Positions 1-64,000 of a DNA stretch of 64,000 nt are shown here, piece by piece. The notes below the pieces were generated by a model. It was not told the DNA's origin and did not search any database. It saw nothing but the letters and a program-made list of their open reading frames with translations. The DNA lies in assembly GCA_944329355.1 (NCBI GenBank), contig CALVID010000004.1, forward strand, positions 365-64,364, read 5' to 3'. The stretch is from an uncultured Bacilli bacterium. Its GTDB lineage: Bacteria > Bacillota_I > Bacilli_A > RF39 > UBA660. The position numbers were made by a program, and so were the translations under genes. The first letter of the stretch is position 1; each line of letters starts with the position of its first letter.

Positions 1-561
1 TATCCCATAATATTCAGAAACAAATTTAAACCCACCTTGCCAAGCGTTCATTCCGCCTTCTTTATCTGCCCCTATCGCCACAGAAACCTCATCTGGATAA
101 ATAGATCTATCATTATAATATGAAGCAAGCATTGCCATACATGTAGTAGAACAACCATAGGCACGAATATTAGTCCAATGCCAATGATCAACATCCCACA
201 TATCAATATCTCCCCATCTTTCATCTTGCTGTCTATAATGTGGTATAGCTAAACCACCTTCTAATGGTTCATACGCATATTCAACCTGAGATGGATCTTC
301 ATTACAATAATTTGTACTATCTGTTCCAACACCAAATACCACTGCTGGATATGATATTATTTGCATAAATATAATAACTATTAAAGCTACGGTCAAACCA
401 CCTATTAATATAGGTACAACAATAGGAAGTGATAAATGGATTATAATAGTTCTAGCCACTCCAGCTATAACTGATGATAATGTTTTTTCTGTTTGATCTA
501 AACTATTATCTTTATGTATTCTTACCTTTTTAGTTTTAGTAAACAAATTTTTAAATCTCAC
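1..561 (-). CDS. Membrane-anchored papain-like cysteine peptidase (C39/NlpC-P60-like), candidate T4SS cell-wall hydrolase. C-terminus cut by the window edge.
   Basis: Own translation (not in the ORF track). The frame is open from 561 to 1, with a GTG start at 561 preceded by GGAGGTGA. It has an N-terminal TM 'LPIVVPILIGGLTVALIVIIF', then 'HYRQQDERWGD...AYGCSTTCMAMLASYY', a Cys-nucleophile-like motif. It sits directly downstream of VirB4, the PrgK/CwlT position. Confidence 0.5.
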   Translation of the reverse strand, partial: MRFKNLFTKTKKVRIHKDNSLDQTEKTLSSVIAGVARTIIIHLSLPIVVPILIGGLTVALIVIIFMQIISYPAVVFGVGTDSTNYCNEDPSQVEYAYEPLEGGLAIPHYRQQDERWGDIDMWDVDHWHWTNIRAYGCSTTCMAMLASYYNDRSIYPDEVSVAIGADKEGGMNAWQGGFKFVSEYYGI

Positions 562-584
562 ATTATCACCTCCACATCAAGAAA

Positions 585-2369
585 TTATAGACCACCACCT
601 GATCCAAATGAATCTAATTCTTGATCTGTTACAACTACGTTGATTCTCATTCGTTTACTACCACAAACGAATAATGCCTCTCCTTGATTATATCCTTTTA
701 TACTTTCTTTTTCATTATCATTTAAATCTATTAATTTAGATAAATCCTCAACAGCTTGCTTTCTAAGTCCCATAACTAAATAATACGAAGCATTATCAAA
801 AATAGCCTTACCTTGAGTAATAACACTAGGATCACTAAAATCTGTTGGTTGTTGAGTAATGATAATAGTTCCCGTATTATATTTACGAGCACGTCTTTGT
901 ACTTGTGCTAAGAAATCCGCACCTAAAGTATTATTACCAGATAACAAAACGTGAGCCTCATCAACTGTTAATATTGTATTAATATTAGGATCCAAAGTCA
1001 AACTCCATGCATATTTAAGAACGTTAAAGAATAATGCATTTCTAATATTTGTATCAGTATTCATAAGTTCCCTTATATTAAATACTATAAAATTACTTTT
1101 TGGCGATATCGTTGTATTACCATCAAAATAAAATCTAAGTTCACCAATCAAAGGTCTCAATTTTAATTCTAGCTGTTCCAAAATATCTCTTTCTTTACTT
1201 TGTTCAGGCATAGCAGTAATTTTACCACGAACAGTCGCATAAACATCTCTAAATGTTGGATAATCTGTAGAATTAAATTTGGTAAAATCAGTATCAAAAT
1301 CAATACCAAAACGTTTATAAGTTTCTTGAACCATTTCACTAAATACATTAATAACATCTTCAGTAATTGATGGATCATAATACTTCATAAAAGCTTTCAC
1401 TGTTTGTAAAGATCTAGTTAAAACAGCATAACCCATTCCTTGTCTCATTTCATCTTCATCAGCATCCATAATGATTTCTAATGGATTAATCATACCAAAT
1501 TCTCCACCTTTACCCAAATCAATGAAGTCTCCACCATAAAGCCTAGCCATATCTTCAAGTTCACCTTCAGGGTCAATCAAAACCAATTTATAATTATTTC
1601 TAATATGACTCCTTAAAAGTAATTTAGCCGCTGTAGACTTACCACTACCAGAAGTACCTAAAATAATCATATTAGCATTATTTCTATTATGCTCTTTTTG
1701 AATTTGATATAAAAATTGATTAAATAAAACTACACCACCCGAAAAATCTACTCCAAGTAAAGTTGCTAAACCAGGGTCTTTTATACTATCAAATACATAT
1801 GGATACATTGCTGCAAGTGTTGGTGAAGGTATTGGAGTACCAATTCTTTCCTCAATATCTTGTTTTGGAAAAATAGGAAGCATACTCTTTAAAACTTTTT
1901 CTTGCTCAAATCTTAAAGGAATAGCTCTCATATCCATAGCTTCCAAAAAGCTCTTTAATTGTAATTTTTTTGTTGTTAATTCATCCTCAGAATCGGCAGT
2001 AACCATAATATGCAATTGAAAATCATAAATTTTAGCCTGACTTGCGGCCAATTGTTTAATAAACTCTTCTAATGATTCATAATCCTGACGCAATTTTTCT
2101 TGCATAGTTACATCATTTTCTTCTTGATATTTAACTTTCAAATCAGCAATTTCTTTATTGATCATTTTGTTAATAACACCAAATGGTAACGGTATATGTT
2201 TCATAACTAACTTCACACCAGGCATACTTGTTAAATTAGATAAAAAGCCTGGAGTAATAATTTTAGGATAACTAATCGCCGTTAAAATTGAAGAATATTT
2301 ATCACTAGAAATAAAACTATTAGGTTTAAATTGTAAGCCCTTAGGAGCTATTTGTGTTCTTATATCCAT
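585..2369 (-). CDS. VirB4/TrsE/PrgJ-family conjugative T4SS ATPase (central and C-terminal ATPase part)
   Basis: Walker A 'GTSGSGKST', Walker B 'LTVDEAHVLL', and 'RRARKYNTGTIIITQQPTDF', typical of VirB4 ATPases. Preceded by a PrgI/VirB3-like gene. Confidence 0.8.
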   Translation of the reverse strand: MDIRTQIAPKGLQFKPNSFISSDKYSSILTAISYPKIITPGFLSNLTSMPGVKLVMKHIPLPFGVINKMINKEIADLKVKYQEENDVTMQEKLRQDYESLEEFIKQLAASQAKIYDFQLHIMVTADSEDELTTKKLQLKSFLEAMDMRAIPLRFEQEKVLKSMLPIFPKQDIEERIGTPIPSPTLAAMYPYVFDSIKDPGLATLLGVDFSGGVVLFNQFLYQIQKEHNRNNANMIILGTSGSGKSTAAKLLLRSHIRNNYKLVLIDPEGELEDMARLYGGDFIDLGKGGEFGMINPLEIIMDADEDEMRQGMGYAVLTRSLQTVKAFMKYYDPSITEDVINVFSEMVQETYKRFGIDFDTDFTKFNSTDYPTFRDVYATVRGKITAMPEQSKERDILEQLELKLRPLIGELRFYFDGNTTISPKSNFIVFNIRELMNTDTNIRNALFFNVLKYAWSLTLDPNINTILTVDEAHVLLSGNNTLGADFLAQVQRRARKYNTGTIIITQQPTDFSDPSVITQGKAIFDNASYYLVMGLRKQAVEDLSKLIDLNDNEKESIKGYNQGEALFVCGSKRMRINVVVTDQELDSFGSGGGL

Positions 2370-2914
2370 TAACTCATCACCGTCCCAAATGAAGTAGTCA
2401 TACCACCATTTAAGAAATTATCTAAAATAACTCTTAAATCATCATTAGAAGTTTGTGTTGCATTCAAACCCGCATTAGCAAAAGCTTGAATCAAATTTTT
2501 GATCTTCTTTTGAATTTTATCCATATCCTTTTCTTTGAAAAGTAAATAAAATTCCGTATCAACAACATTGTTTACTGTAAACATATTAGCTTTATTAATA
2601 TCGTCCATAATCAATTTTCTTCTTATAGGACTAGATTGCTGATTATAAAGTAACTGTAACCTTGATAAATAAGCTGTAATATCAACTGGTCTATCTGCCA
2701 CAATGATCCAAAATTCATAATCAATCAAATTATAAACATTTCTCAAATTACTTATAATCATATTTTGCATATCAGGTTCTAAGATAAAAATATTTCTAGG
2801 AGAAATCTTCACTCCTGTTACTTTTTGATTATCCTCACAAATAATAACCCCATTTGTAATTGATCTAATAGGTACAAAATCATTTGTATATTTACTTCGA
2901 TTCGTTGTACTCAT
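2369..2914 (-). CDS. VirB4 N-terminal-domain-like protein (separate ORF coupled to the ATPase ORF)
   Basis: Its stop overlaps the ATG of the next ORF (TAATG at 2367-2371). 'FVPIRSITNGVIICEDNQKVTGVKISPRNIFIL' resembles the N-terminus of Gram-positive VirB4 proteins. 181+594 aa adds up to a normal VirB4 length. Confidence 0.5.
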   Translation of the reverse strand: MSTTNRSKYTNDFVPIRSITNGVIICEDNQKVTGVKISPRNIFILEPDMQNMIISNLRNVYNLIDYEFWIIVADRPVDITAYLSRLQLLYNQQSSPIRRKLIMDDINKANMFTVNNVVDTEFYLLFKEKDMDKIQKKIKNLIQAFANAGLNATQTSNDDLRVILDNFLNGGMTTSFGTVMS

Positions 2915-3206
2915 CTTTTACACACCAACCTTTCCATATAAACTTTTGTCTAGTTGTATAAAATCGATAAACCTCTTGAATAACAACTCTAATGTTATGA
3001 TAATTTGGTACTGGTAATACCAAAAATCCACAAATCACAGCCGGCAATAAATCAATTACTGCAGTAAGTAAAGAACTAGGAGCAATTATCAATAGCAATA
3101 ATATAGTTGCACCAACACCAACAGCAAATAATATCAAATCAAATGTTTCAAACACTCCAAAAATCAACATAGATTTTTTTGAATTCGCTGGAATTAAAAA
3201 TTGCAT
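2892..3206 (-). CDS. PrgI/VirB3-like small membrane protein
   Basis: 104 aa with two hydrophobic helices and a basic C-terminal tail. It lies immediately upstream of, and overlaps, the VirB4 ORFs. Confidence 0.5.
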   Translation of the reverse strand: MQFLIPANSKKSMLIFGVFETFDLILFAVGVGATILLLLIIAPSSLLTAVIDLLPAVICGFLVLPVPNYHNIRVVIQEVYRFYTTRQKFIWKGWCVKDEYNESK

Positions 3207-3219
3207 TTAATCACCCTTT

Positions 3220-5283
3220 CTACTTTTTATTTAAAAAATTTTGGCGTAAATCTGAAAGTGTTGCCTTTTCAGCATTAGTAGCATCTTCATATTTATCGCT
3301 TGATTTAATATCAAGTGCTTTATTATGTGCAACATCCTTCACATCTTTCATTGAAGCATATTTATCAACTTTAAGTCCTAATTTGCTTTCTGCTACTTGT
3401 CTTTCTAATTGTTCACGTCTCTTTATCAAATCATAATCTTCTTTTCCTAAAATTTTACCGTTAGAATCAATATAATCTCCAATCAATTTTTCCTCATTTT
3501 TATGATAACTATTCAAATTATTTTTATAAGTGATTTTATCTATAATTCCTTGCTTATAATCATGTTCATTCTTTGCTCTATTAGCTTGTATGATTTTCCA
3601 ATCATCACTTTTTTTAGCAAGTTCACTAGTAGCTCTATCTTTCACTGCAGAAACTGAATTTTCAATTCCTTCATAAATCATTGCCTCTTGATCCATTACC
3701 TCTTTTAATGATTGAGCTCCCATTGCATTTCTAACATAAGATCCAACTCTATATCTAAATTTCGTATTAGCTTTCATTGCCGCATTTCGTGAAACATCAC
3801 CAGCTACATTCAACGAATTAGATACAACATTTTTACCTCCAGAAGAAATTCCTTTAGCTCCACCTTTAACAGCTCCGCTAACAGTACCACCTAAAGTTCT
3901 TGCTAAAGCTCTACCTTTACTTTCTCCAGCATCTAAACTTGTTTTTCCTGCTGCAATTCCAGAAGTTACCGCACCTAAACCAGTTCCAACCGCTAAACCA
4001 GCCATAGATCCAAACCCACTATCTCTAGCAGCTGCAAAAGTTTTAAATGGATTTAAATTCAAATCACCATTACCACTTAACTTAAATATATTGTCAAGTA
4101 TTTTTGGTAATTGTTTTGCAAACATAAATGCCCCTATAATTAAGAATACATAAACCCATATATTATAATCAGGATCAGCCACTTGTGAAGCAATATCTCC
4201 AGCCAACACACGTTCTGCAAATGTTGACACCAATAACATTACTAAAAATATAGTAGCAAGTCTTAAAAACAAAGATACATATGTAGAAAAGCATTCATGC
4301 CCCCATCTACGTAATTTGCTATCCCTCAAACTTTCTTGAGGATCAATATATGATACTATAGCGATTGGTGCAACCATCTGTAAAACACATAATTTGATTG
4401 CACGTGTCGCTACATCTATACAAAAAGATATAAGCAAAAATACGACATAACCCCCTGCTAAAGTAGAAATAAATGGCATATAATTTATAACATACTCATC
4501 ATCAGATCTTGCCGCCAATAATTTGCCCAAATGAGTAAAATTACGATCATCACAAACACCATCACTTGAACATGCCTCACCAGAAATGGCAGAATTAGAA
4601 GATTTATACTTAAAAAAGCTATATAAAGAAACTCCCGCAGCAGTAGCATCATCTGGCAAATTTTCTTGTATTGCATTTAGACAATCTTCAGCCTTAGCTA
4701 CGTCAACTGATCCAAAAACACCACTTGTCCCTTCACAAGCCGCATAGTCTTTACCTGAAGCAGTCACAGTCGGGTTAAGATTATAAAATGCTCCAAATAA
4801 CATAAATTGCAAATCCTTAGCCATTTCATTCACCTTTTCAGCATCAATTCCATCAATCTTGTTATTTTCATCAACAGATGACATATTTGTACCCAAAATT
4901 ATTTGTCCTATAACATTATTACGGACAATAGCATTTTGAAGTGTAGTTGCAACTTCAAAAATTGTTGGAACACTAACTAACAACACTAATGCAACCAAAA
5001 CATTAGTAACCAACTTACCCATACCTTTAGAACTATCCTTAAAATCATCAGGAGACACTAAATATTGTAATAAAGAAAAACTAACTTTAAATAACATAAA
5101 AATTCCAAGTAAAACATAAACATGATTAACTAAAGCGTGTAAAGGATCCGAACTATTATCACCATATAAATTTAACTCAGATAAATATATAAATAATTTA
5201 TAAATTGTTGGAATCAAGCCATAAACGATATCATCAATAAAAAACATTAATGATCTAAAAAGATCCCATAAAACATCCTCCAT
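3220..5283 (-). CDS. VirB6/TrbL/PrgH-like polytopic channel protein
   Basis: 687 aa with multiple TM helices, a Gly/Ala/Ser-rich tract 'GFGSMAGLAVGTGLGAVTSGIAAG', and a long charged C-terminal tail. Its synteny upstream of VirB3/VirB4 matches VirB6-type genes. Confidence 0.55.
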   Translation of the reverse strand: MEDVLWDLFRSLMFFIDDIVYGLIPTIYKLFIYLSELNLYGDNSSDPLHALVNHVYVLLGIFMLFKVSFSLLQYLVSPDDFKDSSKGMGKLVTNVLVALVLLVSVPTIFEVATTLQNAIVRNNVIGQIILGTNMSSVDENNKIDGIDAEKVNEMAKDLQFMLFGAFYNLNPTVTASGKDYAACEGTSGVFGSVDVAKAEDCLNAIQENLPDDATAAGVSLYSFFKYKSSNSAISGEACSSDGVCDDRNFTHLGKLLAARSDDEYVINYMPFISTLAGGYVVFLLISFCIDVATRAIKLCVLQMVAPIAIVSYIDPQESLRDSKLRRWGHECFSTYVSLFLRLATIFLVMLLVSTFAERVLAGDIASQVADPDYNIWVYVFLIIGAFMFAKQLPKILDNIFKLSGNGDLNLNPFKTFAAARDSGFGSMAGLAVGTGLGAVTSGIAAGKTSLDAGESKGRALARTLGGTVSGAVKGGAKGISSGGKNVVSNSLNVAGDVSRNAAMKANTKFRYRVGSYVRNAMGAQSLKEVMDQEAMIYEGIENSVSAVKDRATSELAKKSDDWKIIQANRAKNEHDYKQGIIDKITYKNNLNSYHKNEEKLIGDYIDSNGKILGKEDYDLIKRREQLERQVAESKLGLKVDKYASMKDVKDVAHNKALDIKSSDKYEDATNAEKATLSDLRQNFLNKK

Positions 5284-5296
5284 AATCTCCTCCTCC

Positions 5297-6163
5297 TTAT
5301 TTATCTATATCACAAAAAATATTACCGTCAGTACCAACTGATATCTCACCAGCCGCATTTTCATTAATGACATCAATGACGAATGTTAAAATAGTTGGTA
5401 ATAATAACAATATAATTACTACTATAATTCTCGTAAGTAAATGTTGAAAAGCTGCTTTTAATTTTTCTTCATCTGATCCAACAATTGCTTTTACAAAACT
5501 TATTGCTGTCATAACAACTAATAAAACTATACTAGCAACAGAAATTATCCAAAAAGCTATTACAAGCATATTACTAACATTTCCACTAATTGCTTGACAT
5601 GGATCTCCTATTGAGACATCACCACTAAGACCATTCTCTTCTGCCCATCTTTTTATGGCTGCCGTATCTACACTAGAATCAGTAAAAGCATCTGGATTTG
5701 CCGTTGCTTGCTCAATACATTTTATAAACTCTTCAGAATTTTCTTCATATGCATTATAACAATATTTTTGAGCAGCAGATATATCTTGAGCTTGTTCAGT
5801 ATTATCTGCAGCTTCATCATTCGTTGCACCAGTAGCATCGTCTGCATTAGATGTCGCATCAGAATCAAAATCCTCTGTTGGATCTTCCCAATTTTCTTTA
5901 TCTTCATTAGCTTGTTGTTGACATTTTGCCTTACACTGAGCGCAAGCTTGACCATTTGGAGCCGTTTTACAAGCATCACTATTATTACAATTATTAATAC
6001 ACGAATTACTACTCGAACTACTTGAAGAACTACCAGAACCAGAAGAACTTCCTAAACAATCTGGCCAATCTGGACTAGTTTGATTACAAATAGCATTAAC
6101 TCCACTTATATTAACAAATAATATCCCTACAATTAACAAAATAGATATAAAATATTTTTTCAT
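5297..6163 (-). CDS. Secreted Ser/Cys-rich acidic protein with a C-terminal VirB2/TrbC-like two-TM module
   Basis: Signal peptide 'MKKYFISILLIVGILFVNISGVNA', a poly-Ser/Gly run, then Cys-rich and acidic segments. The C-terminal 'FVKAIVGSDEEKLKAAFQHLLTRIIVVIILLLLP' is paralogous to ORFs 6271-6678 and 6694-7062. Confidence 0.5.
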   Translation of the reverse strand: MKKYFISILLIVGILFVNISGVNAICNQTSPDWPDCLGSSSGSGSSSSSSSSNSCINNCNNSDACKTAPNGQACAQCKAKCQQQANEDKENWEDPTEDFDSDATSNADDATGATNDEAADNTEQAQDISAAQKYCYNAYEENSEEFIKCIEQATANPDAFTDSSVDTAAIKRWAEENGLSGDVSIGDPCQAISGNVSNMLVIAFWIISVASIVLLVVMTAISFVKAIVGSDEEKLKAAFQHLLTRIIVVIILLLLPTILTFVIDVINENAAGEISVGTDGNIFCDIDK

Positions 6164-6193
6164 AAAATCCCTTACCTTAATATATACATAACC

Positions 6194-6235
6194 ATTATAG
6201 CAAAAATAATTTTAAAGATAAATAAAATTATAAAA
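6194..6235 (-). promoter_or_regulatory. Putative extended -10 promoter for the 5297-6163 gene and downstream T4SS genes
   Basis: Minus strand reads TGCTATAAT (extended -10) about 30 nt upstream of the RBS AAGGTAAGGGA and the ATG at 6163. The -35 is weak. Confidence 0.4.
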
Positions 6236-6242
6236 ATAAAAA

Positions 6243-6270
6243 CAAAAAAAGTTATTTTACAATAACCTTT
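6243..6270 (-). terminator. Rho-independent terminator/attenuator after the VirB2-like gene pair
   Basis: Minus strand reads AAAGGTTATT-GTAA-AATAACTTTT followed by a T-run, immediately after the stop at 6271. Confidence 0.55.
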
Positions 6271-6678
6271 TTATTCAGTAGTATCTTCTGTTTCATTATT
6301 TGTATCAACACCATTAATAAATTTCTTGCTACAACTCCAAATATCACTAACAGTTGTACCATCAGGATTAGTTTGATCTTCCACTCCAGATACTAAATTA
6401 ACAGCTAATTGAACAATGAATATAATCAAAAATACAATCAAAGCAGAAATCAAACGCGAAACAAAAGCCTTTTGATATTTCTTTATATCTTCTTCTTTCT
6501 TAGCTACAACAGACTTAGTAAAATCAAGCATACCCCAAATAATTAACAATATTGGGACTACTATTTTTATACCAGTAATAATTGTTGAAACTACATTAAA
6601 TAATGCATTAGGTACTAAAATACCTTCACATAAAGTCGAATCAGAAACATCTAAAATATATAATAAATTCATATTCAA
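6271..6678 (-). CDS. VirB2/TrbC-like pilin-type small membrane protein (paralog 2)
   Basis: 135 aa with two TM helices separated by the charged loop 'KSVVAKKEEDIKKYQKAFVSRLI'. It shares 'IVVPILLIIWGM' with ORF 6694-7062. A Cys is conserved near each end. Confidence 0.5.
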   Translation of the reverse strand: MNMNLLYILDVSDSTLCEGILVPNALFNVVSTIITGIKIVVPILLIIWGMLDFTKSVVAKKEEDIKKYQKAFVSRLISALIVFLIIFIVQLAVNLVSGVEDQTNPDGTTVSDIWSCSKKFINGVDTNNETEDTTE

Positions 6679-6693
6679 TTCCTACTTTCTCAT

Positions 6694-7062
6694 TTATGAT
6701 TCATTTCCAGAAATTAGATCTTGTGCACACTCCCATACAGTTTGTACATCAGTTCCAGAACCATCATCAGTAGTAACACTAGCTGCCAAATTAATTACAA
6801 GTTGAACAATAGTTACTACTAAAAATACAACTACAGCAGCAATTAATCTTTTTAAAAAAGTTCTTTGACCTTGTTTAATTTTATCTTCGTCTTGACCAAT
6901 AATAGCTTTAGCAAAGTCAATCATACCCCAAATAATTAAAAGTATTGGAACAACAATTTGAATTGCCACTATAATTAAATGTATTGTTCTTCCAATTGCT
7001 GTAGGAATACCATTCGATCCTATAAGACCTGCACAAAAATTTAAAGTATTAAATAAATTCAT
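6694..7062 (-). CDS. VirB2/TrbC-like pilin-type small membrane protein (paralog 1)
   Basis: 122 aa with 'IVVPILLIIWGMIDFAKAIIGQDEDKIKQGQRTFLKRLIAAVVVFLVVTIVQLV', a two-TM hairpin topology like TrbC/VirB2. It has a strong private promoter and RBS. Confidence 0.5.
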   Translation of the reverse strand: MNLFNTLNFCAGLIGSNGIPTAIGRTIHLIIVAIQIVVPILLIIWGMIDFAKAIIGQDEDKIKQGQRTFLKRLIAAVVVFLVVTIVQLVINLAASVTTDDGSGTDVQTVWECAQDLISGNES

Positions 7063-7090
7063 AAATTTACCTCCTATAATCTACATAATA

Positions 7091-7119
7091 AATATACCGT
7101 TTATTGTCTTGTTTGTCAA
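7091..7119 (-). promoter_or_regulatory. Near-consensus sigma-A type promoter in front of the VirB2-like genes
   Basis: Minus strand reads TTGACA, a 17-nt spacer, then TATATT. It is followed by the RBS AGGAGG and the ATG at 7062. Confidence 0.55.
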
Positions 7120-7157
7120 CATAATATATACAAAACATTTACAAATAACCACAAACA

Positions 7158-8174
7158 CTACTTAAACAAACCCATAAGTCCTTTTTTGTCGCCACCTTGA
7201 TTTGGATTATCTTGTTTATAAAAACCTAACTTAACTAAAAATTTATTTAAAGCTTCATTCGCATCACTTTGATCATTAATAGGTGGAATCTTATAAAATA
7301 CACTAATTCCAGTTTCATATTCAAAATCAGAAACATCTTGATCACTAAGCATGCATTGATTTAATACCACTTTTTTATTTTTAATTCTTTCAAGCACATG
7401 TGGATCACGTGCTAATAATTTGTTCAACTGAATCTTAGAAGGTTCTAATAGATAAATAGTTTCACTAGCTAAAGACTCCGCAGCAGGGCTCGCATTAGCA
7501 TCTATTAAAATAGCATCACTAGCACTATACTTGGAAATAGTATTACCAAGTTCCATATTACTTACACTATACATCTTATCATCATCAAAATACATAAAAT
7601 CATGTTTATCTACTTCAACAGCTACTACATCATAATTATGAGCTAATTGCTTCTTGGCCACATAAATCAAAGTAGTTGATCCAGCACCTGGAGTAATATC
7701 TTTAAAAGCAATCACCACATTACGCTTAACTTCCTGAAACTCATGTATAGGTGTATCAACACTAGACTGAACATAAGTAGCCCCATGTGTAGTATCAAGT
7801 TGGTGATACTGTGCTACATCACGATAACTATTTGGATGATCATAAAGCCACTTTACACCCTCAACATTCATAGTAAAATTATATATTCGCATTGAAATTA
7901 AATCAGATAAATATTCAGGATCTGAAGTTTCTGGTGAACCATCTAATAGTAATATCAATTTATCCATATCAAGTGATAAAGATAATTGTTGTAAAGTTTT
8001 AATGTTTTTATAATCTTTTAAAGCTGTAACATCTAAAACCATTCTTTGAAAATAAAAATTTTTAAAAGTTTCAATGATTTCATTAACTGTAAACTCACCT
8101 TCTAATTTTTTAATAACCTCAATGTCCAAACCAGCTAACGCATCACGATACTTATTAGCAATTATTACATTCAT
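7158..8174 (-). CDS. TadZ/CpaE-like ParA/MinD-family protein with a degenerate P-loop
   Basis: N-terminal receiver-like region. 'VIAFKDITPGAGSTTLIYVAKKQLAHNYDVVAVEVD' resembles the ParA/MinD deviant Walker A but lacks the Lys. The C-terminal 'KKGLMGLFK' looks like a MinD-type amphipathic membrane anchor. Confidence 0.45.
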   Translation of the reverse strand: MNVIIANKYRDALAGLDIEVIKKLEGEFTVNEIIETFKNFYFQRMVLDVTALKDYKNIKTLQQLSLSLDMDKLILLLDGSPETSDPEYLSDLISMRIYNFTMNVEGVKWLYDHPNSYRDVAQYHQLDTTHGATYVQSSVDTPIHEFQEVKRNVVIAFKDITPGAGSTTLIYVAKKQLAHNYDVVAVEVDKHDFMYFDDDKMYSVSNMELGNTISKYSASDAILIDANASPAAESLASETIYLLEPSKIQLNKLLARDPHVLERIKNKKVVLNQCMLSDQDVSDFEYETGISVFYKIPPINDQSDANEALNKFLVKLGFYKQDNPNQGGDKKGLMGLFK

Positions 8175-8188
8175 TTTATTTCGCCTCC

Positions 8189-8677
8189 TTAACTATCTAT
8201 CTCATTAAAAATCATTGTTTCTCCACTTACAGGTAATCTTAAAAGTCCAGATAAAATAGGAACATCAAAATACATATAAGCAATTACTCTATAATATTTT
8301 CCACATTTAGCTTGATCAGAATTATTAGTACATGTATCAAATTCATATACACAATATTGATAATCGCCTTGTTCATTAATCAAGGTACCTTCAAATCCAC
8401 CATTACCACGTACAGTTGAAGCACACACATCTCTATTACTTCCTGTAGAAACATTCATTCTATAACCAATACTACCGATCCACTCTTCTACCCTATCTTC
8501 AGTAGAATCATTAACACCCATAGTATATCCTTGATCTTTCTCAATCTCCTCTAATATTTTATTTTTAACTTTAAAAGCTTTAGAATAAGAAAGAGAACCA
8601 ATAAAGAAAGCAAGTAATACTATCACAAATATAATAACTAAATTAAATATACCTGCATTTGCAATTGCTTCTTTCAT
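8189..8677 (-). CDS. TadE-like pseudopilin candidate (paralog B)
   Basis: 162 aa with N-terminal 'MKEAIANAGIFNLVIIFVIVLLAFFIG' followed by 'SYSKAFKVKNKILEEIEKDQGY'. It is a paralog of 8674-9171. Confidence 0.4.
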   Translation of the reverse strand: MKEAIANAGIFNLVIIFVIVLLAFFIGSLSYSKAFKVKNKILEEIEKDQGYTMGVNDSTEDRVEEWIGSIGYRMNVSTGSNRDVCASTVRGNGGFEGTLINEQGDYQYCVYEFDTCTNNSDQAKCGKYYRVIAYMYFDVPILSGLLRLPVSGETMIFNEIDS

Positions 8678-9171
8678 ACTCTATCACCTTGTTCCTGACT
8701 ATCACTAAAATTATATATTCTTTCGCCTTTTGTATAAACTGGTAATTTAAAGGCTCCAACAATTGGCAGATCAGCATATATATAACTAGTCAATGAGTAA
8801 TTATAATAAATAGGTTCTCTATCACCATTAAGTCTATCTTTTTCATTATTACCTCTATCATCACTATGATAATACACACAATACAAATACTTCGTATCTT
8901 TAGCTCTGATTAAAGTGCCCCCATCCTTTTCTTCTGGACAAGCATTTTGTCCATCAGGATTATAAGTATAACCTATACTAGCTAAAAAATTTTCAATCTC
9001 TTCTTCAGAAAAACGATTATATCCTTCAAATTTATCCAAAGAATAAAGTATTCTCTCATTAACCTTAAAAGCTTTATAATAACTTATAGTAGCTGAAAGT
9101 AAACCAAAAGCTATAATTACAAAGATAATAATTATATTATATAAAAATACACTTCCAATACCTTCACGCAC
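8674..9171 (-). CDS. TadE-like pseudopilin candidate (paralog A)
   Basis: 165 aa with a GTG start and RBS AAGGTGGTGA. The N-terminal TM 'SVFLYNIIIIFVIIAFGLL' is followed by 'SYYKAFKVNERILYSLDKFEGY'. The 4-nt overlap with the next ORF indicates coupling. Confidence 0.4.
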   Translation of the reverse strand: MREGIGSVFLYNIIIIFVIIAFGLLSATISYYKAFKVNERILYSLDKFEGYNRFSEEEIENFLASIGYTYNPDGQNACPEEKDGGTLIRAKDTKYLYCVYYHSDDRGNNEKDRLNGDREPIYYNYSLTSYIYADLPIVGAFKLPVYTKGERIYNFSDSQEQGDRV

Positions 9172-9195
9172 TTTAAATCACCACCTTAATATCCA

Positions 9196-9219
9196 AGAAA
9201 AACTTGCTTTAAAGCAAGC
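9196..9219 (-). terminator. Hairpin terminator/attenuator directly after the 72-aa pilin candidate
   Basis: Perfect palindrome CTTGCTTTAAAGCAAG (9203-9218), followed on the minus strand by TTTTTC. Confidence 0.5.
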
Positions 9220-9224
9220 AAATA

Positions 9225-9443
9225 TTATTCACCCTCAGCATTACTTACACATGTATCGTAAGTACTTGATTCATAATCAGAACAACTGCCACCTTTCCAT
9301 ACACCTCCAGCATCAGTACAACAAGCACGTTTTGCTGTATTACTCATCAAACTAGTAATAAGTGGTGTAACAACAGCAACAATAACACCGATTAAAATGA
9401 TAGCTACAACTGTTAAATTAGCTTCTCCAGCTGCTTCTTTCAT
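9225..9443 (-). CDS. Small pilin candidate (Flp-size, non-canonical leader, Cys-rich C-terminus)
   Basis: 72 aa: 'MKEAAGEANLTVVAIILIGVIVAVVTPLI', a single hydrophobic helix, then 5 Cys in the C-terminal 35 aa. It has its own promoter and terminator and sits between the TadC-like and TadE-like genes. Confidence 0.45.
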   Translation of the reverse strand: MKEAAGEANLTVVAIILIGVIVAVVTPLITSLMSNTAKRACCTDAGGVWKGGSCSDYESSTYDTCVSNAEGE

Positions 9444-9467
9444 ATATTATCACCTACCCTCCTATTT

Positions 9468-9506
9468 TCAATTATAACATAATTTAAATTTTTTTTAAAT
9501 GATTAA
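9468..9506 (-). promoter_or_regulatory. Extended -10 promoter of the pilin candidate
   Basis: Minus strand reads TTTAAA, a 17-nt spacer ending in TGT, then TATAAT. The RBS AGGAGGG follows. Confidence 0.45.
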
Positions 9507-10297
9507 TAATTCATCATCATCATCATTGACAAAAGTAGAAATGCCAATATGCCTCCACCTGTGCCAAAAAGCATAACCATAGTCTTATTTTCCATCTTTT
9601 CCAGACGTTCTTTATATTTTTGCTCACGTGCCTTATTCTGTAAAGTAGATATAGTACGTGAAAACATAAGTAACTGTTCTTGTTTATTCTCTTGACTACC
9701 TAAACCTAAACGATATAACAATCTCATCATTCTCATAGAATCGCGCACTGGATATTCATTTGCAAAATCCATATAAGGCTGTACAGATGAATCACCCGCA
9801 TCTATCTTAGCCACTAACTGTCTTAATCCAGGCTTAAATATCTCTGGAGCCGTATCTATTGATCTAGATAAAGCTACCGGAACAGTATAATGTTGAACTA
9901 AAATTTCTAGTCCCTTTAAATAGTATGGAAGCATTAAATTAATTTTATGCAAATTTTGCTTATAATAACTACTAAGTTGCATATAAGGTAACTTAAATAA
10001 AGCAAATCCAATCAACAAAGAAAGTAAAATATAAGCAAATGAAAGTTGATTCATAAAAATAAACAAACAAAAGATAATTCCTACGATCCCATTACGTACA
10101 CGCAAACCATACATCTTATTTACATCAATATCTCCACCATACTTTACCCTTAATAAAAATTCATAATCAGATTCCATTAAAACTCTAAAATATGGCTCAG
10201 TTTCTTTAATGAATTTATTAGAGCTAAAATGATTATTATATTCAAGTAAAAAGATAACAATAATCGCAATAATTATAAATGTTAAACCTATACCCAT
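9503..10297 (-). CDS. TadC-like T2SSF-family platform membrane protein
   Basis: 264 aa with an N-terminal TM, a TM pair, a cytoplasmic helical domain and a C-terminal TM. It abuts the TadB-like ORF with no intergenic gap (stop at 10298-10300, ATG at 10295-10297) and lies downstream of the secretion ATPase. Confidence 0.5.
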   Translation of the reverse strand: MGIGLTFIIIAIIVIFLLEYNNHFSSNKFIKETEPYFRVLMESDYEFLLRVKYGGDIDVNKMYGLRVRNGIVGIIFCLFIFMNQLSFAYILLSLLIGFALFKLPYMQLSSYYKQNLHKINLMLPYYLKGLEILVQHYTVPVALSRSIDTAPEIFKPGLRQLVAKIDAGDSSVQPYMDFANEYPVRDSMRMMRLLYRLGLGSQENKQEQLLMFSRTISTLQNKAREQKYKERLEKMENKTMVMLFGTGGGILAFLLLSMMMMMNY

Positions 10298-11203
10298 TTA
10301 TTCCGCCCCCACATCTTCATTATAATATTTTTCGCCAGATAGAATAAAATATGTATTTAACCAAATAATACCGTGAAGTAAAACTTGAACCCACCAATCA
10401 CCTAACATCTGATTGTATGTTTCCATTCCCAGCATAAATTGAACAAGCATGACCATCAAATAAAGTATAATACCAAATTGTAAAAACTTCTTGTGGAAAG
10501 CAGCTCTATCAATTCTATCACGATAAACGGATTCAACAAGCATATCAATATCCTGACTCATATTTTCAAGTGATTCACCAGAATCTCTAGAACCTTCGTT
10601 AGTAATCTGTAAAAATAATTGATGCATATTTCTAACTATATAAAAGTCATATTTGGCATTCATATAATTAAGTGATTGATCGATTGTACCATTTTCATAA
10701 GCCATATCGATCATCATTTTAACATCTGACTTAACAGGATCTTCAAGCACATTTGAAGAATATACACCTTCTAAAGCCTTAACAAAAGATTGTGTGGTCG
10801 CAAATTCCATAATTGTATTAGTAGTATATACTTGAATCTGTTCAAATATAAACTCGCTATACAGTCTTTTACATCTTAAATATGTCAAATATGGAATCAC
10901 CAATATAGACAAAGCTGAATATATAAGTGAAACAACAATATTATAAAAATATAAATATGTTACAACTGCTGAACTTACAGCAAATACAATTACCTGAATT
11001 GCATATTGTCTAGGAGTATATTCTTGTCCTAACTCCTTAACCTTTTCCCTAACAACTTTAAATGAATAAGGAGCATACTTGTCATAAATTACACCAATTT
11101 TTTTATTTATAAATTTATAAACATTATTACTATTACTATTATTTCGGTATAAAATAATAAATATAGCAATCACCAAAACAATTAAGAATATTATAAATGT
11201 CAT
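10298..11203 (-). CDS. TadB-like T2SSF-family platform membrane protein
   Basis: 301 aa with the same topology as TadB: N-terminal TM, two TMs, a roughly 130-aa cytoplasmic domain, and C-terminal TMs. It lies immediately downstream of the TadA-like ATPase. Confidence 0.5.
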   Translation of the reverse strand: MTFIIFLIVLVIAIFIILYRNNSNSNNVYKFINKKIGVIYDKYAPYSFKVVREKVKELGQEYTPRQYAIQVIVFAVSSAVVTYLYFYNIVVSLIYSALSILVIPYLTYLRCKRLYSEFIFEQIQVYTTNTIMEFATTQSFVKALEGVYSSNVLEDPVKSDVKMMIDMAYENGTIDQSLNYMNAKYDFYIVRNMHQLFLQITNEGSRDSGESLENMSQDIDMLVESVYRDRIDRAAFHKKFLQFGIILYLMVMLVQFMLGMETYNQMLGDWWVQVLLHGIIWLNTYFILSGEKYYNEDVGAE

Positions 11204-11217
11204 AGTATCCTCCTCCT

Positions 11218-12498
11218 TTATTCAAATAAATTTTCTGTTTTAACATCTGAATTAACCGGTGTAGACACCGTCTGTTCAAATACATTAGGTACATTTTCTT
11301 GAGTTTGCTTATCAGTTGATTCTAAATTAGAAGTATCTTGAACAAAAGAATTAACTGCCGGTTTTACATCATTAGTCGTTTCTGAAGTACTAACCTCTTC
11401 ACTATTAGATTTTAAAGACTCAGCTGCAACATAAGTATCACCAGCCATATTTTGTAATTCTTTTGGTAAAAATACACCTTGAACTTCCAAATAATCGATT
11501 AAATAAGGACTAGGATTATTCCTAATAACCTTACCATCAGCACCTTTTCTATAAATAACATTATGTCTAGCTTCATTTGTATCACTAGTAACATAAAACT
11601 CTGTAACTTCAGCAATTTCTCTCCTAAAATTCTTAGTTGCCTTATCTTGATAACCCCTGACATATATTCCAATTTGAATATATCTACATATAGAACTCAT
11701 AAACTGATCCAAATCTTGGTTAGTTTCAAGCAAACTATACATACGGTTTGGAATAGAAGAAGCCTTATCTGCATGAATAGTAGATAAAATATAATGCCCA
11801 GATGAAATTGAGTTACGTACTGCAAGTACAGCTTCAGCACTACGAACCTCAGAAAGTAAAATCCATTTTGGATTTTGTCTCATACAAGCTTCCAGAATAT
11901 CTGTATAAGTAGCAATATTATTTGTTTTAAGAGCAACTATATCGCGGTGTGGAAAAATCTTGTCTAAATGTAATTCTAATGTATCCTCTATTGTAATTAC
12001 CTTTTCATTATCAGCAATCTTAGAAGCCAAATATTTAACTAACTCTGTCTTACCAGAACCAGTTTCTCCACAAACAATCATGTTGCAATGTCCGAGAACA
12101 CATTGTTCTAAAAAATCAATAATATCTAATTCAACATATTTATCAGCTACTATCTTTTCTTTTTGCAAACGAATTTTTGCTGGTGTCTTACGGACAACAC
12201 AAGCAATACCATTTTGCGAAATAGAATCATGGATAAAAGCTAAACGTAACTCTGCACTCTCAGCATCCAAGAAAGGATGTGCCATATTAAATGTCTTTCC
12301 CATAACATTTGAACATTGAAACGCTAGCTTTTCCATAAATGCATTATTAATAGCCTGATTTTCAATTCTAAATATTCCTTTAGATAATGTTTTTAAATGA
12401 ATTTGACCACCATTATCATAAGAAATATCGGTTATATCATCATCTTCTAAATATGGTTTTAAAGGACCAAAATCTATTTGGTCAAACATATTATTCAT
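11218..12498 (-). CDS. TadA/CpaF (VirB11-superfamily, T2SSE) secretion ATPase
   Basis: Walker A 'CGETGSGKTE', 'VITIEDTLELHL', 'MRQNPKWILLSEVRSAEA' and 'STIHADKA' match the CpaF/VirB11 conserved boxes. It also has a roughly 90-aa Ser/Thr/acidic C-terminal tail. Confidence 0.85.
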   Translation of the reverse strand: MNNMFDQIDFGPLKPYLEDDDITDISYDNGGQIHLKTLSKGIFRIENQAINNAFMEKLAFQCSNVMGKTFNMAHPFLDAESAELRLAFIHDSISQNGIACVVRKTPAKIRLQKEKIVADKYVELDIIDFLEQCVLGHCNMIVCGETGSGKTELVKYLASKIADNEKVITIEDTLELHLDKIFPHRDIVALKTNNIATYTDILEACMRQNPKWILLSEVRSAEAVLAVRNSISSGHYILSTIHADKASSIPNRMYSLLETNQDLDQFMSSICRYIQIGIYVRGYQDKATKNFRREIAEVTEFYVTSDTNEARHNVIYRKGADGKVIRNNPSPYLIDYLEVQGVFLPKELQNMAGDTYVAAESLKSNSEEVSTSETTNDVKPAVNSFVQDTSNLESTDKQTQENVPNVFEQTVSTPVNSDVKTENLFE

Positions 12499-12500
12499 TA

Positions 12501-13556
12501 TTATTGCCCCACATTAGTTGAATTAGTCATTGGAATATCAATTGTAAGTGAATGTGCAGTACCATCATCTTCTTGAACAGTAGCCGTAAGAGTTCCATTA
12601 CCTGTATAAATAAGTTCTTGCGTTGTTTTAGTTACTGTTCTAGATCTCTCATCATCTTTAACATATGTACAAACATACTCTTCACCACAGCCTTCTGGGA
12701 AAGTAATTGTAACAGTATTTGGATTTCCACCAGTTTCAGTAACCTTTGGCATTAATTCATCATTCTCAGCTGTAATTTCTGGTTCAGGAATATTAACAGA
12801 ATGTGCATCAATATAATCAACTAATTGTTGTGTAGAAACAGCTGTCGCACCTTCAGTATCAACTTCACCACCATGAGGTACTGGATATAATTCAACACCT
12901 AATACATCCATATAAGAAGCTTTTTTCAAAAGCGTATATAAATTACTCTTTAAACCAAAGATTAACATTGCAGGAGTTCTTTCTTCACTAGTATTTTCAA
13001 ATACAGCTCTACCAGAAGAATCCTTAACAGCAAGTACTTCGATATTTTCAATTAACTTACCGATCATAATTTTTTCATCAGTACCATCTCCAACCTTCAT
13101 ATAAATATCGATCATATTACCAGGAAAAATTGAATTACCATAAGTACTTTCCATATCTACTGGGAAATTATAAACAACTTCACCAGATTTAACTTTAGCA
13201 AACGCTGCATCAGGTAGCTCATCACCTGAAATTACTGTATCAGTATAAAACATACTACCTTCTGGAATAACCGAATTGACATTCGAATACATTCCAACAA
13301 TTTGTGATCTAGATCTAATCACATTATCACTAAGTGAAACATTAGGCATATCAACAAGTTGTACCATATCATCAGTGATCTCTGTTCTAGGTTGAATAGT
13401 TTGTGTAGCAACAGGAACTTGTACAGGTTCTACTGCATTGTTGATTTGTGTACTATAACCAACATATAACAAGATTAGAATTATTACAACCCCAATAATT
13501 GTTACCACATTTTTGTTTCTAAAAAGTTTCTTGGCTGACGCCATAAAATTATCCAT
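12501..13556 (-). CDS. CpaB/RcpC-like pilus assembly protein
   Basis: N-terminal TM, a SAF-like segment 'VQVPVATQTIQPRTEITDDMV...IPEGSMFYTDTVI', then 'IFPGNMIDIYMKV...IENIEVLAVKD', like the CpaB core. Confidence 0.65.
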   Translation of the reverse strand: MDNFMASAKKLFRNKNVVTIIGVVIILILLYVGYSTQINNAVEPVQVPVATQTIQPRTEITDDMVQLVDMPNVSLSDNVIRSRSQIVGMYSNVNSVIPEGSMFYTDTVISGDELPDAAFAKVKSGEVVYNFPVDMESTYGNSIFPGNMIDIYMKVGDGTDEKIMIGKLIENIEVLAVKDSSGRAVFENTSEERTPAMLIFGLKSNLYTLLKKASYMDVLGVELYPVPHGGEVDTEGATAVSTQQLVDYIDAHSVNIPEPEITAENDELMPKVTETGGNPNTVTITFPEGCGEEYVCTYVKDDERSRTVTKTTQELIYTGNGTLTATVQEDDGTAHSLTIDIPMTNSTNVGQ

Positions 13557-13583
13557 ATTCTCATCCTCTCTTTTCTTTTATTT

Positions 13584-13985
13584 TTAATAAGGTACTTCCA
13601 AAATAGCATCAATTCTGTTTTGCAAATCAAATGTTATTTCAGTGCTACCTCCAACACCTACCACACCGCTTTGTACACTTAAGCTTACCTTTGGTGGTTT
13701 CTCATTAATATCATAGAATTTAATTGTATATTGTCTAGTTCTACTAGCACTTTCAGCATATCTTCTAATAAAATTCTCTACAAATTTCTCTCTGAAAATC
13801 CTTATTTCTCCTGTAGATCTATAAGAAGAATAATCAAACGCATCCCACATAGCTGCCTCGGTAACTTCTTTTAATAATTGTGAGTTATGTTCATCAGTAT
13901 TAGTTAAATTCTGAAACAAAACAATAAAGAATAATGAAGCAACACCTAAAAATATAACAAATATTCCCCAAAATGATTCTTTCAT
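13584..13985 (-). CDS. Small N-terminally anchored protein (possible minor pseudopilin)
   Basis: 133 aa. 'MKESFWGIFVIFLGVASLFFIVLF' shares the M-K/R-E + TM start with the three pilin-like ORFs. Confidence 0.3.
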   Translation of the reverse strand: MKESFWGIFVIFLGVASLFFIVLFQNLTNTDEHNSQLLKEVTEAAMWDAFDYSSYRSTGEIRIFREKFVENFIRRYAESASRTRQYTIKFYDINEKPPKVSLSVQSGVVGVGGSTEITFDLQNRIDAILEVPY

Positions 13986-13995
13986 GTTTTACCTC

Positions 13996-16746
13996 CTAAA
14001 CATCTTTATCACAAGTATAAAAATTGGTTCCGTTCACTTTAGAACATACTCCTGATGTTTGTACCTCACTTCTTAAAAATTCACTAATACAAGCTCTACC
14101 ATTATCTTCACACTTTAAAGTCCAGTCATCATATTTATTCTTATCATTATAACTCCTAATTGATGCGATTGTGTTAGAGTCTAAAGTTACTTCATACAAT
14201 ATATGGTTCTCACGATAAACTTTACCACCGTTAACCGTTCCACCACGTTCTCTAGTAATAAAATGTTTTACCGTATTATTATCAAAACTACAATCAATTT
14301 TTTGCGTTTTAATATTATAATTACACCAATTTGAACCAGTATCCCTTTGTTCAGCCCCTTGTCCAGGGAAAGGATTTTCTAAATCTATTGTTCTATAAAT
14401 GACATCTTTACCGCCATATCCCGGACATGTTCCATCTGGCATTGGAGCACATGAACCATCCGGACAACAACCATAAGGACATTCATCCTCAGGGCAATAA
14501 GGTTCTGGTGGACAAATAGCATCATATTCTTCTTTAGTTATTTCTTTACCTTCAAAATCATAATATTTACCATTTTCGATTCGACAATCTTCAGGACAAA
14601 CTTCATAATATTCTTCTTTACTAACTTCACTACCATCACCTAAATAATATTTACCATCCTCAATTCGGCAAATACCATCATTAGGATCTCTAGTAACCGG
14701 ACAGATATAGCCAGAATTACTATTTTCTAAATCATTTTGAACTATACAGTCATTATTATTTCCTATTTTATTTTTTGTTCTATTTGCAACACAACTATAT
14801 AATCCAGAATGATATCCACCACTACCATTAGAATATAGTTTTGCACATGCACTTTGAGTAATTTCACTATATTCCTCATCATCCAAAGAACCTTTAACAA
14901 TTGAATTATTTGAAACGGCACCAGCCTTTATAGCTTTTTGATATATATTTTCATCAATTGGATTATTTGGATCAGTAAAATAATTATTGTCCATTTTATA
15001 AGCTTCTTTTATTTTACTATTAGGATCAGTTGGCAATTCATAAGATAATTGTATATCAGCAATTTTATCTTGACCAGTTGTTTCATTTTCAAATGAAATA
15101 GGTAAATTAGCAATACCAACATTTCTATATTCATTTTTTAATTTTTCAGCAGAAATTCCATTAGGATCATAAATTGATAATCCATCTTGTAATCTAATAT
15201 ATCTATAAACATCATCTTTTAATGTATAAGATACTGTTTGGGTCATTGTAAGCATATTATTTGAAACATTAGAACTATATGTATTATCAGCAAATTCATC
15301 CTTTACTAATTCAATAGATTTTTTACTATACTTACTTTCCTCTTTATTATACTCTGTATATTTTAATTTTACAGTTCCAGCATTATCTTTAAATGTAGAA
15401 CGACTATTTCTTTCAAAATTATTTAAAGCATTGACATTGTTAGTACTACTTTTACATTGTCTAGTTCTAGTAACTGTAATAGGTTTAAAATTAGGTGGTG
15501 TTACTGTCAAAGTAGCTAATTCCTTGTTTGTTGCATTAACTGTAAAATAACGGCCTGTATTAACCCTAATATGATTAGTTAAATCAGGGAAATTTACATA
15601 ATACTCTTCTCTACAGAAAACACCATTTCCTTTGTCATAATACTTTCTTGCATTATCCACATTTGCATCAGGACTAGCTAAAATAGCCTCCCAATTAGTA
15701 GTATCTTGAATAACATAAGCTTTATTACTAAAACCTGTTGCTAGACAATTGACACATGCTGCATCTATAGAATAATCATAATCCTTAAAAGGATCAGTTG
15801 AAAACCACAAAATATTATAACCGGAACCATTATTAGGATCAGCGAATTGAGGTGCCAAATCTCTAACAATCAACCCTTTCCAAGCATTCGCAAAATAATT
15901 TTTCTCCCAAATAGCATTTCTTACACCCATATCATCTCTAGTAGTAAACAAATCATTGCCTGCTTTTGTTACATTAGGAGAAATATACGCTGTTCTATCT
16001 CCAACTAAATATTTCTTTATAGCATTATTACTAGCCGCATCTTTTCTAGTCATAGCCTTCCACCAATCAGAAGCTCCCACACAGCCATTTTGAAATATTT
16101 GAATTTTTTGAATCATAATTCTATACCCAAATGATTCATATCTTCCAGGATTTTCATCTTGCTTTCTTTGTAAATCCTTTTTATCTACCCCAAAGCCTTG
16201 ACTACTAGTTAAATAACTCTCTATTAAACGTTTATTTTCCGGAATATCATCATCTAACCCAGGACCAAATATACTATCTATTGTTTCGCCATTTAACAAT
16301 CTGTTTGATAAAGTTGCTAAAGGACCATCCGTTACATATTTAACACCATATTTTGCTGTATTTGTTTTCTCCACTGCATTTGTATATTCTTTTACCGTCG
16401 CAATTGTAGTATCTACACCAGCTTGACCCCATATTATATCATTATAAGCTCTACTAGGTATTTGTACAATTACCGTTTTTAAAATTTCACGTCCACCATT
16501 TTGCTCTTTATAAACCAAATCATATCTAAAAGCTGCTGCACTGGCGATACCTTTATAACCATCACCATCTTCAAAACCAACTTGCCAATAAGTATCTGGT
16601 AAACATGATCCAGGTGCACCTGATGCACCACCAGTATTTCCACTATGATCTCCTGTTCCTCCATCCTTAGCCGCAAAAATTATAGTAGGGGCTATAGTCA
16701 TAACAAGAATAAAAACCATTAACACCGCAACAATTTTCTTTTTCAT
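13996..16746 (-). CDS. Large secreted Cys-rich protein (candidate adhesin/fibre-associated)
   Basis: 916 aa with signal peptide 'MKKKIVAVLMVFILVMTIAPTIIFA'. It has the C-terminal tandem modules 'CRIEDGKYYLGDGSEVSKEEYYEVCPED' and 'CRIENGKYYDFEGKEITKEEYDAICPPE', then 'CPEDECPYGCCPDGSC'. Confidence 0.6.
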   Translation of the reverse strand: MKKKIVAVLMVFILVMTIAPTIIFAAKDGGTGDHSGNTGGASGAPGSCLPDTYWQVGFEDGDGYKGIASAAAFRYDLVYKEQNGGREILKTVIVQIPSRAYNDIIWGQAGVDTTIATVKEYTNAVEKTNTAKYGVKYVTDGPLATLSNRLLNGETIDSIFGPGLDDDIPENKRLIESYLTSSQGFGVDKKDLQRKQDENPGRYESFGYRIMIQKIQIFQNGCVGASDWWKAMTRKDAASNNAIKKYLVGDRTAYISPNVTKAGNDLFTTRDDMGVRNAIWEKNYFANAWKGLIVRDLAPQFADPNNGSGYNILWFSTDPFKDYDYSIDAACVNCLATGFSNKAYVIQDTTNWEAILASPDANVDNARKYYDKGNGVFCREEYYVNFPDLTNHIRVNTGRYFTVNATNKELATLTVTPPNFKPITVTRTRQCKSSTNNVNALNNFERNSRSTFKDNAGTVKLKYTEYNKEESKYSKKSIELVKDEFADNTYSSNVSNNMLTMTQTVSYTLKDDVYRYIRLQDGLSIYDPNGISAEKLKNEYRNVGIANLPISFENETTGQDKIADIQLSYELPTDPNSKIKEAYKMDNNYFTDPNNPIDENIYQKAIKAGAVSNNSIVKGSLDDEEYSEITQSACAKLYSNGSGGYHSGLYSCVANRTKNKIGNNNDCIVQNDLENSNSGYICPVTRDPNDGICRIEDGKYYLGDGSEVSKEEYYEVCPEDCRIENGKYYDFEGKEITKEEYDAICPPEPYCPEDECPYGCCPDGSCAPMPDGTCPGYGGKDVIYRTIDLENPFPGQGAEQRDTGSNWCNYNIKTQKIDCSFDNNTVKHFITRERGGTVNGGKVYRENHILYEVTLDSNTIASIRSYNDKNKYDDWTLKCEDNGRACISEFLRSEVQTSGVCSKVNGTNFYTCDKDV

Positions 16747-16759
16747 AAATCCACCTCTA

Positions 16760-17386
16760 TCATCTTCGTCTCTTTTTCAAAAGACAATATATAATATATA
16801 TCAATAAAACAAACCCAATAAATATGAACATAAATATATTTTTATGTAGTTCCTCTACTATTATTTGTAAAAAATCTTTTTTCGTACTTGCTTTTTCTTG
16901 AATCTTCTTATTTAATTTTTGTTCATAATTATTTAAAGCTGTATCAAATTGATCATCATCAAAAGTAAAGTTGCCCCATTTTTGACAATACTCAAAATTA
17001 GGATATCGCTGACATTCTTCTCTACTAGCATATATATTTAAAGTTGGCAAAGTAATTGTTTTTGTTAATAACATTTCACCTCGACAATTTGCATCATTAG
17101 AATATATATTAAAATTAACTGTTCCACTATAATAATGAAAAGTTTTCTCACCCGCACCATAATATGTCCTTCCATAATCGTCAACTACATATAAATCATC
17201 TGTCAAATTAGTCATAAAAATTGTAAAATCTTTATCATTATACAAATATGAAAGTTGAACATTACTGGCAAGTCTAGACAACTCTGCCTGTCTTTGATAA
17301 TCACAATCAGCAAATATCATCAAAGGAGAAACAATCATACACAAAAAAGCAAAAACAATATATTTGATTTTTTTATTTAGCCTCAT
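16760..17386 (-). CDS. Secreted, C-terminally anchored Cys-containing protein
   Basis: The start was moved to the ATG at 17386 (RBS AGGAGG 8 nt upstream). It has signal peptide 'MRLNKKIKYIVFAFLCMIVSPLMIFA' and a C-terminal TM followed by 'KKRRR'. Confidence 0.5.
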   Translation of the reverse strand: MRLNKKIKYIVFAFLCMIVSPLMIFADCDYQRQAELSRLASNVQLSYLYNDKDFTIFMTNLTDDLYVVDDYGRTYYGAGEKTFHYYSGTVNFNIYSNDANCRGEMLLTKTITLPTLNIYASREECQRYPNFEYCQKWGNFTFDDDQFDTALNNYEQKLNKKIQEKASTKKDFLQIIVEELHKNIFMFIFIGFVLLIYIIYCLLKKRRR

Positions 17387-17422
17387 ATGCCTATCCTCCT
17401 TTTTATTATAACACATTTAAAA

Positions 17423-19030
17423 TTATTTCAAAATATATTTATATACATTATTACGTATTTTTAAAGAAAAATTAATTTCTGTAGCATTTTTGACATCACG
17501 AGGTACTTCTACATAATAACTAGACGAACTTTGATTAACTCGTGGTTTTATATTTTGTGTATTTATTTTTTGACTGGTCCAAACACCATTTAACTTATAA
17601 TTAATAGTTGCAAAAGAATTTAAAAAATCAGCAAAAGTTGTTACAGATGAAATATTCACATTCTTATCTAAATTAAAATCAGCATTTATTTTCATCAATG
17701 TTTTAAAATAAGTGCCAGTAGCAGTTGGTGTTAAATATTCAATAGAATCAACATATTTATCTGTACCATAAGCAAATTTATAATTTATTTTAAAAGTATC
17801 ATTTATCTCAAAACTATTTATTGTTAAACTAGAATTGCCTAAAATACTATCTTCTAAACTAAGCGTTTCTTTCAAATTAACCGCTTTAACATCCTTGCTT
17901 CCACTTAAATTAATCGGATCTAAATTAACCATAATGTCTTTTGCTCCTATTTCACCTTTAACATAGCTGACATCATCATTAAATTTTAACACCATTTTTT
18001 TATTAGCCTCTTCTTTAGGGACAACGAAAGCTAAAATATAATTTTGAAATTCAACTCCAAGTTCCTGATTAGTATATGGAGTTCCTAGATCATAAAGTTC
18101 TTTTGCATAATCATTATTTTGTCCATAGGAATTATTACCTATTCTAAGTGTTGCTAAACCTGTATTTAAAGTTTTATTTACTCCACCTTGTTTTTTAATA
18201 TCCATTTTAACAACCACTACCATATTATCGGTAAGTTTATTGCCAAGTGGATCTTCTTGTGTTAAATAAGTGTCTTTAATATTCATAACCACACCACTCG
18301 CACTAAAAGATTCACCTTGATCATAATAAGCTGTATAAATACTAATGTTAAAATAAATATTAAAACCTATCAAAATCAACAAAATAACCATGGCTGTATT
18401 AATTACTAATTTATGTTCACCATAAATATATTTTAGTTGTCTAAAGTTATATCTTATTTGCCTATTAACTTTATTTTTATCAAACTCTAAAGCAACTTCA
18501 ATTTCTTCACTGTCTTTTTCATCAATATCTAATTTCTGTAAATCTGTTCCAAAATCAAATTGCTTAATATCAAAGCCAGTTGCTCTAACGATATATAAAA
18601 CAAAACTAACAGCTTGTAAAATAAGAGCTATCATAAAGAAATCACGTAATGCACTAGCAAATCTCATATCCAAAAGAGAAGCACTAATATCTCTCAACAC
18701 AGGTTGTGTAATCCCATACAAAACAATAACCGCTACATAAACAATTAAACTATATATATATAATTTTTTTGGCTTATTTTTATAAATCATTACTGATAAC
18801 AAAACAATTATTAAAATAATGACTCCCAAAACCATTAAAAAACTATAAATGTTTAAAAGTGAACGAGGAGCCATATCATTAAGAGCTGTACTATAATCAT
18901 CAACATAAACCCTAAAAAAATTGTAAAGTGTAAAAGAACGATACAATAAAAATGCTACAAAAACCGCAATAATAGTATGTAATAATTTAAAGTATTTTAT
19001 AAAAAATGCATACGGTTTTCTTAATATCAT
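17423..19030 (-). CDS. Polytopic membrane protein with a large extracytoplasmic C-terminal domain (first gene of the cluster)
   Basis: 535 aa. About five TM helices in the first 160 aa, one more near residue 210, then a beta-rich domain. No recognisable catalytic motif. Confidence 0.5.
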   Translation of the reverse strand: MILRKPYAFFIKYFKLLHTIIAVFVAFLLYRSFTLYNFFRVYVDDYSTALNDMAPRSLLNIYSFLMVLGVIILIIVLLSVMIYKNKPKKLYIYSLIVYVAVIVLYGITQPVLRDISASLLDMRFASALRDFFMIALILQAVSFVLYIVRATGFDIKQFDFGTDLQKLDIDEKDSEEIEVALEFDKNKVNRQIRYNFRQLKYIYGEHKLVINTAMVILLILIGFNIYFNISIYTAYYDQGESFSASGVVMNIKDTYLTQEDPLGNKLTDNMVVVVKMDIKKQGGVNKTLNTGLATLRIGNNSYGQNNDYAKELYDLGTPYTNQELGVEFQNYILAFVVPKEEANKKMVLKFNDDVSYVKGEIGAKDIMVNLDPINLSGSKDVKAVNLKETLSLEDSILGNSSLTINSFEINDTFKINYKFAYGTDKYVDSIEYLTPTATGTYFKTLMKINADFNLDKNVNISSVTTFADFLNSFATINYKLNGVWTSQKINTQNIKPRVNQSSSSYYVEVPRDVKNATEINFSLKIRNNVYKYILK

Positions 19031-19095
19031 TTCTAACAGCCCCTTCCCTATAATACAATTATAACTTATTTTTACATAAAAAAAAAGAAAAAATA

Positions 19096-19587
19096 TTACT
19101 TTTTCACACTTTTTCTAATTATTTCATATTTTTCTTTTAAATCATCATAGCTAACCCTGCAGTTTGCCCCACTAGTAGATGGTAAATAAATAGCCTTAAT
19201 TAATACGTCTTTATAACAAAATTTATTATATAAATCAAAAGCTTTCTTACCTGTAACAAAAACTATTTTTACATTAGTTCCATTAATTAATCCTTTAATA
19301 TCATTAACTTTAGGACACTTAATAGAACTATCGCTAGAACCATTTATTTCACAAGATTCTAACACATCCCATAAAGCAATTTTGTTTTTCTTCAAAAATT
19401 TCTTTTTCTCTAAAATAGTGGACAAACTTTTTTCATTAAATAAATCACCCATGATTTTCCAAAAACGATTCTGAGGATGCATATAGTAAAAACCAAGTTC
19501 TCTAGATTTTAAAGATGGAATAGATCCTAAAATAAGAACCTCACTATCTTTATTAATATAAGGTCCAAATTCATGTTCAACCTTCAT
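19096..19587 (-). CDS. UDG-superfamily glycosylase, family 6 / DNA-deoxyinosine (hypoxanthine) glycosylase-like
   Basis: 'VLILGSIPSLKSRELGFYYMHPQNRFWKIM', 'IALWDVLESC' and 'YLPSTSGAN' match the HDG-type motifs. Its ATG directly abuts the stop of the upstream ORF. Confidence 0.6.
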   Translation of the reverse strand: MKVEHEFGPYINKDSEVLILGSIPSLKSRELGFYYMHPQNRFWKIMGDLFNEKSLSTILEKKKFLKKNKIALWDVLESCEINGSSDSSIKCPKVNDIKGLINGTNVKIVFVTGKKAFDLYNKFCYKDVLIKAIYLPSTSGANCRVSYDDLKEKYEIIRKSVKK

Positions 19588-21573
19588 CTAACTCACCTTC
19601 ACCTTTTTATTTATATTAAGTTTTGCCAAAGCATAATTGATTGTCTTATAAATAGCTGAACTTTTATATACATCAATCAACTTACTATAGTTCTTCTCTA
19701 TAAACACATCCTTATTAATATAATCAATTACTTTTCTAGCCTGTAATAAAGACAAATTTTCTTTACAAAGTAAATACATAAACGCTAAATCTGCGTTGCG
19801 TAAATCATCTTTTTCTTTTTTATTATTAATAGAATTTAAATACTCTTCAAACATAGAAATACTCTTGCACACTTTTAAAGCTAAATTAAAATCAAATGAT
19901 TGATTAATATCAATTTCCTGAATTTTTTGATTAAAAGTATTTTTCCAATTACCCAAATTTTTACTATTTATAACTGAAAAATATAATTTCAAAAAATCAG
20001 AAAGAGCAATAATTTTATTTTCAGAATAAAGTGAATTTATTAAATCATAATTTTCCCGTACTCCAGTAGAATTAATATTTAAAAAATATTCACCATCTTT
20101 AAATATTTCCCGTTGTAATTCACGAACAAAATAGTTAATTGAAAGTATATCCACCGCTTTCACAGCACATTGCTCATTAGTATATCTAGATATATTACTT
20201 TTAACATCTAACCTAGTTTCATTTTTCACATGTACACAAATTTTTATTTTATCTAAGTTTTGATTTGTTTTAACTAAATTCATTATTGTCTGTTGACCAT
20301 TATTAATAATCGGATTTCTAATTTGTAATGTTCCAGACAAATCATGAACTTCTCCAGTAATATCAATTCCCACATTATAATTAACAAATTCTTCCGGTTC
20401 ATTTATAATGGTTGATCGCATTTTAGGATTAACTCCCATTTCACCACGTACATTGTCATAAAAATATCTAGAAAAATCTACCGTCTGTAAATTTTTCATA
20501 TCATGTATACTCAAAGCTTCAAGTAAACTTTGAATTAATTGCTTCGCACATAAGTAAAAAGTATAGTTCCCTTTACCATCAAATGCCACATTTTTATAGA
20601 TAACCCCATCTTGTTTTATTGTTGGTTTTAAAATATTTAAAATCAAATTATTATTTAATGGTAATAATTTATTACAAACAAACATTTCATAAACATCCTT
20701 AGTCGGAATATTAAATTCTTTTTTAGAATTAGAAGATATTGTTCTAAACTTAATTTTTTTATTTTCCAAAACCAAACGTTTTTTCTCAATAAAATTGTAT
20801 AAATCTTTCCCATTAAAAGGTACTTCATGATTATTCATACATAAATAATATGAATAATTCATATCATCATAAGCTGTATCTGGTATATCGCCAATTTTTA
20901 TTTGATAAACATATACTGTATCATCATTAGAATCATAAACAATCGCATCTATTGAACCATCATTATCCCCATGCACTATATATTTATCTATAACTGTTTC
21001 ATAATTATAATTATGAATAGCTGATATAGCAAAGACTTCAAACGCAAATCCATAACCATCTTGAACAGTACACTTATGAGTCATTTTAAATAATAATTCC
21101 CGTATTTTTTTATATTCATCTATAATAACTTTAGCTTTAGTAATTCCTAACTCCAACATAAGTCTAACTTCATACTGAATATCCAAATTATTTTCAAGAA
21201 CATACTCCCCACTTTTTTCTTTTACTTTTTCAAATGTCTTCCAATTATCATTTGTAATAATATAATAATTATGTGTATATCTAATGTACTTTAATAGTTC
21301 ATTATGCTTTTCACTTACCACATTTTTCCAAAGACCAGAACGCAACTCTTTAGTAATAAAAAAATTCTTACCGTTAAATGATGTACATTGAATACAGTTT
21401 TCTTGCAAACGCCCACGAATTTGACTCTGAAGAATTTTAGTATTATCTTTTTCAAGCAATCTAGACACTTCAAAATATATTTGTTTTAGTGGAACATATT
21501 CAATACCTTCATTACTTGAAATATGATCAATAGCCTCTTTAATTACATCTCTAAGTATTAAACTTTTGCCCAC
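19588..21573 (-). CDS. AIPR-like (abortive-infection type) protein with an N-terminal wHTH and a PD-(D/E)xK-like motif
   Basis: 661 aa with a GTG start. The N-terminal 'IYFEVSRLLE...IRGRLQEN...LRSGLWK' is HARE/Mrr_N-like. 'HGDNDGSIDAIVYDSNDDTVYVYQIKIG' looks like a nuclease motif, and 'IINNGQQTIMNL' follows later. Confidence 0.4.
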   Translation of the reverse strand: MGKSLILRDVIKEAIDHISSNEGIEYVPLKQIYFEVSRLLEKDNTKILQSQIRGRLQENCIQCTSFNGKNFFITKELRSGLWKNVVSEKHNELLKYIRYTHNYYIITNDNWKTFEKVKEKSGEYVLENNLDIQYEVRLMLELGITKAKVIIDEYKKIRELLFKMTHKCTVQDGYGFAFEVFAISAIHNYNYETVIDKYIVHGDNDGSIDAIVYDSNDDTVYVYQIKIGDIPDTAYDDMNYSYYLCMNNHEVPFNGKDLYNFIEKKRLVLENKKIKFRTISSNSKKEFNIPTKDVYEMFVCNKLLPLNNNLILNILKPTIKQDGVIYKNVAFDGKGNYTFYLCAKQLIQSLLEALSIHDMKNLQTVDFSRYFYDNVRGEMGVNPKMRSTIINEPEEFVNYNVGIDITGEVHDLSGTLQIRNPIINNGQQTIMNLVKTNQNLDKIKICVHVKNETRLDVKSNISRYTNEQCAVKAVDILSINYFVRELQREIFKDGEYFLNINSTGVRENYDLINSLYSENKIIALSDFLKLYFSVINSKNLGNWKNTFNQKIQEIDINQSFDFNLALKVCKSISMFEEYLNSINNKKEKDDLRNADLAFMYLLCKENLSLLQARKVIDYINKDVFIEKNYSKLIDVYKSSAIYKTINYALAKLNINKKVKVS

Positions 21574-21650
21574 AATACCACCTCTTTATTTTTAATATAT
21601 CACAAAAATAAAAAAAGGTCTATGCATAAACAAAAGATCTTCAAAATATA

Positions 21651-21669
21651 TGATCACCAGTTGTGATCA
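21651..21669 (-). terminator. Inverted repeat, possible terminator of the 21725-22564 gene
   Basis: TGATCAC-cagtt-GTGATCA, followed on the minus strand by the T-rich TATATTTTG. Confidence 0.35.
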
Positions 21670-21724
21670 GAAAAAAAGATTTTAAAAAATTCCAATAATG
21701 TAACGAACATTTATTATATATAAC

Positions 21725-22564
21725 TTATTTTTTTATCGTCCTTTTATACTTTTTAGCATTTTCTAAACCATAAATATAAACTGGCGACACTTTTTCAAAA
21801 ACATAATCATCTAAACTTCCTGTACTTCCATATAATCTGCGATAATTTCTTTCCGTATTTATTAAATTCATTGTAATAGGTTTCCCACCTTTTAAATCAT
21901 CAAAATCATCCTTGCTAAAAGCTTGATAAAAACCAAAAGATAATTTATTACCATTATCATTAACAAAATTTACAAAATAAGACGGGTCAAATAAAATAAT
22001 TGGTTCTTTTTCATAACCATTTGGATAAACAAAGTTATACGCATGCATTTCATTGTCTCTAGCTCCAAAAACAACTTCAGAATCAAAACCTAAAAATTTA
22101 AATATATTATGTGCTAAACCAGCTTTTTCAGAACAAAAAGCCACCTCTTTTTCTCGAATTGTCTTAATTGACACTCTTTTACCTTTATTTGCTGAATAAA
22201 CGAAAAAACGACCTAGCCCCATCATATCATCATTTGGCAAATATTCATCTATAAGAAAAAATATTGTTGTAAATAAAGATAATATATTATACCAACCATC
22301 TTCTTTTAAAGACATAATTAAATTATAATAAGGTAATATATCATCATACACTAAATCAGGACTTTCTGTATCACTAAAATTTTCCACAGTTTTATAGTGG
22401 ATTTTTGACGATATATAATCTCGAAAACTATCAGTATAATTTTGACCTACAGTCTTCTCAACACTAGTTAATTCCAGTGATGCTAGCCGCTTATTTATAA
22501 AATCGACAATTTCTTCATTATTTTGTAATTTAAATATTATATTACTAATTTCGTCTTTCGTCAT
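21725..22564 (-). CDS. Transglutaminase-like / papain-fold cysteine protease-like protein
   Basis: 'AFCSEKAGLAHNIFKFLGFDSEVVFG...MHAYNFVY...ILFDPS' has the Cys...His...Asp spacing typical of the transglutaminase core. Confidence 0.35.
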   Translation of the reverse strand: MTKDEISNIIFKLQNNEEIVDFINKRLASLELTSVEKTVGQNYTDSFRDYISSKIHYKTVENFSDTESPDLVYDDILPYYNLIMSLKEDGWYNILSLFTTIFFLIDEYLPNDDMMGLGRFFVYSANKGKRVSIKTIREKEVAFCSEKAGLAHNIFKFLGFDSEVVFGARDNEMHAYNFVYPNGYEKEPIILFDPSYFVNFVNDNGNKLSFGFYQAFSKDDFDDLKGGKPITMNLINTERNYRRLYGSTGSLDDYVFEKVSPVYIYGLENAKKYKRTIKK

Positions 22565-22825
22565 TTAAAACCTCTCCCATTTAAATATCTTTAATAACTT
22601 TTATCAAAGAACAAAACACCAAAATAAATTTTAAACCAATTTACTTTATTTCTACGTCATAAAAGCCTAAGACTTCTCTATATAGAATATCCTACCTTAA
22701 CGTATTTTTGTTTATTAAAATTTATACTTAAATACTTTGTTCTAGATTTAACATGTATTTTTCTAAATAATCAGTTCTTTTTATTAGTTTCATAATTAAT
22801 CTTCCAATAACATTATAACACGTCA

Positions 22826-22859
22826 TTTCCCAAAAAAATATTTTTTGAATTTTGGGAAA
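22826..22859. repeat. 10-bp perfect inverted repeat
   Basis: TTTCCCAAAA, a 14-nt loop, then TTTTGGGAAA, in the non-coding gap next to the tRNA. Confidence 0.6.
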
Positions 22860-22937
22860 TAAAAACGTTATTTGATAAAAATATAAATTTTTAACATTTT
22901 TTTAATGTATACAAAATGAGAAAAATTATCAATCTAT

Positions 22938-22978
22938 TCGACCACTTTTCGACCACTTTTCGACCACTTTTCGACCAT
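22938..22978. repeat. Tandem direct repeat, 11-bp unit TCGACCACTTT x3.7
   Basis: Read directly: tcgaccacttt tcgaccacttt tcgaccacttt tcgaccat, 45 bp from the tRNA-Leu 3' end. Confidence 0.9.
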
Positions 22979-23022
22979 AAAATAAAAAAACGAACTATTT
23001 CTAGTCCGAATAATTATCAATA

Positions 23023-23111
23023 TGGTGCACATGAAGGGACTTGAACCCATACGAAGATCACTCTTCTGCAGATTTTGAGTCTGCCGCGTCTACCAATTTC
23101 GCCACATGTGC
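23023..23111 (-). tRNA. tRNA-Leu (anticodon CAA), class II with a long variable arm and encoded CCA
   Basis: The reverse complement folds as acceptor GCACATG/CATGTGC, D-arm GCG-AAATTGGTAGA-CGC, anticodon stem GCAGA/TCTGC with loop CTCAAAA, variable stem GAAGA/TCTTC, T-loop GGGTTCAAGTCCC, and 3' ACCA. Confidence 0.9.
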
Positions 23112-23195
23112 ATACATAAATTATAACATATTTTAAATAAAAGCCAATATAAAAATGAGAATTTACATAATTTTTTTCATTAATTCCCATTTAAA

Positions 23196-24146
23196 TTATA
23201 CACTCAATAAATAAACATAATATATAATAAACATTAATAGCATAAAAATTGCTTCTTTTCTACTAATTACTTTTTCACTTTTAGCAAATAAATAAAGGAA
23301 AAAAGAAGATAGAAAAGTTACTAAAATATCAAAAAAACTAAAACCATTTAATCCTACATTACCATAAATTAAAACTGGAAGTCCTAACACCACACAAATA
23401 TTAAATATATTAGTACCTATAATATTACCAACAGCCATATCAAACTCACCTTTTCGTGCACTTGTAATTGTCATAACAAGTTCAGGTAAACTTGTTCCAA
23501 TAACAATGATTACCATAGTAATTACTTTCTTACTTATATTAAGTTTATCAGCTAATAAAATTGCATTATCCACAATCATATCACTACTAAATATCGTAAC
23601 CAAAATAGATAAAATAATTAAACCTATAGCCGTCCACCCGCCATATTTAATATCGCTCGTATTATTATCTTCTGCCCCTTTATGTATCAATCCTATTAAA
23701 TATAAAACAAAAACACTAAAAAATAAAAGTAATACCAAACCATCTGGTCTTGAAAAAATATTACTAGTGAATGGATCAAACATCCTATCCAGCATTAATA
23801 TTGCAAATACCGAAGTAATCAAAACCAAAATTGGCAATTCTTTTTTTATTGTCGCATGTTTTACTTTAATAGGTTTAATTAAAGCTGCCATACCAATAAT
23901 TAAAAATACATTAACAATTGAACTACCAATAACATTAGAAAAAGCAATTTGTCCATCACCACTTTGAACACTCTGAAAAGAAATTGCTACCTCAGGGGCA
24001 CAAGTTCCAAAAGCCATAATTGTCAAAGCCACCAGCATTTTAGGGACTTTTAATTTCAAAGCTAAAGAAGAAGAAGCCGTAACCAAAACATCTGCCGCTT
24101 TAACAATAAAAAATAAACCTATAAATAATAAAATTAGTTCTTTCAT
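23196..24146 (-). CDS. CaCA-family Na+/Ca2+ antiporter (YrbG-like)
   Basis: Polytopic protein with two alpha-repeat signatures, 'GTCAPEVAIS' and 'GTSLPELVMT'. Confidence 0.75.
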   Translation of the reverse strand: MKELILLFIGLFFIVKAADVLVTASSSLALKLKVPKMLVALTIMAFGTCAPEVAISFQSVQSGDGQIAFSNVIGSSIVNVFLIIGMAALIKPIKVKHATIKKELPILVLITSVFAILMLDRMFDPFTSNIFSRPDGLVLLLFFSVFVLYLIGLIHKGAEDNNTSDIKYGGWTAIGLIILSILVTIFSSDMIVDNAILLADKLNISKKVITMVIIVIGTSLPELVMTITSARKGEFDMAVGNIIGTNIFNICVVLGLPVLIYGNVGLNGFSFFDILVTFLSSFFLYLFAKSEKVISRKEAIFMLLMFIIYYVYLLSV

Positions 24147-24700
24147 ATATCTTCCTTATATCTAGATCCAAACAACTCCTTAGGTTGAGAATCTTTTTCC
24201 ATTTCAATTTTAGGTAAATCATCTAAAGTTTTTAAACCAAAATAATCTAAAAATTGATCAGTAACTCCATACAAAACTGGTCTGCCAGGAAGTTCTGAAC
24301 GACCAATTTCTTTAATCAAATTTTTCAAAATTAATTTTCTTATCACATAAATTGAAGAAACTCCCCGAATTTCATCAACCATTGCCCTAGTAATTGGTTC
24401 ATTATAAGCAACAATAGCCAAAGTTTCCAAAGCCGCTGCACTAAGAGTTTCTGAAACTTCCGCACTCACTAACGTTTTATAGTAATCAGCATGTTCTTTT
24501 TTAGTTACCAATTTATAATTGCCATTAAATATTTCAATCTTTAATCCCCTATCAGGTTTTTCTAAATCACGTTGATATTCATTCACAATTTTTTCTAATT
24601 CCTCAAAAGAAATGTTTAAAATATCCATTAACCTCTCTTTGTTAATTCCCTCATCACCAACCACAAACAATATTCCTTCTAAAATAGCTTTTAAATTCAT
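24143..24700 (-). CDS. scpB: Segregation and condensation protein B
   Basis: 'ILFVVGDEG', 'EPITRAMVDEIRGV' and 'GRPVLYGVTDQFLDYFGL'. The start was moved to the ATG at 24700, just after the scpA stop. Confidence 0.85.
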   Translation of the reverse strand: MNLKAILEGILFVVGDEGINKERLMDILNISFEELEKIVNEYQRDLEKPDRGLKIEIFNGNYKLVTKKEHADYYKTLVSAEVSETLSAAALETLAIVAYNEPITRAMVDEIRGVSSIYVIRKLILKNLIKEIGRSELPGRPVLYGVTDQFLDYFGLKTLDDLPKIEMEKDSQPKELFGSRYKEDI

Positions 24701-24701
24701 T

Positions 24702-25424
24702 CTACACTTCTCCTTTAATAGACAATACAATCTCATCTAAATTTTTATCCTGTTTTATTTGTAAATTACCCTCTTTAGCTAAATTTAATATTGCCAAAAA
24801 AGTAACAACAATATAATCTCGACTTTTTATTTCAAATAAATCAGAAAATTTCAATGTGCCATGTGCTTTAAGTTTTTTCATTATATTCTTACTACGCACG
24901 TGAACTGAATACTCTTTTCTAGTAACCACAGTATTAAGTGGCTTATTATATTCTTGTTTTGTCTGAAAATCCATAAAAGCTTTAATTAAATCATCAATCA
25001 ATATATTATCACTAATTATTGCTTTTTCGTTCTTAAACTGATTTAAATCACTAGGCTCTTTAGAAAACATAAGTTTTCTCACTTTTTCCATATCTTTAAA
25101 TTCTAAAGCTAAATCTTTATATTTTTGATATTCAACTAATCTGTTAATCAAATTCTCTCTTGGATCTTCCTCATATTCATCTTCATCAATTTCCATATTA
25201 GGAAGTAATTCCCTGGATTTCATTTCTATCAATTCCGCTGCCATAACCAAATATTCACTGTCAATATTTAAATTTAAAGACTCCATACTTTCAATATAAT
25301 TTAAATATTGACTAGTAATATTAGACACATCTATATCAAATATATCTATATCTGACTCTTTAATCAAATGAAGCAATAAATCTAAAGGTCCCTGAAACTT
25401 ATCTATCATAAATTGATAATTCAT
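24702..25424 (-). CDS. scpA: Segregation and condensation protein A
   Basis: 'FQGPLDLLLHLIKESDIDIFDIDVSNITSQYL' is the ScpA N-terminal signature. It is followed by scpB. Confidence 0.85.
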   Translation of the reverse strand: MNYQFMIDKFQGPLDLLLHLIKESDIDIFDIDVSNITSQYLNYIESMESLNLNIDSEYLVMAAELIEMKSRELLPNMEIDEDEYEEDPRENLINRLVEYQKYKDLALEFKDMEKVRKLMFSKEPSDLNQFKNEKAIISDNILIDDLIKAFMDFQTKQEYNKPLNTVVTRKEYSVHVRSKNIMKKLKAHGTLKFSDLFEIKSRDYIVVTFLAILNLAKEGNLQIKQDKNLDEIVLSIKGEV

Positions 25425-25532
25425 ATTATCACCTTAAACATTATAACATTTATCCTTTTATTTACACAAGTAATACTTATAAGTAAAAAAATTTAAAAAA
25501 AATAATAAACTTTAATATAAAGGAAGGTAAAC

Positions 25533-25757
25533 ATGATAACAAGGATAATCTTTTTCTTAATAGGTTTTGGTTTTAGTATCATAGGTTTTGTTTTTATCAT
25601 TAGTTATCTAAATTTAATAACTATTGGGTATAATTTTAACGAATATGTAAATTTTATAAGTAGTAATATTGAGTGTCTAATTGGACCAATTGGTCTAATA
25701 ATCTCTTTTCTTGCAATTTTCATCCCAGGAGGTAAAAAAAATGAACTACATATATGA
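25533..25757 (+). CDS. Small two-TM membrane protein
   Basis: 74 aa, hydrophobic. RBS AAGGAAGG upstream. Overlaps the next plus-strand gene. Confidence 0.4.
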   Translation: MITRIIFFLIGFGFSIIGFVFIISYLNLITIGYNFNEYVNFISSNIECLIGPIGLIISFLAIFIPGGKKNELHI

Positions 25758-26379
25758 TATAATACTAAATTTTCAAAAAGAATACTATGATTTTTACGAA
25801 TGGAATAATAATGATCATATTTATCACATGAGAAAAATACCAATTATTAAAGTCAATAACAAACAACTTTTGGATATTAAAAATAGCATAATTAAATTTA
25901 AAATCGATACTCTTAAATTTTTAAATGTAAAAGCAGAACAATTTAAAAATAATGATATAGCTAAATTAAAATACACCTTTATCGTTGGAAACAATAGTGC
26001 CGCTATTGCTATAAAATTAAATAATGCAGGTATAGTTCAATTAAAAAGTTCACTATTATTAGACGAACAAGAAGATGCTATTGAAATATTAAGACTCAAA
26101 AAAGAAATAAAACTAAATTACCAAATAATAAAAAAAAGAAAACCAAACCATTTTAAAACAAGATTCGAAAAAGAAAACGAAAACTTTATTTATAATGAAT
26201 TAGAACATATTTTCAAACACAAAAACTTTCAAAAACTAAATTATTTATACTTAGAATGTTTCAACAAACCAGCCGATAGTCCAGAAAACGCCTATACTAA
26301 AATAAAAGAAGAAATAAAAAAAAGAAATAAAAATTTTCAAAAATTATATAAGATTTTTAAAATGACCAAACAAAAATAA
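25741..26379 (+). CDS. Hypothetical cytoplasmic protein
   Basis: Start set at the ATG at 25741 (RBS AGGAGG 8 nt upstream). 212 aa, Lys-rich, no recognised motif. Confidence 0.5.
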   Translation: MNYIYDIILNFQKEYYDFYEWNNNDHIYHMRKIPIIKVNNKQLLDIKNSIIKFKIDTLKFLNVKAEQFKNNDIAKLKYTFIVGNNSAAIAIKLNNAGIVQLKSSLLLDEQEDAIEILRLKKEIKLNYQIIKKRKPNHFKTRFEKENENFIYNELEHIFKHKNFQKLNYLYLECFNKPADSPENAYTKIKEEIKKRNKNFQKLYKIFKMTKQK

Positions 26380-26388
26380 TAGGACAAA

Positions 26389-26961
26389 TTATCCTATTAT
26401 TTTATTAAGAAATGGCAAAGCAATTATAAATGCTAATACAATTACAAACAAAATAATCAAAAACTTTTTAGTGGCTTTTTTATCTTTTATTAATTCAGCA
26501 GAATCTTCATCTTCTTCTTTTTTTTCTGAAACTACAGGTTCTACTGGTGGCACATTTGATACCAAAGGTATAGAATCATTATTTACTGAAGTATTATTAT
26601 CAGAATTTCCCATATTATCTTGTGGTACTGTAGTATTCACAGGTTCATTAGAAACTCCATTATTCTCTTCAGTTAAAACTTGAGCTTCTGATGCTACAGC
26701 CTCTGCACCATTTACATTCATAGGAGTATCTTCTTTAGACTCCAAAGAAACATTATCAGTAGGCATTGATACAACTGGCGTTTCTACCGGCTCTGAGGCA
26801 CTATTTTCATTTGGTAAAACTTGAGCTTCAGGCACTACATTTTCAACAGAAGTCTCCTGTTTATCATCATTTGCCACTTGGTTTGCAAAATCAAAACTAT
26901 AATTCATATCATTTGAAACTTGTGTATTATCATTATTTACCGTATTTTTATTTTCATCCAT
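26389..26961 (-). CDS. Acidic low-complexity protein with a C-terminal TM anchor
   Basis: 190 aa. It has the repeat 'EAQVLPNENSASEPVETPVV' / 'EAQVLTEENNGVSNEPVNTTV' and the C-terminal 'FLIILFVIVLAFIIALPFL'. Confidence 0.5.
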   Translation of the reverse strand: MDENKNTVNNDNTQVSNDMNYSFDFANQVANDDKQETSVENVVPEAQVLPNENSASEPVETPVVSMPTDNVSLESKEDTPMNVNGAEAVASEAQVLTEENNGVSNEPVNTTVPQDNMGNSDNNTSVNNDSIPLVSNVPPVEPVVSEKKEEDEDSAELIKDKKATKKFLIILFVIVLAFIIALPFLNKIIG

Positions 26962-27011
26962 AAACTAATCCCTCCATATTCTACAACAATTATATCTAAA
27001 ATACCTTCAAA

Positions 27012-27051
27012 AGTCAAAATAAAACTGATAAGTTTTTTACATATCAGTTTT
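27012..27051 (-). terminator. recA terminator
   Basis: 10-bp stem AAAACTGATA/TATCAGTTTT overlapping the recA stop, followed on the minus strand by ATTTTG. Confidence 0.6.
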
Positions 27052-28048
27052 ATTTCATATTATAATGTTCACGAACTTTTTTATTTATCTCATCTTCTAG
27101 TTCTGGATGAGCTTTCAAATAATCCTTAGTATTTTCCTTTCCTTGACCAATTTTTTCTCCATTATAAGAATACCAAGCACCTGACTTTTGAATAATGTCA
27201 GCTTGAGAAGCTAAATCAATAAGTTCTCCTTCATGTGAAATTCCAGTACCATACATAATATCCACTTCACAAGTTTTAAAAGGAGGAGCCATCTTGTTTT
27301 TAACTACTTTAACCTTAACTTTATTACCAACAATATCAGCACCTTGCTTAATTTGTTCACTCTTTCTTATATCCAGTCTAATTGACGAATAAAATTTCAA
27401 AGCTCTTCCACCAGGTGTTACCTCTGGATTACCATAAACCACTCCAACTTTTTCCCTTAACTGATTAATAAAGATTGCAATAGTATTTGTCTTATTAATT
27501 ACACCAGCTAATTTTCTCAAAGCTTTACTCATAAGCCTAGCCTGCAAACCAACCTGTGAGTCTCCCATCTCTCCTTCAATTTCAGCTTTAGGTACTAAAG
27601 CTGCAACTGAATCAATAACGATAACACTAATCGCCCCACTTCGAACCAATGCCTCAGTAATTTCTAATGCTTGTTCACCATTATCCGGTTGTGAAAGTAA
27701 TAATTCATTTATATCCACCCCTAATCGAGCAGCATATTGTGGATCTAATGAATTTTCAGCATCAATAAAAGCTACTTTTCCACCAGCTTTTTGAGCTTCA
27801 GCAATCGCATGTAAAGCAAAAGTTGTTTTACCACTAGATTCAGGACCAAAAATTTCAATTATTCTTCCTTTAGGATAACCCCCAATGCCTAAAGCTACAT
27901 CTAAAGCTATACTACCACTGGAAATAACATCTATTTCCCTACGATCATTATCTCCCAAACGCATTAAAGAACCTTTTCCAAATTGTTTTTCAATATCAGC
28001 TAAAACTTGTTTTAAGTTTTGATCAACTTCATTAGTTGTTTTTGCCAT
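27050..28048 (-). CDS. recA: Recombinase RecA
   Basis: '[13 protein letters not shown]', '[17 protein letters not shown]' and '[28 protein letters not shown]'. Confidence 0.97.
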
Positions 28049-28154
28049 TATTTTTCCTCCTTCGCTCCTACAATCACATTTTATAATATCTAAAATAAAA
28101 AGTCAACACTTTTGCGAACGTTTGTTCAAAAAAATAAAATTTAAAAAGGAAGTC

Positions 28155-28754
28155 TTACATTCCTTCCTCAAATATATACTTTTTATTCATTGTAAAATAC
28201 TGAATTCCTGAAATAATAGAAAGCACTGCTGCCACAATAAGTAAGAAATCAGAAATATGAATATTCCATAGTTCAAATGGTAAATTATAAAACAAAGTAA
28301 GTACAATACCAATCATCAAAGAAGCAGTTTTAAACTTACCAGTTTTTATCGCAGCCACAACATTACCTTTAGATCCAGCTACCATTTTAATAGAATCAAC
28401 AATTGTATCTCTTACTATAATAACTACTGGAATAATTGGGTGAATAAATCCTTGTGCACATAATATGATAAGTACAGAATTAACTAAAATTTTATCAGCA
28501 ATAGCATCCATCATTTTACCAAAATCAGTAACTAAATTACGTGAACGAGCAATATATCCATCTATAAAATCAGTAAGTGAAGCCAAAATGAATAAAACAC
28601 CAGCTATAGGATAACGAATATCCACACTTAACAATTCATTGATAAAAAGCGGTGGCATATCAATACCCATTGCTGAAAATGGAAATAACAAAATCAATAT
28701 AATTAAAAAAGTCATAATAATTCTAACCATTGTTAATTTATTTGGTAAATTCAT
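28155..28754 (-). CDS. pgsA: CDP-diacylglycerol--glycerol-3-phosphate 3-phosphatidyltransferase
   Basis: CDP-alcohol phosphatidyltransferase motif 'DFIDGYIARSRNLVTDFGKMMDAIADK'. The start was moved to the ATG at 28754. Confidence 0.8.
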   Translation of the reverse strand: MNLPNKLTMVRIIMTFLIILILLFPFSAMGIDMPPLFINELLSVDIRYPIAGVLFILASLTDFIDGYIARSRNLVTDFGKMMDAIADKILVNSVLIILCAQGFIHPIIPVVIIVRDTIVDSIKMVAGSKGNVVAAIKTGKFKTASLMIGIVLTLFYNLPFELWNIHISDFLLIVAAVLSIISGIQYFTMNKKYIFEEGM

Positions 28755-28761
28755 AAATTCA

Positions 28762-29232
28762 CTACCTACTTTCTGTAATAATTGTTCCTTCAACAAAATC
28801 ATCATTTTTTTCATGATCTAAACTAATAATCAAATAAATAATCATTGCAATTAATAAAGCAATAATAACATAAATACCAAACATAATAATAGAAATTCTA
28901 TTTTTTCTTTCAATTGTATAAGGAGACTTAATCCGTCTATTTTCTTTTTTACTTTTTTTTGCTGCTTTAATATCGTCTAAAGAAAGTCTTGAAGTATAAT
29001 CAAATAAATATTCATTAAATTCATCAATCAAATCTTCTTTATCCAATCCTAAATATTTAGCATAATCTCTAATAAAATATTTTAAATAAAACATATCTTT
29101 AAAAGCTTCTGTATTACCAGATTCGATATTTTCAATTTGAGTTGGCCTTAATTTTAAATCTTCAGCCACTTCTTCAATTGAAACACCTATGCTTTCTCGG
29201 GCTTCTTTTAATTTTTCGCCAATCTCTTTCAT
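28762..29232 (-). CDS. RodZ-like XRE-HTH membrane protein
   Basis: N-terminal HTH 'IGEKLKEARESIGVSIEEVAEDLKLRPTQIENIESG' followed by a single TM. Confidence 0.6.
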   Translation of the reverse strand: MKEIGEKLKEARESIGVSIEEVAEDLKLRPTQIENIESGNTEAFKDMFYLKYFIRDYAKYLGLDKEDLIDEFNEYLFDYTSRLSLDDIKAAKKSKKENRRIKSPYTIERKNRISIIMFGIYVIIALLIAMIIYLIISLDHEKNDDFVEGTIITESR

Positions 29233-29252
29233 TATAATCCTTCCTTAATATA

Positions 29253-29612
29253 CAAAATAATATTTTATAAGCCATGTTCTGTACCTATTTTTAGGTGGCA
29301 AACATTTATCTATTGCTAAAGCAATCCCATAAAAAATTCTTATTCTCTTTTATTAGGTTCCCCTACCAAAATTTGGGTTTCTTACTTGTGGGGTTTACCA
29401 CGTTTCACTCTTTTATTTCTAAAAGTATCGTCTCTGTGGCACTTTATAAAGCTTCACCATATCTAAAAGACTTAGGTTACACCTTGCCGTTAGTTAAAAC
29501 ACTACCATAGGTTATTTATTCCCTATGCACAAACACTACAGTCATCACAGACTGTGTAAGCATGGACTTTCCTCTACATTATAATAAATGCAGCGTTTGC
29601 CAAAATATTATT
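29253..29612 (-). ncRNA. rnpB: RNase P RNA, type B (Bacillus-like)
   Basis: The reverse complement contains GAGGAAAGTCCATGCT (CR-I), CAAATTTTGGTAGGGGAACC, GGTAAACCCCAC and ACAGAACATGGCTTA (CR-V). P1 pairs AATAATATTT with AAATATTATT. It is adjacent to gpsB, as in Bacillus subtilis. Confidence 0.9.
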
Positions 29613-29943
29613 TACTAACTTCACCATAAATTATTTTTTCTAAATTAGAAAGACGCCTTAACAAATCTGCATTAGAAACCTCGGTTGGAGTTGCATTTCT
29701 TAAAACATCTAATTTTGTTCTTGCATTACGCACTTCTTGTTTTAATCTAATATTTTCATCAATCAAATCTTTCTTTTCTCTTTCAAGTTCTTTAATCATA
29801 GAAATCATTTCATCATAATCACTTATTACTTCATCTAAGAATTTATCTACCTCTTGGGGTCTATAACCTCTTGTATCAATCTTAAACTCTTTTTCCAAAA
29901 TATCTTTTGGTGTAAGTAATAATCTTTCTTGAAGCACGGCCAT
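29608..29943 (-). CDS. gpsB: DivIVA-domain cell-cycle protein GpsB
   Basis: 'LTPKDILEKEFKIDTRGYRPQEVDKFLDEVISDYDEM'. The start was moved to the ATG at 29943, after AAGGAGG. Confidence 0.75.
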   Translation of the reverse strand: MAVLQERLLLTPKDILEKEFKIDTRGYRPQEVDKFLDEVISDYDEMISMIKELEREKKDLIDENIRLKQEVRNARTKLDVLRNATPTEVSNADLLRRLSNLEKIIYGEVSK

Positions 29944-30096
29944 CCCCTCCTTAAACACTATCATTTTCTCAAAAAAAAGACTATTTGTCAATGACCATGA
30001 TCCCAGTACAAAAAACATTTATTTTTATCTTTTCATAACCTGTTTTAAAACTCTAATAGCAAAATTAAACTATTATAAATTCCACATATTAAAAGG

Positions 30097-31845
30097 CTAC
30101 TCTAAAATAGCCTTTATTCTTCTAACCCCTGCACTACTAGATTCCTCTTTCTTAATCTTAAAATGACCTAGTTCACCAGTATGACTAACATGTGGTCCCC
30201 CACATAATTCCATAGAAACATCACCAATCTTATAAACTGTAACAACATCAGGATATCTATCAATAAACGTACATTCCGCACCAGATTTAATAGCTTCATC
30301 CTTACTCATTTCTAATTTTTCGACAGTTAAATCTTCCTTAATCCATTCATTAACCAAATCTTCAGTCATTTGTTTTTCTTCATCTGTCATTTTATGATCA
30401 CAAGGAAAATCAAATCTTAATCTTTCAGGAGTTATATTACTACCTAATTGATGAACACTTGAACCAATAACCTTCTTCAAAGCTGCATTAAGTAAATGTG
30501 TAGCAGTATGGTATTTAGTTTCTAACTCACTATTTCCAGAAAGTCCACCTTTAAATTTACCTTTAGAAGCTGTTCTAGATTTATCTTGATGCTCTTTAAA
30601 CTTTTCATAGAAACCATCAACATCAACTTTCATACCTCTATCTTCAGCCTCTTCTAAAGTTAATTCAATTGGAAAACCATAAGTATCGTATAATCTAAAA
30701 GCTATTGTTTTATCAATCATAGAAGTATCTGTCTTCACCAACTTTTCAAATTCTCTCAAACCTTTTTCTAAAGTTCTACTAAACTTTTTCTTTTCATTAC
30801 TTAAAACATCTAAAACAACATCTTTATTATCTTTAAGTTCACTATAATACTTTTCATATTTCCTAATAATTAACAAAGCAATTTCCAAATCAAAATCACT
30901 ATTAATATCAATACCCAGTTTCCTAGCTTGTCTAATATATCTTCTTATAAGTCTTCTTAAAATATAACCTTGATCAGTATTACTTGGCTTAATACCCGCT
31001 GGATCTGCTGCAATAAATACTGAAGTTCTAATATGATCTACAATAATTCTCATTGCTTTCTCATTACCTTCATAAGATAAACCAGTAATATCTTCTAACT
31101 TATTAATAACATCAGACCAAATAGAACTCTTATAATTATCATCAACACCCTCTAAAACAGCCACAATACGTTCTAACCCCATTCCGGTATCGACATTCTT
31201 CTGCTTAAGTTCAGTGATATTTCCATTTTCATCTTTATAAAATTCCATAAACACATTATTCCAAATTTCAACCCATCTATCATCTTCTGGATCAAACTTT
31301 TGAGGTATTTCGTCATCACTTCTAAAATAAAATATCTCAGTATCAGAACCACACGGGCCACTATCTCCAGCAATCCAAAAATTATCTTCTTTACCCAAAT
31401 AAGCTATTCTATCTTCGGCAATTCCAAGCTCTTTCCATCTATCAGCTGAAACATCATCCCTAGGTATCTTATCATCACCTTTAAAAACAGTAATAGCTAA
31501 CTTTTCCACAGGAATATTCAAAACTTTAGTTAAAAATTCAAAACTATAACCAATAGACTCTTTTTTAAAATAATCGCCCAAACTCCAATTCCCAAGCATT
31601 TCAAAAAAAGTATGATGTGTTTTATCGCCAATTTCATCTAAATCAGTAAGTCTCACACACTTTTGATAATCGCAAAGCCTTTTGCCATAAGGATGCTCTT
31701 CACCTAACAAATAAGGAACTAATGGCTGCATACCAGCCGTATTAAATAATACTGTAGGATCATTTTCCGGTACAATAGGACTACTTGGAATTTGTCTATG
31801 CCCATTTTTCTCAAAATAATTTATAAATTCTTCTCTAATATTCAT
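30097..31845 (-). CDS. alaS: Alanine--tRNA ligase, unusually short form (582 aa)
   Basis: 'FNTAGMQPLVPYLLG', 'FEMLGNWSLGDYFK' and 'DTGMGLERIVAVLEG' mark the catalytic core. The editing motifs 'HTATHLL' and 'CGGPHV' are present. The ORF ends about 30 aa after the latter. Confidence 0.85.
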   Translation of the reverse strand: MNIREEFINYFEKNGHRQIPSSPIVPENDPTVLFNTAGMQPLVPYLLGEEHPYGKRLCDYQKCVRLTDLDEIGDKTHHTFFEMLGNWSLGDYFKKESIGYSFEFLTKVLNIPVEKLAITVFKGDDKIPRDDVSADRWKELGIAEDRIAYLGKEDNFWIAGDSGPCGSDTEIFYFRSDDEIPQKFDPEDDRWVEIWNNVFMEFYKDENGNITELKQKNVDTGMGLERIVAVLEGVDDNYKSSIWSDVINKLEDITGLSYEGNEKAMRIIVDHIRTSVFIAADPAGIKPSNTDQGYILRRLIRRYIRQARKLGIDINSDFDLEIALLIIRKYEKYYSELKDNKDVVLDVLSNEKKKFSRTLEKGLREFEKLVKTDTSMIDKTIAFRLYDTYGFPIELTLEEAEDRGMKVDVDGFYEKFKEHQDKSRTASKGKFKGGLSGNSELETKYHTATHLLNAALKKVIGSSVHQLGSNITPERLRFDFPCDHKMTDEEKQMTEDLVNEWIKEDLTVEKLEMSKDEAIKSGAECTFIDRYPDVVTVYKIGDVSMELCGGPHVSHTGELGHFKIKKEESSSAGVRRIKAILE

Positions 31846-32377
31846 GTTCTACCTTCCTCACTACTTCTAAAACTTTACCTTTTAAATCATCTAAAGTTCC
31901 GTCGTTATGAATCACATAATCGTAACTATTATACTCATCTAATGCTACCTCAGTCAAATGTTTTTGTTCTTTTTCTGACAAAACACTATCATAACCATCT
32001 CTAATCACTCTAATATTAATAACATCATCAAAATACTTTTTCGGCCATTCCATCTCATTTGGAAATCTCGCATCTGAAATAGTGATAATATCAAAGTAAT
32101 AACTATAAACCCTAATATCTTCACATATTCTTCTAACAAAAAAATCATTATCTATTTTTTTTCGAATAATATCTGTCCCAAGCTCTTGTAATAACTCTCT
32201 CGGTTTTGTCTCTTCTGCACCATCCCAATTACTAATCCTTTTTGCATATTCTTTAATGTAACTTCCATAAGCTAAATTAATAACTTTTAAACCTTTACCT
32301 TCATAAATTTCTTTTATATCTAAAGCCACTGTATCCTTACCATGTCTAGCTTTTCCAGAAATAACATATATCTTCAT
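31835..32377 (-). CDS. P-loop kinase, dNMP-kinase-like
   Basis: 'MKIYVISGKARHGKDT' is a Walker A motif. The start was moved to 32377 (RBS AAGGGGAG). The 3' end overlaps the alaS start by 11 nt. Confidence 0.4.
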   Translation of the reverse strand: MKIYVISGKARHGKDTVALDIKEIYEGKGLKVINLAYGSYIKEYAKRISNWDGAEETKPRELLQELGTDIIRKKIDNDFFVRRICEDIRVYSYYFDIITISDARFPNEMEWPKKYFDDVINIRVIRDGYDSVLSEKEQKHLTEVALDEYNSYDYVIHNDGTLDDLKGKVLEVVRKVEHEY

Positions 32378-32402
32378 AAAATCTCCCCTTATAGAAAAAC
32401 CA

Positions 32403-33569
32403 CTAAACTGTGGTTTCTTTTTTTTCATCTTTTTCTATAATACCATATTTTTCATCATAAAACTTAAACACTGTTTTTAGTGCTGCAATAACCGGTGTAG
32501 AAATAAGCATTCCAACAATTCCAAAGAAATAACCAAATACAAGTAAACCAAGCATAATAGTTACAGGATGTAACTTAGTGGTTTTAGACATAATAATCGG
32601 TTGTAAAAAATTACCTTCTAAAAATTGAATAACAAAAATAGCAACTAAAACTAAAATACCAACAGTTGGACTCTGAGTTAATCCAACAATCACCGCTGGA
32701 GCACCTCCAATATAAGGTCCTGCATAAGGAATAATATTTGTAAGTCCACAAAACAAACCAAAAAGCATAGGAGCTTTAAGTCCAATAAGCCAAAAAGCAA
32801 CAGATGAAATCACAAATATAAGTGTACAATCTAAAATTGCCCCTTTAACATAACTTCTAAGTGATACATTAACTTCATCTAACAGTGCGACTGTAGTATT
32901 TCTAAATTTCCTAGGAATAAATGTAAACAAATTAGAACTATTATCAAAATTAACAAGCAAGAAAAATCCTATAATAAGACCTATCACAAAGACACCAATA
33001 CCAGAAAATAATCCAGAAATAAATCCTATAATATTTTGTGGCATAGTTGTTGTAATATTAGTAGCAAAATCTTCAAGTGAAGTAAGTGCTTCATGTTTCA
33101 TTTTTTCAAAATCAATCAAATTAGAATTTTCTAAATTATTAAATAAATCCAAACTCCAAACTTTAACTGTATCAAACACATCAGGAATAATACGGGCAAA
33201 CTCACGAACCTGATCAATCAAAAGGGGTATTAATGTAACTAAAACTAGAAAAATAACTAAAAATATAAACAAATAAGTAATAACAGCCCCTAAAGTCCTT
33301 CTAATCTTTTTATCCTCAAGCCATTTGATAAATGGATCAAAAAGCCAAGCTATTAAAATACCTATAAAAAGAGGTAAACAAATCTCTAATATCTTAAGTA
33401 TAAAATCCAATATTTTAGTTTCTTTAAATAACCTAATTATAACATAAGCGATTGCTGTTATAAGTAAAAGATATAAAACTCTCAAAACTTTGGAAGCTAA
33501 ATCAGTAACCTCATTTACTTTTTTAACATCCAAATCTTTACTAACCTTTCGTCCAAACATCTCTTTCAC
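32403..33569 (-). CDS. AI-2E family transporter (PerM/UPF0118)
   Basis: 388 aa with about 8 TMs. 'NIIPYAGPYIGGAPAVIVGL' is typical of the family. Confidence 0.7.
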   Translation of the reverse strand: MKEMFGRKVSKDLDVKKVNEVTDLASKVLRVLYLLLITAIAYVIIRLFKETKILDFILKILEICLPLFIGILIAWLFDPFIKWLEDKKIRRTLGAVITYLFIFLVIFLVLVTLIPLLIDQVREFARIIPDVFDTVKVWSLDLFNNLENSNLIDFEKMKHEALTSLEDFATNITTTMPQNIIGFISGLFSGIGVFVIGLIIGFFLLVNFDNSSNLFTFIPRKFRNTTVALLDEVNVSLRSYVKGAILDCTLIFVISSVAFWLIGLKAPMLFGLFCGLTNIIPYAGPYIGGAPAVIVGLTQSPTVGILVLVAIFVIQFLEGNFLQPIIMSKTTKLHPVTIMLGLLVFGYFFGIVGMLISTPVIAALKTVFKFYDEKYGIIEKDEKKETTV

Positions 33570-34124
33570 CTAAACAGTTAATAATTCTTTTTCTTTTTCT
33601 TTTTCTTTCTCATCAATTACTTTATTATATTTATTGATCAAAGTTTGCACTTCATCCATTAAATTATCTTTTTCATCATCAGTTAAATCTTCATTTTTCT
33701 TAATATCATTATTACTATCCTGTCTAATATTTCTTAAATTAATTTTGCCTTCTTCAGCAATCTGCTTAACTTGTTTAACATACTCTTTTCTTGTCTCTTC
33801 AGTTAAAGCAGGAATATTTAAAATAATGCACTCTCCATTATTATTAGGAGTAAGTCCAATATTAGCCTCATAAATACCTTTTTCAATATCGTTTAAACAA
33901 GACCTATCAAAAGGTTTAATCATAAGTTGTCTTGCCTCAGGAATTGAAATAGTCGCTAAAGATTTTAAAGGTGTAGCTGTTCCATAATAATTAACCGTAA
34001 CGCCATCTAATATGGCTGGATTAGCTCTTCCTGCCCTAACGTTTGTGAAACGTTTCTCCATTGTTTCAATTGCTTTTTTCATCTTACTTTCTGTTTCATT
34101 TAAAACATCATTCATCAATATCAC
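33570..34124 (-). CDS. frr: Ribosome recycling factor
   Basis: 'RFTNVRAGRANPAILDGVTVNYYGTATPLKSLATISIPEARQLMIKPFD'. Confidence 0.93.
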   Translation of the reverse strand: MILMNDVLNETESKMKKAIETMEKRFTNVRAGRANPAILDGVTVNYYGTATPLKSLATISIPEARQLMIKPFDRSCLNDIEKGIYEANIGLTPNNNGECIILNIPALTEETRKEYVKQVKQIAEEGKINLRNIRQDSNNDIKKNEDLTDDEKDNLMDEVQTLINKYNKVIDEKEKEKEKELLTV

Positions 34125-34248
34125 TCTCCAAAATAATTATAATATATTTACCCTTTATTAGCAAGCAAACTAACTAAAGTTCCCTATTATAATTATATGA
34201 TTTGTCGTAAACGATTTTATCAAATTTTATTTTGTTTTAATTAACATC

Positions 34249-35451
34249 TTAATCTATTTCATTTTCAAGTAACCAATCAATCATATTCACATGTTTAATT
34301 CCATTTCTTGAAAAATCTTCTTTGTCAAGCGATACTACATATTTTGAAAAATCATCATTTATATTTTTATAAGCTCCAAATTCTCTTTCTATAACCTTTT
34401 CACTATCAAGCTTATATACAACTTGAACATATATCTGTTTTTCATATTTTTTTGCAATAAAATCAATTTCACCATTTCTAGTTTTTCCAATATAAACATC
34501 ATAACCTCTTACAATCAAATCATTATAAATAACATTTTCCAAAGCAAAACTTTTATTAATTTCAAAATTGTTATTTTTAATCTGTGAAATTCCCAAATCA
34601 GTCATATAATATTTATTTAACGTTTTTAAAATAGCCTTTCCATGAATATCATAACGGTAAACTTTCTTAATAATAAGTGCCTTACAAAGTGCATCTATAT
34701 AATTATAAAGAGTTTCACTAGATACCTCTCTACCTTCATTTTTTAAAAAAACCATAATATTTTTAAATGAAAACTCTCTTCCTGTTGTATCCACAATATA
34801 TTGTAAAATCAAATTAAATAATGAAACATCTTTAAGTCCCAACCTATCAACTACATCCCTTAAAATAATTGAATCAAAAACACTATATAAATAATTTTTA
34901 ATATTATCCTCATTATCAAAATCAGTTACATTAGGAAGGCCTCCCCATTTAACATAATCCCAAAAAGTATTCTCATCTTGACCATCTTTTAAGGTAAGAT
35001 CTGCATACTCTCTATAACTAAGTGGATTTATTAAAAAAGACACATATCTTCCTGAAAGAACTGTAGAAAGTTCATCTGAAAGTAATTTACTATTAGAGCC
35101 CGTAATAAATATACTTATATTTTCAAGTGAAGCCCTAAGTGAATTAATAACCTTTTCAAAATTTTCTACATTTTGAATTTCATCAAAAAAAACATAATAC
35201 ATATTTTTGTCTACAATTTTATCTTTTATGTATTTATTTAATGTTTTATAATCTTGTAAATCTTCATACTCAATATATTCAAAATTAACATATATAATAT
35301 GATCATCCCTAACCCCTTTTTCATGAAGTTCATCAATTATCTGCCTCAAAATAACAGACTTACCACACCTTCTAATACCAACCAAAATTTTAACCAAATT
35401 GCTATCATAAAAACCTCTTATTTTAGATAAATAAATTTCTCTTTTTAACAT
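34249..35451 (-). CDS. AAA-type ATPase with a DUF4143-like C-terminal region
   Basis: Walker A 'GIRRCGKS', Walker B 'YVFFDEIQ' and C-terminal 'GEIDFIAKK...VQVVYK'. Confidence 0.65.
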   Translation of the reverse strand: MLKREIYLSKIRGFYDSNLVKILVGIRRCGKSVILRQIIDELHEKGVRDDHIIYVNFEYIEYEDLQDYKTLNKYIKDKIVDKNMYYVFFDEIQNVENFEKVINSLRASLENISIFITGSNSKLLSDELSTVLSGRYVSFLINPLSYREYADLTLKDGQDENTFWDYVKWGGLPNVTDFDNEDNIKNYLYSVFDSIILRDVVDRLGLKDVSLFNLILQYIVDTTGREFSFKNIMVFLKNEGREVSSETLYNYIDALCKALIIKKVYRYDIHGKAILKTLNKYYMTDLGISQIKNNNFEINKSFALENVIYNDLIVRGYDVYIGKTRNGEIDFIAKKYEKQIYVQVVYKLDSEKVIEREFGAYKNINDDFSKYVVSLDKEDFSRNGIKHVNMIDWLLENEID

Positions 35452-35521
35452 TTTTCATCACCACTTTAATTATAAAATTATACACGGTAATTGTCAAGTT
35501 GTTTCGGCAAAACGAAATAAC

Positions 35522-35547
35522 TAAAAAGAAGTTAATCTAAATTAACT
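35522..35547 (-). terminator. Terminator of the ADH-FIST-ALDH operon
   Basis: AGTTAAT-ctaa-ATTAACT hairpin just after the ALDH stop, with a T-run on the minus strand. Confidence 0.5.
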
Positions 35548-35549
35548 CC

Positions 35550-36986
35550 TTATTTAATATTTTTAAGTACAAAAGTCTTAGTTCTACTCATCTCTTCAAA
35601 AGTAGTCATAACACCTTCATTACCAATTCCTGAATGTTTCCATCCACCAAATGGCATTTCAAATGGTCTAAAGAATGACGCACCATTAATGACTGCTCCA
35701 CCACACTCTAACTTATCAGCTACATATTGACATGTTTTCATATCTTTTGAAAATACACATCCACATAAACCATAGCTAGATTGGTTAGCAATCTCAATAG
35801 CTTCATCTAAATCTTCAAATTCGATTATTGGCACAACTGGACCAAAAATCTCCATATCTTTAGCTACATCCATATCTTTAGTAACAGAGTCTAATATAGT
35901 TGGTTCATAGAAAGCCCCTTTACGTCTTCCACCGAATACTAATTTAGCTCCAGCAGCCACTGTATCATTAACTTGTTTTTCAACATTAATAGCCGCTTGC
36001 TCACTAATTAAACATCCAATTTTAGCCTCTGGATCACTAGGCATTTTAACTGGAATACCTTTAAATGTTTCTACTAATTTATTTAAGAATTCTTCTTTAA
36101 CATCTTTATGAATAATAAATCTTTTAGATGCGCAGCACACCTGTCCAGTATTGTAAAGTCTACCCCAAACAATTTCCTTAACAGCTAAATCAACATCACC
36201 ATCTTTACATAAGATAAATGCATCATTACCACCCAACTCTAAAGTTACATGTGTAATATTTTTTGCACATTTAGCCATTGTTTCAGCACCAGCAATTGTT
36301 GAACCTGTTAAAGTAACCAAAGCTACACCTGGATTTTCAGCTAAAGCCTGTACAGCGTCCCCTCCAGCACCGTTAAGTAAATTAATAACGCCACCTGGAA
36401 CTCCAGCTTCCATTAATAACTCTACATACTTAGTTAAAGTAAGTGGATTATGAGCTGAAGGTTTTAAAATAACACTGTTACCCATAAGAAGTGCTGGTGG
36501 TACCTTTTGACAGAATAAATCACTTGGAAAATTAAATGGAATAACAGCCACCACAACACCTAGTGGATACTGTTCAGTATATTGAATATGATGCTCTTGT
36601 CCTGGCTCTACTCCAGCTGGAATAACCTTTCCATATTCGTGTTTAGCCTTTTCACAAAAAGCTGGAATTCCAATAGAAACATTCGCAATCTCACCAATAG
36701 CTTCACTGATAGGTTTACCAGTTTCTGCACTTAATAATTTAGCAAGCTCATCTTTATGTTCTTCTACTAATTTAACAAACTTCATTAAAATAGAAGCTCT
36801 TTCATGAATAGGTTTCTTCTCCCATTCTTTTTGACCTTTTTTAGCAGCCTCTACTGCCTTATCACAGTCTTCTTTAGTTGTATCAGGAACTGTATCGATT
36901 AACTCATTTGTAGCTGGATTATATACTTCAATAACTTTACCATCAGAAGCATCTACCCATTCACTACCTATTAAATTTTTAGCCAA
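35550..36986 (-). CDS. NAD(P)-dependent aldehyde dehydrogenase
   Basis: 'VTLELGGND' and the catalytic Cys in 'NTGQVCCASKR'. The TTG start directly abuts the FIST stop. Confidence 0.85.
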   Translation of the reverse strand: MAKNLIGSEWVDASDGKVIEVYNPATNELIDTVPDTTKEDCDKAVEAAKKGQKEWEKKPIHERASILMKFVKLVEEHKDELAKLLSAETGKPISEAIGEIANVSIGIPAFCEKAKHEYGKVIPAGVEPGQEHHIQYTEQYPLGVVVAVIPFNFPSDLFCQKVPPALLMGNSVILKPSAHNPLTLTKYVELLMEAGVPGGVINLLNGAGGDAVQALAENPGVALVTLTGSTIAGAETMAKCAKNITHVTLELGGNDAFILCKDGDVDLAVKEIVWGRLYNTGQVCCASKRFIIHKDVKEEFLNKLVETFKGIPVKMPSDPEAKIGCLISEQAAINVEKQVNDTVAAGAKLVFGGRRKGAFYEPTILDSVTKDMDVAKDMEIFGPVVPIIEFEDLDEAIEIANQSSYGLCGCVFSKDMKTCQYVADKLECGGAVINGASFFRPFEMPFGGWKHSGIGNEGVMTTFEEMSRTKTFVLKNIK

Positions 36987-38165
36987 TTATTCATTACCTC
37001 CAAACGCTGTATAAGAAAGTGATAATCCTCCAACAGTATTAGATGAATGATCTCCAGTTCCATACTCACCAAATGTAAATACCATTAAAAATTCTTTATC
37101 AGGAATAACCCTCTTAACTTCTGGATAAATCCTATCCTCAATTTGTGATAAAGCAAGGCCAAGTCTTCTTCCACCACAGTGAACTAAGAAATAAGAATTT
37201 ACATCACTTACCATTAATTTATTCAAATTATTAATAGTTTCCTCATTAGCTTTTAAAATCCCCTCTGGTGTATTAGAAAGTTGAATAACAGCCGTATTAA
37301 GAGCCAAATTAGCCCCAATATTCATAGATAAATCATCATTACCAAACATTGGATGACGAACAGCTGTAACTTTACCAATCGGATCTTTAACCCCAAGTGG
37401 TGCACAAATAGTTTCTGTAAGTAAATTATTACCCATTAAAGATTCTACTGTTTTGCCAGTCCACTCTGCATATTTCTTAAGTGCTGGTTCATGGTCGATT
37501 TCCACCAAAGTTCTCTCATCACGAACCTTAGTAATAACTCCAACATTACTAGTTTCATGGTAAGCTCCAGTATAAAGGTTTTTCATCTCACCTTTAGTAT
37601 AGAAAATAGCAATAGTTAAACCATCAGCAAAAGCCTCGCCATCATTTAAAATACTCCATTTTCCTTCAACTGTATTATCAGCAGCTGATCCACCAAATAC
37701 TGGAACATTACCAATAACATCTTGAATACCTTCTAAGTATTCTTCTTCGTTAGCTGGTGAAGCTGACATAAAGAAGAAATCTGGTTCAACATCTGCTCCT
37801 TTAACTTTACTAATAGCATCGCGAGCTACTCTTCTACCTACTTCTCTTGGAGTTTCGCTAGTTTGTGCACTACCGGCAGTAACAACCTCTAAATCTCCAC
37901 CAAAAAGCATCATACCTGAATAACCAGTTTCTTTATTTAAATATCCATCTTGTGTGCATATAGCAGCCGATGAAGTACATCCAATAACTGGTACATCCCC
38001 TAAAACACTTTTTGCTCCTTCCATAATTTTGTTTTGATCTTGCACGCAGCTTGTGAATAATAACCCAACTTGTGGATTTTCAATCACATTTGCCATTTCA
38101 GCTGTTTCAGCTCCAGATGCAAAAGCATCAACATTTTCACTGTAACCAACTTTTGTTTTCAACAT
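36987..38165 (-). CDS. FIST_N/FIST_C domain protein
   Basis: 'VGLLFTSC...PVIGCTSSAAI', 'VFGGSAADN' and 'FLVHCGGRRL' are FIST-like patterns. Confidence 0.6.
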   Translation of the reverse strand: MLKTKVGYSENVDAFASGAETAEMANVIENPQVGLLFTSCVQDQNKIMEGAKSVLGDVPVIGCTSSAAICTQDGYLNKETGYSGMMLFGGDLEVVTAGSAQTSETPREVGRRVARDAISKVKGADVEPDFFFMSASPANEEEYLEGIQDVIGNVPVFGGSAADNTVEGKWSILNDGEAFADGLTIAIFYTKGEMKNLYTGAYHETSNVGVITKVRDERTLVEIDHEPALKKYAEWTGKTVESLMGNNLLTETICAPLGVKDPIGKVTAVRHPMFGNDDLSMNIGANLALNTAVIQLSNTPEGILKANEETINNLNKLMVSDVNSYFLVHCGGRRLGLALSQIEDRIYPEVKRVIPDKEFLMVFTFGEYGTGDHSSNTVGGLSLSYTAFGGNE

Positions 38166-38185
38166 TAAATAACCTCCCTTTATTC

Positions 38186-39331
38186 TTAATAAGCTTCGTT
38201 AAATAAGCCTATTATATCCTCTTTAGTAACTTCTCTTGGATTACCTCCAGTACAAGGATCTTTAAATGCCTTTTCAGCCATAACTTCAAAATCCTCTTTT
38301 TTAACGCCAAGTTCACTTAAATGCTGAGGAACTCCAAGTTTAGTTTCTAACTCTCTAACAGCTTGAACTACAATATCTACACATTCCTCGTCGCTCTTAC
38401 CTTCTACATCTAAATCAAATGCTTTAGCCATAGCTCTAAATCTATCTTTACATGCCTCACCATTCCATTTTAAAACATAAGGTAAAAATAACGAACAAGC
38501 AATACCATGGGCGACATCATATGTTGCCCCAAGCTGATGCGCCATTGAATGAACAATTCCAAGGCCAACATTAGAAAAGCCCATACCAGCAATATATTGA
38601 CTTATGCCCATATTAATCATTGCATCTTTATCTTTACTAACAGCTTTCTCTAGATTATGATAAGTCATTTCCATACTCTTTAAATGGAACATATCTGTCA
38701 TCTCCCAGTGGGCCTTAGTAATATAACCTTCCATTGCATGAGTCAAAGCATCAAGTCCAGTTGCTGCCGCTGTCATCTTTGGCATACCTGCCATTAATTC
38801 CATATCGACAATTGATAATACTGGAATATCATGTGGATCCACACATACCCTTTTAACTACATTTTCCTCATCAGTAATAACATAGTTAATTGTTACCTCT
38901 GCTGCCGTACCAGCTGTTGTTGGTAACGCAATAATAGGTAAACTTGGATTTTTCGTATCTGCTGTACCTTCTAATGAATTAATATCATAAAATTCGGGAT
39001 TACGCATTACAATACCAATACATTTAGCCGTATCAATAACTGAACCACCACCAACTGCCACAATTACATCAGCTTTTTCTTTATCACAAAAATCGATACC
39101 TTCCTGACAATTAGAAATAGTTGGATTAGGTTTAACATCATCATATACAGCATAATCTACGTTACCTTCTATTTCTTTAATTACCATATTAGTTACTCCA
39201 CATTCCAAAAGTGTTTTATCAGTAACTAATAATACCTTTTTGAAATGTCTTTTCTTAATTTCTGGAACCAAATTTTCTCTAGCTCCCCATCCAAAATAAG
39301 ACGTTTCATTCAAAATTATTCTATTTACCAT
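38186..39331 (-). CDS. Iron-containing (group III) alcohol dehydrogenase
   Basis: 'VAVGGGSVIDTAK', 'LPTTAGTAAEVT' and 'GIVHSMAHQLG'. The start was moved to the ATG at 39331 (RBS AAGGTGG). Confidence 0.85.
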   Translation of the reverse strand: MVNRIILNETSYFGWGARENLVPEIKKRHFKKVLLVTDKTLLECGVTNMVIKEIEGNVDYAVYDDVKPNPTISNCQEGIDFCDKEKADVIVAVGGGSVIDTAKCIGIVMRNPEFYDINSLEGTADTKNPSLPIIALPTTAGTAAEVTINYVITDEENVVKRVCVDPHDIPVLSIVDMELMAGMPKMTAAATGLDALTHAMEGYITKAHWEMTDMFHLKSMEMTYHNLEKAVSKDKDAMINMGISQYIAGMGFSNVGLGIVHSMAHQLGATYDVAHGIACSLFLPYVLKWNGEACKDRFRAMAKAFDLDVEGKSDEECVDIVVQAVRELETKLGVPQHLSELGVKKEDFEVMAEKAFKDPCTGGNPREVTKEDIIGLFNEAY

Positions 39332-39456
39332 CGAACCACCTTCCATTCTATAATTAAATTATACCATTTTTTAAAACCCAATTTTATTTTTTCCACAGTT
39401 TTAATTAGGGAAAGTGCCAAAAAGCGTAAAGAAAAAAGATAATAAATTATCTTCCA

Positions 39457-40809
39457 TCATAAAAGAATAGTCATATAAACAGGTAAATATATTATTCCAT
39501 CATCTTCTTTATAATCACCTGTATGGATTATATAAGGCACAGCTAAATAATTATTGTATTTTTTTATAAACTTATTTAAAGAAGTCAATGTATAATTTTT
39601 TGAAGACTTAACTTCTATTGGCGAAATATTGTGTCTATTAGTAATTAAAGATTTTGAAATAAGAAAGTCAATCTCCATTCTATCATCACTATTATCTCTA
39701 GAACTATTAGAATAGAAAAATAATTTATGACCACTAGCCACTAACAGCTGTGCTACCACATTTTCAAGTATCATTCCACCATTATATTCTAGTTTATCAA
39801 ATAATATCTTTTTATAAATTTCTTCAGACACAATTCCATTTTCATCAAAAGAATGTGAAATTAAAAGTCCAGTATCGGCCATATAACATTTATAAAATGT
39901 ACTATCTAAATTTAAGGAAAGCCCTAAACTAGGTTCAGTTGTATTAAATGCTTGATTAACAATCATTGCATCATCAAGCCATAAAAAAGCATCTTCATAA
40001 TCTCTTGTTTTGGCATTTTTATCCAAAGAAGTAATTTTAAATTTTTTCTCATGTTTTTGTAACTGTGAAGGTATTTCGTCAAAAATACTTCTAACCTTCA
40101 AACTATATTTACCAGCATGTTTTATAATATCATCTCGGTACAAATTTAATATATTTCTTTTAATTTGATCAACCTTATTAAAATCTTTAGATTTCACATA
40201 CTCCTCCACTGCTTGAGGCATCCCTCCAACTATCATATACTGTCTAAAATAGTCCATGGCTTTTCTGTGAAAAACTTCACCTAATGCTCTTTTATCATTA
40301 AAACACTTTCTAATCAAATCCATCAAATTATCATTTCCCATAGCCCATAAAAATTCTTCAAAATCCATTGGATACATTTTTAAATGCTGTTCTTCCGAAG
40401 GAATTAAAATATCACTAACATTTTCTTTTATCGAAACAAGTGAACCAGTTTCAATATAATCATACCTTCCATCTGCTACTAAATATTTAATTGCCGACCT
40501 TGCTCTTGGATATAATTGCACCTCATCAAAAATTATTAAACTATCTCGCTTATACAATTTAACATTATAATAATTAGATAAATATAAAAATAAACTATCC
40601 AAATCATCTAAATATAAATCAAATAATTTTTTTATTTCTTCTGGGACTCTATTAAAATCAAGAAGAATATAACTCTTATAATTTTTTTTAGCAAACTCCT
40701 CAGTTATATAACTTTTTCCAGTTCTTCTAGCACCATCAATAAGTAAAGCCGTTTTTCCATTTGAATTATTTTTCCACTTAACTAACTTATCATAAATTTT
40801 TCTTCGCAT
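39457..40809 (-). CDS. AAA-type ATPase with a DUF4143-like, PD-(D/E)xK-like C-terminus
   Basis: Walker A 'DGARRTGKS', Walker B 'LIIFDEVQ' and C-terminal 'MEIDFLIS...ISPIEVKSSKNY'. Confidence 0.65.
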   Translation of the reverse strand: MRRKIYDKLVKWKNNSNGKTALLIDGARRTGKSYITEEFAKKNYKSYILLDFNRVPEEIKKLFDLYLDDLDSLFLYLSNYYNVKLYKRDSLIIFDEVQLYPRARSAIKYLVADGRYDYIETGSLVSIKENVSDILIPSEEQHLKMYPMDFEEFLWAMGNDNLMDLIRKCFNDKRALGEVFHRKAMDYFRQYMIVGGMPQAVEEYVKSKDFNKVDQIKRNILNLYRDDIIKHAGKYSLKVRSIFDEIPSQLQKHEKKFKITSLDKNAKTRDYEDAFLWLDDAMIVNQAFNTTEPSLGLSLNLDSTFYKCYMADTGLLISHSFDENGIVSEEIYKKILFDKLEYNGGMILENVVAQLLVASGHKLFFYSNSSRDNSDDRMEIDFLISKSLITNRHNISPIEVKSSKNYTLTSLNKFIKKYNNYLAVPYIIHTGDYKEDDGIIYLPVYMTILL

Positions 40810-40834
40810 AATATTGCCTCCTAATTACATTATA

Positions 40835-40918
40835 CACGAAATCAAGAATTTTACAACAATATTTTTACACCAAATCAAGATTTTTTAAATGCGATTTTCA
40901 CACCAAATCAAGAATTTT
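40835..40918. repeat. Three direct repeats CAC(G/C)AAATCAAGA(A)TTTT upstream of the 39457-40809 gene
   Basis: Copies at 40835-40853, 40868-40886 and 40901-40918, read directly. Confidence 0.8.
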
Positions 40919-40920
40919 CA

Positions 40921-40947
40921 AAAAAATAGGCCTCAAAAACCTATTTT
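40921..40947 (-). terminator. Terminator of the ArsC-family gene
   Basis: Minus strand reads AAAATAGG, a loop, CCTATTTT, then a T-run. It overlaps the stop at 40941. Confidence 0.5.
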
Positions 40948-41279
40948 AAACTATCATAATTCTTAAAACCTGGAATAATTTTTTTACCAATAATAAGTGG
41001 TCTTTTTATAAGCATACCATCACTAGAAAGCAACTTAACTTTCTCATCAAAATTCATATTATCTAACTTATCTTTTAGTCCAAGTTCTCTATATTTATTG
41101 CCAGAAGTATTAAAAAATTTTTTAATATCTAAACCACTTTCTTTTACCCATTTACTAAGCTCTTCTTCTGTGGGTGTTTCTAAAACAATATCCCTTAAAG
41201 TATATTTAATCCCGTTATCATCTAGCCATTTCTTAGCTTTTTTACATGTCGAACACTTCGGATACCATATAAATATCAT
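40941..41279 (-). CDS. ArsC/Spx-family thioredoxin-fold protein
   Basis: 112 aa: 'IWYPKCSTCKKAKKWLDDNGIKYTLRDI...LIKRPLI'. Confidence 0.7.
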   Translation of the reverse strand: MIFIWYPKCSTCKKAKKWLDDNGIKYTLRDIVLETPTEEELSKWVKESGLDIKKFFNTSGNKYRELGLKDKLDNMNFDEKVKLLSSDGMLIKRPLIIGKKIIPGFKNYDSLK

Positions 41280-42010
41280 AAATTCTCCTTTAATTCATTA
41301 TATTTTTTCATAAACTTATTATATAACTCATCACATTTATCTTTATCCATCTCAGGCGTACCTTCTAAAGGATTCAAATAATTAAGTTCATCATACTTAG
41401 AAAAACCCAAATGATGAAATGGTAAAAACTCTATTTTTTGAACATTCTTAATTTTCAAAATATACTTAGCTAAACTATTAATATATTCTTCACTATCCAT
41501 CATCCCAGGCACAATAACCTGACGAATCCATACATCCTTACCACTTTTATTTAACTCTTGAATAAATCTTTCACTTTCAAGCATATTATGACTAGTTAAC
41601 TTTTCATAACCATCCCCATCAGTATATTTAACATCAAATATAACTAAGTCCACTAAATCTAAGATTTCTTTATAATTACCTAAACCAACACCAGCTGTAT
41701 CTAAAGCAATATTAATTCCTTCTTTTTTAAGTAACCGACAGCACTCAAGCAAAAAATCTATTTGTAAAAGTGGTTCTCCACCAGAAAAAGTTACCCCACC
41801 TTTTTTACCAAAATAAGGTTTATTTCTAATTATCTTTTTAACTAACTCCTCTGGTGTATAATTATCCTTACCCTTAGTCCACATTTCTGGATTATGGCAA
41901 TATAAACATCTTAGCTTACATCCCGTCAAAAACACAACCGTTCTAATACCAGGGCCATCAACTAGGCCCATAGTCTCAATCGAATCAACCGAACCACTAC
42001 ATTTTTTCAT
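41276..42010 (-). CDS. pflA: Pyruvate formate-lyase activating enzyme
   Basis: '[26 protein letters not shown]' is a radical-SAM CxxxCxxC motif. It is downstream of pflB. The start is set at 42010. Confidence 0.9.
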
Positions 42011-44228
42011 GGAATGTCCTTGCAATAACTTCCTCTTGTTGTTTTCTTGTAAGTCTATTAAATCTAACGGCGTAACCAGATACTCTAATTGTTAAAAGTG
42101 GATATTTATCAGGATTGTTCATTGCATCTACTAACATTTCTCTATTTAAAACATTAACATTTAAATGATGAGCTCCTTGAACAAAATAACCATCAAGTAA
42201 AGAAACTAAATTTTCCACTCTCTCTTCTAAAGAATGACCTAAAGAAGATGGAACAATACTAAATGTATTAGAAATACCATCACGGCAACAATTCGCATAA
42301 TCAAGTTTAGCTACCGAATTAAGTGAGGCAATAGCTCCACTACTATCTCTACCATGCATTGGATTAGCACCAGGTGCGAAAGCCTCACCAGCTTTTCTAC
42401 CATCAGGAGTAGCTCCAGTTTTTTCACCATAAACCACATTAGAAGTAATAGTAAGTACTGATAAAGTAGGATGGGCATTTCTATAACATTTATGTTTAGA
42501 AAGTTCCTTAAACATCTTATCTAATATTTCTTTCGCAATATTATCTACCCTATCATCATCATTACCATATTTAGGATAATCTCCATCTATCTCAAAATCT
42601 ATAGCAATTCCTTCTTCATTTCTAATTGGTCTAACCTTCGCATACTTAATAGCTGAAAGTGAATCAGTTGCCACTGAAAGTCCAGCCACACCATAAGCCA
42701 TTAGTCTATTGACATCCGTATCGTGTAAAGCCATTTGTCCGGCTTCATAGGCATATTTATCATGCATATAATGAATAATATTCATTGCATTAGAATAAAT
42801 CTCTGCTTCTTTTTCAATCATTTTAAAGTAAGCTTCTTTAACCTTATCATAATCAAGTATCTCATCAGTCATCTTTTCAAAACCTTCGACAACTAACTCC
42901 CCAGTTCTCTCGTCGGTACCACCATTAATTGCATATAAAAGTGATTTAGCCAAATTACATCTAGCTCCAAAGAACTGCATGTCCTTACCCTCACGCATTG
43001 CCGAAACGCAGCACGCAATCGCATAATCATCGCCATATATAGGTCTCATAACATCATCATTTTCATATTGAATAGCGTCTGTTGCAATACTCATTTTTGC
43101 ACAGTATTTCTTAAAAGCCTCAGGTAACTTAACAGACCATAAAACCGTCATATTAGGTTCTGGTGAAGTATCCAAATTAGTTAAAGTATTTAAAATTCTA
43201 TAGCTTGTTTTCGTAACCATGCTTTCGCCTTCATTAGTAATTCCACCAATAGAGCACGTTACCCAAGTTGGATCTCCAGAAAATAACTCATCATAATCAG
43301 GAGTTCTTAAATGCCTAACAAGTCTAAGTTTAATAACAAACTGATCAATTAACTCTTGAATTTCTTCTTCTGTAATTAAACCTTCTTTTAAATCTCTTTC
43401 AAAATAAATATCAAAAAACGCATCAACACGGCCTAAACTCATAGCTGCCCCATTATTTTCCTTAACAGAAGCTAAATAACCAAAGTAAGTCCACTGCACA
43501 GCCTCTTTAGAATTAGTAGCCGGCCTAGAAATATCAAATCCATATCTTGCAGCCATCTTCTTAATCTCATCTAAAGCTCTATACTGCATTGAAACTTCTT
43601 CCCTAAGTCTAATTAAATCATCAGTCATTGGACCTAATAACTTGTTATCCCATTCATTTTTCTTTTGCTGCATCAAATAATCAATACCATATAAAGCTAC
43701 TCTTCTATAATCACCTATAATCCTTCCTCTACCATAAGCATCAGGAAGTCCTGTAAGTAAACCATTATGTCTTGCTCTTCTAATTTCATCAGTATAAACA
43801 TCAAAAACGCCTTGATTGTGTGTCTTTCTAAACTCATTAAAATATTTATCAACAGTTGGATCTAATTTATAACCATAAGCATCAAGTTCTTGATAAACCA
43901 TTCTAATACCACCATAAGGATTAACCATTCTCTTAAGTGGTGCATCCGTTTGCAGACCAACAATTACATCATCATCTTCATTAATATAACCAGGTTCAAA
44001 AGCATTAATACCGCTCATATGAAGTGTATCAATATCTAAAACATGCTTTTTTAATTCCTCTTTTAAAAGTTCAGAACATTTTCCCCAAACACTATCAGTC
44101 TTTTTAGTAGTACCTTTCAAAAATGATTCATCACCATCATATTTTGTATAATTAGATTTAATGAAATCACTAACATTAATTTCATTCATCCATTTTCCTT
44201 CTTTAAAATTTTTCCACGCTTCCATCAT
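41997..44228 (-). CDS. pflB: Formate C-acetyltransferase (pyruvate formate-lyase)
   Basis: Active-site 'ACCVSAM' and the glycyl-radical motif 'RVSGYAVRF'. The start is set at the ATG at 44228. Confidence 0.95.
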
Positions 44229-44330
44229 ATACACCTACCTTCTACTCCTAAATTATAATCTTTTAAGTAAGCATTAGTCAACCAAATAAATATGTTTCAC
44301 AAAAAAATACAAGTTTTTTTAAACTCGTAA

Positions 44331-44558
44331 TTATCCATTTATAATATTATTAACCTCATAAAGAATATCATCTATTTGATTTATAATATCTTCTACTAAA
44401 TAAACATCTTTACAATCGGTAATGTCATCACTTGAAAAATTCTCATCAATATTTTCCCACTGATCATATATTTTCCCAATCAAAGTTTTCAAATTAAAAT
44501 TATCCAACACAAAAATAAATTCTTTGGAGAATCTTTCAGTATTTCTACATAAAATCAC
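44331..44558 (-). CDS. Small acidic hypothetical protein
   Basis: 75 aa, 5 nt downstream of the ORF6N gene. No recognised motif. Confidence 0.35.
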   Translation of the reverse strand: MILCRNTERFSKEFIFVLDNFNLKTLIGKIYDQWENIDENFSSDDITDCKDVYLVEDIINQIDDILYEVNNIING

Positions 44559-44562
44559 TTTT

Positions 44563-45450
44563 TTATTTTATTTTTTTAACTTTATTCAAAAGCAAGTTAC
44601 AAACTTCATCATCACCAATTAACGTAATAGAAAACGTTTTATAACCTATTCTATTTATGCTTGCACCACAGTGATAAACCGTTTTTCTATCTAAAATAAA
44701 ATATCTATCATGAAAACTATTATCAAACTTAACTTTTAAATTCTTATATTGCTTATTATATTTTAAAATGTCTTGCCTAGTTAATAAATTATTTGGTTTA
44801 GTTATAATTTTAACATCTACTTTTAATCTTTTAACAATATCTAAAATAGTATTATCTGCATACCCATCTATTATAATAAGTTCTTCCTTAGCCTCCTTAA
44901 ATATATCTTGAATTTTAAAGTATGCATCATAAATCTGACCATCAAAATATATTTCATTTACTTTCTCCTTTTCTTCTAACTTATTAAAAGATTCTTCTAA
45001 AACTTTAATTTTATCATGATCTTCCAGTACCATATTATTAATATATTTTTGTTCAAGAAAATTAGATGATATATACTTTCTCATAGCTACAAAAGCATCC
45101 ATAATCTTTATACTGACATCTTCTGCAACCTTCGTCCTAAGAACAGTTGCAAGCATAGCTACTCCTTGTTTTGTAAAAACATATGGCAAATATTTAATAT
45201 TATGTCCTCTTTCTTTCAAGGTTTCAAATTGAAACCTTGAACAATTTTTTACTTCTTCCTCAGTCAATCTAAACATAAATCTTTCTGGGAATCTATTGAT
45301 ATGCCTTTTAACAGCTAAATTAATAGTCTTAGTTCCATTCACACATTCATAAAGTCTAGCCAAATCACTATCAAACATCACTTGTTTTCCTCTTATCTCA
45401 TAAATTAAATTTTCTATTTTTATATCATCCTTATTAATAATTTCATTCAT
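44563..45450 (-). CDS. ORF6N (KilA-N-like) DNA-binding domain protein with a PLD-like 'HDR' C-terminal domain
   Basis: 'IRGKQVMFDSDLARLYECVNGTKTINLAVKRHINRFPERFMFRLTEEE...LPYVFTKQGVAMLATVLR', then 'LIIIDGYADN...FHDRYFILDRKTVYHCGASINRIG'. Confidence 0.7.
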   Translation of the reverse strand: MNEIINKDDIKIENLIYEIRGKQVMFDSDLARLYECVNGTKTINLAVKRHINRFPERFMFRLTEEEVKNCSRFQFETLKERGHNIKYLPYVFTKQGVAMLATVLRTKVAEDVSIKIMDAFVAMRKYISSNFLEQKYINNMVLEDHDKIKVLEESFNKLEEKEKVNEIYFDGQIYDAYFKIQDIFKEAKEELIIIDGYADNTILDIVKRLKVDVKIITKPNNLLTRQDILKYNKQYKNLKVKFDNSFHDRYFILDRKTVYHCGASINRIGYKTFSITLIGDDEVCNLLLNKVKKIK

Positions 45451-46099
45451 AATAAACCTCCAAATCTTTTAATTTACCATCATAAAGTAAACTGACAATA
45501 TCTATCACTTCTTCTTTACACCCCAACTTTTCCGCATACACAAACAACTTTTTCATATCTCTTTTACCACTTTTCAAATATTTTTTAATACTATACTTCA
45601 CCATTTCTAAATCTAGTCTTTTAAGGGATTTAATAACATCACATATCGACCTTTCCAAATCATAAGCTTTAACTTTATTACCAAACTTAGTTTTAATTTC
45701 TATAAGCCCAAGCTCATAAATATCTTTACTAACATAAAATACATTATGTTTTTTTAACTTATAATTAAAATAATTATTACAAACAGTAATATCAAATTTA
45801 CCACTTTTGTTCTTAGAAAAACCTTGAAGAAAAAGAGCCGAAAAATGCGAATAAATAACATTTGGTAAATCTAAAGAAAATATAAAATAATCATCTTCCA
45901 TTTTATCAGTACTCATATAAATACCAGTTCCAACTTTCTTTATCAAACCTTTTTCCACCATAATTTTTAAATACATTCTGTGTATTCCAAGACTAGTTAA
46001 TAATTTAGAAGTAACATAACCATTATTAATATTAAGTAATTCTTTAATAATATCTACAAAACTATTTTTTTTAAATTCACTTATACCAATATTTTCCAT
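45443..46099 (-). CDS. AbiEi-like (type IV TA antitoxin family) wHTH protein
   Basis: 'GYVTSKLLTSLGIHRMYLKIMVEKGLIKKVGTGIYM' matches the AbiEi N-terminal pattern. The start was moved to 46099 (RBS AAAGGCGG). There is an 8-nt overlap with the next gene. Confidence 0.5.
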   Translation of the reverse strand: MENIGISEFKKNSFVDIIKELLNINNGYVTSKLLTSLGIHRMYLKIMVEKGLIKKVGTGIYMSTDKMEDDYFIFSLDLPNVIYSHFSALFLQGFSKNKSGKFDITVCNNYFNYKLKKHNVFYVSKDIYELGLIEIKTKFGNKVKAYDLERSICDVIKSLKRLDLEMVKYSIKKYLKSGKRDMKKLFVYAEKLGCKEEVIDIVSLLYDGKLKDLEVYYE

Positions 46100-46258
46100 A
46101 CTACCGCCTTTACTAATTTTAAACAAATATAACAAATATCATTAAAAAAATCAAATTAAAATCAAAAAAATATAAATTATAAAACCTATGATTCCTTTAC
46201 ATTAATAAAAGTCAAATATTGATTTTAAAAACAGCATGACATTAACTTTAAATTAGTC

Positions 46259-46286
46259 AGAAAAAAAGTAGCCATAACAGCTACTT
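46259..46286 (-). terminator. dnaJ terminator
   Basis: AAGTAGC, a loop, GCTACTT, then a T7 run on the minus strand. It overlaps the dnaJ stop. Confidence 0.6.
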
Positions 46287-47418
46287 ACAAATATTTTTTA
46301 ATCTTATCAAACTCTTTAGAATCATCTAAATCAGTTTTAGCTAAAGATTCAAATAATTTCTTTTGATCTCTTGATAATTTTTTAGGTGTAATAACATTTA
46401 AAATAATATACATATCACCTTTACGGCCATTATTCACATCAGATACACCCTTACCTTTAAGTCTTAGTTTATCTCCACTTGAAGAACCTGCTGGCACGCT
46501 AACCTTAACTGTACCATATAAAGTTGGAACTTCTATCTTGCCTCCAAGCACGGCATCCGTAATCGTAACTGGCATATCTAAATAAATGTCATTATCTTCT
46601 CTTTCAAATATTGGATGTTTTCTAACATAAAACTCTAAATAAATATCGCCATTAGGTCCACCATTAACTCCAGCTTCTCCCTTACCAGAAATTCTAAGTT
46701 GATTTCCAGTATCTACACCAGCTGGAATCGTAACCTCAATATCTTTATTTTTCTTAACCCTGCCTGTTCCACGGCAAGTTTTACACGTGTTTTCAAATAT
46801 AGTTCCACTTCCACCACATTTATCACAAGTTGTTCTTGTCATAAATGAACCAAATAAAGTCTGCTGCTGTCCAGTAACTGTACCAGAGCCATGACATTTA
46901 TCACAAGTCTTAGAGCCATGTCCACCTACACCACCACAGTCATTACATTTCTCATTCAAAGTTAAATTAATCGTTTTCTTACATCCAAATACCGCATCTT
47001 CAAAATCTAAATCAATTTGAATAACTCTATCTGGCCCTTTCTGTTTTCTACTTCCTCTAGAACTTCTTCCACCAAAAGAACCAAACCCTGAAGAAAAGCC
47101 ACCACCAAACATATCAAAAATATCATCTAAATTTATGTCACCAAAATCAAAACCTGAAAAGCCACCATAACTGCCGCCAGCACCTCCAGCGCCTCCACTA
47201 AAGGCTGCATGACCAAACTGATCATACTGTCTTCTTTTATTTTCATCAGATAAAACAGCATAAGCTTCCTGCGCTTCTTTAAACTTTTCAGCCGCATCTG
47301 GCTCCTTAGAAACATCTGGATGGTATTTCTTAGCTAACTTCCTAAAAGCACTTTTTATCTCAGCTTCACTCGCATCTTTAGAAACGCCTAATACTTCATA
47401 ATAATCTCTTTTATTCAT
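46285..47418 (-). CDS. dnaJ: Chaperone DnaJ
   Basis: J-domain 'DYYEVLGV...KKYHPD', a G/F region and four CxxCxGxG zinc-finger repeats. Confidence 0.96.
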
Positions 47419-47422
47419 CTAA

Positions 47423-49225
47423 TCACCTACTTCGGTAAATATTTTTAAACTCATCAATTAAACCTCTAAATGTATCAAGTGCCTGCTCTATAACCTTAGG
47501 ACTATTCATATCAACGCCAGCTACCTTAAGCTCATCTATTGGATCCTGACTACCACCTAAAGTTAAAAACTTCAAATAATTATTCAAAGCCTCTTTATCA
47601 CCTTTCATAATATTTTCTGCTATATAATTAGCTGCCGCTAACCCTGTCGCATATTGATACACATAAAAGTCATAATAGAAATGTGGAATCTTTTCCCATT
47701 CATATCTAATCTCTTTATCGCTAATCATATTATGACCAGAATATTTTTCATATAACTTATAATATTCATTAGATAAAAACTCACTAGTCAAAACAGTTCC
47801 TTCTGCTTCCTTCTTATGCGTTAAATATTCAAATTCAGCAAACATTGTCTGTCTTACAATCGAACCTTTAAATAACTCCATCAAACTGTCTAATATAGCT
47901 AACTTCTCACTTTTATCAGAAGTATGGTTAATCAAATATCTAGCCAAAATTAACTCATTAACCTGTGAAGCAACCTCAGCCACAAATATCTTATACTGAT
48001 GATATATATAAGGGTTATTTTTATTAGAATAATATGAATGCATTGAATGACCAAGCTCATGAACCAAAGTAGAAACATCATCATACTTACCATTAAAATT
48101 CAAAAGTAAATATGGATTAGTTGTATAACTTCCCCATGAATATGCCCCACCTTTTTTACCTTTACTTGGCATAACATCAATCCACTTTTCATCAAAAGCC
48201 TTATTTAAATCGGTAATATAATTATCACCTAAAATAGATAAAGCATCCAAAACAATTTTCTTGGCCTCTTCAAAAGTATAACTTTGACTAGACTCTGGAA
48301 CTAAACTACTATATATATCATAAATATGCACTTCATCAAGTCCCATAACCTCTTTTTTTAAAGCATAATAATCATCCATAATAGATAAATTATCGTGCAA
48401 GACCTTAATCAAATTGTCATAAACCTTACTATCTATATTACTTCCAAATAAAGCTGCATCTCTCGCATCCTTAAACCCACGCCTTAAAGCAAGCACATTA
48501 TCTGTATTAACTTTACCAGCATAACTAGAAGCAAAAGTATTTTGTAAATTTTCATACTCTTTATATAAAGTATAAAATGCACTCTTTCTAACCTCACGGT
48601 TATTATCCATAATATATTTAGAAAAATTAGTATTAGAAAGCTCCACATCATTACCTAAATCATCTTTAATAATTCCAAACTTCATATCAGAATTTCTTAA
48701 ATAACTAGCCGTATCTTCACTGTTATTCAAACTCTTACCTAAACTAGCTAGTAATTCTTCTTCCTTATCAGATAAAATATGGTCTTTCATTCTAAGAATA
48801 TTTTTAAATTCATAGTCATACATCTTAAGTTCAGAAGCCTCTTCCATAAATCTATCAAAATCTTCTTTTGAAAGCTTAAGCATCTCAGGAATGACAAATG
48901 AAGTCTTAGCTGATAAATCTGTAAGCACTTTTTCAATCTTTCCTTTAAGCTCTTGATACTTACTATTACTAGTATCCTCATCAAACTTTAAAGCTGCATA
49001 CATATATAAACTGTCAGCTTTTTTAGAAAACTCTTCATCAAACTTAAAATAATTTAATATATTATCTGCATTATTAAGCTTGCCCTTAAACTCTAAATAC
49101 TTATCACCACTTGCTTTAACATATTCAAAGTCTTTATTCCACTCTTCTAAAGAAGCATAAATCTGACTTAAATCCCACTTATACTTATCATCAATCTCAT
49201 CCCTAGTTTTATCTTTTATAGTCAT
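47423..49225 (-). CDS. pepF: Oligoendopeptidase F (M3B)
   Basis: 'HELGHSMH' zinc motif and typical M3B length. The start is set at 49225 (RBS AAAGGAA). Confidence 0.85.
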   Translation of the reverse strand: MTIKDKTRDEIDDKYKWDLSQIYASLEEWNKDFEYVKASGDKYLEFKGKLNNADNILNYFKFDEEFSKKADSLYMYAALKFDEDTSNSKYQELKGKIEKVLTDLSAKTSFVIPEMLKLSKEDFDRFMEEASELKMYDYEFKNILRMKDHILSDKEEELLASLGKSLNNSEDTASYLRNSDMKFGIIKDDLGNDVELSNTNFSKYIMDNNREVRKSAFYTLYKEYENLQNTFASSYAGKVNTDNVLALRRGFKDARDAALFGSNIDSKVYDNLIKVLHDNLSIMDDYYALKKEVMGLDEVHIYDIYSSLVPESSQSYTFEEAKKIVLDALSILGDNYITDLNKAFDEKWIDVMPSKGKKGGAYSWGSYTTNPYLLLNFNGKYDDVSTLVHELGHSMHSYYSNKNNPYIYHQYKIFVAEVASQVNELILARYLINHTSDKSEKLAILDSLMELFKGSIVRQTMFAEFEYLTHKKEAEGTVLTSEFLSNEYYKLYEKYSGHNMISDKEIRYEWEKIPHFYYDFYVYQYATGLAAANYIAENIMKGDKEALNNYLKFLTLGGSQDPIDELKVAGVDMNSPKVIEQALDTFRGLIDEFKNIYRSR

Positions 49226-49269
49226 AACATTTCCTTTCATAAAGAGAAAGTTCTAGTCTCCTAGAACTT

Positions 49270-51102
<1,833 letters not shown>

Positions 51103-51114
51103 TCATTCCTTTCT

Positions 51115-51726
51115 TTACTCACTAACTTTGACCATAGCTGGTCTAATAACTTTATCTTTAAGCATATAACCCTTCTGCATAACTTCAACCACCATACCAC
51201 TTTCTACACCTTCTACTTTTTCAGTAAGTACAGCTTGATGCAGTTTAGGGTCAAATAGCTTACCCTTGTCATCAATAGTTTTTACATCATATTTTTCTAA
51301 AACCTCTACCAAATGACAATAAATCATTTTAAAACCTGCCAAGAATTTTGAAAGCTCATCATCCAAATTATCATCATCTAAATTAATTGCTCTTTCAAAA
51401 TTATCAATCGAAGGTAAAATATCTTTCACAATATCTTCATTCGCAAACTCTAACATCTTACTAACTTCTTCATCTTTTCTTTTTCTATAGTTAATATTGT
51501 CAGCCTTTGCTTTTAATACTTCTTCTTCTAACTCTTTTATTTTTCTATTAGCTTCTTCTAACTTCTTATCATCATGACGTTCACATTTTTCATGTTTATC
51601 ATGACATTTGCACTCTTTATCATGACAATCACATTTTTTATCATGCTTATCATGATGTTTACCATGTTTGTCATAATGCTTTTCATGCTTATCTTCATGC
51701 TTTTCATATTTCTTTTCTTTATCCAC
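51115..51726 (-). CDS. grpE: Nucleotide exchange factor GrpE with a His/Cys/Lys/Asp-rich N-terminal extension
   Basis: C-terminal 'FDPKLHQAV...VMQKGYMLKDKVIRPAMVKV' and an N-terminal 'HEDKHEKHYDKHGKHHDKHDKKCDCHDKECKCHDKHEKCERHDDKK'. Confidence 0.9.
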   Translation of the reverse strand: MDKEKKYEKHEDKHEKHYDKHGKHHDKHDKKCDCHDKECKCHDKHEKCERHDDKKLEEANRKIKELEEEVLKAKADNINYRKRKDEEVSKMLEFANEDIVKDILPSIDNFERAINLDDDNLDDELSKFLAGFKMIYCHLVEVLEKYDVKTIDDKGKLFDPKLHQAVLTEKVEGVESGMVVEVMQKGYMLKDKVIRPAMVKVSE

Positions 51727-51733
51727 TTATTAA

Positions 51734-52723
51734 TCACCTACCTATATTTTCCTTAATGTAATTAAGTAATGCTTCAGCTCTACCATATTCCATTCTTTTT
51801 GGACCAATCAAAGCAATCGTTCCTTCCGTACCATCTTTGTAAAAGCTAGTCTTAATAATTGATACATCATCATCAATCGTATTTTCACTACCAATATAAA
51901 CCTTAATTTCATCATCATCAGCTTTAATACTCTTAATAAGTTCCTTATCTTCAAACTTATTAAGTAAACTTCTTATCTTACTGGCATCATCAAATTCAGG
52001 CTCCATAAGTAAATTATTCGTTCCACTCATCCTAATATGTGGTTTACTAGCAAAATCGCTAAATGCATTATAAAATGCATTATATAAAGCATCATGCTCT
52101 TTCACATATCTTGTAATAATTGGTTTAACCTCAAATTCCAAAACCTGACTAACCTCACTTAAAGGAACTCCCACAATTAACTTACTAATTATATCAGTAG
52201 TCTGTTTAACCTCAGCTTTACTGACATTACCCTCAATAACTACATTACGGTTTTCCACATGTCCTTTATCAGTGATAACAATAGCAATCATTTTATTATC
52301 ATCAATCGGCACTACCTCAACTTTGGCAATTTTATTGTCACTAGAAGAATGACCTAAAACTACCGCTGTGTAATGCGTAAGCTCTGAAACAATTTCCATA
52401 CTTTTCGTAATCGCATCAGAAAGTACTAATGCATTATTTGAAAATATCTGTTTCAGCTTTAACATATCTTCACCATTTAACTCCTTCGGCACCATAATAT
52501 TATCTACATAATATCTGTAACCTTTATCACTAGGAATTCTACCAGATGAAATATGCGTTTTTTGTAGAAGTAAGAGATTCTCCAAAGCTGCCATTTCATT
52601 TCTGATAGTCGCACTTGAACACTTCATCTTTTTACATAAAGCCTTCGAACTAACTGGGGTTGCTGTCTTAATATAATTCTCAACAATTAATTTTAAAAGT
52701 TCTTCCTGCCTTTTTGTTAGCAT
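51734..52723 (-). CDS. hrcA: Heat-inducible transcription repressor HrcA
   Basis: 'LTKRQEELLKLIVENYIKTATPVSSKAL...SSATIRNEMAALE'. It is the first gene of the dnaK operon. Confidence 0.92.
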   Translation of the reverse strand: MLTKRQEELLKLIVENYIKTATPVSSKALCKKMKCSSATIRNEMAALENLLLLQKTHISSGRIPSDKGYRYYVDNIMVPKELNGEDMLKLKQIFSNNALVLSDAITKSMEIVSELTHYTAVVLGHSSSDNKIAKVEVVPIDDNKMIAIVITDKGHVENRNVVIEGNVSKAEVKQTTDIISKLIVGVPLSEVSQVLEFEVKPIITRYVKEHDALYNAFYNAFSDFASKPHIRMSGTNNLLMEPEFDDASKIRSLLNKFEDKELIKSIKADDDEIKVYIGSENTIDDDVSIIKTSFYKDGTEGTIALIGPKRMEYGRAEALLNYIKENIGR

Positions 52724-52736
52724 CTCATCACCTCTT

Positions 52737-52763
52737 TTAGCACTCTTTTTATTGGATTGCTAC
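52737..52763. promoter_or_regulatory. CIRCE-like operator (imperfect right arm)
   Basis: TTAGCACTC-N9-GATTGCTAC against the consensus TTAGCACTC-N9-GAGTGCTAA. It lies 14 nt upstream of the hrcA start. Confidence 0.55.
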
Positions 52764-52782
52764 TTCATTATAACATTATATG

Positions 52783-52809
52783 ATAGCACTGTCAATATAT
52801 GAGTGCTAA
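52783..52809. promoter_or_regulatory. CIRCE operator (imperfect left arm)
   Basis: ATAGCACTG-N9-GAGTGCTAA. Confidence 0.7.
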
Positions 52810-53063
52810 AAAATAAAAATTTTCCAACTTTAAAGCAACTGCTTACACAGTTGCACTTATTACATTTTATATTTCTCACCATTACATACTTTATTCCTAT
52901 ACATTCTCTTTCCAATCCTCAGAGATTTATATCATAAACAATATCTTATCATTTAAATATTTTTTCTGTTATTCACTAATTTATTCTATTTATATGTATT
53001 ACAGTATTGTAAATGGATTTTCGCAAACTTTTTGCTTTTTTTACACAGTAAATTACAAACTAT

Positions 53064-53100
53064 TATAAAAAAACAAGTAATATTTTTAATAAATCACTTG
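53064..53100 (-). terminator. Terminator of the 53125-53826 gene
   Basis: CAAGTGAT, a loop, ATTACTTG, then a T7 run on the minus strand. Confidence 0.5.
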
Positions 53101-53124
53101 CTTCAAAAATTTATTGACATAGTT

Positions 53125-53826
53125 TTATTTTCTTAAAATTAGCTCATCATGTCTAACTAAATAATCTTTTAATCTCATAGGTGGATAATTATGTGAAGCC
53201 GTTTGCAAATCATCCACAAAAGTATTACCCTTAATTTTAGATAAAATATCAGGATCTAACAAACCGTAATAATCCTCTTTTTTCATCTTCAAGTTTTTAG
53301 AAAAATCATAAACATCATCACCATCTTCAACAAAAGAATGTAGATATTTATAACCATCAAGTGGACTATTCACAAAAGCTGTTACTATATAATCATAATC
53401 TATACCTAAAATGGATGAAATTTCATGACATTTAAAAGAATACTTACCTTGATATACCTTGCATAGAACATCAATAGTTTTTTTATCTCTTCTATCCATA
53501 CAAGCCTCTTTTATACTGTTCACACAAAGTCTAAAAGAAACATTTCCTAAAGATGTAAAAATTTTTTTATTACCAGCCAAAGAACTATAATCCAATATAT
53601 AAGGATGTTTTTCCAAATAATCATAAGCTCTTCTAAGATTAAATAAATTTACCGTATACCTACTCAAAATAAAATATAAATAACCTTTTCTATCAATTTT
53701 ATAATATGAATTTTGTAAATTACTATCTAAATTATAAAATGGATCAATACCAGATTTATCTATAACGCTCACATCTTTTAAAGCCTTATCAAATTCATCA
53801 TAATCATAGTAATCAGTATAAATCAT
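53125..53826 (-). CDS. Hypothetical protein
   Basis: 233-aa intact ORF with its own terminator. No recognised motif. Confidence 0.5.
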   Translation of the reverse strand: MIYTDYYDYDEFDKALKDVSVIDKSGIDPFYNLDSNLQNSYYKIDRKGYLYFILSRYTVNLFNLRRAYDYLEKHPYILDYSSLAGNKKIFTSLGNVSFRLCVNSIKEACMDRRDKKTIDVLCKVYQGKYSFKCHEISSILGIDYDYIVTAFVNSPLDGYKYLHSFVEDGDDVYDFSKNLKMKKEDYYGLLDPDILSKIKGNTFVDDLQTASHNYPPMRLKDYLVRHDELILRK

Positions 53827-53883
53827 TAAAATCAGCTCCGTTAAAGATTATACACCAGTAAAAAATAATGTCAAATTACCCTT

Positions 53884-55866
<1,983 letters not shown>

Positions 55867-55950
55867 CTAATAATTATTATAAAGAAATATAAACTAAACT
55901 TCAATATTTTTCAAAATTAAATTTTTATAGATCTTAAAAATACAACATTA

Positions 55951-55979
55951 AAATAGTACGTATAATTTGCGTACTATTT
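55951..55979 (-). terminator. Terminator of the nucleotidyltransferase gene
   Basis: 9-bp stem AATAGTACG/CGTACTATT overlapping the stop codon. Confidence 0.45.
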
Positions 55980-56864
55980 TTTTACTAATCTTTTAGGATA
56001 AACACCTTTACTAATATAATTAGAAACAGTTTCCACAACTCTTTCCTTATCCTCTTTATATGTAACTCCAAACCATTTAGAATCAGTATTCCTAACCTTT
56101 AAAGAAATATTTCCTTTAGAAATCTCATCATTAATCACATTTGGAATTAAATACTCATCATTTAAATCTTCTAAATGCTCATCTAAAAATAAAGAAAAAT
56201 CATCAATGATAACCTTTAAAACATCTAAAGTAAATACAAAAGCATTCATAGAAACCAAAGTATCTAAAGGAATATAGAAACTTTCTCGACCATCAAGAGG
56301 AGTTGCTTTTATTTTATTTTCACAAACTTCCATTTTACTTTCCAAAATACCTTCCAATTTTTCATTAGATGAAGAAATAATACCTCTTTTTACACTGCCA
56401 TTCAAAGACAAAGTATTGCCTGCCTTATATCCAAGCACCATAGCTTCATCAGAAATTACAGCTTTAAATAATTCGTCATACGCCTCAAAACCATAAAAAT
56501 CATCCGCATTGATGATTGCGAAAGGACCATTTAAAACATGCCGTGCACTATATATAGCCGCACCAGTTCCCCATGGTTTTACCCTCTTGCTATGACAAAC
56601 ATATCCTAAAGGTAAATCATCTATTTCCTGAAATACATACTCTATTGAAACTTTACCTTCTAATCTTTTACCAATAGTTGCCTTAAACTCTTTATAAAAA
56701 TCTTTTCTGATTACAAACACAATCTTATTAAAACCGGCTTTAATAGCATCATAAACCGAATAATCTATGATAAATTCTCCATTAGGTCCTACTGGTTCAA
56801 TTTGTTTTAAAGAACCAAACCTACTTCCCATACCTGCTGCCATTATCACCAAAGTATAGTCCAA
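55974..56864 (-). CDS. Sugar-phosphate nucleotidyltransferase family protein
   Basis: 'VIMAAGMGSRFG..KQ' is an N-terminal NTP-transferase loop. TTG start with RBS AGGAGG. Confidence 0.6.
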   Translation of the reverse strand: MDYTLVIMAAGMGSRFGSLKQIEPVGPNGEFIIDYSVYDAIKAGFNKIVFVIRKDFYKEFKATIGKRLEGKVSIEYVFQEIDDLPLGYVCHSKRVKPWGTGAAIYSARHVLNGPFAIINADDFYGFEAYDELFKAVISDEAMVLGYKAGNTLSLNGSVKRGIISSSNEKLEGILESKMEVCENKIKATPLDGRESFYIPLDTLVSMNAFVFTLDVLKVIIDDFSLFLDEHLEDLNDEYLIPNVINDEISKGNISLKVRNTDSKWFGVTYKEDKERVVETVSNYISKGVYPKRLVKK

Positions 56865-56875
56865 ATTAAAACCTC

Positions 56876-57037
56876 CTATTGATTATTTTTATTTAAAGCA
56901 TTATATGTAAGTGCAAAAACTGCAATACCAATTAAAACAAAGGCAAGCCACATAAATGGATTATTGTGGTTTTCCTCAAGCCAAGCTTTAGCTGGCTCAA
57001 TAAACTTATTAATTGAATCGATAATTGATAAAATCAT
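56876..57037 (-). CDS. 53-aa single-TM protein (below the ORF-track cutoff)
   Basis: Own translation: 'MILSIIDSINKFIEPAKAWLEENHNNPFMWLAFVLIGIAVFALTYNALNKNNQ'. RBS AGGTGAT. It exactly fills the pcrA-to-nucleotidyltransferase gap. Confidence 0.4.
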   Translation of the reverse strand: MILSIIDSINKFIEPAKAWLEENHNNPFMWLAFVLIGIAVFALTYNALNKNNQ

Positions 57038-57047
57038 TATAAATCAC

Positions 57048-59123
57048 CTATACCTTTCTAATACTCTTATGACCTTTCATTATCTTTTTAATTCCATAAG
57101 GATGACTAAATGCAATAGATAAAACAGAACCTATTGCCACAATCACACCTTCACCATAAATATCATGAATAACGTGATCACCAACACAATATTCTATATT
57201 ATTATCTATCATTTCTTCCTTCTTAAACTTAATATCATCTTTAATATCTTTATCTAAATATTCATCACTAATCTCTGAAATAAACCTGCTAGGTGGATTT
57301 GAATTAGTATTACCATAAAGCATACGTCTTCTAGCATTCACTAAAGTAAGCGTTTTCCTAGCCCTAGTAACAGCCACATAACAAAGTCTTCTTTCCTCCT
57401 CAATTTCTTCTGGGCTATCTAAACAATTTGAATGAGGAAATAGTCCTTCTTCTAAACCAATAATAAACACATGATCAAACTCTAATCCTTTAGCCGAATG
57501 AATGGTCATCAAAGTTACCACATCAGTATTATTTTTGTGTTCCTCCATATCGGAAACTAAACTTATCTCAAGCAAAAACTCTTCTAAAGAAATAACTCCA
57601 TTATTTTCTTCAAAGTTTTTTGTTATAGACTTAAATTCTTCTAAATTTTCAAGTCTAATCTCCGCATCTATTGTTTTAGTACTTTCCAGTTCTTTTCTTA
57701 TTCCAGACTCTGTTAATATTAACTCAACTAACTCCGTGAGTGAAATATTTTCACTTTCCTTTTTTAATCTTTCGATTAATTTCTTAAATTCTAATTCTTT
57801 GCCACCATCAATAGTTTCATATAAAGATACTCCTTTATCAAGTGCCTTAGTCGCCAAATTTTCTATAGTTTTAGGTCCAATCTGTCTTTTAGGAACATTA
57901 ATAACCCTCATCAAACTAACATCATCATTAGAATTATAAATAAGTTTTAAATAACTAATCAAATCTTTAATTTCTTTTCTGTTATAAAAATAAAAACTAC
58001 CCACTACTTTATAAGGAATATTTTCTCTAAGCAAAGCCTCTTCCATATTTCTAGACTGTGCATTAGTTCTATATAAAACAGCTATATTGGCCTTAGATTC
58101 TCCATTAATAATTAACTTTTTAATTTCTTCCATCACATAATTAGCTTCATCTTTTTCATCATAAGTTCTATGATATTTTATCTTAGGCCCATCATCATTT
58201 TTCGTCCATAATTTTTTTTCTTTTCTTTGCTTATTATGTTTAATAATATCATTAGCAACATTTAAAATATTACCTGTAGATCGATAATTTTCCTCTAAAA
58301 GAACAACCTTAGCATCCGGATAATCCTTTTCAAAATTAAGTATATTTCTAAAATTAGCTCCCCTAAAACCATATATAGATTGATCCAAATCACCAACCAC
58401 ACAAACATTTTTATATTTCGCACTAAGCATTTTTATCAAAATATACTGAGCTTCATTAGTATCTTGATACTCGTCAACTAATATATATTTAAATCTTTCT
58501 TGATACTTTTCTAAAACCTCAGGATACTTTTTAAAAAGTTTAATAGGAAGTAATAACAAATCATCAAAATCCATTGAATTATTTTTTAAAACCTTTTTCT
58601 CATATTTTCTAAAAACTTCCAATACAATCTCTTCATATTCTGAATTAGCAAATCTACTATAATAATTACTATCCATAAGTTCATTCTTCGCACTACTTAT
58701 CTTATTTCTAATACCTCTTGGATTATAAACCTTAGGATCCAAATTCATATCTTTCAATATTTTCTTAATAATCGTCAAACTATCATCACTATCTAAAATA
58801 GTAAAATTTTTATCAAAACCTAATTTATCATAATTTTCTCTAATTAAAAGTAACCCTAAAGAATGAAAAGTTGATATCTGCATTTGATAAGCATCATTCC
58901 CAAGCATCTTAAAAGCTCTTTCTTTCATCTCTTTAGCAGCCTTATTAGTAAAAGTAATAGCTAAAATATTGTAAGGATTAACACCTTTTTCATTAACCAA
59001 ATAAGCTAATTTAGTAGTAAGAACTCTCGTCTTACCACTTCCAGCACCCGCTAAAACCAATATTGGACCATCTGTCCACTCAACTGCCTCTTTTTGTCTA
59101 TCGTTCAATGTACTTAAGTCCAT
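57048..59123 (-). CDS. pcrA: ATP-dependent DNA helicase PcrA (UvrD family)
   Basis: 'LVLAGAGSGKTRVLT', 'ILVDEYQDTN', 'VTLMTIHSAKGLEF' and 'RRLCYVAVTRA'. The pcrA-ligA synteny is as in Bacilli. Confidence 0.93.
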   Translation of the reverse strand: MDLSTLNDRQKEAVEWTDGPILVLAGAGSGKTRVLTTKLAYLVNEKGVNPYNILAITFTNKAAKEMKERAFKMLGNDAYQMQISTFHSLGLLLIRENYDKLGFDKNFTILDSDDSLTIIKKILKDMNLDPKVYNPRGIRNKISSAKNELMDSNYYSRFANSEYEEIVLEVFRKYEKKVLKNNSMDFDDLLLLPIKLFKKYPEVLEKYQERFKYILVDEYQDTNEAQYILIKMLSAKYKNVCVVGDLDQSIYGFRGANFRNILNFEKDYPDAKVVLLEENYRSTGNILNVANDIIKHNKQRKEKKLWTKNDDGPKIKYHRTYDEKDEANYVMEEIKKLIINGESKANIAVLYRTNAQSRNMEEALLRENIPYKVVGSFYFYNRKEIKDLISYLKLIYNSNDDVSLMRVINVPKRQIGPKTIENLATKALDKGVSLYETIDGGKELEFKKLIERLKKESENISLTELVELILTESGIRKELESTKTIDAEIRLENLEEFKSITKNFEENNGVISLEEFLLEISLVSDMEEHKNNTDVVTLMTIHSAKGLEFDHVFIIGLEEGLFPHSNCLDSPEEIEEERRLCYVAVTRARKTLTLVNARRRMLYGNTNSNPPSRFISEISDEYLDKDIKDDIKFKKEEMIDNNIEYCVGDHVIHDIYGEGVIVAIGSVLSIAFSHPYGIKKIMKGHKSIRKV

Positions 59124-59240
59124 TTACTATCACCACTACCATTATATCAAAAATTCTTTAAAAAGTTTATTAAAATAACAGGAAAGCCTCTATTTGACAC
59201 CGTATATTAATATATGAAAGGAGGTGATTACTAGAGATTA

Positions 59241-59966
59241 ATGATCACTCACGTATTAGAAAGTATGAACGAAGTCATCACAAACAATTATGATAATAAT
59301 CATAAAGCCATTGACATTGTACCTAGTGATAATAGTGAACCAAATATAATAGCTTTACAAAATGGTACTGTAGAAACCGTCGTAAACAATATAAAAGAAA
59401 CAAACCACAAAAGTAAAGGTCTAGATACTTATGGTAATTACATAAAAATTAAACAAGATGATGGAAAAACTGCCTTATATGCCCATATGAAATATGGGAG
59501 TGTAAATGTCAAGAAAGGAGATTATATTGAAAAAGGAACCACCATTGGTACAATTGGCGAAACAGGCAATGCTTACGGAAAACATTTGCACTTAGAAATC
59601 CATAATCAAAACAACATAAAAGAAAACCCACTTATTTCTTTAAATAAATATACTCCCAATAATAAACTAGTTAATGAACAAAAAAACACAAACAATAATA
59701 AAAAACATACAAATTCTACTGCAAACAATCACTCTGACCCACAAAATATACAAAACAATTCTACTAAAAACCCAGAATTTTTAAATGCCAAAAATTACAA
59801 ACACGGTTCTATTGTTGATGCTTTAAAAACAATTAATATAGATAGTTCTTATAATTACCGAAAAAAATTAGCCGAAGCTAACGGAATACTAAACTATCAT
59901 GGTTCATACTCTCAAAACATTAAATTGTTAAATCTTTTAAAACAAGGAAACTTAAAAAAAGTCTAG
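59241..59966 (+). CDS. M23-family metallopeptidase with a C-terminal ~50-aa module; no signal peptide visible
   Basis: 'HKAIDIV', 'GNYIKIKQDDGKTALYAHM' and 'GETGNAYGKHLHLEIH'. RBS AAAGGAGGTGA. Confidence 0.75.
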   Translation: MITHVLESMNEVITNNYDNNHKAIDIVPSDNSEPNIIALQNGTVETVVNNIKETNHKSKGLDTYGNYIKIKQDDGKTALYAHMKYGSVNVKKGDYIEKGTTIGTIGETGNAYGKHLHLEIHNQNNIKENPLISLNKYTPNNKLVNEQKNTNNNKKHTNSTANNHSDPQNIQNNSTKNPEFLNAKNYKHGSIVDALKTINIDSSYNYRKKLAEANGILNYHGSYSQNIKLLNLLKQGNLKKV

Positions 59967-60469
59967 AATTTAGGCTTTTTTTCATTAATAGTTTGTAAAA
60001 ATTCTTTCCATGTTTCTTTAAAACCTTGACCATTTTTATAATCAAATTCCTCAAAGTCCACAAAACCATCATCAAAATCCATATTATAAACAATATCTAC
60101 TTTAGCTTTTGAAATCGTCTTCACTAATTCATTTATCTGCGCCATCTGCTTTTCACTAACTTCATCCGGCATAAACAACATTCCATATTTACCAACTCGT
60201 CTACCAGAAATATTAATATAGACAACATTATTTAACCAGGTTAAGAAAAATATTGGAACATTAGGCTCACAATTACTTGGAATCCTTTTAAATATTTGAA
60301 CATCTGGATATTTATCTAAAGCATATTCCAACAAACAGTCAACATGATAATCACATTCGCCAATTGGTCCTACAAAATTAAGCTGACCATCCACATCATT
60401 ACTTTTATCATTAGTCCCACTAATAATCAAAGCCTTATAATTATCTATATTTTTTTCCATTTTTATCAT
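59963..60469 (-). CDS. Paralog 5 of an unrecognised ~150-aa cytoplasmic family
   Basis: Motifs 'YHVDCLLEY' and 'GMLFMPDEVSEKQ'. An alternative start exists at 60460. Confidence 0.6.
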   Translation of the reverse strand: MIKMEKNIDNYKALIISGTNDKSNDVDGQLNFVGPIGECDYHVDCLLEYALDKYPDVQIFKRIPSNCEPNVPIFFLTWLNNVVYINISGRRVGKYGMLFMPDEVSEKQMAQINELVKTISKAKVDIVYNMDFDDGFVDFEEFDYKNGQGFKETWKEFLQTINEKKPKF

Positions 60470-60908
60470 CCCTATTTTTTATTATATTTTTTATAAAACC
60501 ATTTAATAAATTAGCCGTCGAAATATCATTTCCAAACTCTGTACCAATAACCATATCATTATCTAAAACCAAATTATATACAATTAATACACTATAATCA
60601 TCAACAACTTTCATAAAATCAGACAAATATTGTATCTGCTGATTAGAAAGTTCCCTTGGCAAATATAAAATCCCTCTTTTTTCATCATCTGTAGATATAT
60701 TTGTAAATACAACATTATTCAATAATGTTAAATAATATACTGGAAGATTAGGTTCTTCCATATAATCCAAATTTTCAAATCCATGAATATTAGAATAGCT
60801 TTTAGAAACATAATCAATCAAACATTGAGCATGATAATCATAATTAAACAAATAACCCAAATAAGTAATTTTCTCATCATTTATAATAGCTGCCATATAA
60901 TCATCCAA
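60441..60908 (-). CDS. Paralog 4 of the same family
   Basis: Motifs 'YHAQCLIDY' and 'GILYLPRELSNQQ'. Confidence 0.6.
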   Translation of the reverse strand: MDDYMAAIINDEKITYLGYLFNYDYHAQCLIDYVSKSYSNIHGFENLDYMEEPNLPVYYLTLLNNVVFTNISTDDEKRGILYLPRELSNQQIQYLSDFMKVVDDYSVLIVYNLVLDNDMVIGTEFGNDISTANLLNGFIKNIIKNRDDKNGKKYR

Positions 60909-60909
60909 A

Positions 60910-61371
60910 TTACTTCACCCACTTCTTAACACATTTCTTACTTTTAAAAAATTCATCTAAAAGAGCTACATTATCCAAAGCATCACTAGAATTAATAACA
61001 CTTTGTGGCTCGATACCACCTTTATTCTTAACTAAATTATAATTAATATAAATTGGCATTTCAGGAAGTAAAGAAAATAACTCGTATAAAGATTCTTTCT
61101 GTTTTTCATTTATTTCTCTAGGTACAAAAAGTAAACCATAACCTACAGAATGTGAATAAACTATATTATTCAAATTATTTAAAAGTATAATAATTTCTTC
61201 ATTAAATCGCATTGAATCCGCATTCACTTCATTGGCTAAATCGTCATAATAAGTATATAAATAATCCTTCAAAGCTTCAAGGTGAAATCTATACTCATCT
61301 GTTTCCCCAAAATAACGAATCAAACCACTACTATCAATAACCACTAATTCATACTTATTAATATCATGCAT
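60910..61371 (-). CDS. Paralog 3 of the same family
   Basis: Motifs 'FHLEALKDY' and 'GLLFVPREINEKQ'. Confidence 0.6.
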   Translation of the reverse strand: MHDINKYELVVIDSSGLIRYFGETDEYRFHLEALKDYLYTYYDDLANEVNADSMRFNEEIIILLNNLNNIVYSHSVGYGLLFVPREINEKQKESLYELFSLLPEMPIYINYNLVKNKGGIEPQSVINSSDALDNVALLDEFFKSKKCVKKWVK

Positions 61372-61378
61372 AAATTAC

Positions 61379-61834
61379 TCATCTCCTAAAGTTTTTAGTA
61401 TTCTTCCTAGTCAAATATTCTTCCAATGCAATTCTTAAAGTACAATCATTATTCATACCTATTACTTTTCTCATAATATTACCTTCAACTTCTACCATAT
61501 CAAAACATAATCCAACTTTTTGATTTCCAAGATCAATATTATTCAAAGTTTCTAATTGCTCCTCCGTAAGCTCATCAGGAAAATAAAACATTCCAAAATT
61601 ATTTCCATTAAGATAAGTTATATCACCTAAAAGCGCTAACTGATAAGCTAATCTTTCATCCACATTACCTAAAGACAAATTACTAACATCAATATCCAAA
61701 TGATTTATATTAATATAATCTAATAAATATTTTACATGTTTACTTTGTTCATTAACTCTCCCCATTATATGAGGTATTCCACTTTCGTCAATTGTTGTAA
61801 CCTTACTATCAATAATCTTTCTTTCCATTTTCAT
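61379..61834 (-). CDS. Paralog 2 of the same family
   Basis: Motifs 'KHVKYLLDY' and 'GMFYFPDELTEEQ'. Confidence 0.6.
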   Translation of the reverse strand: MKMERKIIDSKVTTIDESGIPHIMGRVNEQSKHVKYLLDYININHLDIDVSNLSLGNVDERLAYQLALLGDITYLNGNNFGMFYFPDELTEEQLETLNNIDLGNQKVGLCFDMVEVEGNIMRKVIGMNNDCTLRIALEEYLTRKNTKNFRR

Positions 61835-61839
61835 CCTCC

Positions 61840-62301
61840 TTATCTTTGGTAATTTTTTATTTCTTTCACGTCTAAATATTCATTAAAAACCTCTTTTAAA
61901 GACTGATTACCATCCTCACCAATAATAAAGAAATGAACAAATTTACCAAAATCTACAGGATCATAACAAATTGCTACTTTTTTACGATCAAAATTTAACT
62001 CATTAATAACATTTACCTGTTTACTAGAAATCTCATTGGGAAAATAAAACATACTATACTCAAGACCATCAACAACATCATTATATATAACTATATATCC
62101 AAAATTACCCAAATGAAAAGCAAACACATCCCTTCGCATTTCATCATTTAAATTAGTAAGCTCATCTTCACCAATAAAATTCTTTTCAATATATTCATAT
62201 AAATAATCTACATGAAATATTCCATCACCAATTTGACCCATCTTATTAATATTCCCATCATGATCAATTAAAGCTACTTTACAATTTGCCAAATCATTCA
62301 T
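61840..62301 (-). CDS. Paralog 1 of the same family
   Basis: Motifs 'FHVDYLYEY' and 'SMFYFPNEISSKQ'. Confidence 0.6.
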   Translation of the reverse strand: MNDLANCKVALIDHDGNINKMGQIGDGIFHVDYLYEYIEKNFIGEDELTNLNDEMRRDVFAFHLGNFGYIVIYNDVVDGLEYSMFYFPNEISSKQVNVINELNFDRKKVAICYDPVDFGKFVHFFIIGEDGNQSLKEVFNEYLDVKEIKNYQR

Positions 62302-62398
62302 TTAAATCACTCTTTCCACATATATTTTACCACATTTTTTGAAAACCTTTTATTTTTTTTAGAATATAATACTATGGAAAAAGAAAGGAGAAGATTTT

Positions 62399-63385
62399 TT
62401 GAAAAAACTTATAATTATTTTATTAGTCATAGGGCTTATCATTACGGGATTTTTTGTTTTCAAACCACAAAAAGAAAATAAAAATCTCACAAAAGTTAAA
62501 GTAGCTGAAGTAACCCATAGTATATTTTATGCCCCACAGTATATAGCTCATTCATTAGGTTATTTCGAAGAAGAAGGCTTAGACGTAGAAATTATTTTAA
62601 CTTCAGGTGCCGATAAAGTTACCTCTGCAGTTTTATCCGGTGATGTCCAAATAGGCTTCTGTGGTAGTGAATCTACAATTTATAATTACAATCAAGGCAA
62701 CAAAGACTACCTGATTAACTTTGCTGGATTAACAAAAAAAGACGGAAGCTTCTTAGTATCTAGAGAAAAAAGAGAAAACTTTAAGTTAGAAGATTTAAAA
62801 AACAAACATATTATTGGTGGAAGAAAAGGCGGGATGCCAGCCATGACTTTAGAATATGCATTAAACAAAAGTGGTATCAAAAGCAATGAAACCAATATTG
62901 ATACAAGTATTGATTTTGCTTCAATGTCAGGAGCTTTTATAGGTGGTACAGGCGATTATGTTGCTTTATTTGAACCAACTGCTTCTGAACTAGAAAAAGA
63001 AGGTTATGGATATATAGTTGCTTCTATTGGTGAATTAGGAGGAGATGTCCCATATACAACCTACAATGCTAAAAAAAGTTATATTGAACAAAATCCAGAT
63101 ATCATTAAAGGTTTTACTAAAGCAATACAAAAAGGATTAGATTATGTCCATAATCACACTAGTAAAGAAATAGCCAAAAACATTCAAGAATATTTTCCAG
63201 ACACTAAAGAAGAAGAATTAATAAATATAGTCCAAAGATATAAAGAAATCGATTCTTGGTATGATACCACTTATATAAGTGAAAAAGATTTTAAACACAT
63301 TCAAGAAATCGTTAAAAATGCAAACGAACTCGACAAAGAAGTACCTTATAATAAATTAGTAGATAATAGTTACTCAAAAAAATAA
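62399..63385 (+). CDS. ABC transporter substrate-binding protein (NMT1/THI5-SsuA-like)
   Basis: TTG start after AAAGGAG. It has an N-terminal anchor 'LIIILLVIGLIITGFFVF', then 'VKVAEVTHSIFYAPQYIAHSLGYFEEEGLDVEI'. Confidence 0.7.
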   Translation: MKKLIIILLVIGLIITGFFVFKPQKENKNLTKVKVAEVTHSIFYAPQYIAHSLGYFEEEGLDVEIILTSGADKVTSAVLSGDVQIGFCGSESTIYNYNQGNKDYLINFAGLTKKDGSFLVSREKRENFKLEDLKNKHIIGGRKGGMPAMTLEYALNKSGIKSNETNIDTSIDFASMSGAFIGGTGDYVALFEPTASELEKEGYGYIVASIGELGGDVPYTTYNAKKSYIEQNPDIIKGFTKAIQKGLDYVHNHTSKEIAKNIQEYFPDTKEEELINIVQRYKEIDSWYDTTYISEKDFKHIQEIVKNANELDKEVPYNKLVDNSYSKK

Positions 63386-64000
63386 TGGATATTTTAAAAG
63401 TTAAAAATTTAAAAAAAATATACCACACTAAAACAGGTGAAATTTTAGCTGTGGATAATTTTTCATTAAATTTAAAACAAGGTGAATTTGTCGCCATTGT
63501 TGGTCCTAGTGGTTGTGGAAAAAGCACTATTCTTTCAATACTATGTGGACTAGATAAAGCATCTAGTGGAAGCATAAATATTCAAAAAAATTTAAAATTC
63601 GGATACATGCTTCAAGGAGATAATCTCTTCGATTGGCGTACTATATATAAAAATTGTTTGTTAGGATTAGAATTAGAAAATAATCTCACCAAAGAAAACA
63701 TAAAATATGTTAATCAACTACTAGACACTTATGGATTAAAAGATTTTAAAAAAGCATATCCCAATAACTTATCTGGTGGCATGAGACAAAGAGTATCATT
63801 AATAAGAACATTAGCTACCAAACCAGATATTTTATTTTTAGATGAACCATTTTCTGCATTAGATTATCAAACTAGATTAGCTGTATCAGATGATGTATAC
63901 AAAATCATCAAAAAAGAGAAAAAAAGTGCTATTATGGTAACCCATGACCTCTCAGAAGCGATTAGTATGGCCGATAAAGTAATCGTTCTAACCAATAGAC
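63385..64000 (+). CDS. ABC transporter ATP-binding protein (3' end outside the window)
   Basis: Own translation. A TAATG junction at 63383-63387 links it to the SBP gene. Walker A 'GPSGCGKST', signature 'LSGGMRQR' and Walker B 'ILFLDEPFSALD'. Confidence 0.9.
   Translation, partial: MDILKVKNLKKIYHTKTGEILAVDNFSLNLKQGEFVAIVGPSGCGKSTILSILCGLDKASSGSINIQKNLKFGYMLQGDNLFDWRTIYKNCLLGLELENNLTKENIKYVNQLLDTYGLKDFKKAYPNNLSGGMRQRVSLIRTLATKPDILFLDEPFSALDYQTRLAVSDDVYKIIKKEKKSAIMVTHDLSEAISMADKVIVLTNR

Follow-up and report, generated by a model that had tools for sequence, protein, structure and literature searches.

The first 19 kb of the 64,000-nucleotide stretch of RF39 DNA analysed here (the window) are occupied by a gene cluster that is best explained as a conjugation apparatus of Gram-positive, MPF-FATA descent, nearest to the pLS20 family and the mycoplasma ICEs, which has become fixed in the chromosome and is inherited vertically; a probability of about 0.55 is assigned to this reading. 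It gives the impression of conjugation machinery that the cell has adopted for its own purposes, and not of a newly formed chimera carried by a mobile island. Its translocation channel would comprise a VirB3-like protein, a split VirB4, VirB6, VirB2-like pilins, a cell-wall hydrolase and a VirD4 coupling protein. A motor of the type-IV-filament kind would be provided by a CpaF/FlaI-type ATPase, two platform-like membrane proteins and CpaB-like, TadZ-like and DUF5411 proteins, together with three small N-terminally anchored pilin candidates and fast-evolving surface proteins. In RF39, this apparatus would have lost its relaxase, its integrase and its mobility.

Gene content of the cluster

The host is an uncultured gut bacterium that belongs to the RF39 family CAG-822 and has a small genome of about 1.3-1.5 Mb. 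Positions 1-19030 of the minus strand hold 20 co-directional ORFs, 19 of them complete within 585-19030 and the last, a hydrolase ORF (1-561), truncated on the left (Table 1). The initial annotation had counted about 22 contiguous ORFs with tiny gaps or overlaps; the common direction stands, while the count is lower and the spacing ranges from -23 to +107 nt. It had correctly stated that the window lacks VirD4, a relaxase, an integrase and a prepilin peptidase, and that the cluster runs off the left edge, beyond which it extends for another ~9 kb. This extension was taken from the contig of a closely related strain (L001), which is 99.9% identical over window positions 235-12369 and diverges from the window inside the hydrolase gene. 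Following the cluster leftwards yielded VirD4, ~7.5 kb past the edge, and no protein matching a relaxase or integrase family.

Table 1. Features of the cluster, with window coordinates and the basis of each assignment
Position	Strand	Feature	Basis
1..561	-	Cell-wall hydrolase, N-terminal 187 aa; gene continues past left edge	Translation
585..2369	-	VirB4-type ATPase, C-terminal ATPase part, 594 aa	P-loop_TraG, AAA_10
2369..2914	-	VirB4 N-terminal domain (split gene), 181 aa	NF045975 positions 99-276, 57 bits
2892..3206	-	VirB3-like two-TM protein, 104 aa	NF045975 positions 3-84, E 0.077 (weak)
3220..5283	-	VirB6-like polytopic membrane protein, variable C-terminal extension, 687 aa	TrbL_4 31 bits (cut-off 27)
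5297..6163	-	Secreted Ser/Cys-rich protein, C-terminal VirB2-like membrane hairpin, 288 aa	Sequence and weak family matches
6271..6678	-	VirB2-like T4SS pilin candidate, paralogue 2, 135 aa	PF18895 18.5 bits, below cut-off
6694..7062	-	VirB2-like T4SS pilin candidate, paralogue 1, 122 aa	PF18895 20.1 bits, below cut-off
7091..7119	-	Promoter-like site at junction, TTGACA-17-TATATT	Motif; kept in relatives
7158..8174	-	TadZ/CpaE-like protein, N-terminal alpha/beta domain and MinD/ParA-fold domain, 338 aa	AF2 model
8189..8677	-	Small N-terminally anchored protein, minor-pilin candidate, 162 aa	N-terminus; no family match
8674..9171	-	Small N-terminally anchored protein, minor-pilin candidate, 165 aa	N-terminus; no family match
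9202..9219	-	Terminator-like hairpin directly 3' of the 72-aa gene	Compensatory stem changes
9225..9443	-	Candidate major pilin of the ATPase module, nearly invariant N-terminus MKEAAGEANLTVV..., 72 aa	N-terminal conservation
9503..10297	-	Membrane protein, pLS20 gene 39 homologue, remote T2SSF-like platform candidate, 264 aa	hhalign
10298..11203	-	Membrane protein, distant paralogue of the 264-aa protein, platform candidate, 301 aa	hhalign
11218..12498	-	CpaF/FlaI-type secretion ATPase, 426 aa	T2SSE PF00437, 95 bits
12501..13556	-	CpaB/RcpC-like protein, SAF and RcpC domains, 351 aa	RcpC 29.1 bits (cut-off 28.8), SAF
13584..13985	-	DUF5411 protein, N-terminal TM, counterpart of pLS20 gene 36, 133 aa	PF17424 184 bits
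13996..16746	-	Large secreted Cys-rich protein, fast-evolving, adhesin candidate, 916 aa	Signal-peptide-like N-terminus
16760..17416	-	Secreted protein, C-terminal membrane anchor, 218 aa	Sequence
17423..19030	-	Polytopic membrane protein, large extracellular domain, 535 aa; first gene of the cluster	Sequence

The T4SS half is well supported by VirB4, VirB6, the two VirB2-like pilins and the cell-wall hydrolase, and its closest matches lie in the mycoplasma-ICE VirB4 family (NF045975) and the pLS20 family. In the series of VirB2/TrbC-like, VirB6-like, PrgI/VirB3-like, VirB4 and hydrolase genes originally proposed for this half, profile searches confirm VirB4, VirB6 and the hydrolase, whereas the VirB2-like assignment is indirect and the VirB3-like one weak. 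The VirB4 region is split over three ORFs, of which the largest product matches NF045975 with 349 bits over profile positions 295-891, is 72-93% identical between species and also gives a weak match to archaeal CedD (E 5.6e-11, NCBIfam). The 181-aa N-terminal protein shows a weak TraC-like match (PF26593), and the VirB3-like protein aligns in hhalign (90.5%) with a zrk4 plasmid protein encoded upstream of VirB4. By the same method, the VirB6-like protein reaches 95.7% with pLS20_p028 (gene 49). PF18895 is matched by 23 of 29 orthologues of the two VirB2-like paralogues (best E 4.5e-6), which share 42% identity, and residues 196-266 of the 288-aa protein weakly match the Mbov_0395 pilin-like and MMCAP2_0566 families. 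The hydrolase orthologue in L001 (421 aa) contains Peptidase_C39_2, Amidase_5 and NlpC/P60 domains; the catalytic part encoded in the window is unlike it, despite 99.9% identical flanking DNA.

The other half had been described as a Tad machine, and it is canonical in part: the CpaF/FlaI-type ATPase and the CpaB-like protein hold by profile and the TadZ-like protein by its predicted MinD/ParA fold, the T2SSF assignment is weak, and the Flp and TadE assignments are unsupported. Among solved structures, the ATPase is best related to FlaI (71.6 bits, residues 6-302) and CpaF (70.2 bits, residues 6-257), with VirB11 reaching 58 bits over the core only; its nearest plasmid relatives are 'CpaF/VirB11 family' genes of pZB18 and pLS20-like plasmids (31% identity). 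The CpaB-like protein matches TIGR03177 (E 1e-10) below the family cut-off. TadZ-like identity of the 338-aa protein, which has 1554 homologues and no sequence match in Pfam, NCBIfam or PDB, is supported only indirectly, by an AF2 model (pLDDT 71.7) that Foldseek matches to MinD, ParA, FlhG and FleN (E 1e-5 to 1e-4). The 264-aa membrane protein aligns in hhalign with pLS20 gene 39 (96.5%, E 8e-10), with a 235-aa protein of pZB18 (88%) and with Rhizobium T2SSF of the TadC type (51%); T2SSF is matched by 3 of 40 of its distant homologues, and its AF2 model finds no fold match in PDB. The 301-aa protein is linked to the 264-aa family (62.6%, E 7e-5) and to nothing else in family or hhalign searches. 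T2SSF identity of the pair, reached in this way and by no direct match, is therefore weak.

TadE identity of the 162-aa and 165-aa paralogues (36% identity) is unsupported, with no Pfam or NCBIfam match and no G/XXXXEY motif, and hhalign of the latter against Rhizobium TadE and TadG was negative; the N-terminus of the former shows a conserved M-K/R-E...G followed by a hydrophobic stretch. Likewise, the 72-aa protein finds no support as a canonical Flp: no Flp or pilin family in Pfam or NCBIfam matched it and hhalign was negative. Its gene has its own promoter-like site and a hairpin; where the junction protein of a relative shares 70% identity or more, the hairpin persists through compensatory changes in its stem. 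Because these pilin candidates lack Flp or TadE signatures and no prepilin peptidase is found in the cluster or window, fibre assembly is unproven. The 916-aa secreted protein, 28-67% identical between species, has no family or PDB match.

Linkage of the two halves and their plasmid relatives

That a type-IV-filament-like module lies beside a Gram-positive-type T4SS in the same direction is borne out, and the divergence of the two halves is tightly correlated (identity of the 301-aa membrane protein versus VirB4, r = 0.95, 54 loci). Conservation of the junction (7062-7158) holds in 42 of 51 species loci and 28 of 41 metagenome loci, and fails in the remaining 9 and 13, in which the halves are separated. 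Adjacency persists down to ~50% identity of the junction protein. The junction promoter motif recurs at the same intergenic position in 39 of 47 related loci, despite differing spacer sequence. Given this promoter and the separated loci, physical linkage is not required: adjacency is frequent, not obligatory, and the halves do not form one obligatory unit. In three loci (L014, L075, L049) the ATPase module is followed directly by prfB, yitT, ftsEX and yabG, and in split loci either the ATPase half or the T4SS half may be the one that retains the VirB2-like genes.

The premise that such a composite was unheard of does not survive comparison with known systems. A block made of a small protein with an N-terminal TM, a CpaF/VirB11-type ATPase and two membrane proteins is common to pLS20, Enterococcus pZB18, the Mycoplasmatota plasmid zrk4 and Listeria LGI-1, all of which encode VirB2-like pilins as the RF39 cluster does. 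Genes 36-39 of the pLS20 conjugation operon (the "virB11" block) are homologous to and collinear with the DUF5411-ATPase-membrane-protein block of RF39 (gene 36 versus the DUF5411 protein: hhalign 72.5%, E 3e-5), and genes 49 and 52 also have homologues in the cluster. pZB18 shows a similar composite of ATPase block and conjugation genes, zrk4 carries the block inside its conjugation operon, and LGI-1 resembles the RF39 arrangement. The motor block is thus what pLS20-type plasmids carry under the label 'virB11 plus unknowns', and the two parts have therefore long been associated and are no new fusion.

Fixed location and competing explanations

The cluster is present in at least 124 RF39 species representatives and at least 389 metagenome stretches, with VirD4 downstream in 33 of 35 loci. 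A rhodanese-rmuC flank adjoins it in 27 of 35 loci from diverged species, and its proteins diverge in step with one another and with the flanking genes. recA, scpAB, alaS and the dnaK operon also lie in the window and indicate a chromosomal context. The suggestion that two modules are co-mobilised on one island is contradicted by this fixed locus. A self-transferring integrative conjugative element, active or recently so, with an unrecognised relaxase and recombinase would account for the conjugative core of VirD4, VirB4, VirB6 and hydrolase, and for a tRNA-Leu gene 4 kb to the right with variable defence-type (AIPR) genes in between. Recognisable relaxases are also absent from Mycoplasma ICEs (PMC12857230) and pXO16 (PMC9673590), and several cluster proteins are unannotated; a relaxase of a new kind could be concealed among the L001 proteins of 690, 264 and 230 aa. 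Nevertheless, such an element is highly improbable in view of the recurrent flank and the concerted divergence. Moreover, G+C is flat across the window without deviation in the cluster, profile searches of window and L001 extension matched no relaxase or integrase family and those of cluster and window no DDE transposase, no tRNA-derived direct repeat (att) was found around the cluster, and plasmid and phage collections held no near-identical DNA.

A more serious competitor, still unlikely, is that two machines, a separate T4SS and a Tad-like pilus for adhesion or uptake, each work alone, their adjacency being a historical accident kept by weak selection. The separated loci, the three ATPase modules running directly into other genes, the junction's own conserved promoter and the stand-alone DUF5411/CpaF operons reported from Clostridia, where genes for DUF5411, CpaF and PilC-like proteins are found together (PMC9523054), favour it. 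On the other hand, the conjugation operons of pLS20, pZB18 and zrk4 contain this ATPase block, adjacency persists at low identity of the junction protein, co-divergence is strong, and the VirB2-like genes side with either half. Less probable again is a DNA-import (competence) machine resembling ComB of Helicobacter or the archaeal pairing of Ups pilus and Ced importer: DNA or cells would be caught by the filament, and DNA would enter through the VirB4/VirB6 channel. Import would suit the small genome, the CedD match and the lack of a relaxase, a lack that importing systems share; in Micrococcus luteus, transformation is supported by Tad pili. However, VirD4 is retained, whereas uptake systems are grouped among those without a VirD4-like coupling protein (PMC12857230), the T4SS of Southlakia is essential independently of comEC (PMC12857230), and profile searches of the cluster revealed no DNA-binding or ComEA/ComEC-type protein.

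A conjugation apparatus probably in the service of its host

For a descendant of a conjugation apparatus retained by the cell, precedent exists in genome-reduced bacteria, in which co-opted chromosomal T4SSs occur without relaxase and with VirB2-like pilins (PMC12102498, PMC12857230); the domesticated T4SS of Patescibacteria is the closest analogue. In RF39, the ATPase module might assemble a short fibre or surface structure, with the variable surface proteins at its tip or as decoration, that touches another cell. The hydrolase would then open the wall, and VirD4, VirB4 and VirB6 would move a substrate between cells. This substrate may be DNA, for which mycoplasma chromosomal transfer offers a model that needs no dedicated relaxase, or proteins or other molecules, as proposed for Patescibacteria. 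The novelty of the cluster lies in its setting: an apparatus free of mobility genes on the RF39 chromosome, beside rhodanese-rmuC, with halves that diverge together (r = 0.95) across a group in which at least 124 species representatives carry it.

Chromosomal setting and host lineage

The cluster comprises 19 complete minus-strand ORFs, and a 20th leaves the window at the left edge; intergenic distances range from -23 to +107 nt (coordinates are collected in the table below). G+C content is about 30% across the whole window, in which nearly all genes lie on the minus strand. To the right, a UDG-family gene, an AIPR gene and an unannotated gene are followed by tRNA-Leu and then by housekeeping genes (scpB, scpA, recA, pgsA, alaS, frr, pflB, the hrcA-grpE-dnaK-dnaJ operon, ligA and pcrA), so that the tRNA stands between core genes and the variable genes preceding the cluster. 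Housekeeping genes flank the cluster on either side. A plasmid or phage fragment was rejected because recA, scpAB, alaS, dnaK, ligA and pcrA belong to the same co-oriented stretch, and near-identical DNA was absent from the plasmid and phage collections searched. The DNA is chromosome, neither plasmid nor phage.

Coordinates of the features discussed (window positions)
Feature	Position	Strand
T4SS half of the cluster (continues past the left edge)	1-7062	minus
ATPase ('Tad') module	7158-19030	minus
20th ORF, leaving the window	1-561	minus
19 complete ORFs	585-19030	minus
VirB4 (594 aa)	585-2369	minus
VirB6	3220-5283	minus
VirB2-like pilin	6271-6678	minus
VirB2-like pilin, paralogue	6694-7062	minus
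338-aa TadZ-like junction protein	7158-8174	minus
Hairpin and T-run	9202-9219	
72-aa protein	9225-9443	minus
Extended -10 promoter-like site	9471-9499	
264-aa membrane protein	9503-10297	minus
301-aa membrane protein	10298-11203	minus
CpaF/FlaI-type ATPase	11218-12498	minus
UDG-superfamily, AIPR and 279-aa genes	19096-22564	
tRNA-Leu(CAA)	23023-23111	minus
Alanyl-tRNA synthetase	30097-31845	
AAA_14/DUF4143 ATPase gene	34249-35451	
AAA_14/DUF4143 ATPase gene	39457-40809	
ORF6N and AbiEi-like genes	44563-46135	
Five consecutive ORFs	59963-62301	minus
Orientation and GC-skew switch	~59-64 kb	

We know of no cultured RF39 strain and of no RF39 genetics. The 338-aa protein at the junction of the two halves has 1554 homologues, the named ones of which come from 'Firmicutes bacterium CAG:822' and 'Bacilli bacterium' MAGs. 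Relatives were found by genome scan in at least 124 species representatives, including complete chromosomes of 1.3-1.5 Mb and Candidatus Coprosoma intestinipullorum, whose genus corresponds to GTDB genus CAG-822 of the order RF39 (PMC8035907). A literature search for RF39 with T4SS, pili or conjugation returned nothing specific, and no paper describing this system in RF39 was found.

Several observations concern the rest of the window. The genes between cluster and tRNA, which include a 661-aa abortive-infection-type AIPR gene and an unannotated 279-aa gene, may form a small defence islet. The alanyl-tRNA synthetase has only 582 aa; it comprises catalytic and SAD domains and lacks a long C-terminal portion, in keeping with genome reduction. 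Two AAA_14/DUF4143 ATPase genes flank genes for an aldehyde dehydrogenase, a FIST-domain protein and an iron alcohol dehydrogenase, while the pyruvate formate-lyase genes are separated from dnaJ by an insertion of two genes, one for an ORF6N-domain protein and one of the AbiEi-like antitoxin type. Near the right end, five consecutive ORFs of 151-168 aa have no Pfam match; the one pair compared shows weak paralogy (23% identity, E 5e-9). In the same region gene orientation flips from minus to plus, and GC skew, at about -0.4 before, is close to 0 over the final 2 kb. This switch may be a replication landmark; no dnaA turned up.

Components of the two halves

The left half is provisionally assigned to the Gram-positive conjugative T4SSs of the MPF-FATA kind on the basis of its best NCBIfam matches, NF045975 and NF045971. 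VirB4 matches P-loop_TraG and AAA_10 and scores highest with NF045975, the VirB4 family of mycoplasma ICEs (349 bits against a cut-off of 590), of which it covers profile positions 295-891. Since the 181-aa ORF upstream matches positions 99-276 and a 104-aa two-TM ORF weakly matches positions 3-84 of the same profile, VirB3-VirB4 is split over three ORFs. VirB6 scores above the TrbL_4 cut-off and is a homologue of the VirB6 protein of the Bacillus plasmid pLS20 (gene 49; hhalign 95.7%). The two VirB2-like pilins are paralogues with 42% identity; both copies are sub-threshold for PF18895 (Gram-positive T4SS_pilin), a family matched by 23 of 29 orthologues (best E 4.5e-6). The C-terminus of a 288-aa secreted protein is a hairpin resembling that of the VirB2-like pilins.

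Beyond the left edge, the locus can be followed on the ENA contig L001, which carries the exact VirB4 protein and is 99.89% identical to window positions 235-12369. Next on L001 come genes for a 421-aa hydrolase (C39-like plus Amidase_5/NlpC-P60), for three proteins that lack annotation and for VirD4, then rhodanese and rmuC. Window positions 1-234 and L001 (reverse complement) 9415-9648 are unalignable within the hydrolase gene past about residue 87, and because the two sequences part ways there, the extension comes from a close relative. The initial annotation had noted that the window contains no VirD4 coupling protein, relaxase or integrase; outside it, the extension supplied VirD4 (T4SS-DNA_transf, 197 bits) but neither of the other two. 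VirD4 lies downstream in 33 of 35 related loci, and the T4SS parts found include VirB4, VirD4, VirB6-like and VirB3-like proteins and a cell-wall hydrolase. The catalytic C39-like part of the hydrolase is a different allele in the window and in L001, with a 67%-identical version in a related locus (L012); the hydrolase gene and the next two genes are the most variable parts of the cluster.

In the right half, sequence matches firmly support three identities. The ATPase matches T2SSE (PF00437, 95 bits) without reaching NCBIfam equivalog cut-offs. Its best solved relatives in a PDB sequence search are FlaI and CpaF, both domains being covered; VirB11 matches cover the ATPase core only, so that a plain VirB11 was rejected. 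The CpaB-like protein matches RcpC (29.1 bits, cut-off 28.8) as well as SAF, and the DUF5411 protein scores 184 bits. The 338-aa protein has no sequence match, and a profile search of the PDB with its family was empty. Its AF2 model (pLDDT 71.7) combines an N-terminal alpha/beta domain with a MinD/ParA-fold domain, a predicted layout that at the level of fold is that of TadZ/CpaE; the solved TadZ entry is absent from the best 50 fold matches of the model.

The platform candidates show a more distant resemblance. Neither the 264-aa nor the 301-aa membrane protein has a direct T2SSF match in Pfam or NCBIfam. Among 1.84 billion representatives scanned, the 264-aa protein has 524 homologues; PF00482 (T2SSF) is matched by 3 of the 40 distant ones examined, and the family profile aligns with a TadC-type protein of a Rhizobium plasmid at an hhalign probability of 51%. 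Its AF2 model (pLDDT 74) found no PDB fold match, and a PDB profile search with the family was likewise empty. The two proteins are remote paralogues (hhalign 62.6%), and the 301-aa family gave no hhalign signal, larger alignment included, against pLS20 gene 38, the pZB18 276-aa protein or the T2SSF proteins of zrk4 and Rhizobium. Taken together, these comparisons hint weakly at a TadB/TadC-type platform (T2SSF) identity for the pair.

The smaller proteins resemble one another in that a hydrophobic helix comes directly after a short polar leader (M-K/R-E...G). The 72-aa protein has no Flp (PF04964) match in Pfam or NCBIfam, hhalign to Rhizobium Flp was negative, and its N-terminus, MKEAAGEANLTVV, nearly invariant between species, lacks a G/XXXXEY processing motif. 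The 162-aa and 165-aa paralogues and the DUF5411 protein have no TadE/TadF (PF07811) match and were also negative in hhalign. Comparison of the small N-terminal-TM proteins with TadE, TadG, Flp and small plasmid ORFs yielded nothing above 27%. Given the lack of family matches and the negative hhalign results, a Flp identity of the 72-aa protein and a TadE identity of the two paralogues are unsupported. An extended -10 promoter-like site precedes the 72-aa gene and belongs to it alone; 3' of the gene lies a hairpin with T-run whose pairing is maintained by compensatory changes in close relatives. Such elements would be expected for an abundant subunit and suggest a separately tuned, highly expressed one. 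No prepilin peptidase (TadV/A24) was detected by Pfam scan among the cluster proteins or the remaining ORFs of at least 90 aa in the 64-kb window, and a PDB sequence search with the 916-aa protein gave nothing usable. Of the Tad parts named in the initial annotation, the ATPase, the CpaB-like protein and, by fold, the TadZ-like protein hold, Flp and TadE are unsupported, and the T2SSF similarity is remote; no A24 peptidase was found in the cluster or the scanned window.

Relation to known systems

The gene order is that of the conjugation operon of pLS20 (genes 36-54). Common to both are a small N-terminal-TM protein (gene 36, here DUF5411), a CpaF/VirB11-type ATPase (gene 37) and membrane proteins of about 250-300 aa (genes 38 and 39), followed by small N-terminal-TM proteins, a two-TM small protein, VirB6, VirB3-like, VirB4 (gene 52) and a hydrolase. 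The closest plasmid relatives of the ATPase are 'CpaF/VirB11 family' genes in the conjugation operons of Enterococcus pZB18 and pLS20-like Bacillus plasmids, with 31% identity (E about 1e-38 to 1e-39), gene 37 included. By profile comparison (hhalign), DUF5411 matches gene 36 at 72.5%, and the 264-aa family matches gene 39 at 96.5% (E 8e-10) and a 235-aa pZB18 protein at 88%. In pLS20, gene 37 is described as 'putative VirB11' (RefSeq tadA); a 126-aa N-terminal-TM protein precedes it, and membrane proteins of 268 and 243 aa, small TM proteins, VirD4, VirB6, VirB3-like, VirB4, VirB8 and VirB1 follow (PMC8557374). Unlike the RF39 cluster, which is chromosomal and lacks a relaxase, pLS20 is a plasmid; it carries a MobP2 relaxase, an adhesin and genes for regulation. 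Furthermore, VirD4 is mid-operon in pLS20, which has no CpaB-like or TadZ-like annotation and, according to its authors, no VirB2 homologue; in the RF39 cluster VirB4 is split, and CpaB-like, TadZ-like and VirB2-like genes are added.

Other elements carry comparable composites. On the zrk4 plasmid (CP074574.1, Mycoplasmatota bacterium, 98 kb, typed non-mobilizable), within positions 11094-33041, a co-directional VirB6-like, VirB3-like and VirB4 block is followed by SAF-domain, 613-aa AAA ATPase, CpaF, T2SSF, small pilin-sized and 1650-aa protein genes, so that the order of the halves is opposite. In the Listeria island LGI-1, virB4, virD4, virB11/cpaF and tad genes were annotated in 2010 (PMC10300472). 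The composites of pLS20, pZB18, zrk4 and LGI-1 show that the pairing of a Gram-positive T4SS and a CpaF-type module is old and widespread. It has hardly been discussed so far; in the pLS20 papers, gene 37 is taken to be VirB11, and Gram-positive systems are portrayed as apparently lacking pili (PMC8557374; PMC11730352).

Canonical Tad/Flp (type IVc) loci, such as Caulobacter cpa, Aggregatibacter tad and a Rhizobium plasmid locus, have in common with the cluster a CpaF-clade ATPase, a CpaB-like SAF/RcpC protein, a MinD/ParA-fold TadZ-like protein, two paralogous membrane proteins after the ATPase and small pilin-sized genes. The RF39 cluster departs from them in having no Flp/TadE match, processing motif or nearby A24 peptidase and only remote T2SSF similarity, and its ATPase is nearer to the Gram-positive-plasmid 'VirB11' (157 bits) than to Rhizobium CpaF-type ATPases (~70 bits).

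The mycoplasma ICEs (ICEA/ICEB; Mbov_0395-0397 families) provide the top-scoring VirB4 family, and weak matches to their VirB6-like TM protein and to the pilin-like Mbov_0395 family occur in the cluster. A canonical relaxase is absent from both, and the RF39 lineage is called Tenericutes in some records. Since all scores are below the family cut-offs, the cluster is not a member of this group. Unlike these ICEs, it has no DDE recombinase; its ATPase module is undescribed for them, and a cell-wall hydrolase is absent from mycoplasma ICEs but present in the RF39 host (PMC12857230).

The closest biological analogue is found in Patescibacteria (Saccharibacteria and relatives), whose chromosomal T4SS has no relaxase and is likewise MPF-FATA-derived, found in genome-reduced hosts, broadly conserved by vertical descent and equipped with tandem VirB2-like pilin genes. 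That system is essential for epibiotic growth in one species, and the lifestyle also needs a type IV pilus system (PMC12102498, PMC12857230). The RF39 cluster has the features of a co-opted T4SS as defined in PMC12102498: it is chromosomal, lineage-wide and without relaxase, and it has a VirB2-like pilin array. Patescibacteria are, however, a different phylum, and their type IV pilus genes are PilB/PilC-type and not reported within the T4SS locus, whereas most RF39 genomes have the T4SS physically linked with a CpaF-type module. That a T4SS can function together with a type IV filament has precedents in R64, PAPI-1 and the archaeal Ups/Ced pair. R64 (IncI) and the Pseudomonas island PAPI-1 each encode a T4SS (or VirB4/VirD4 core) and a type-IV-filament machine, which promotes mating in liquid for R64 and is essential for transfer of PAPI-1 (PMC12857230). 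They differ in their Gram-negative hosts, type IVb pili with PilQ/PilR/PilS-type parts, and mobility with relaxases.

Linkage, inheritance and biological meaning

We favour, with a probability of about 55%, the reading that the cluster is a domesticated conjugation-derived apparatus whose ATPase module and channel would cooperate in contact-dependent transfer. Among species representatives, T4SS genes lie directly downstream of the junction protein in 42 of 51 loci with enough flank, and the ATPase module lies upstream of it in 59 of 64; in metagenome contigs, the junction protein is upstream of VirB4 in 28 of 41 loci. Identity to the window correlates between the 301-aa protein and VirB4 across 54 loci (r = 0.95); the two halves share one history. 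Two independent machines that are simply neighbours are a rather unlikely alternative, to which the split loci are relevant. In three of them (L014, L075, L049), the ATPase module and VirB2-like genes are directly followed by prfB, yitT, ftsE, ftsX and yabG; in L017 this block directly follows the junction protein, VirB2-like genes being absent. L058-type loci have only the 72-aa and TadZ-like genes between yfhO and leuS, and L102-type loci have the T4SS half without an ATPase module upstream. The 96-nt junction also contains a TTGACA-17-TATATT site, found in 39 of 47 loci though spacers diverge. This promoter-like site and the exceptions imply at least two transcription units, so that the linkage on which the initial annotation had built is common but not obligatory.

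An ICE that is still mobile is highly improbable. The T4SS parts are those of conjugative elements, and a tRNA gene lies nearby. However, rhodanese and/or RmuC follows VirD4 in 27 of 35 loci, in species whose VirB4 is only 70-79% identical, and G+C is flat across the window. No integrase or transposase match was found among the cluster proteins, and relaxase family matches are absent from the whole series of proteins that starts with the 535-aa membrane protein and ends with VirD4; a PDB sequence search with the 690-aa and 264-aa proteins of L001 gave no usable relative and no relaxase. A repeat derived from tRNA-Leu, which would mark the tRNA gene as integration site, is absent from the far end of the cluster, and no att repeat was found. 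The conserved flank, flat G+C, missing recombinase and missing tRNA repeat argue that the cluster is a chromosomal locus inherited vertically. That it serves as a DNA importer, a role close to the uptake that the initial annotation had allowed for its fibre, is an improbable reading, although the lack of a relaxase is compatible with it. The initial annotation had observed the cluster largely correctly, and the idea of a composite makes sense; the plasmid precedents and the fixed locus speak against a novel join on a mobile island.

On a more tentative reading, a domesticated conjugation machine would build two surface filaments for RF39 cells, one VirB2-type and one CpaF-driven, with which they may attach to other cells and exchange material. 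This could be chromosomal DNA, moved in the absence of a relaxase, or, if the lifestyle is epibiotic, nutrients and effectors. The wider proposal, that RF39 depends on such a two-filament machine and that the pLS20-type 'virB11' block is a pilus-assembly module, is, with both parts taken jointly, a tentative one. If it is true, the 'virB11 plus unknowns' block of pLS20-type plasmids would by homology assemble pili, and some Gram-positive conjugation systems would not be pilus-less. In the RF39 relative, CpaB-like and TadZ-like proteins as well as VirB2-like pilins stand beside this block. A testable hypothesis arises on how plasmids of the pLS20 and pZB18 types form mating pairs in liquid, pLS20 being genetically tractable.

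Reviews state that pili are apparently absent from Gram-positive conjugation systems (PMC11730352) and that, of all monoderms, only Patescibacteria have a growth-linked and possibly pilus-forming T4SS (PMC12857230); the RF39 cluster touches both statements. RF39, uncultured and common in human and animal guts, would be a second, unrelated genome-reduced lineage with a domesticated T4SS, kept without relaxase at a fixed chromosomal site in well over a hundred species. Such a fixed T4SS hints at a contact-dependent lifestyle or chromosomal exchange, and could guide cultivation attempts.
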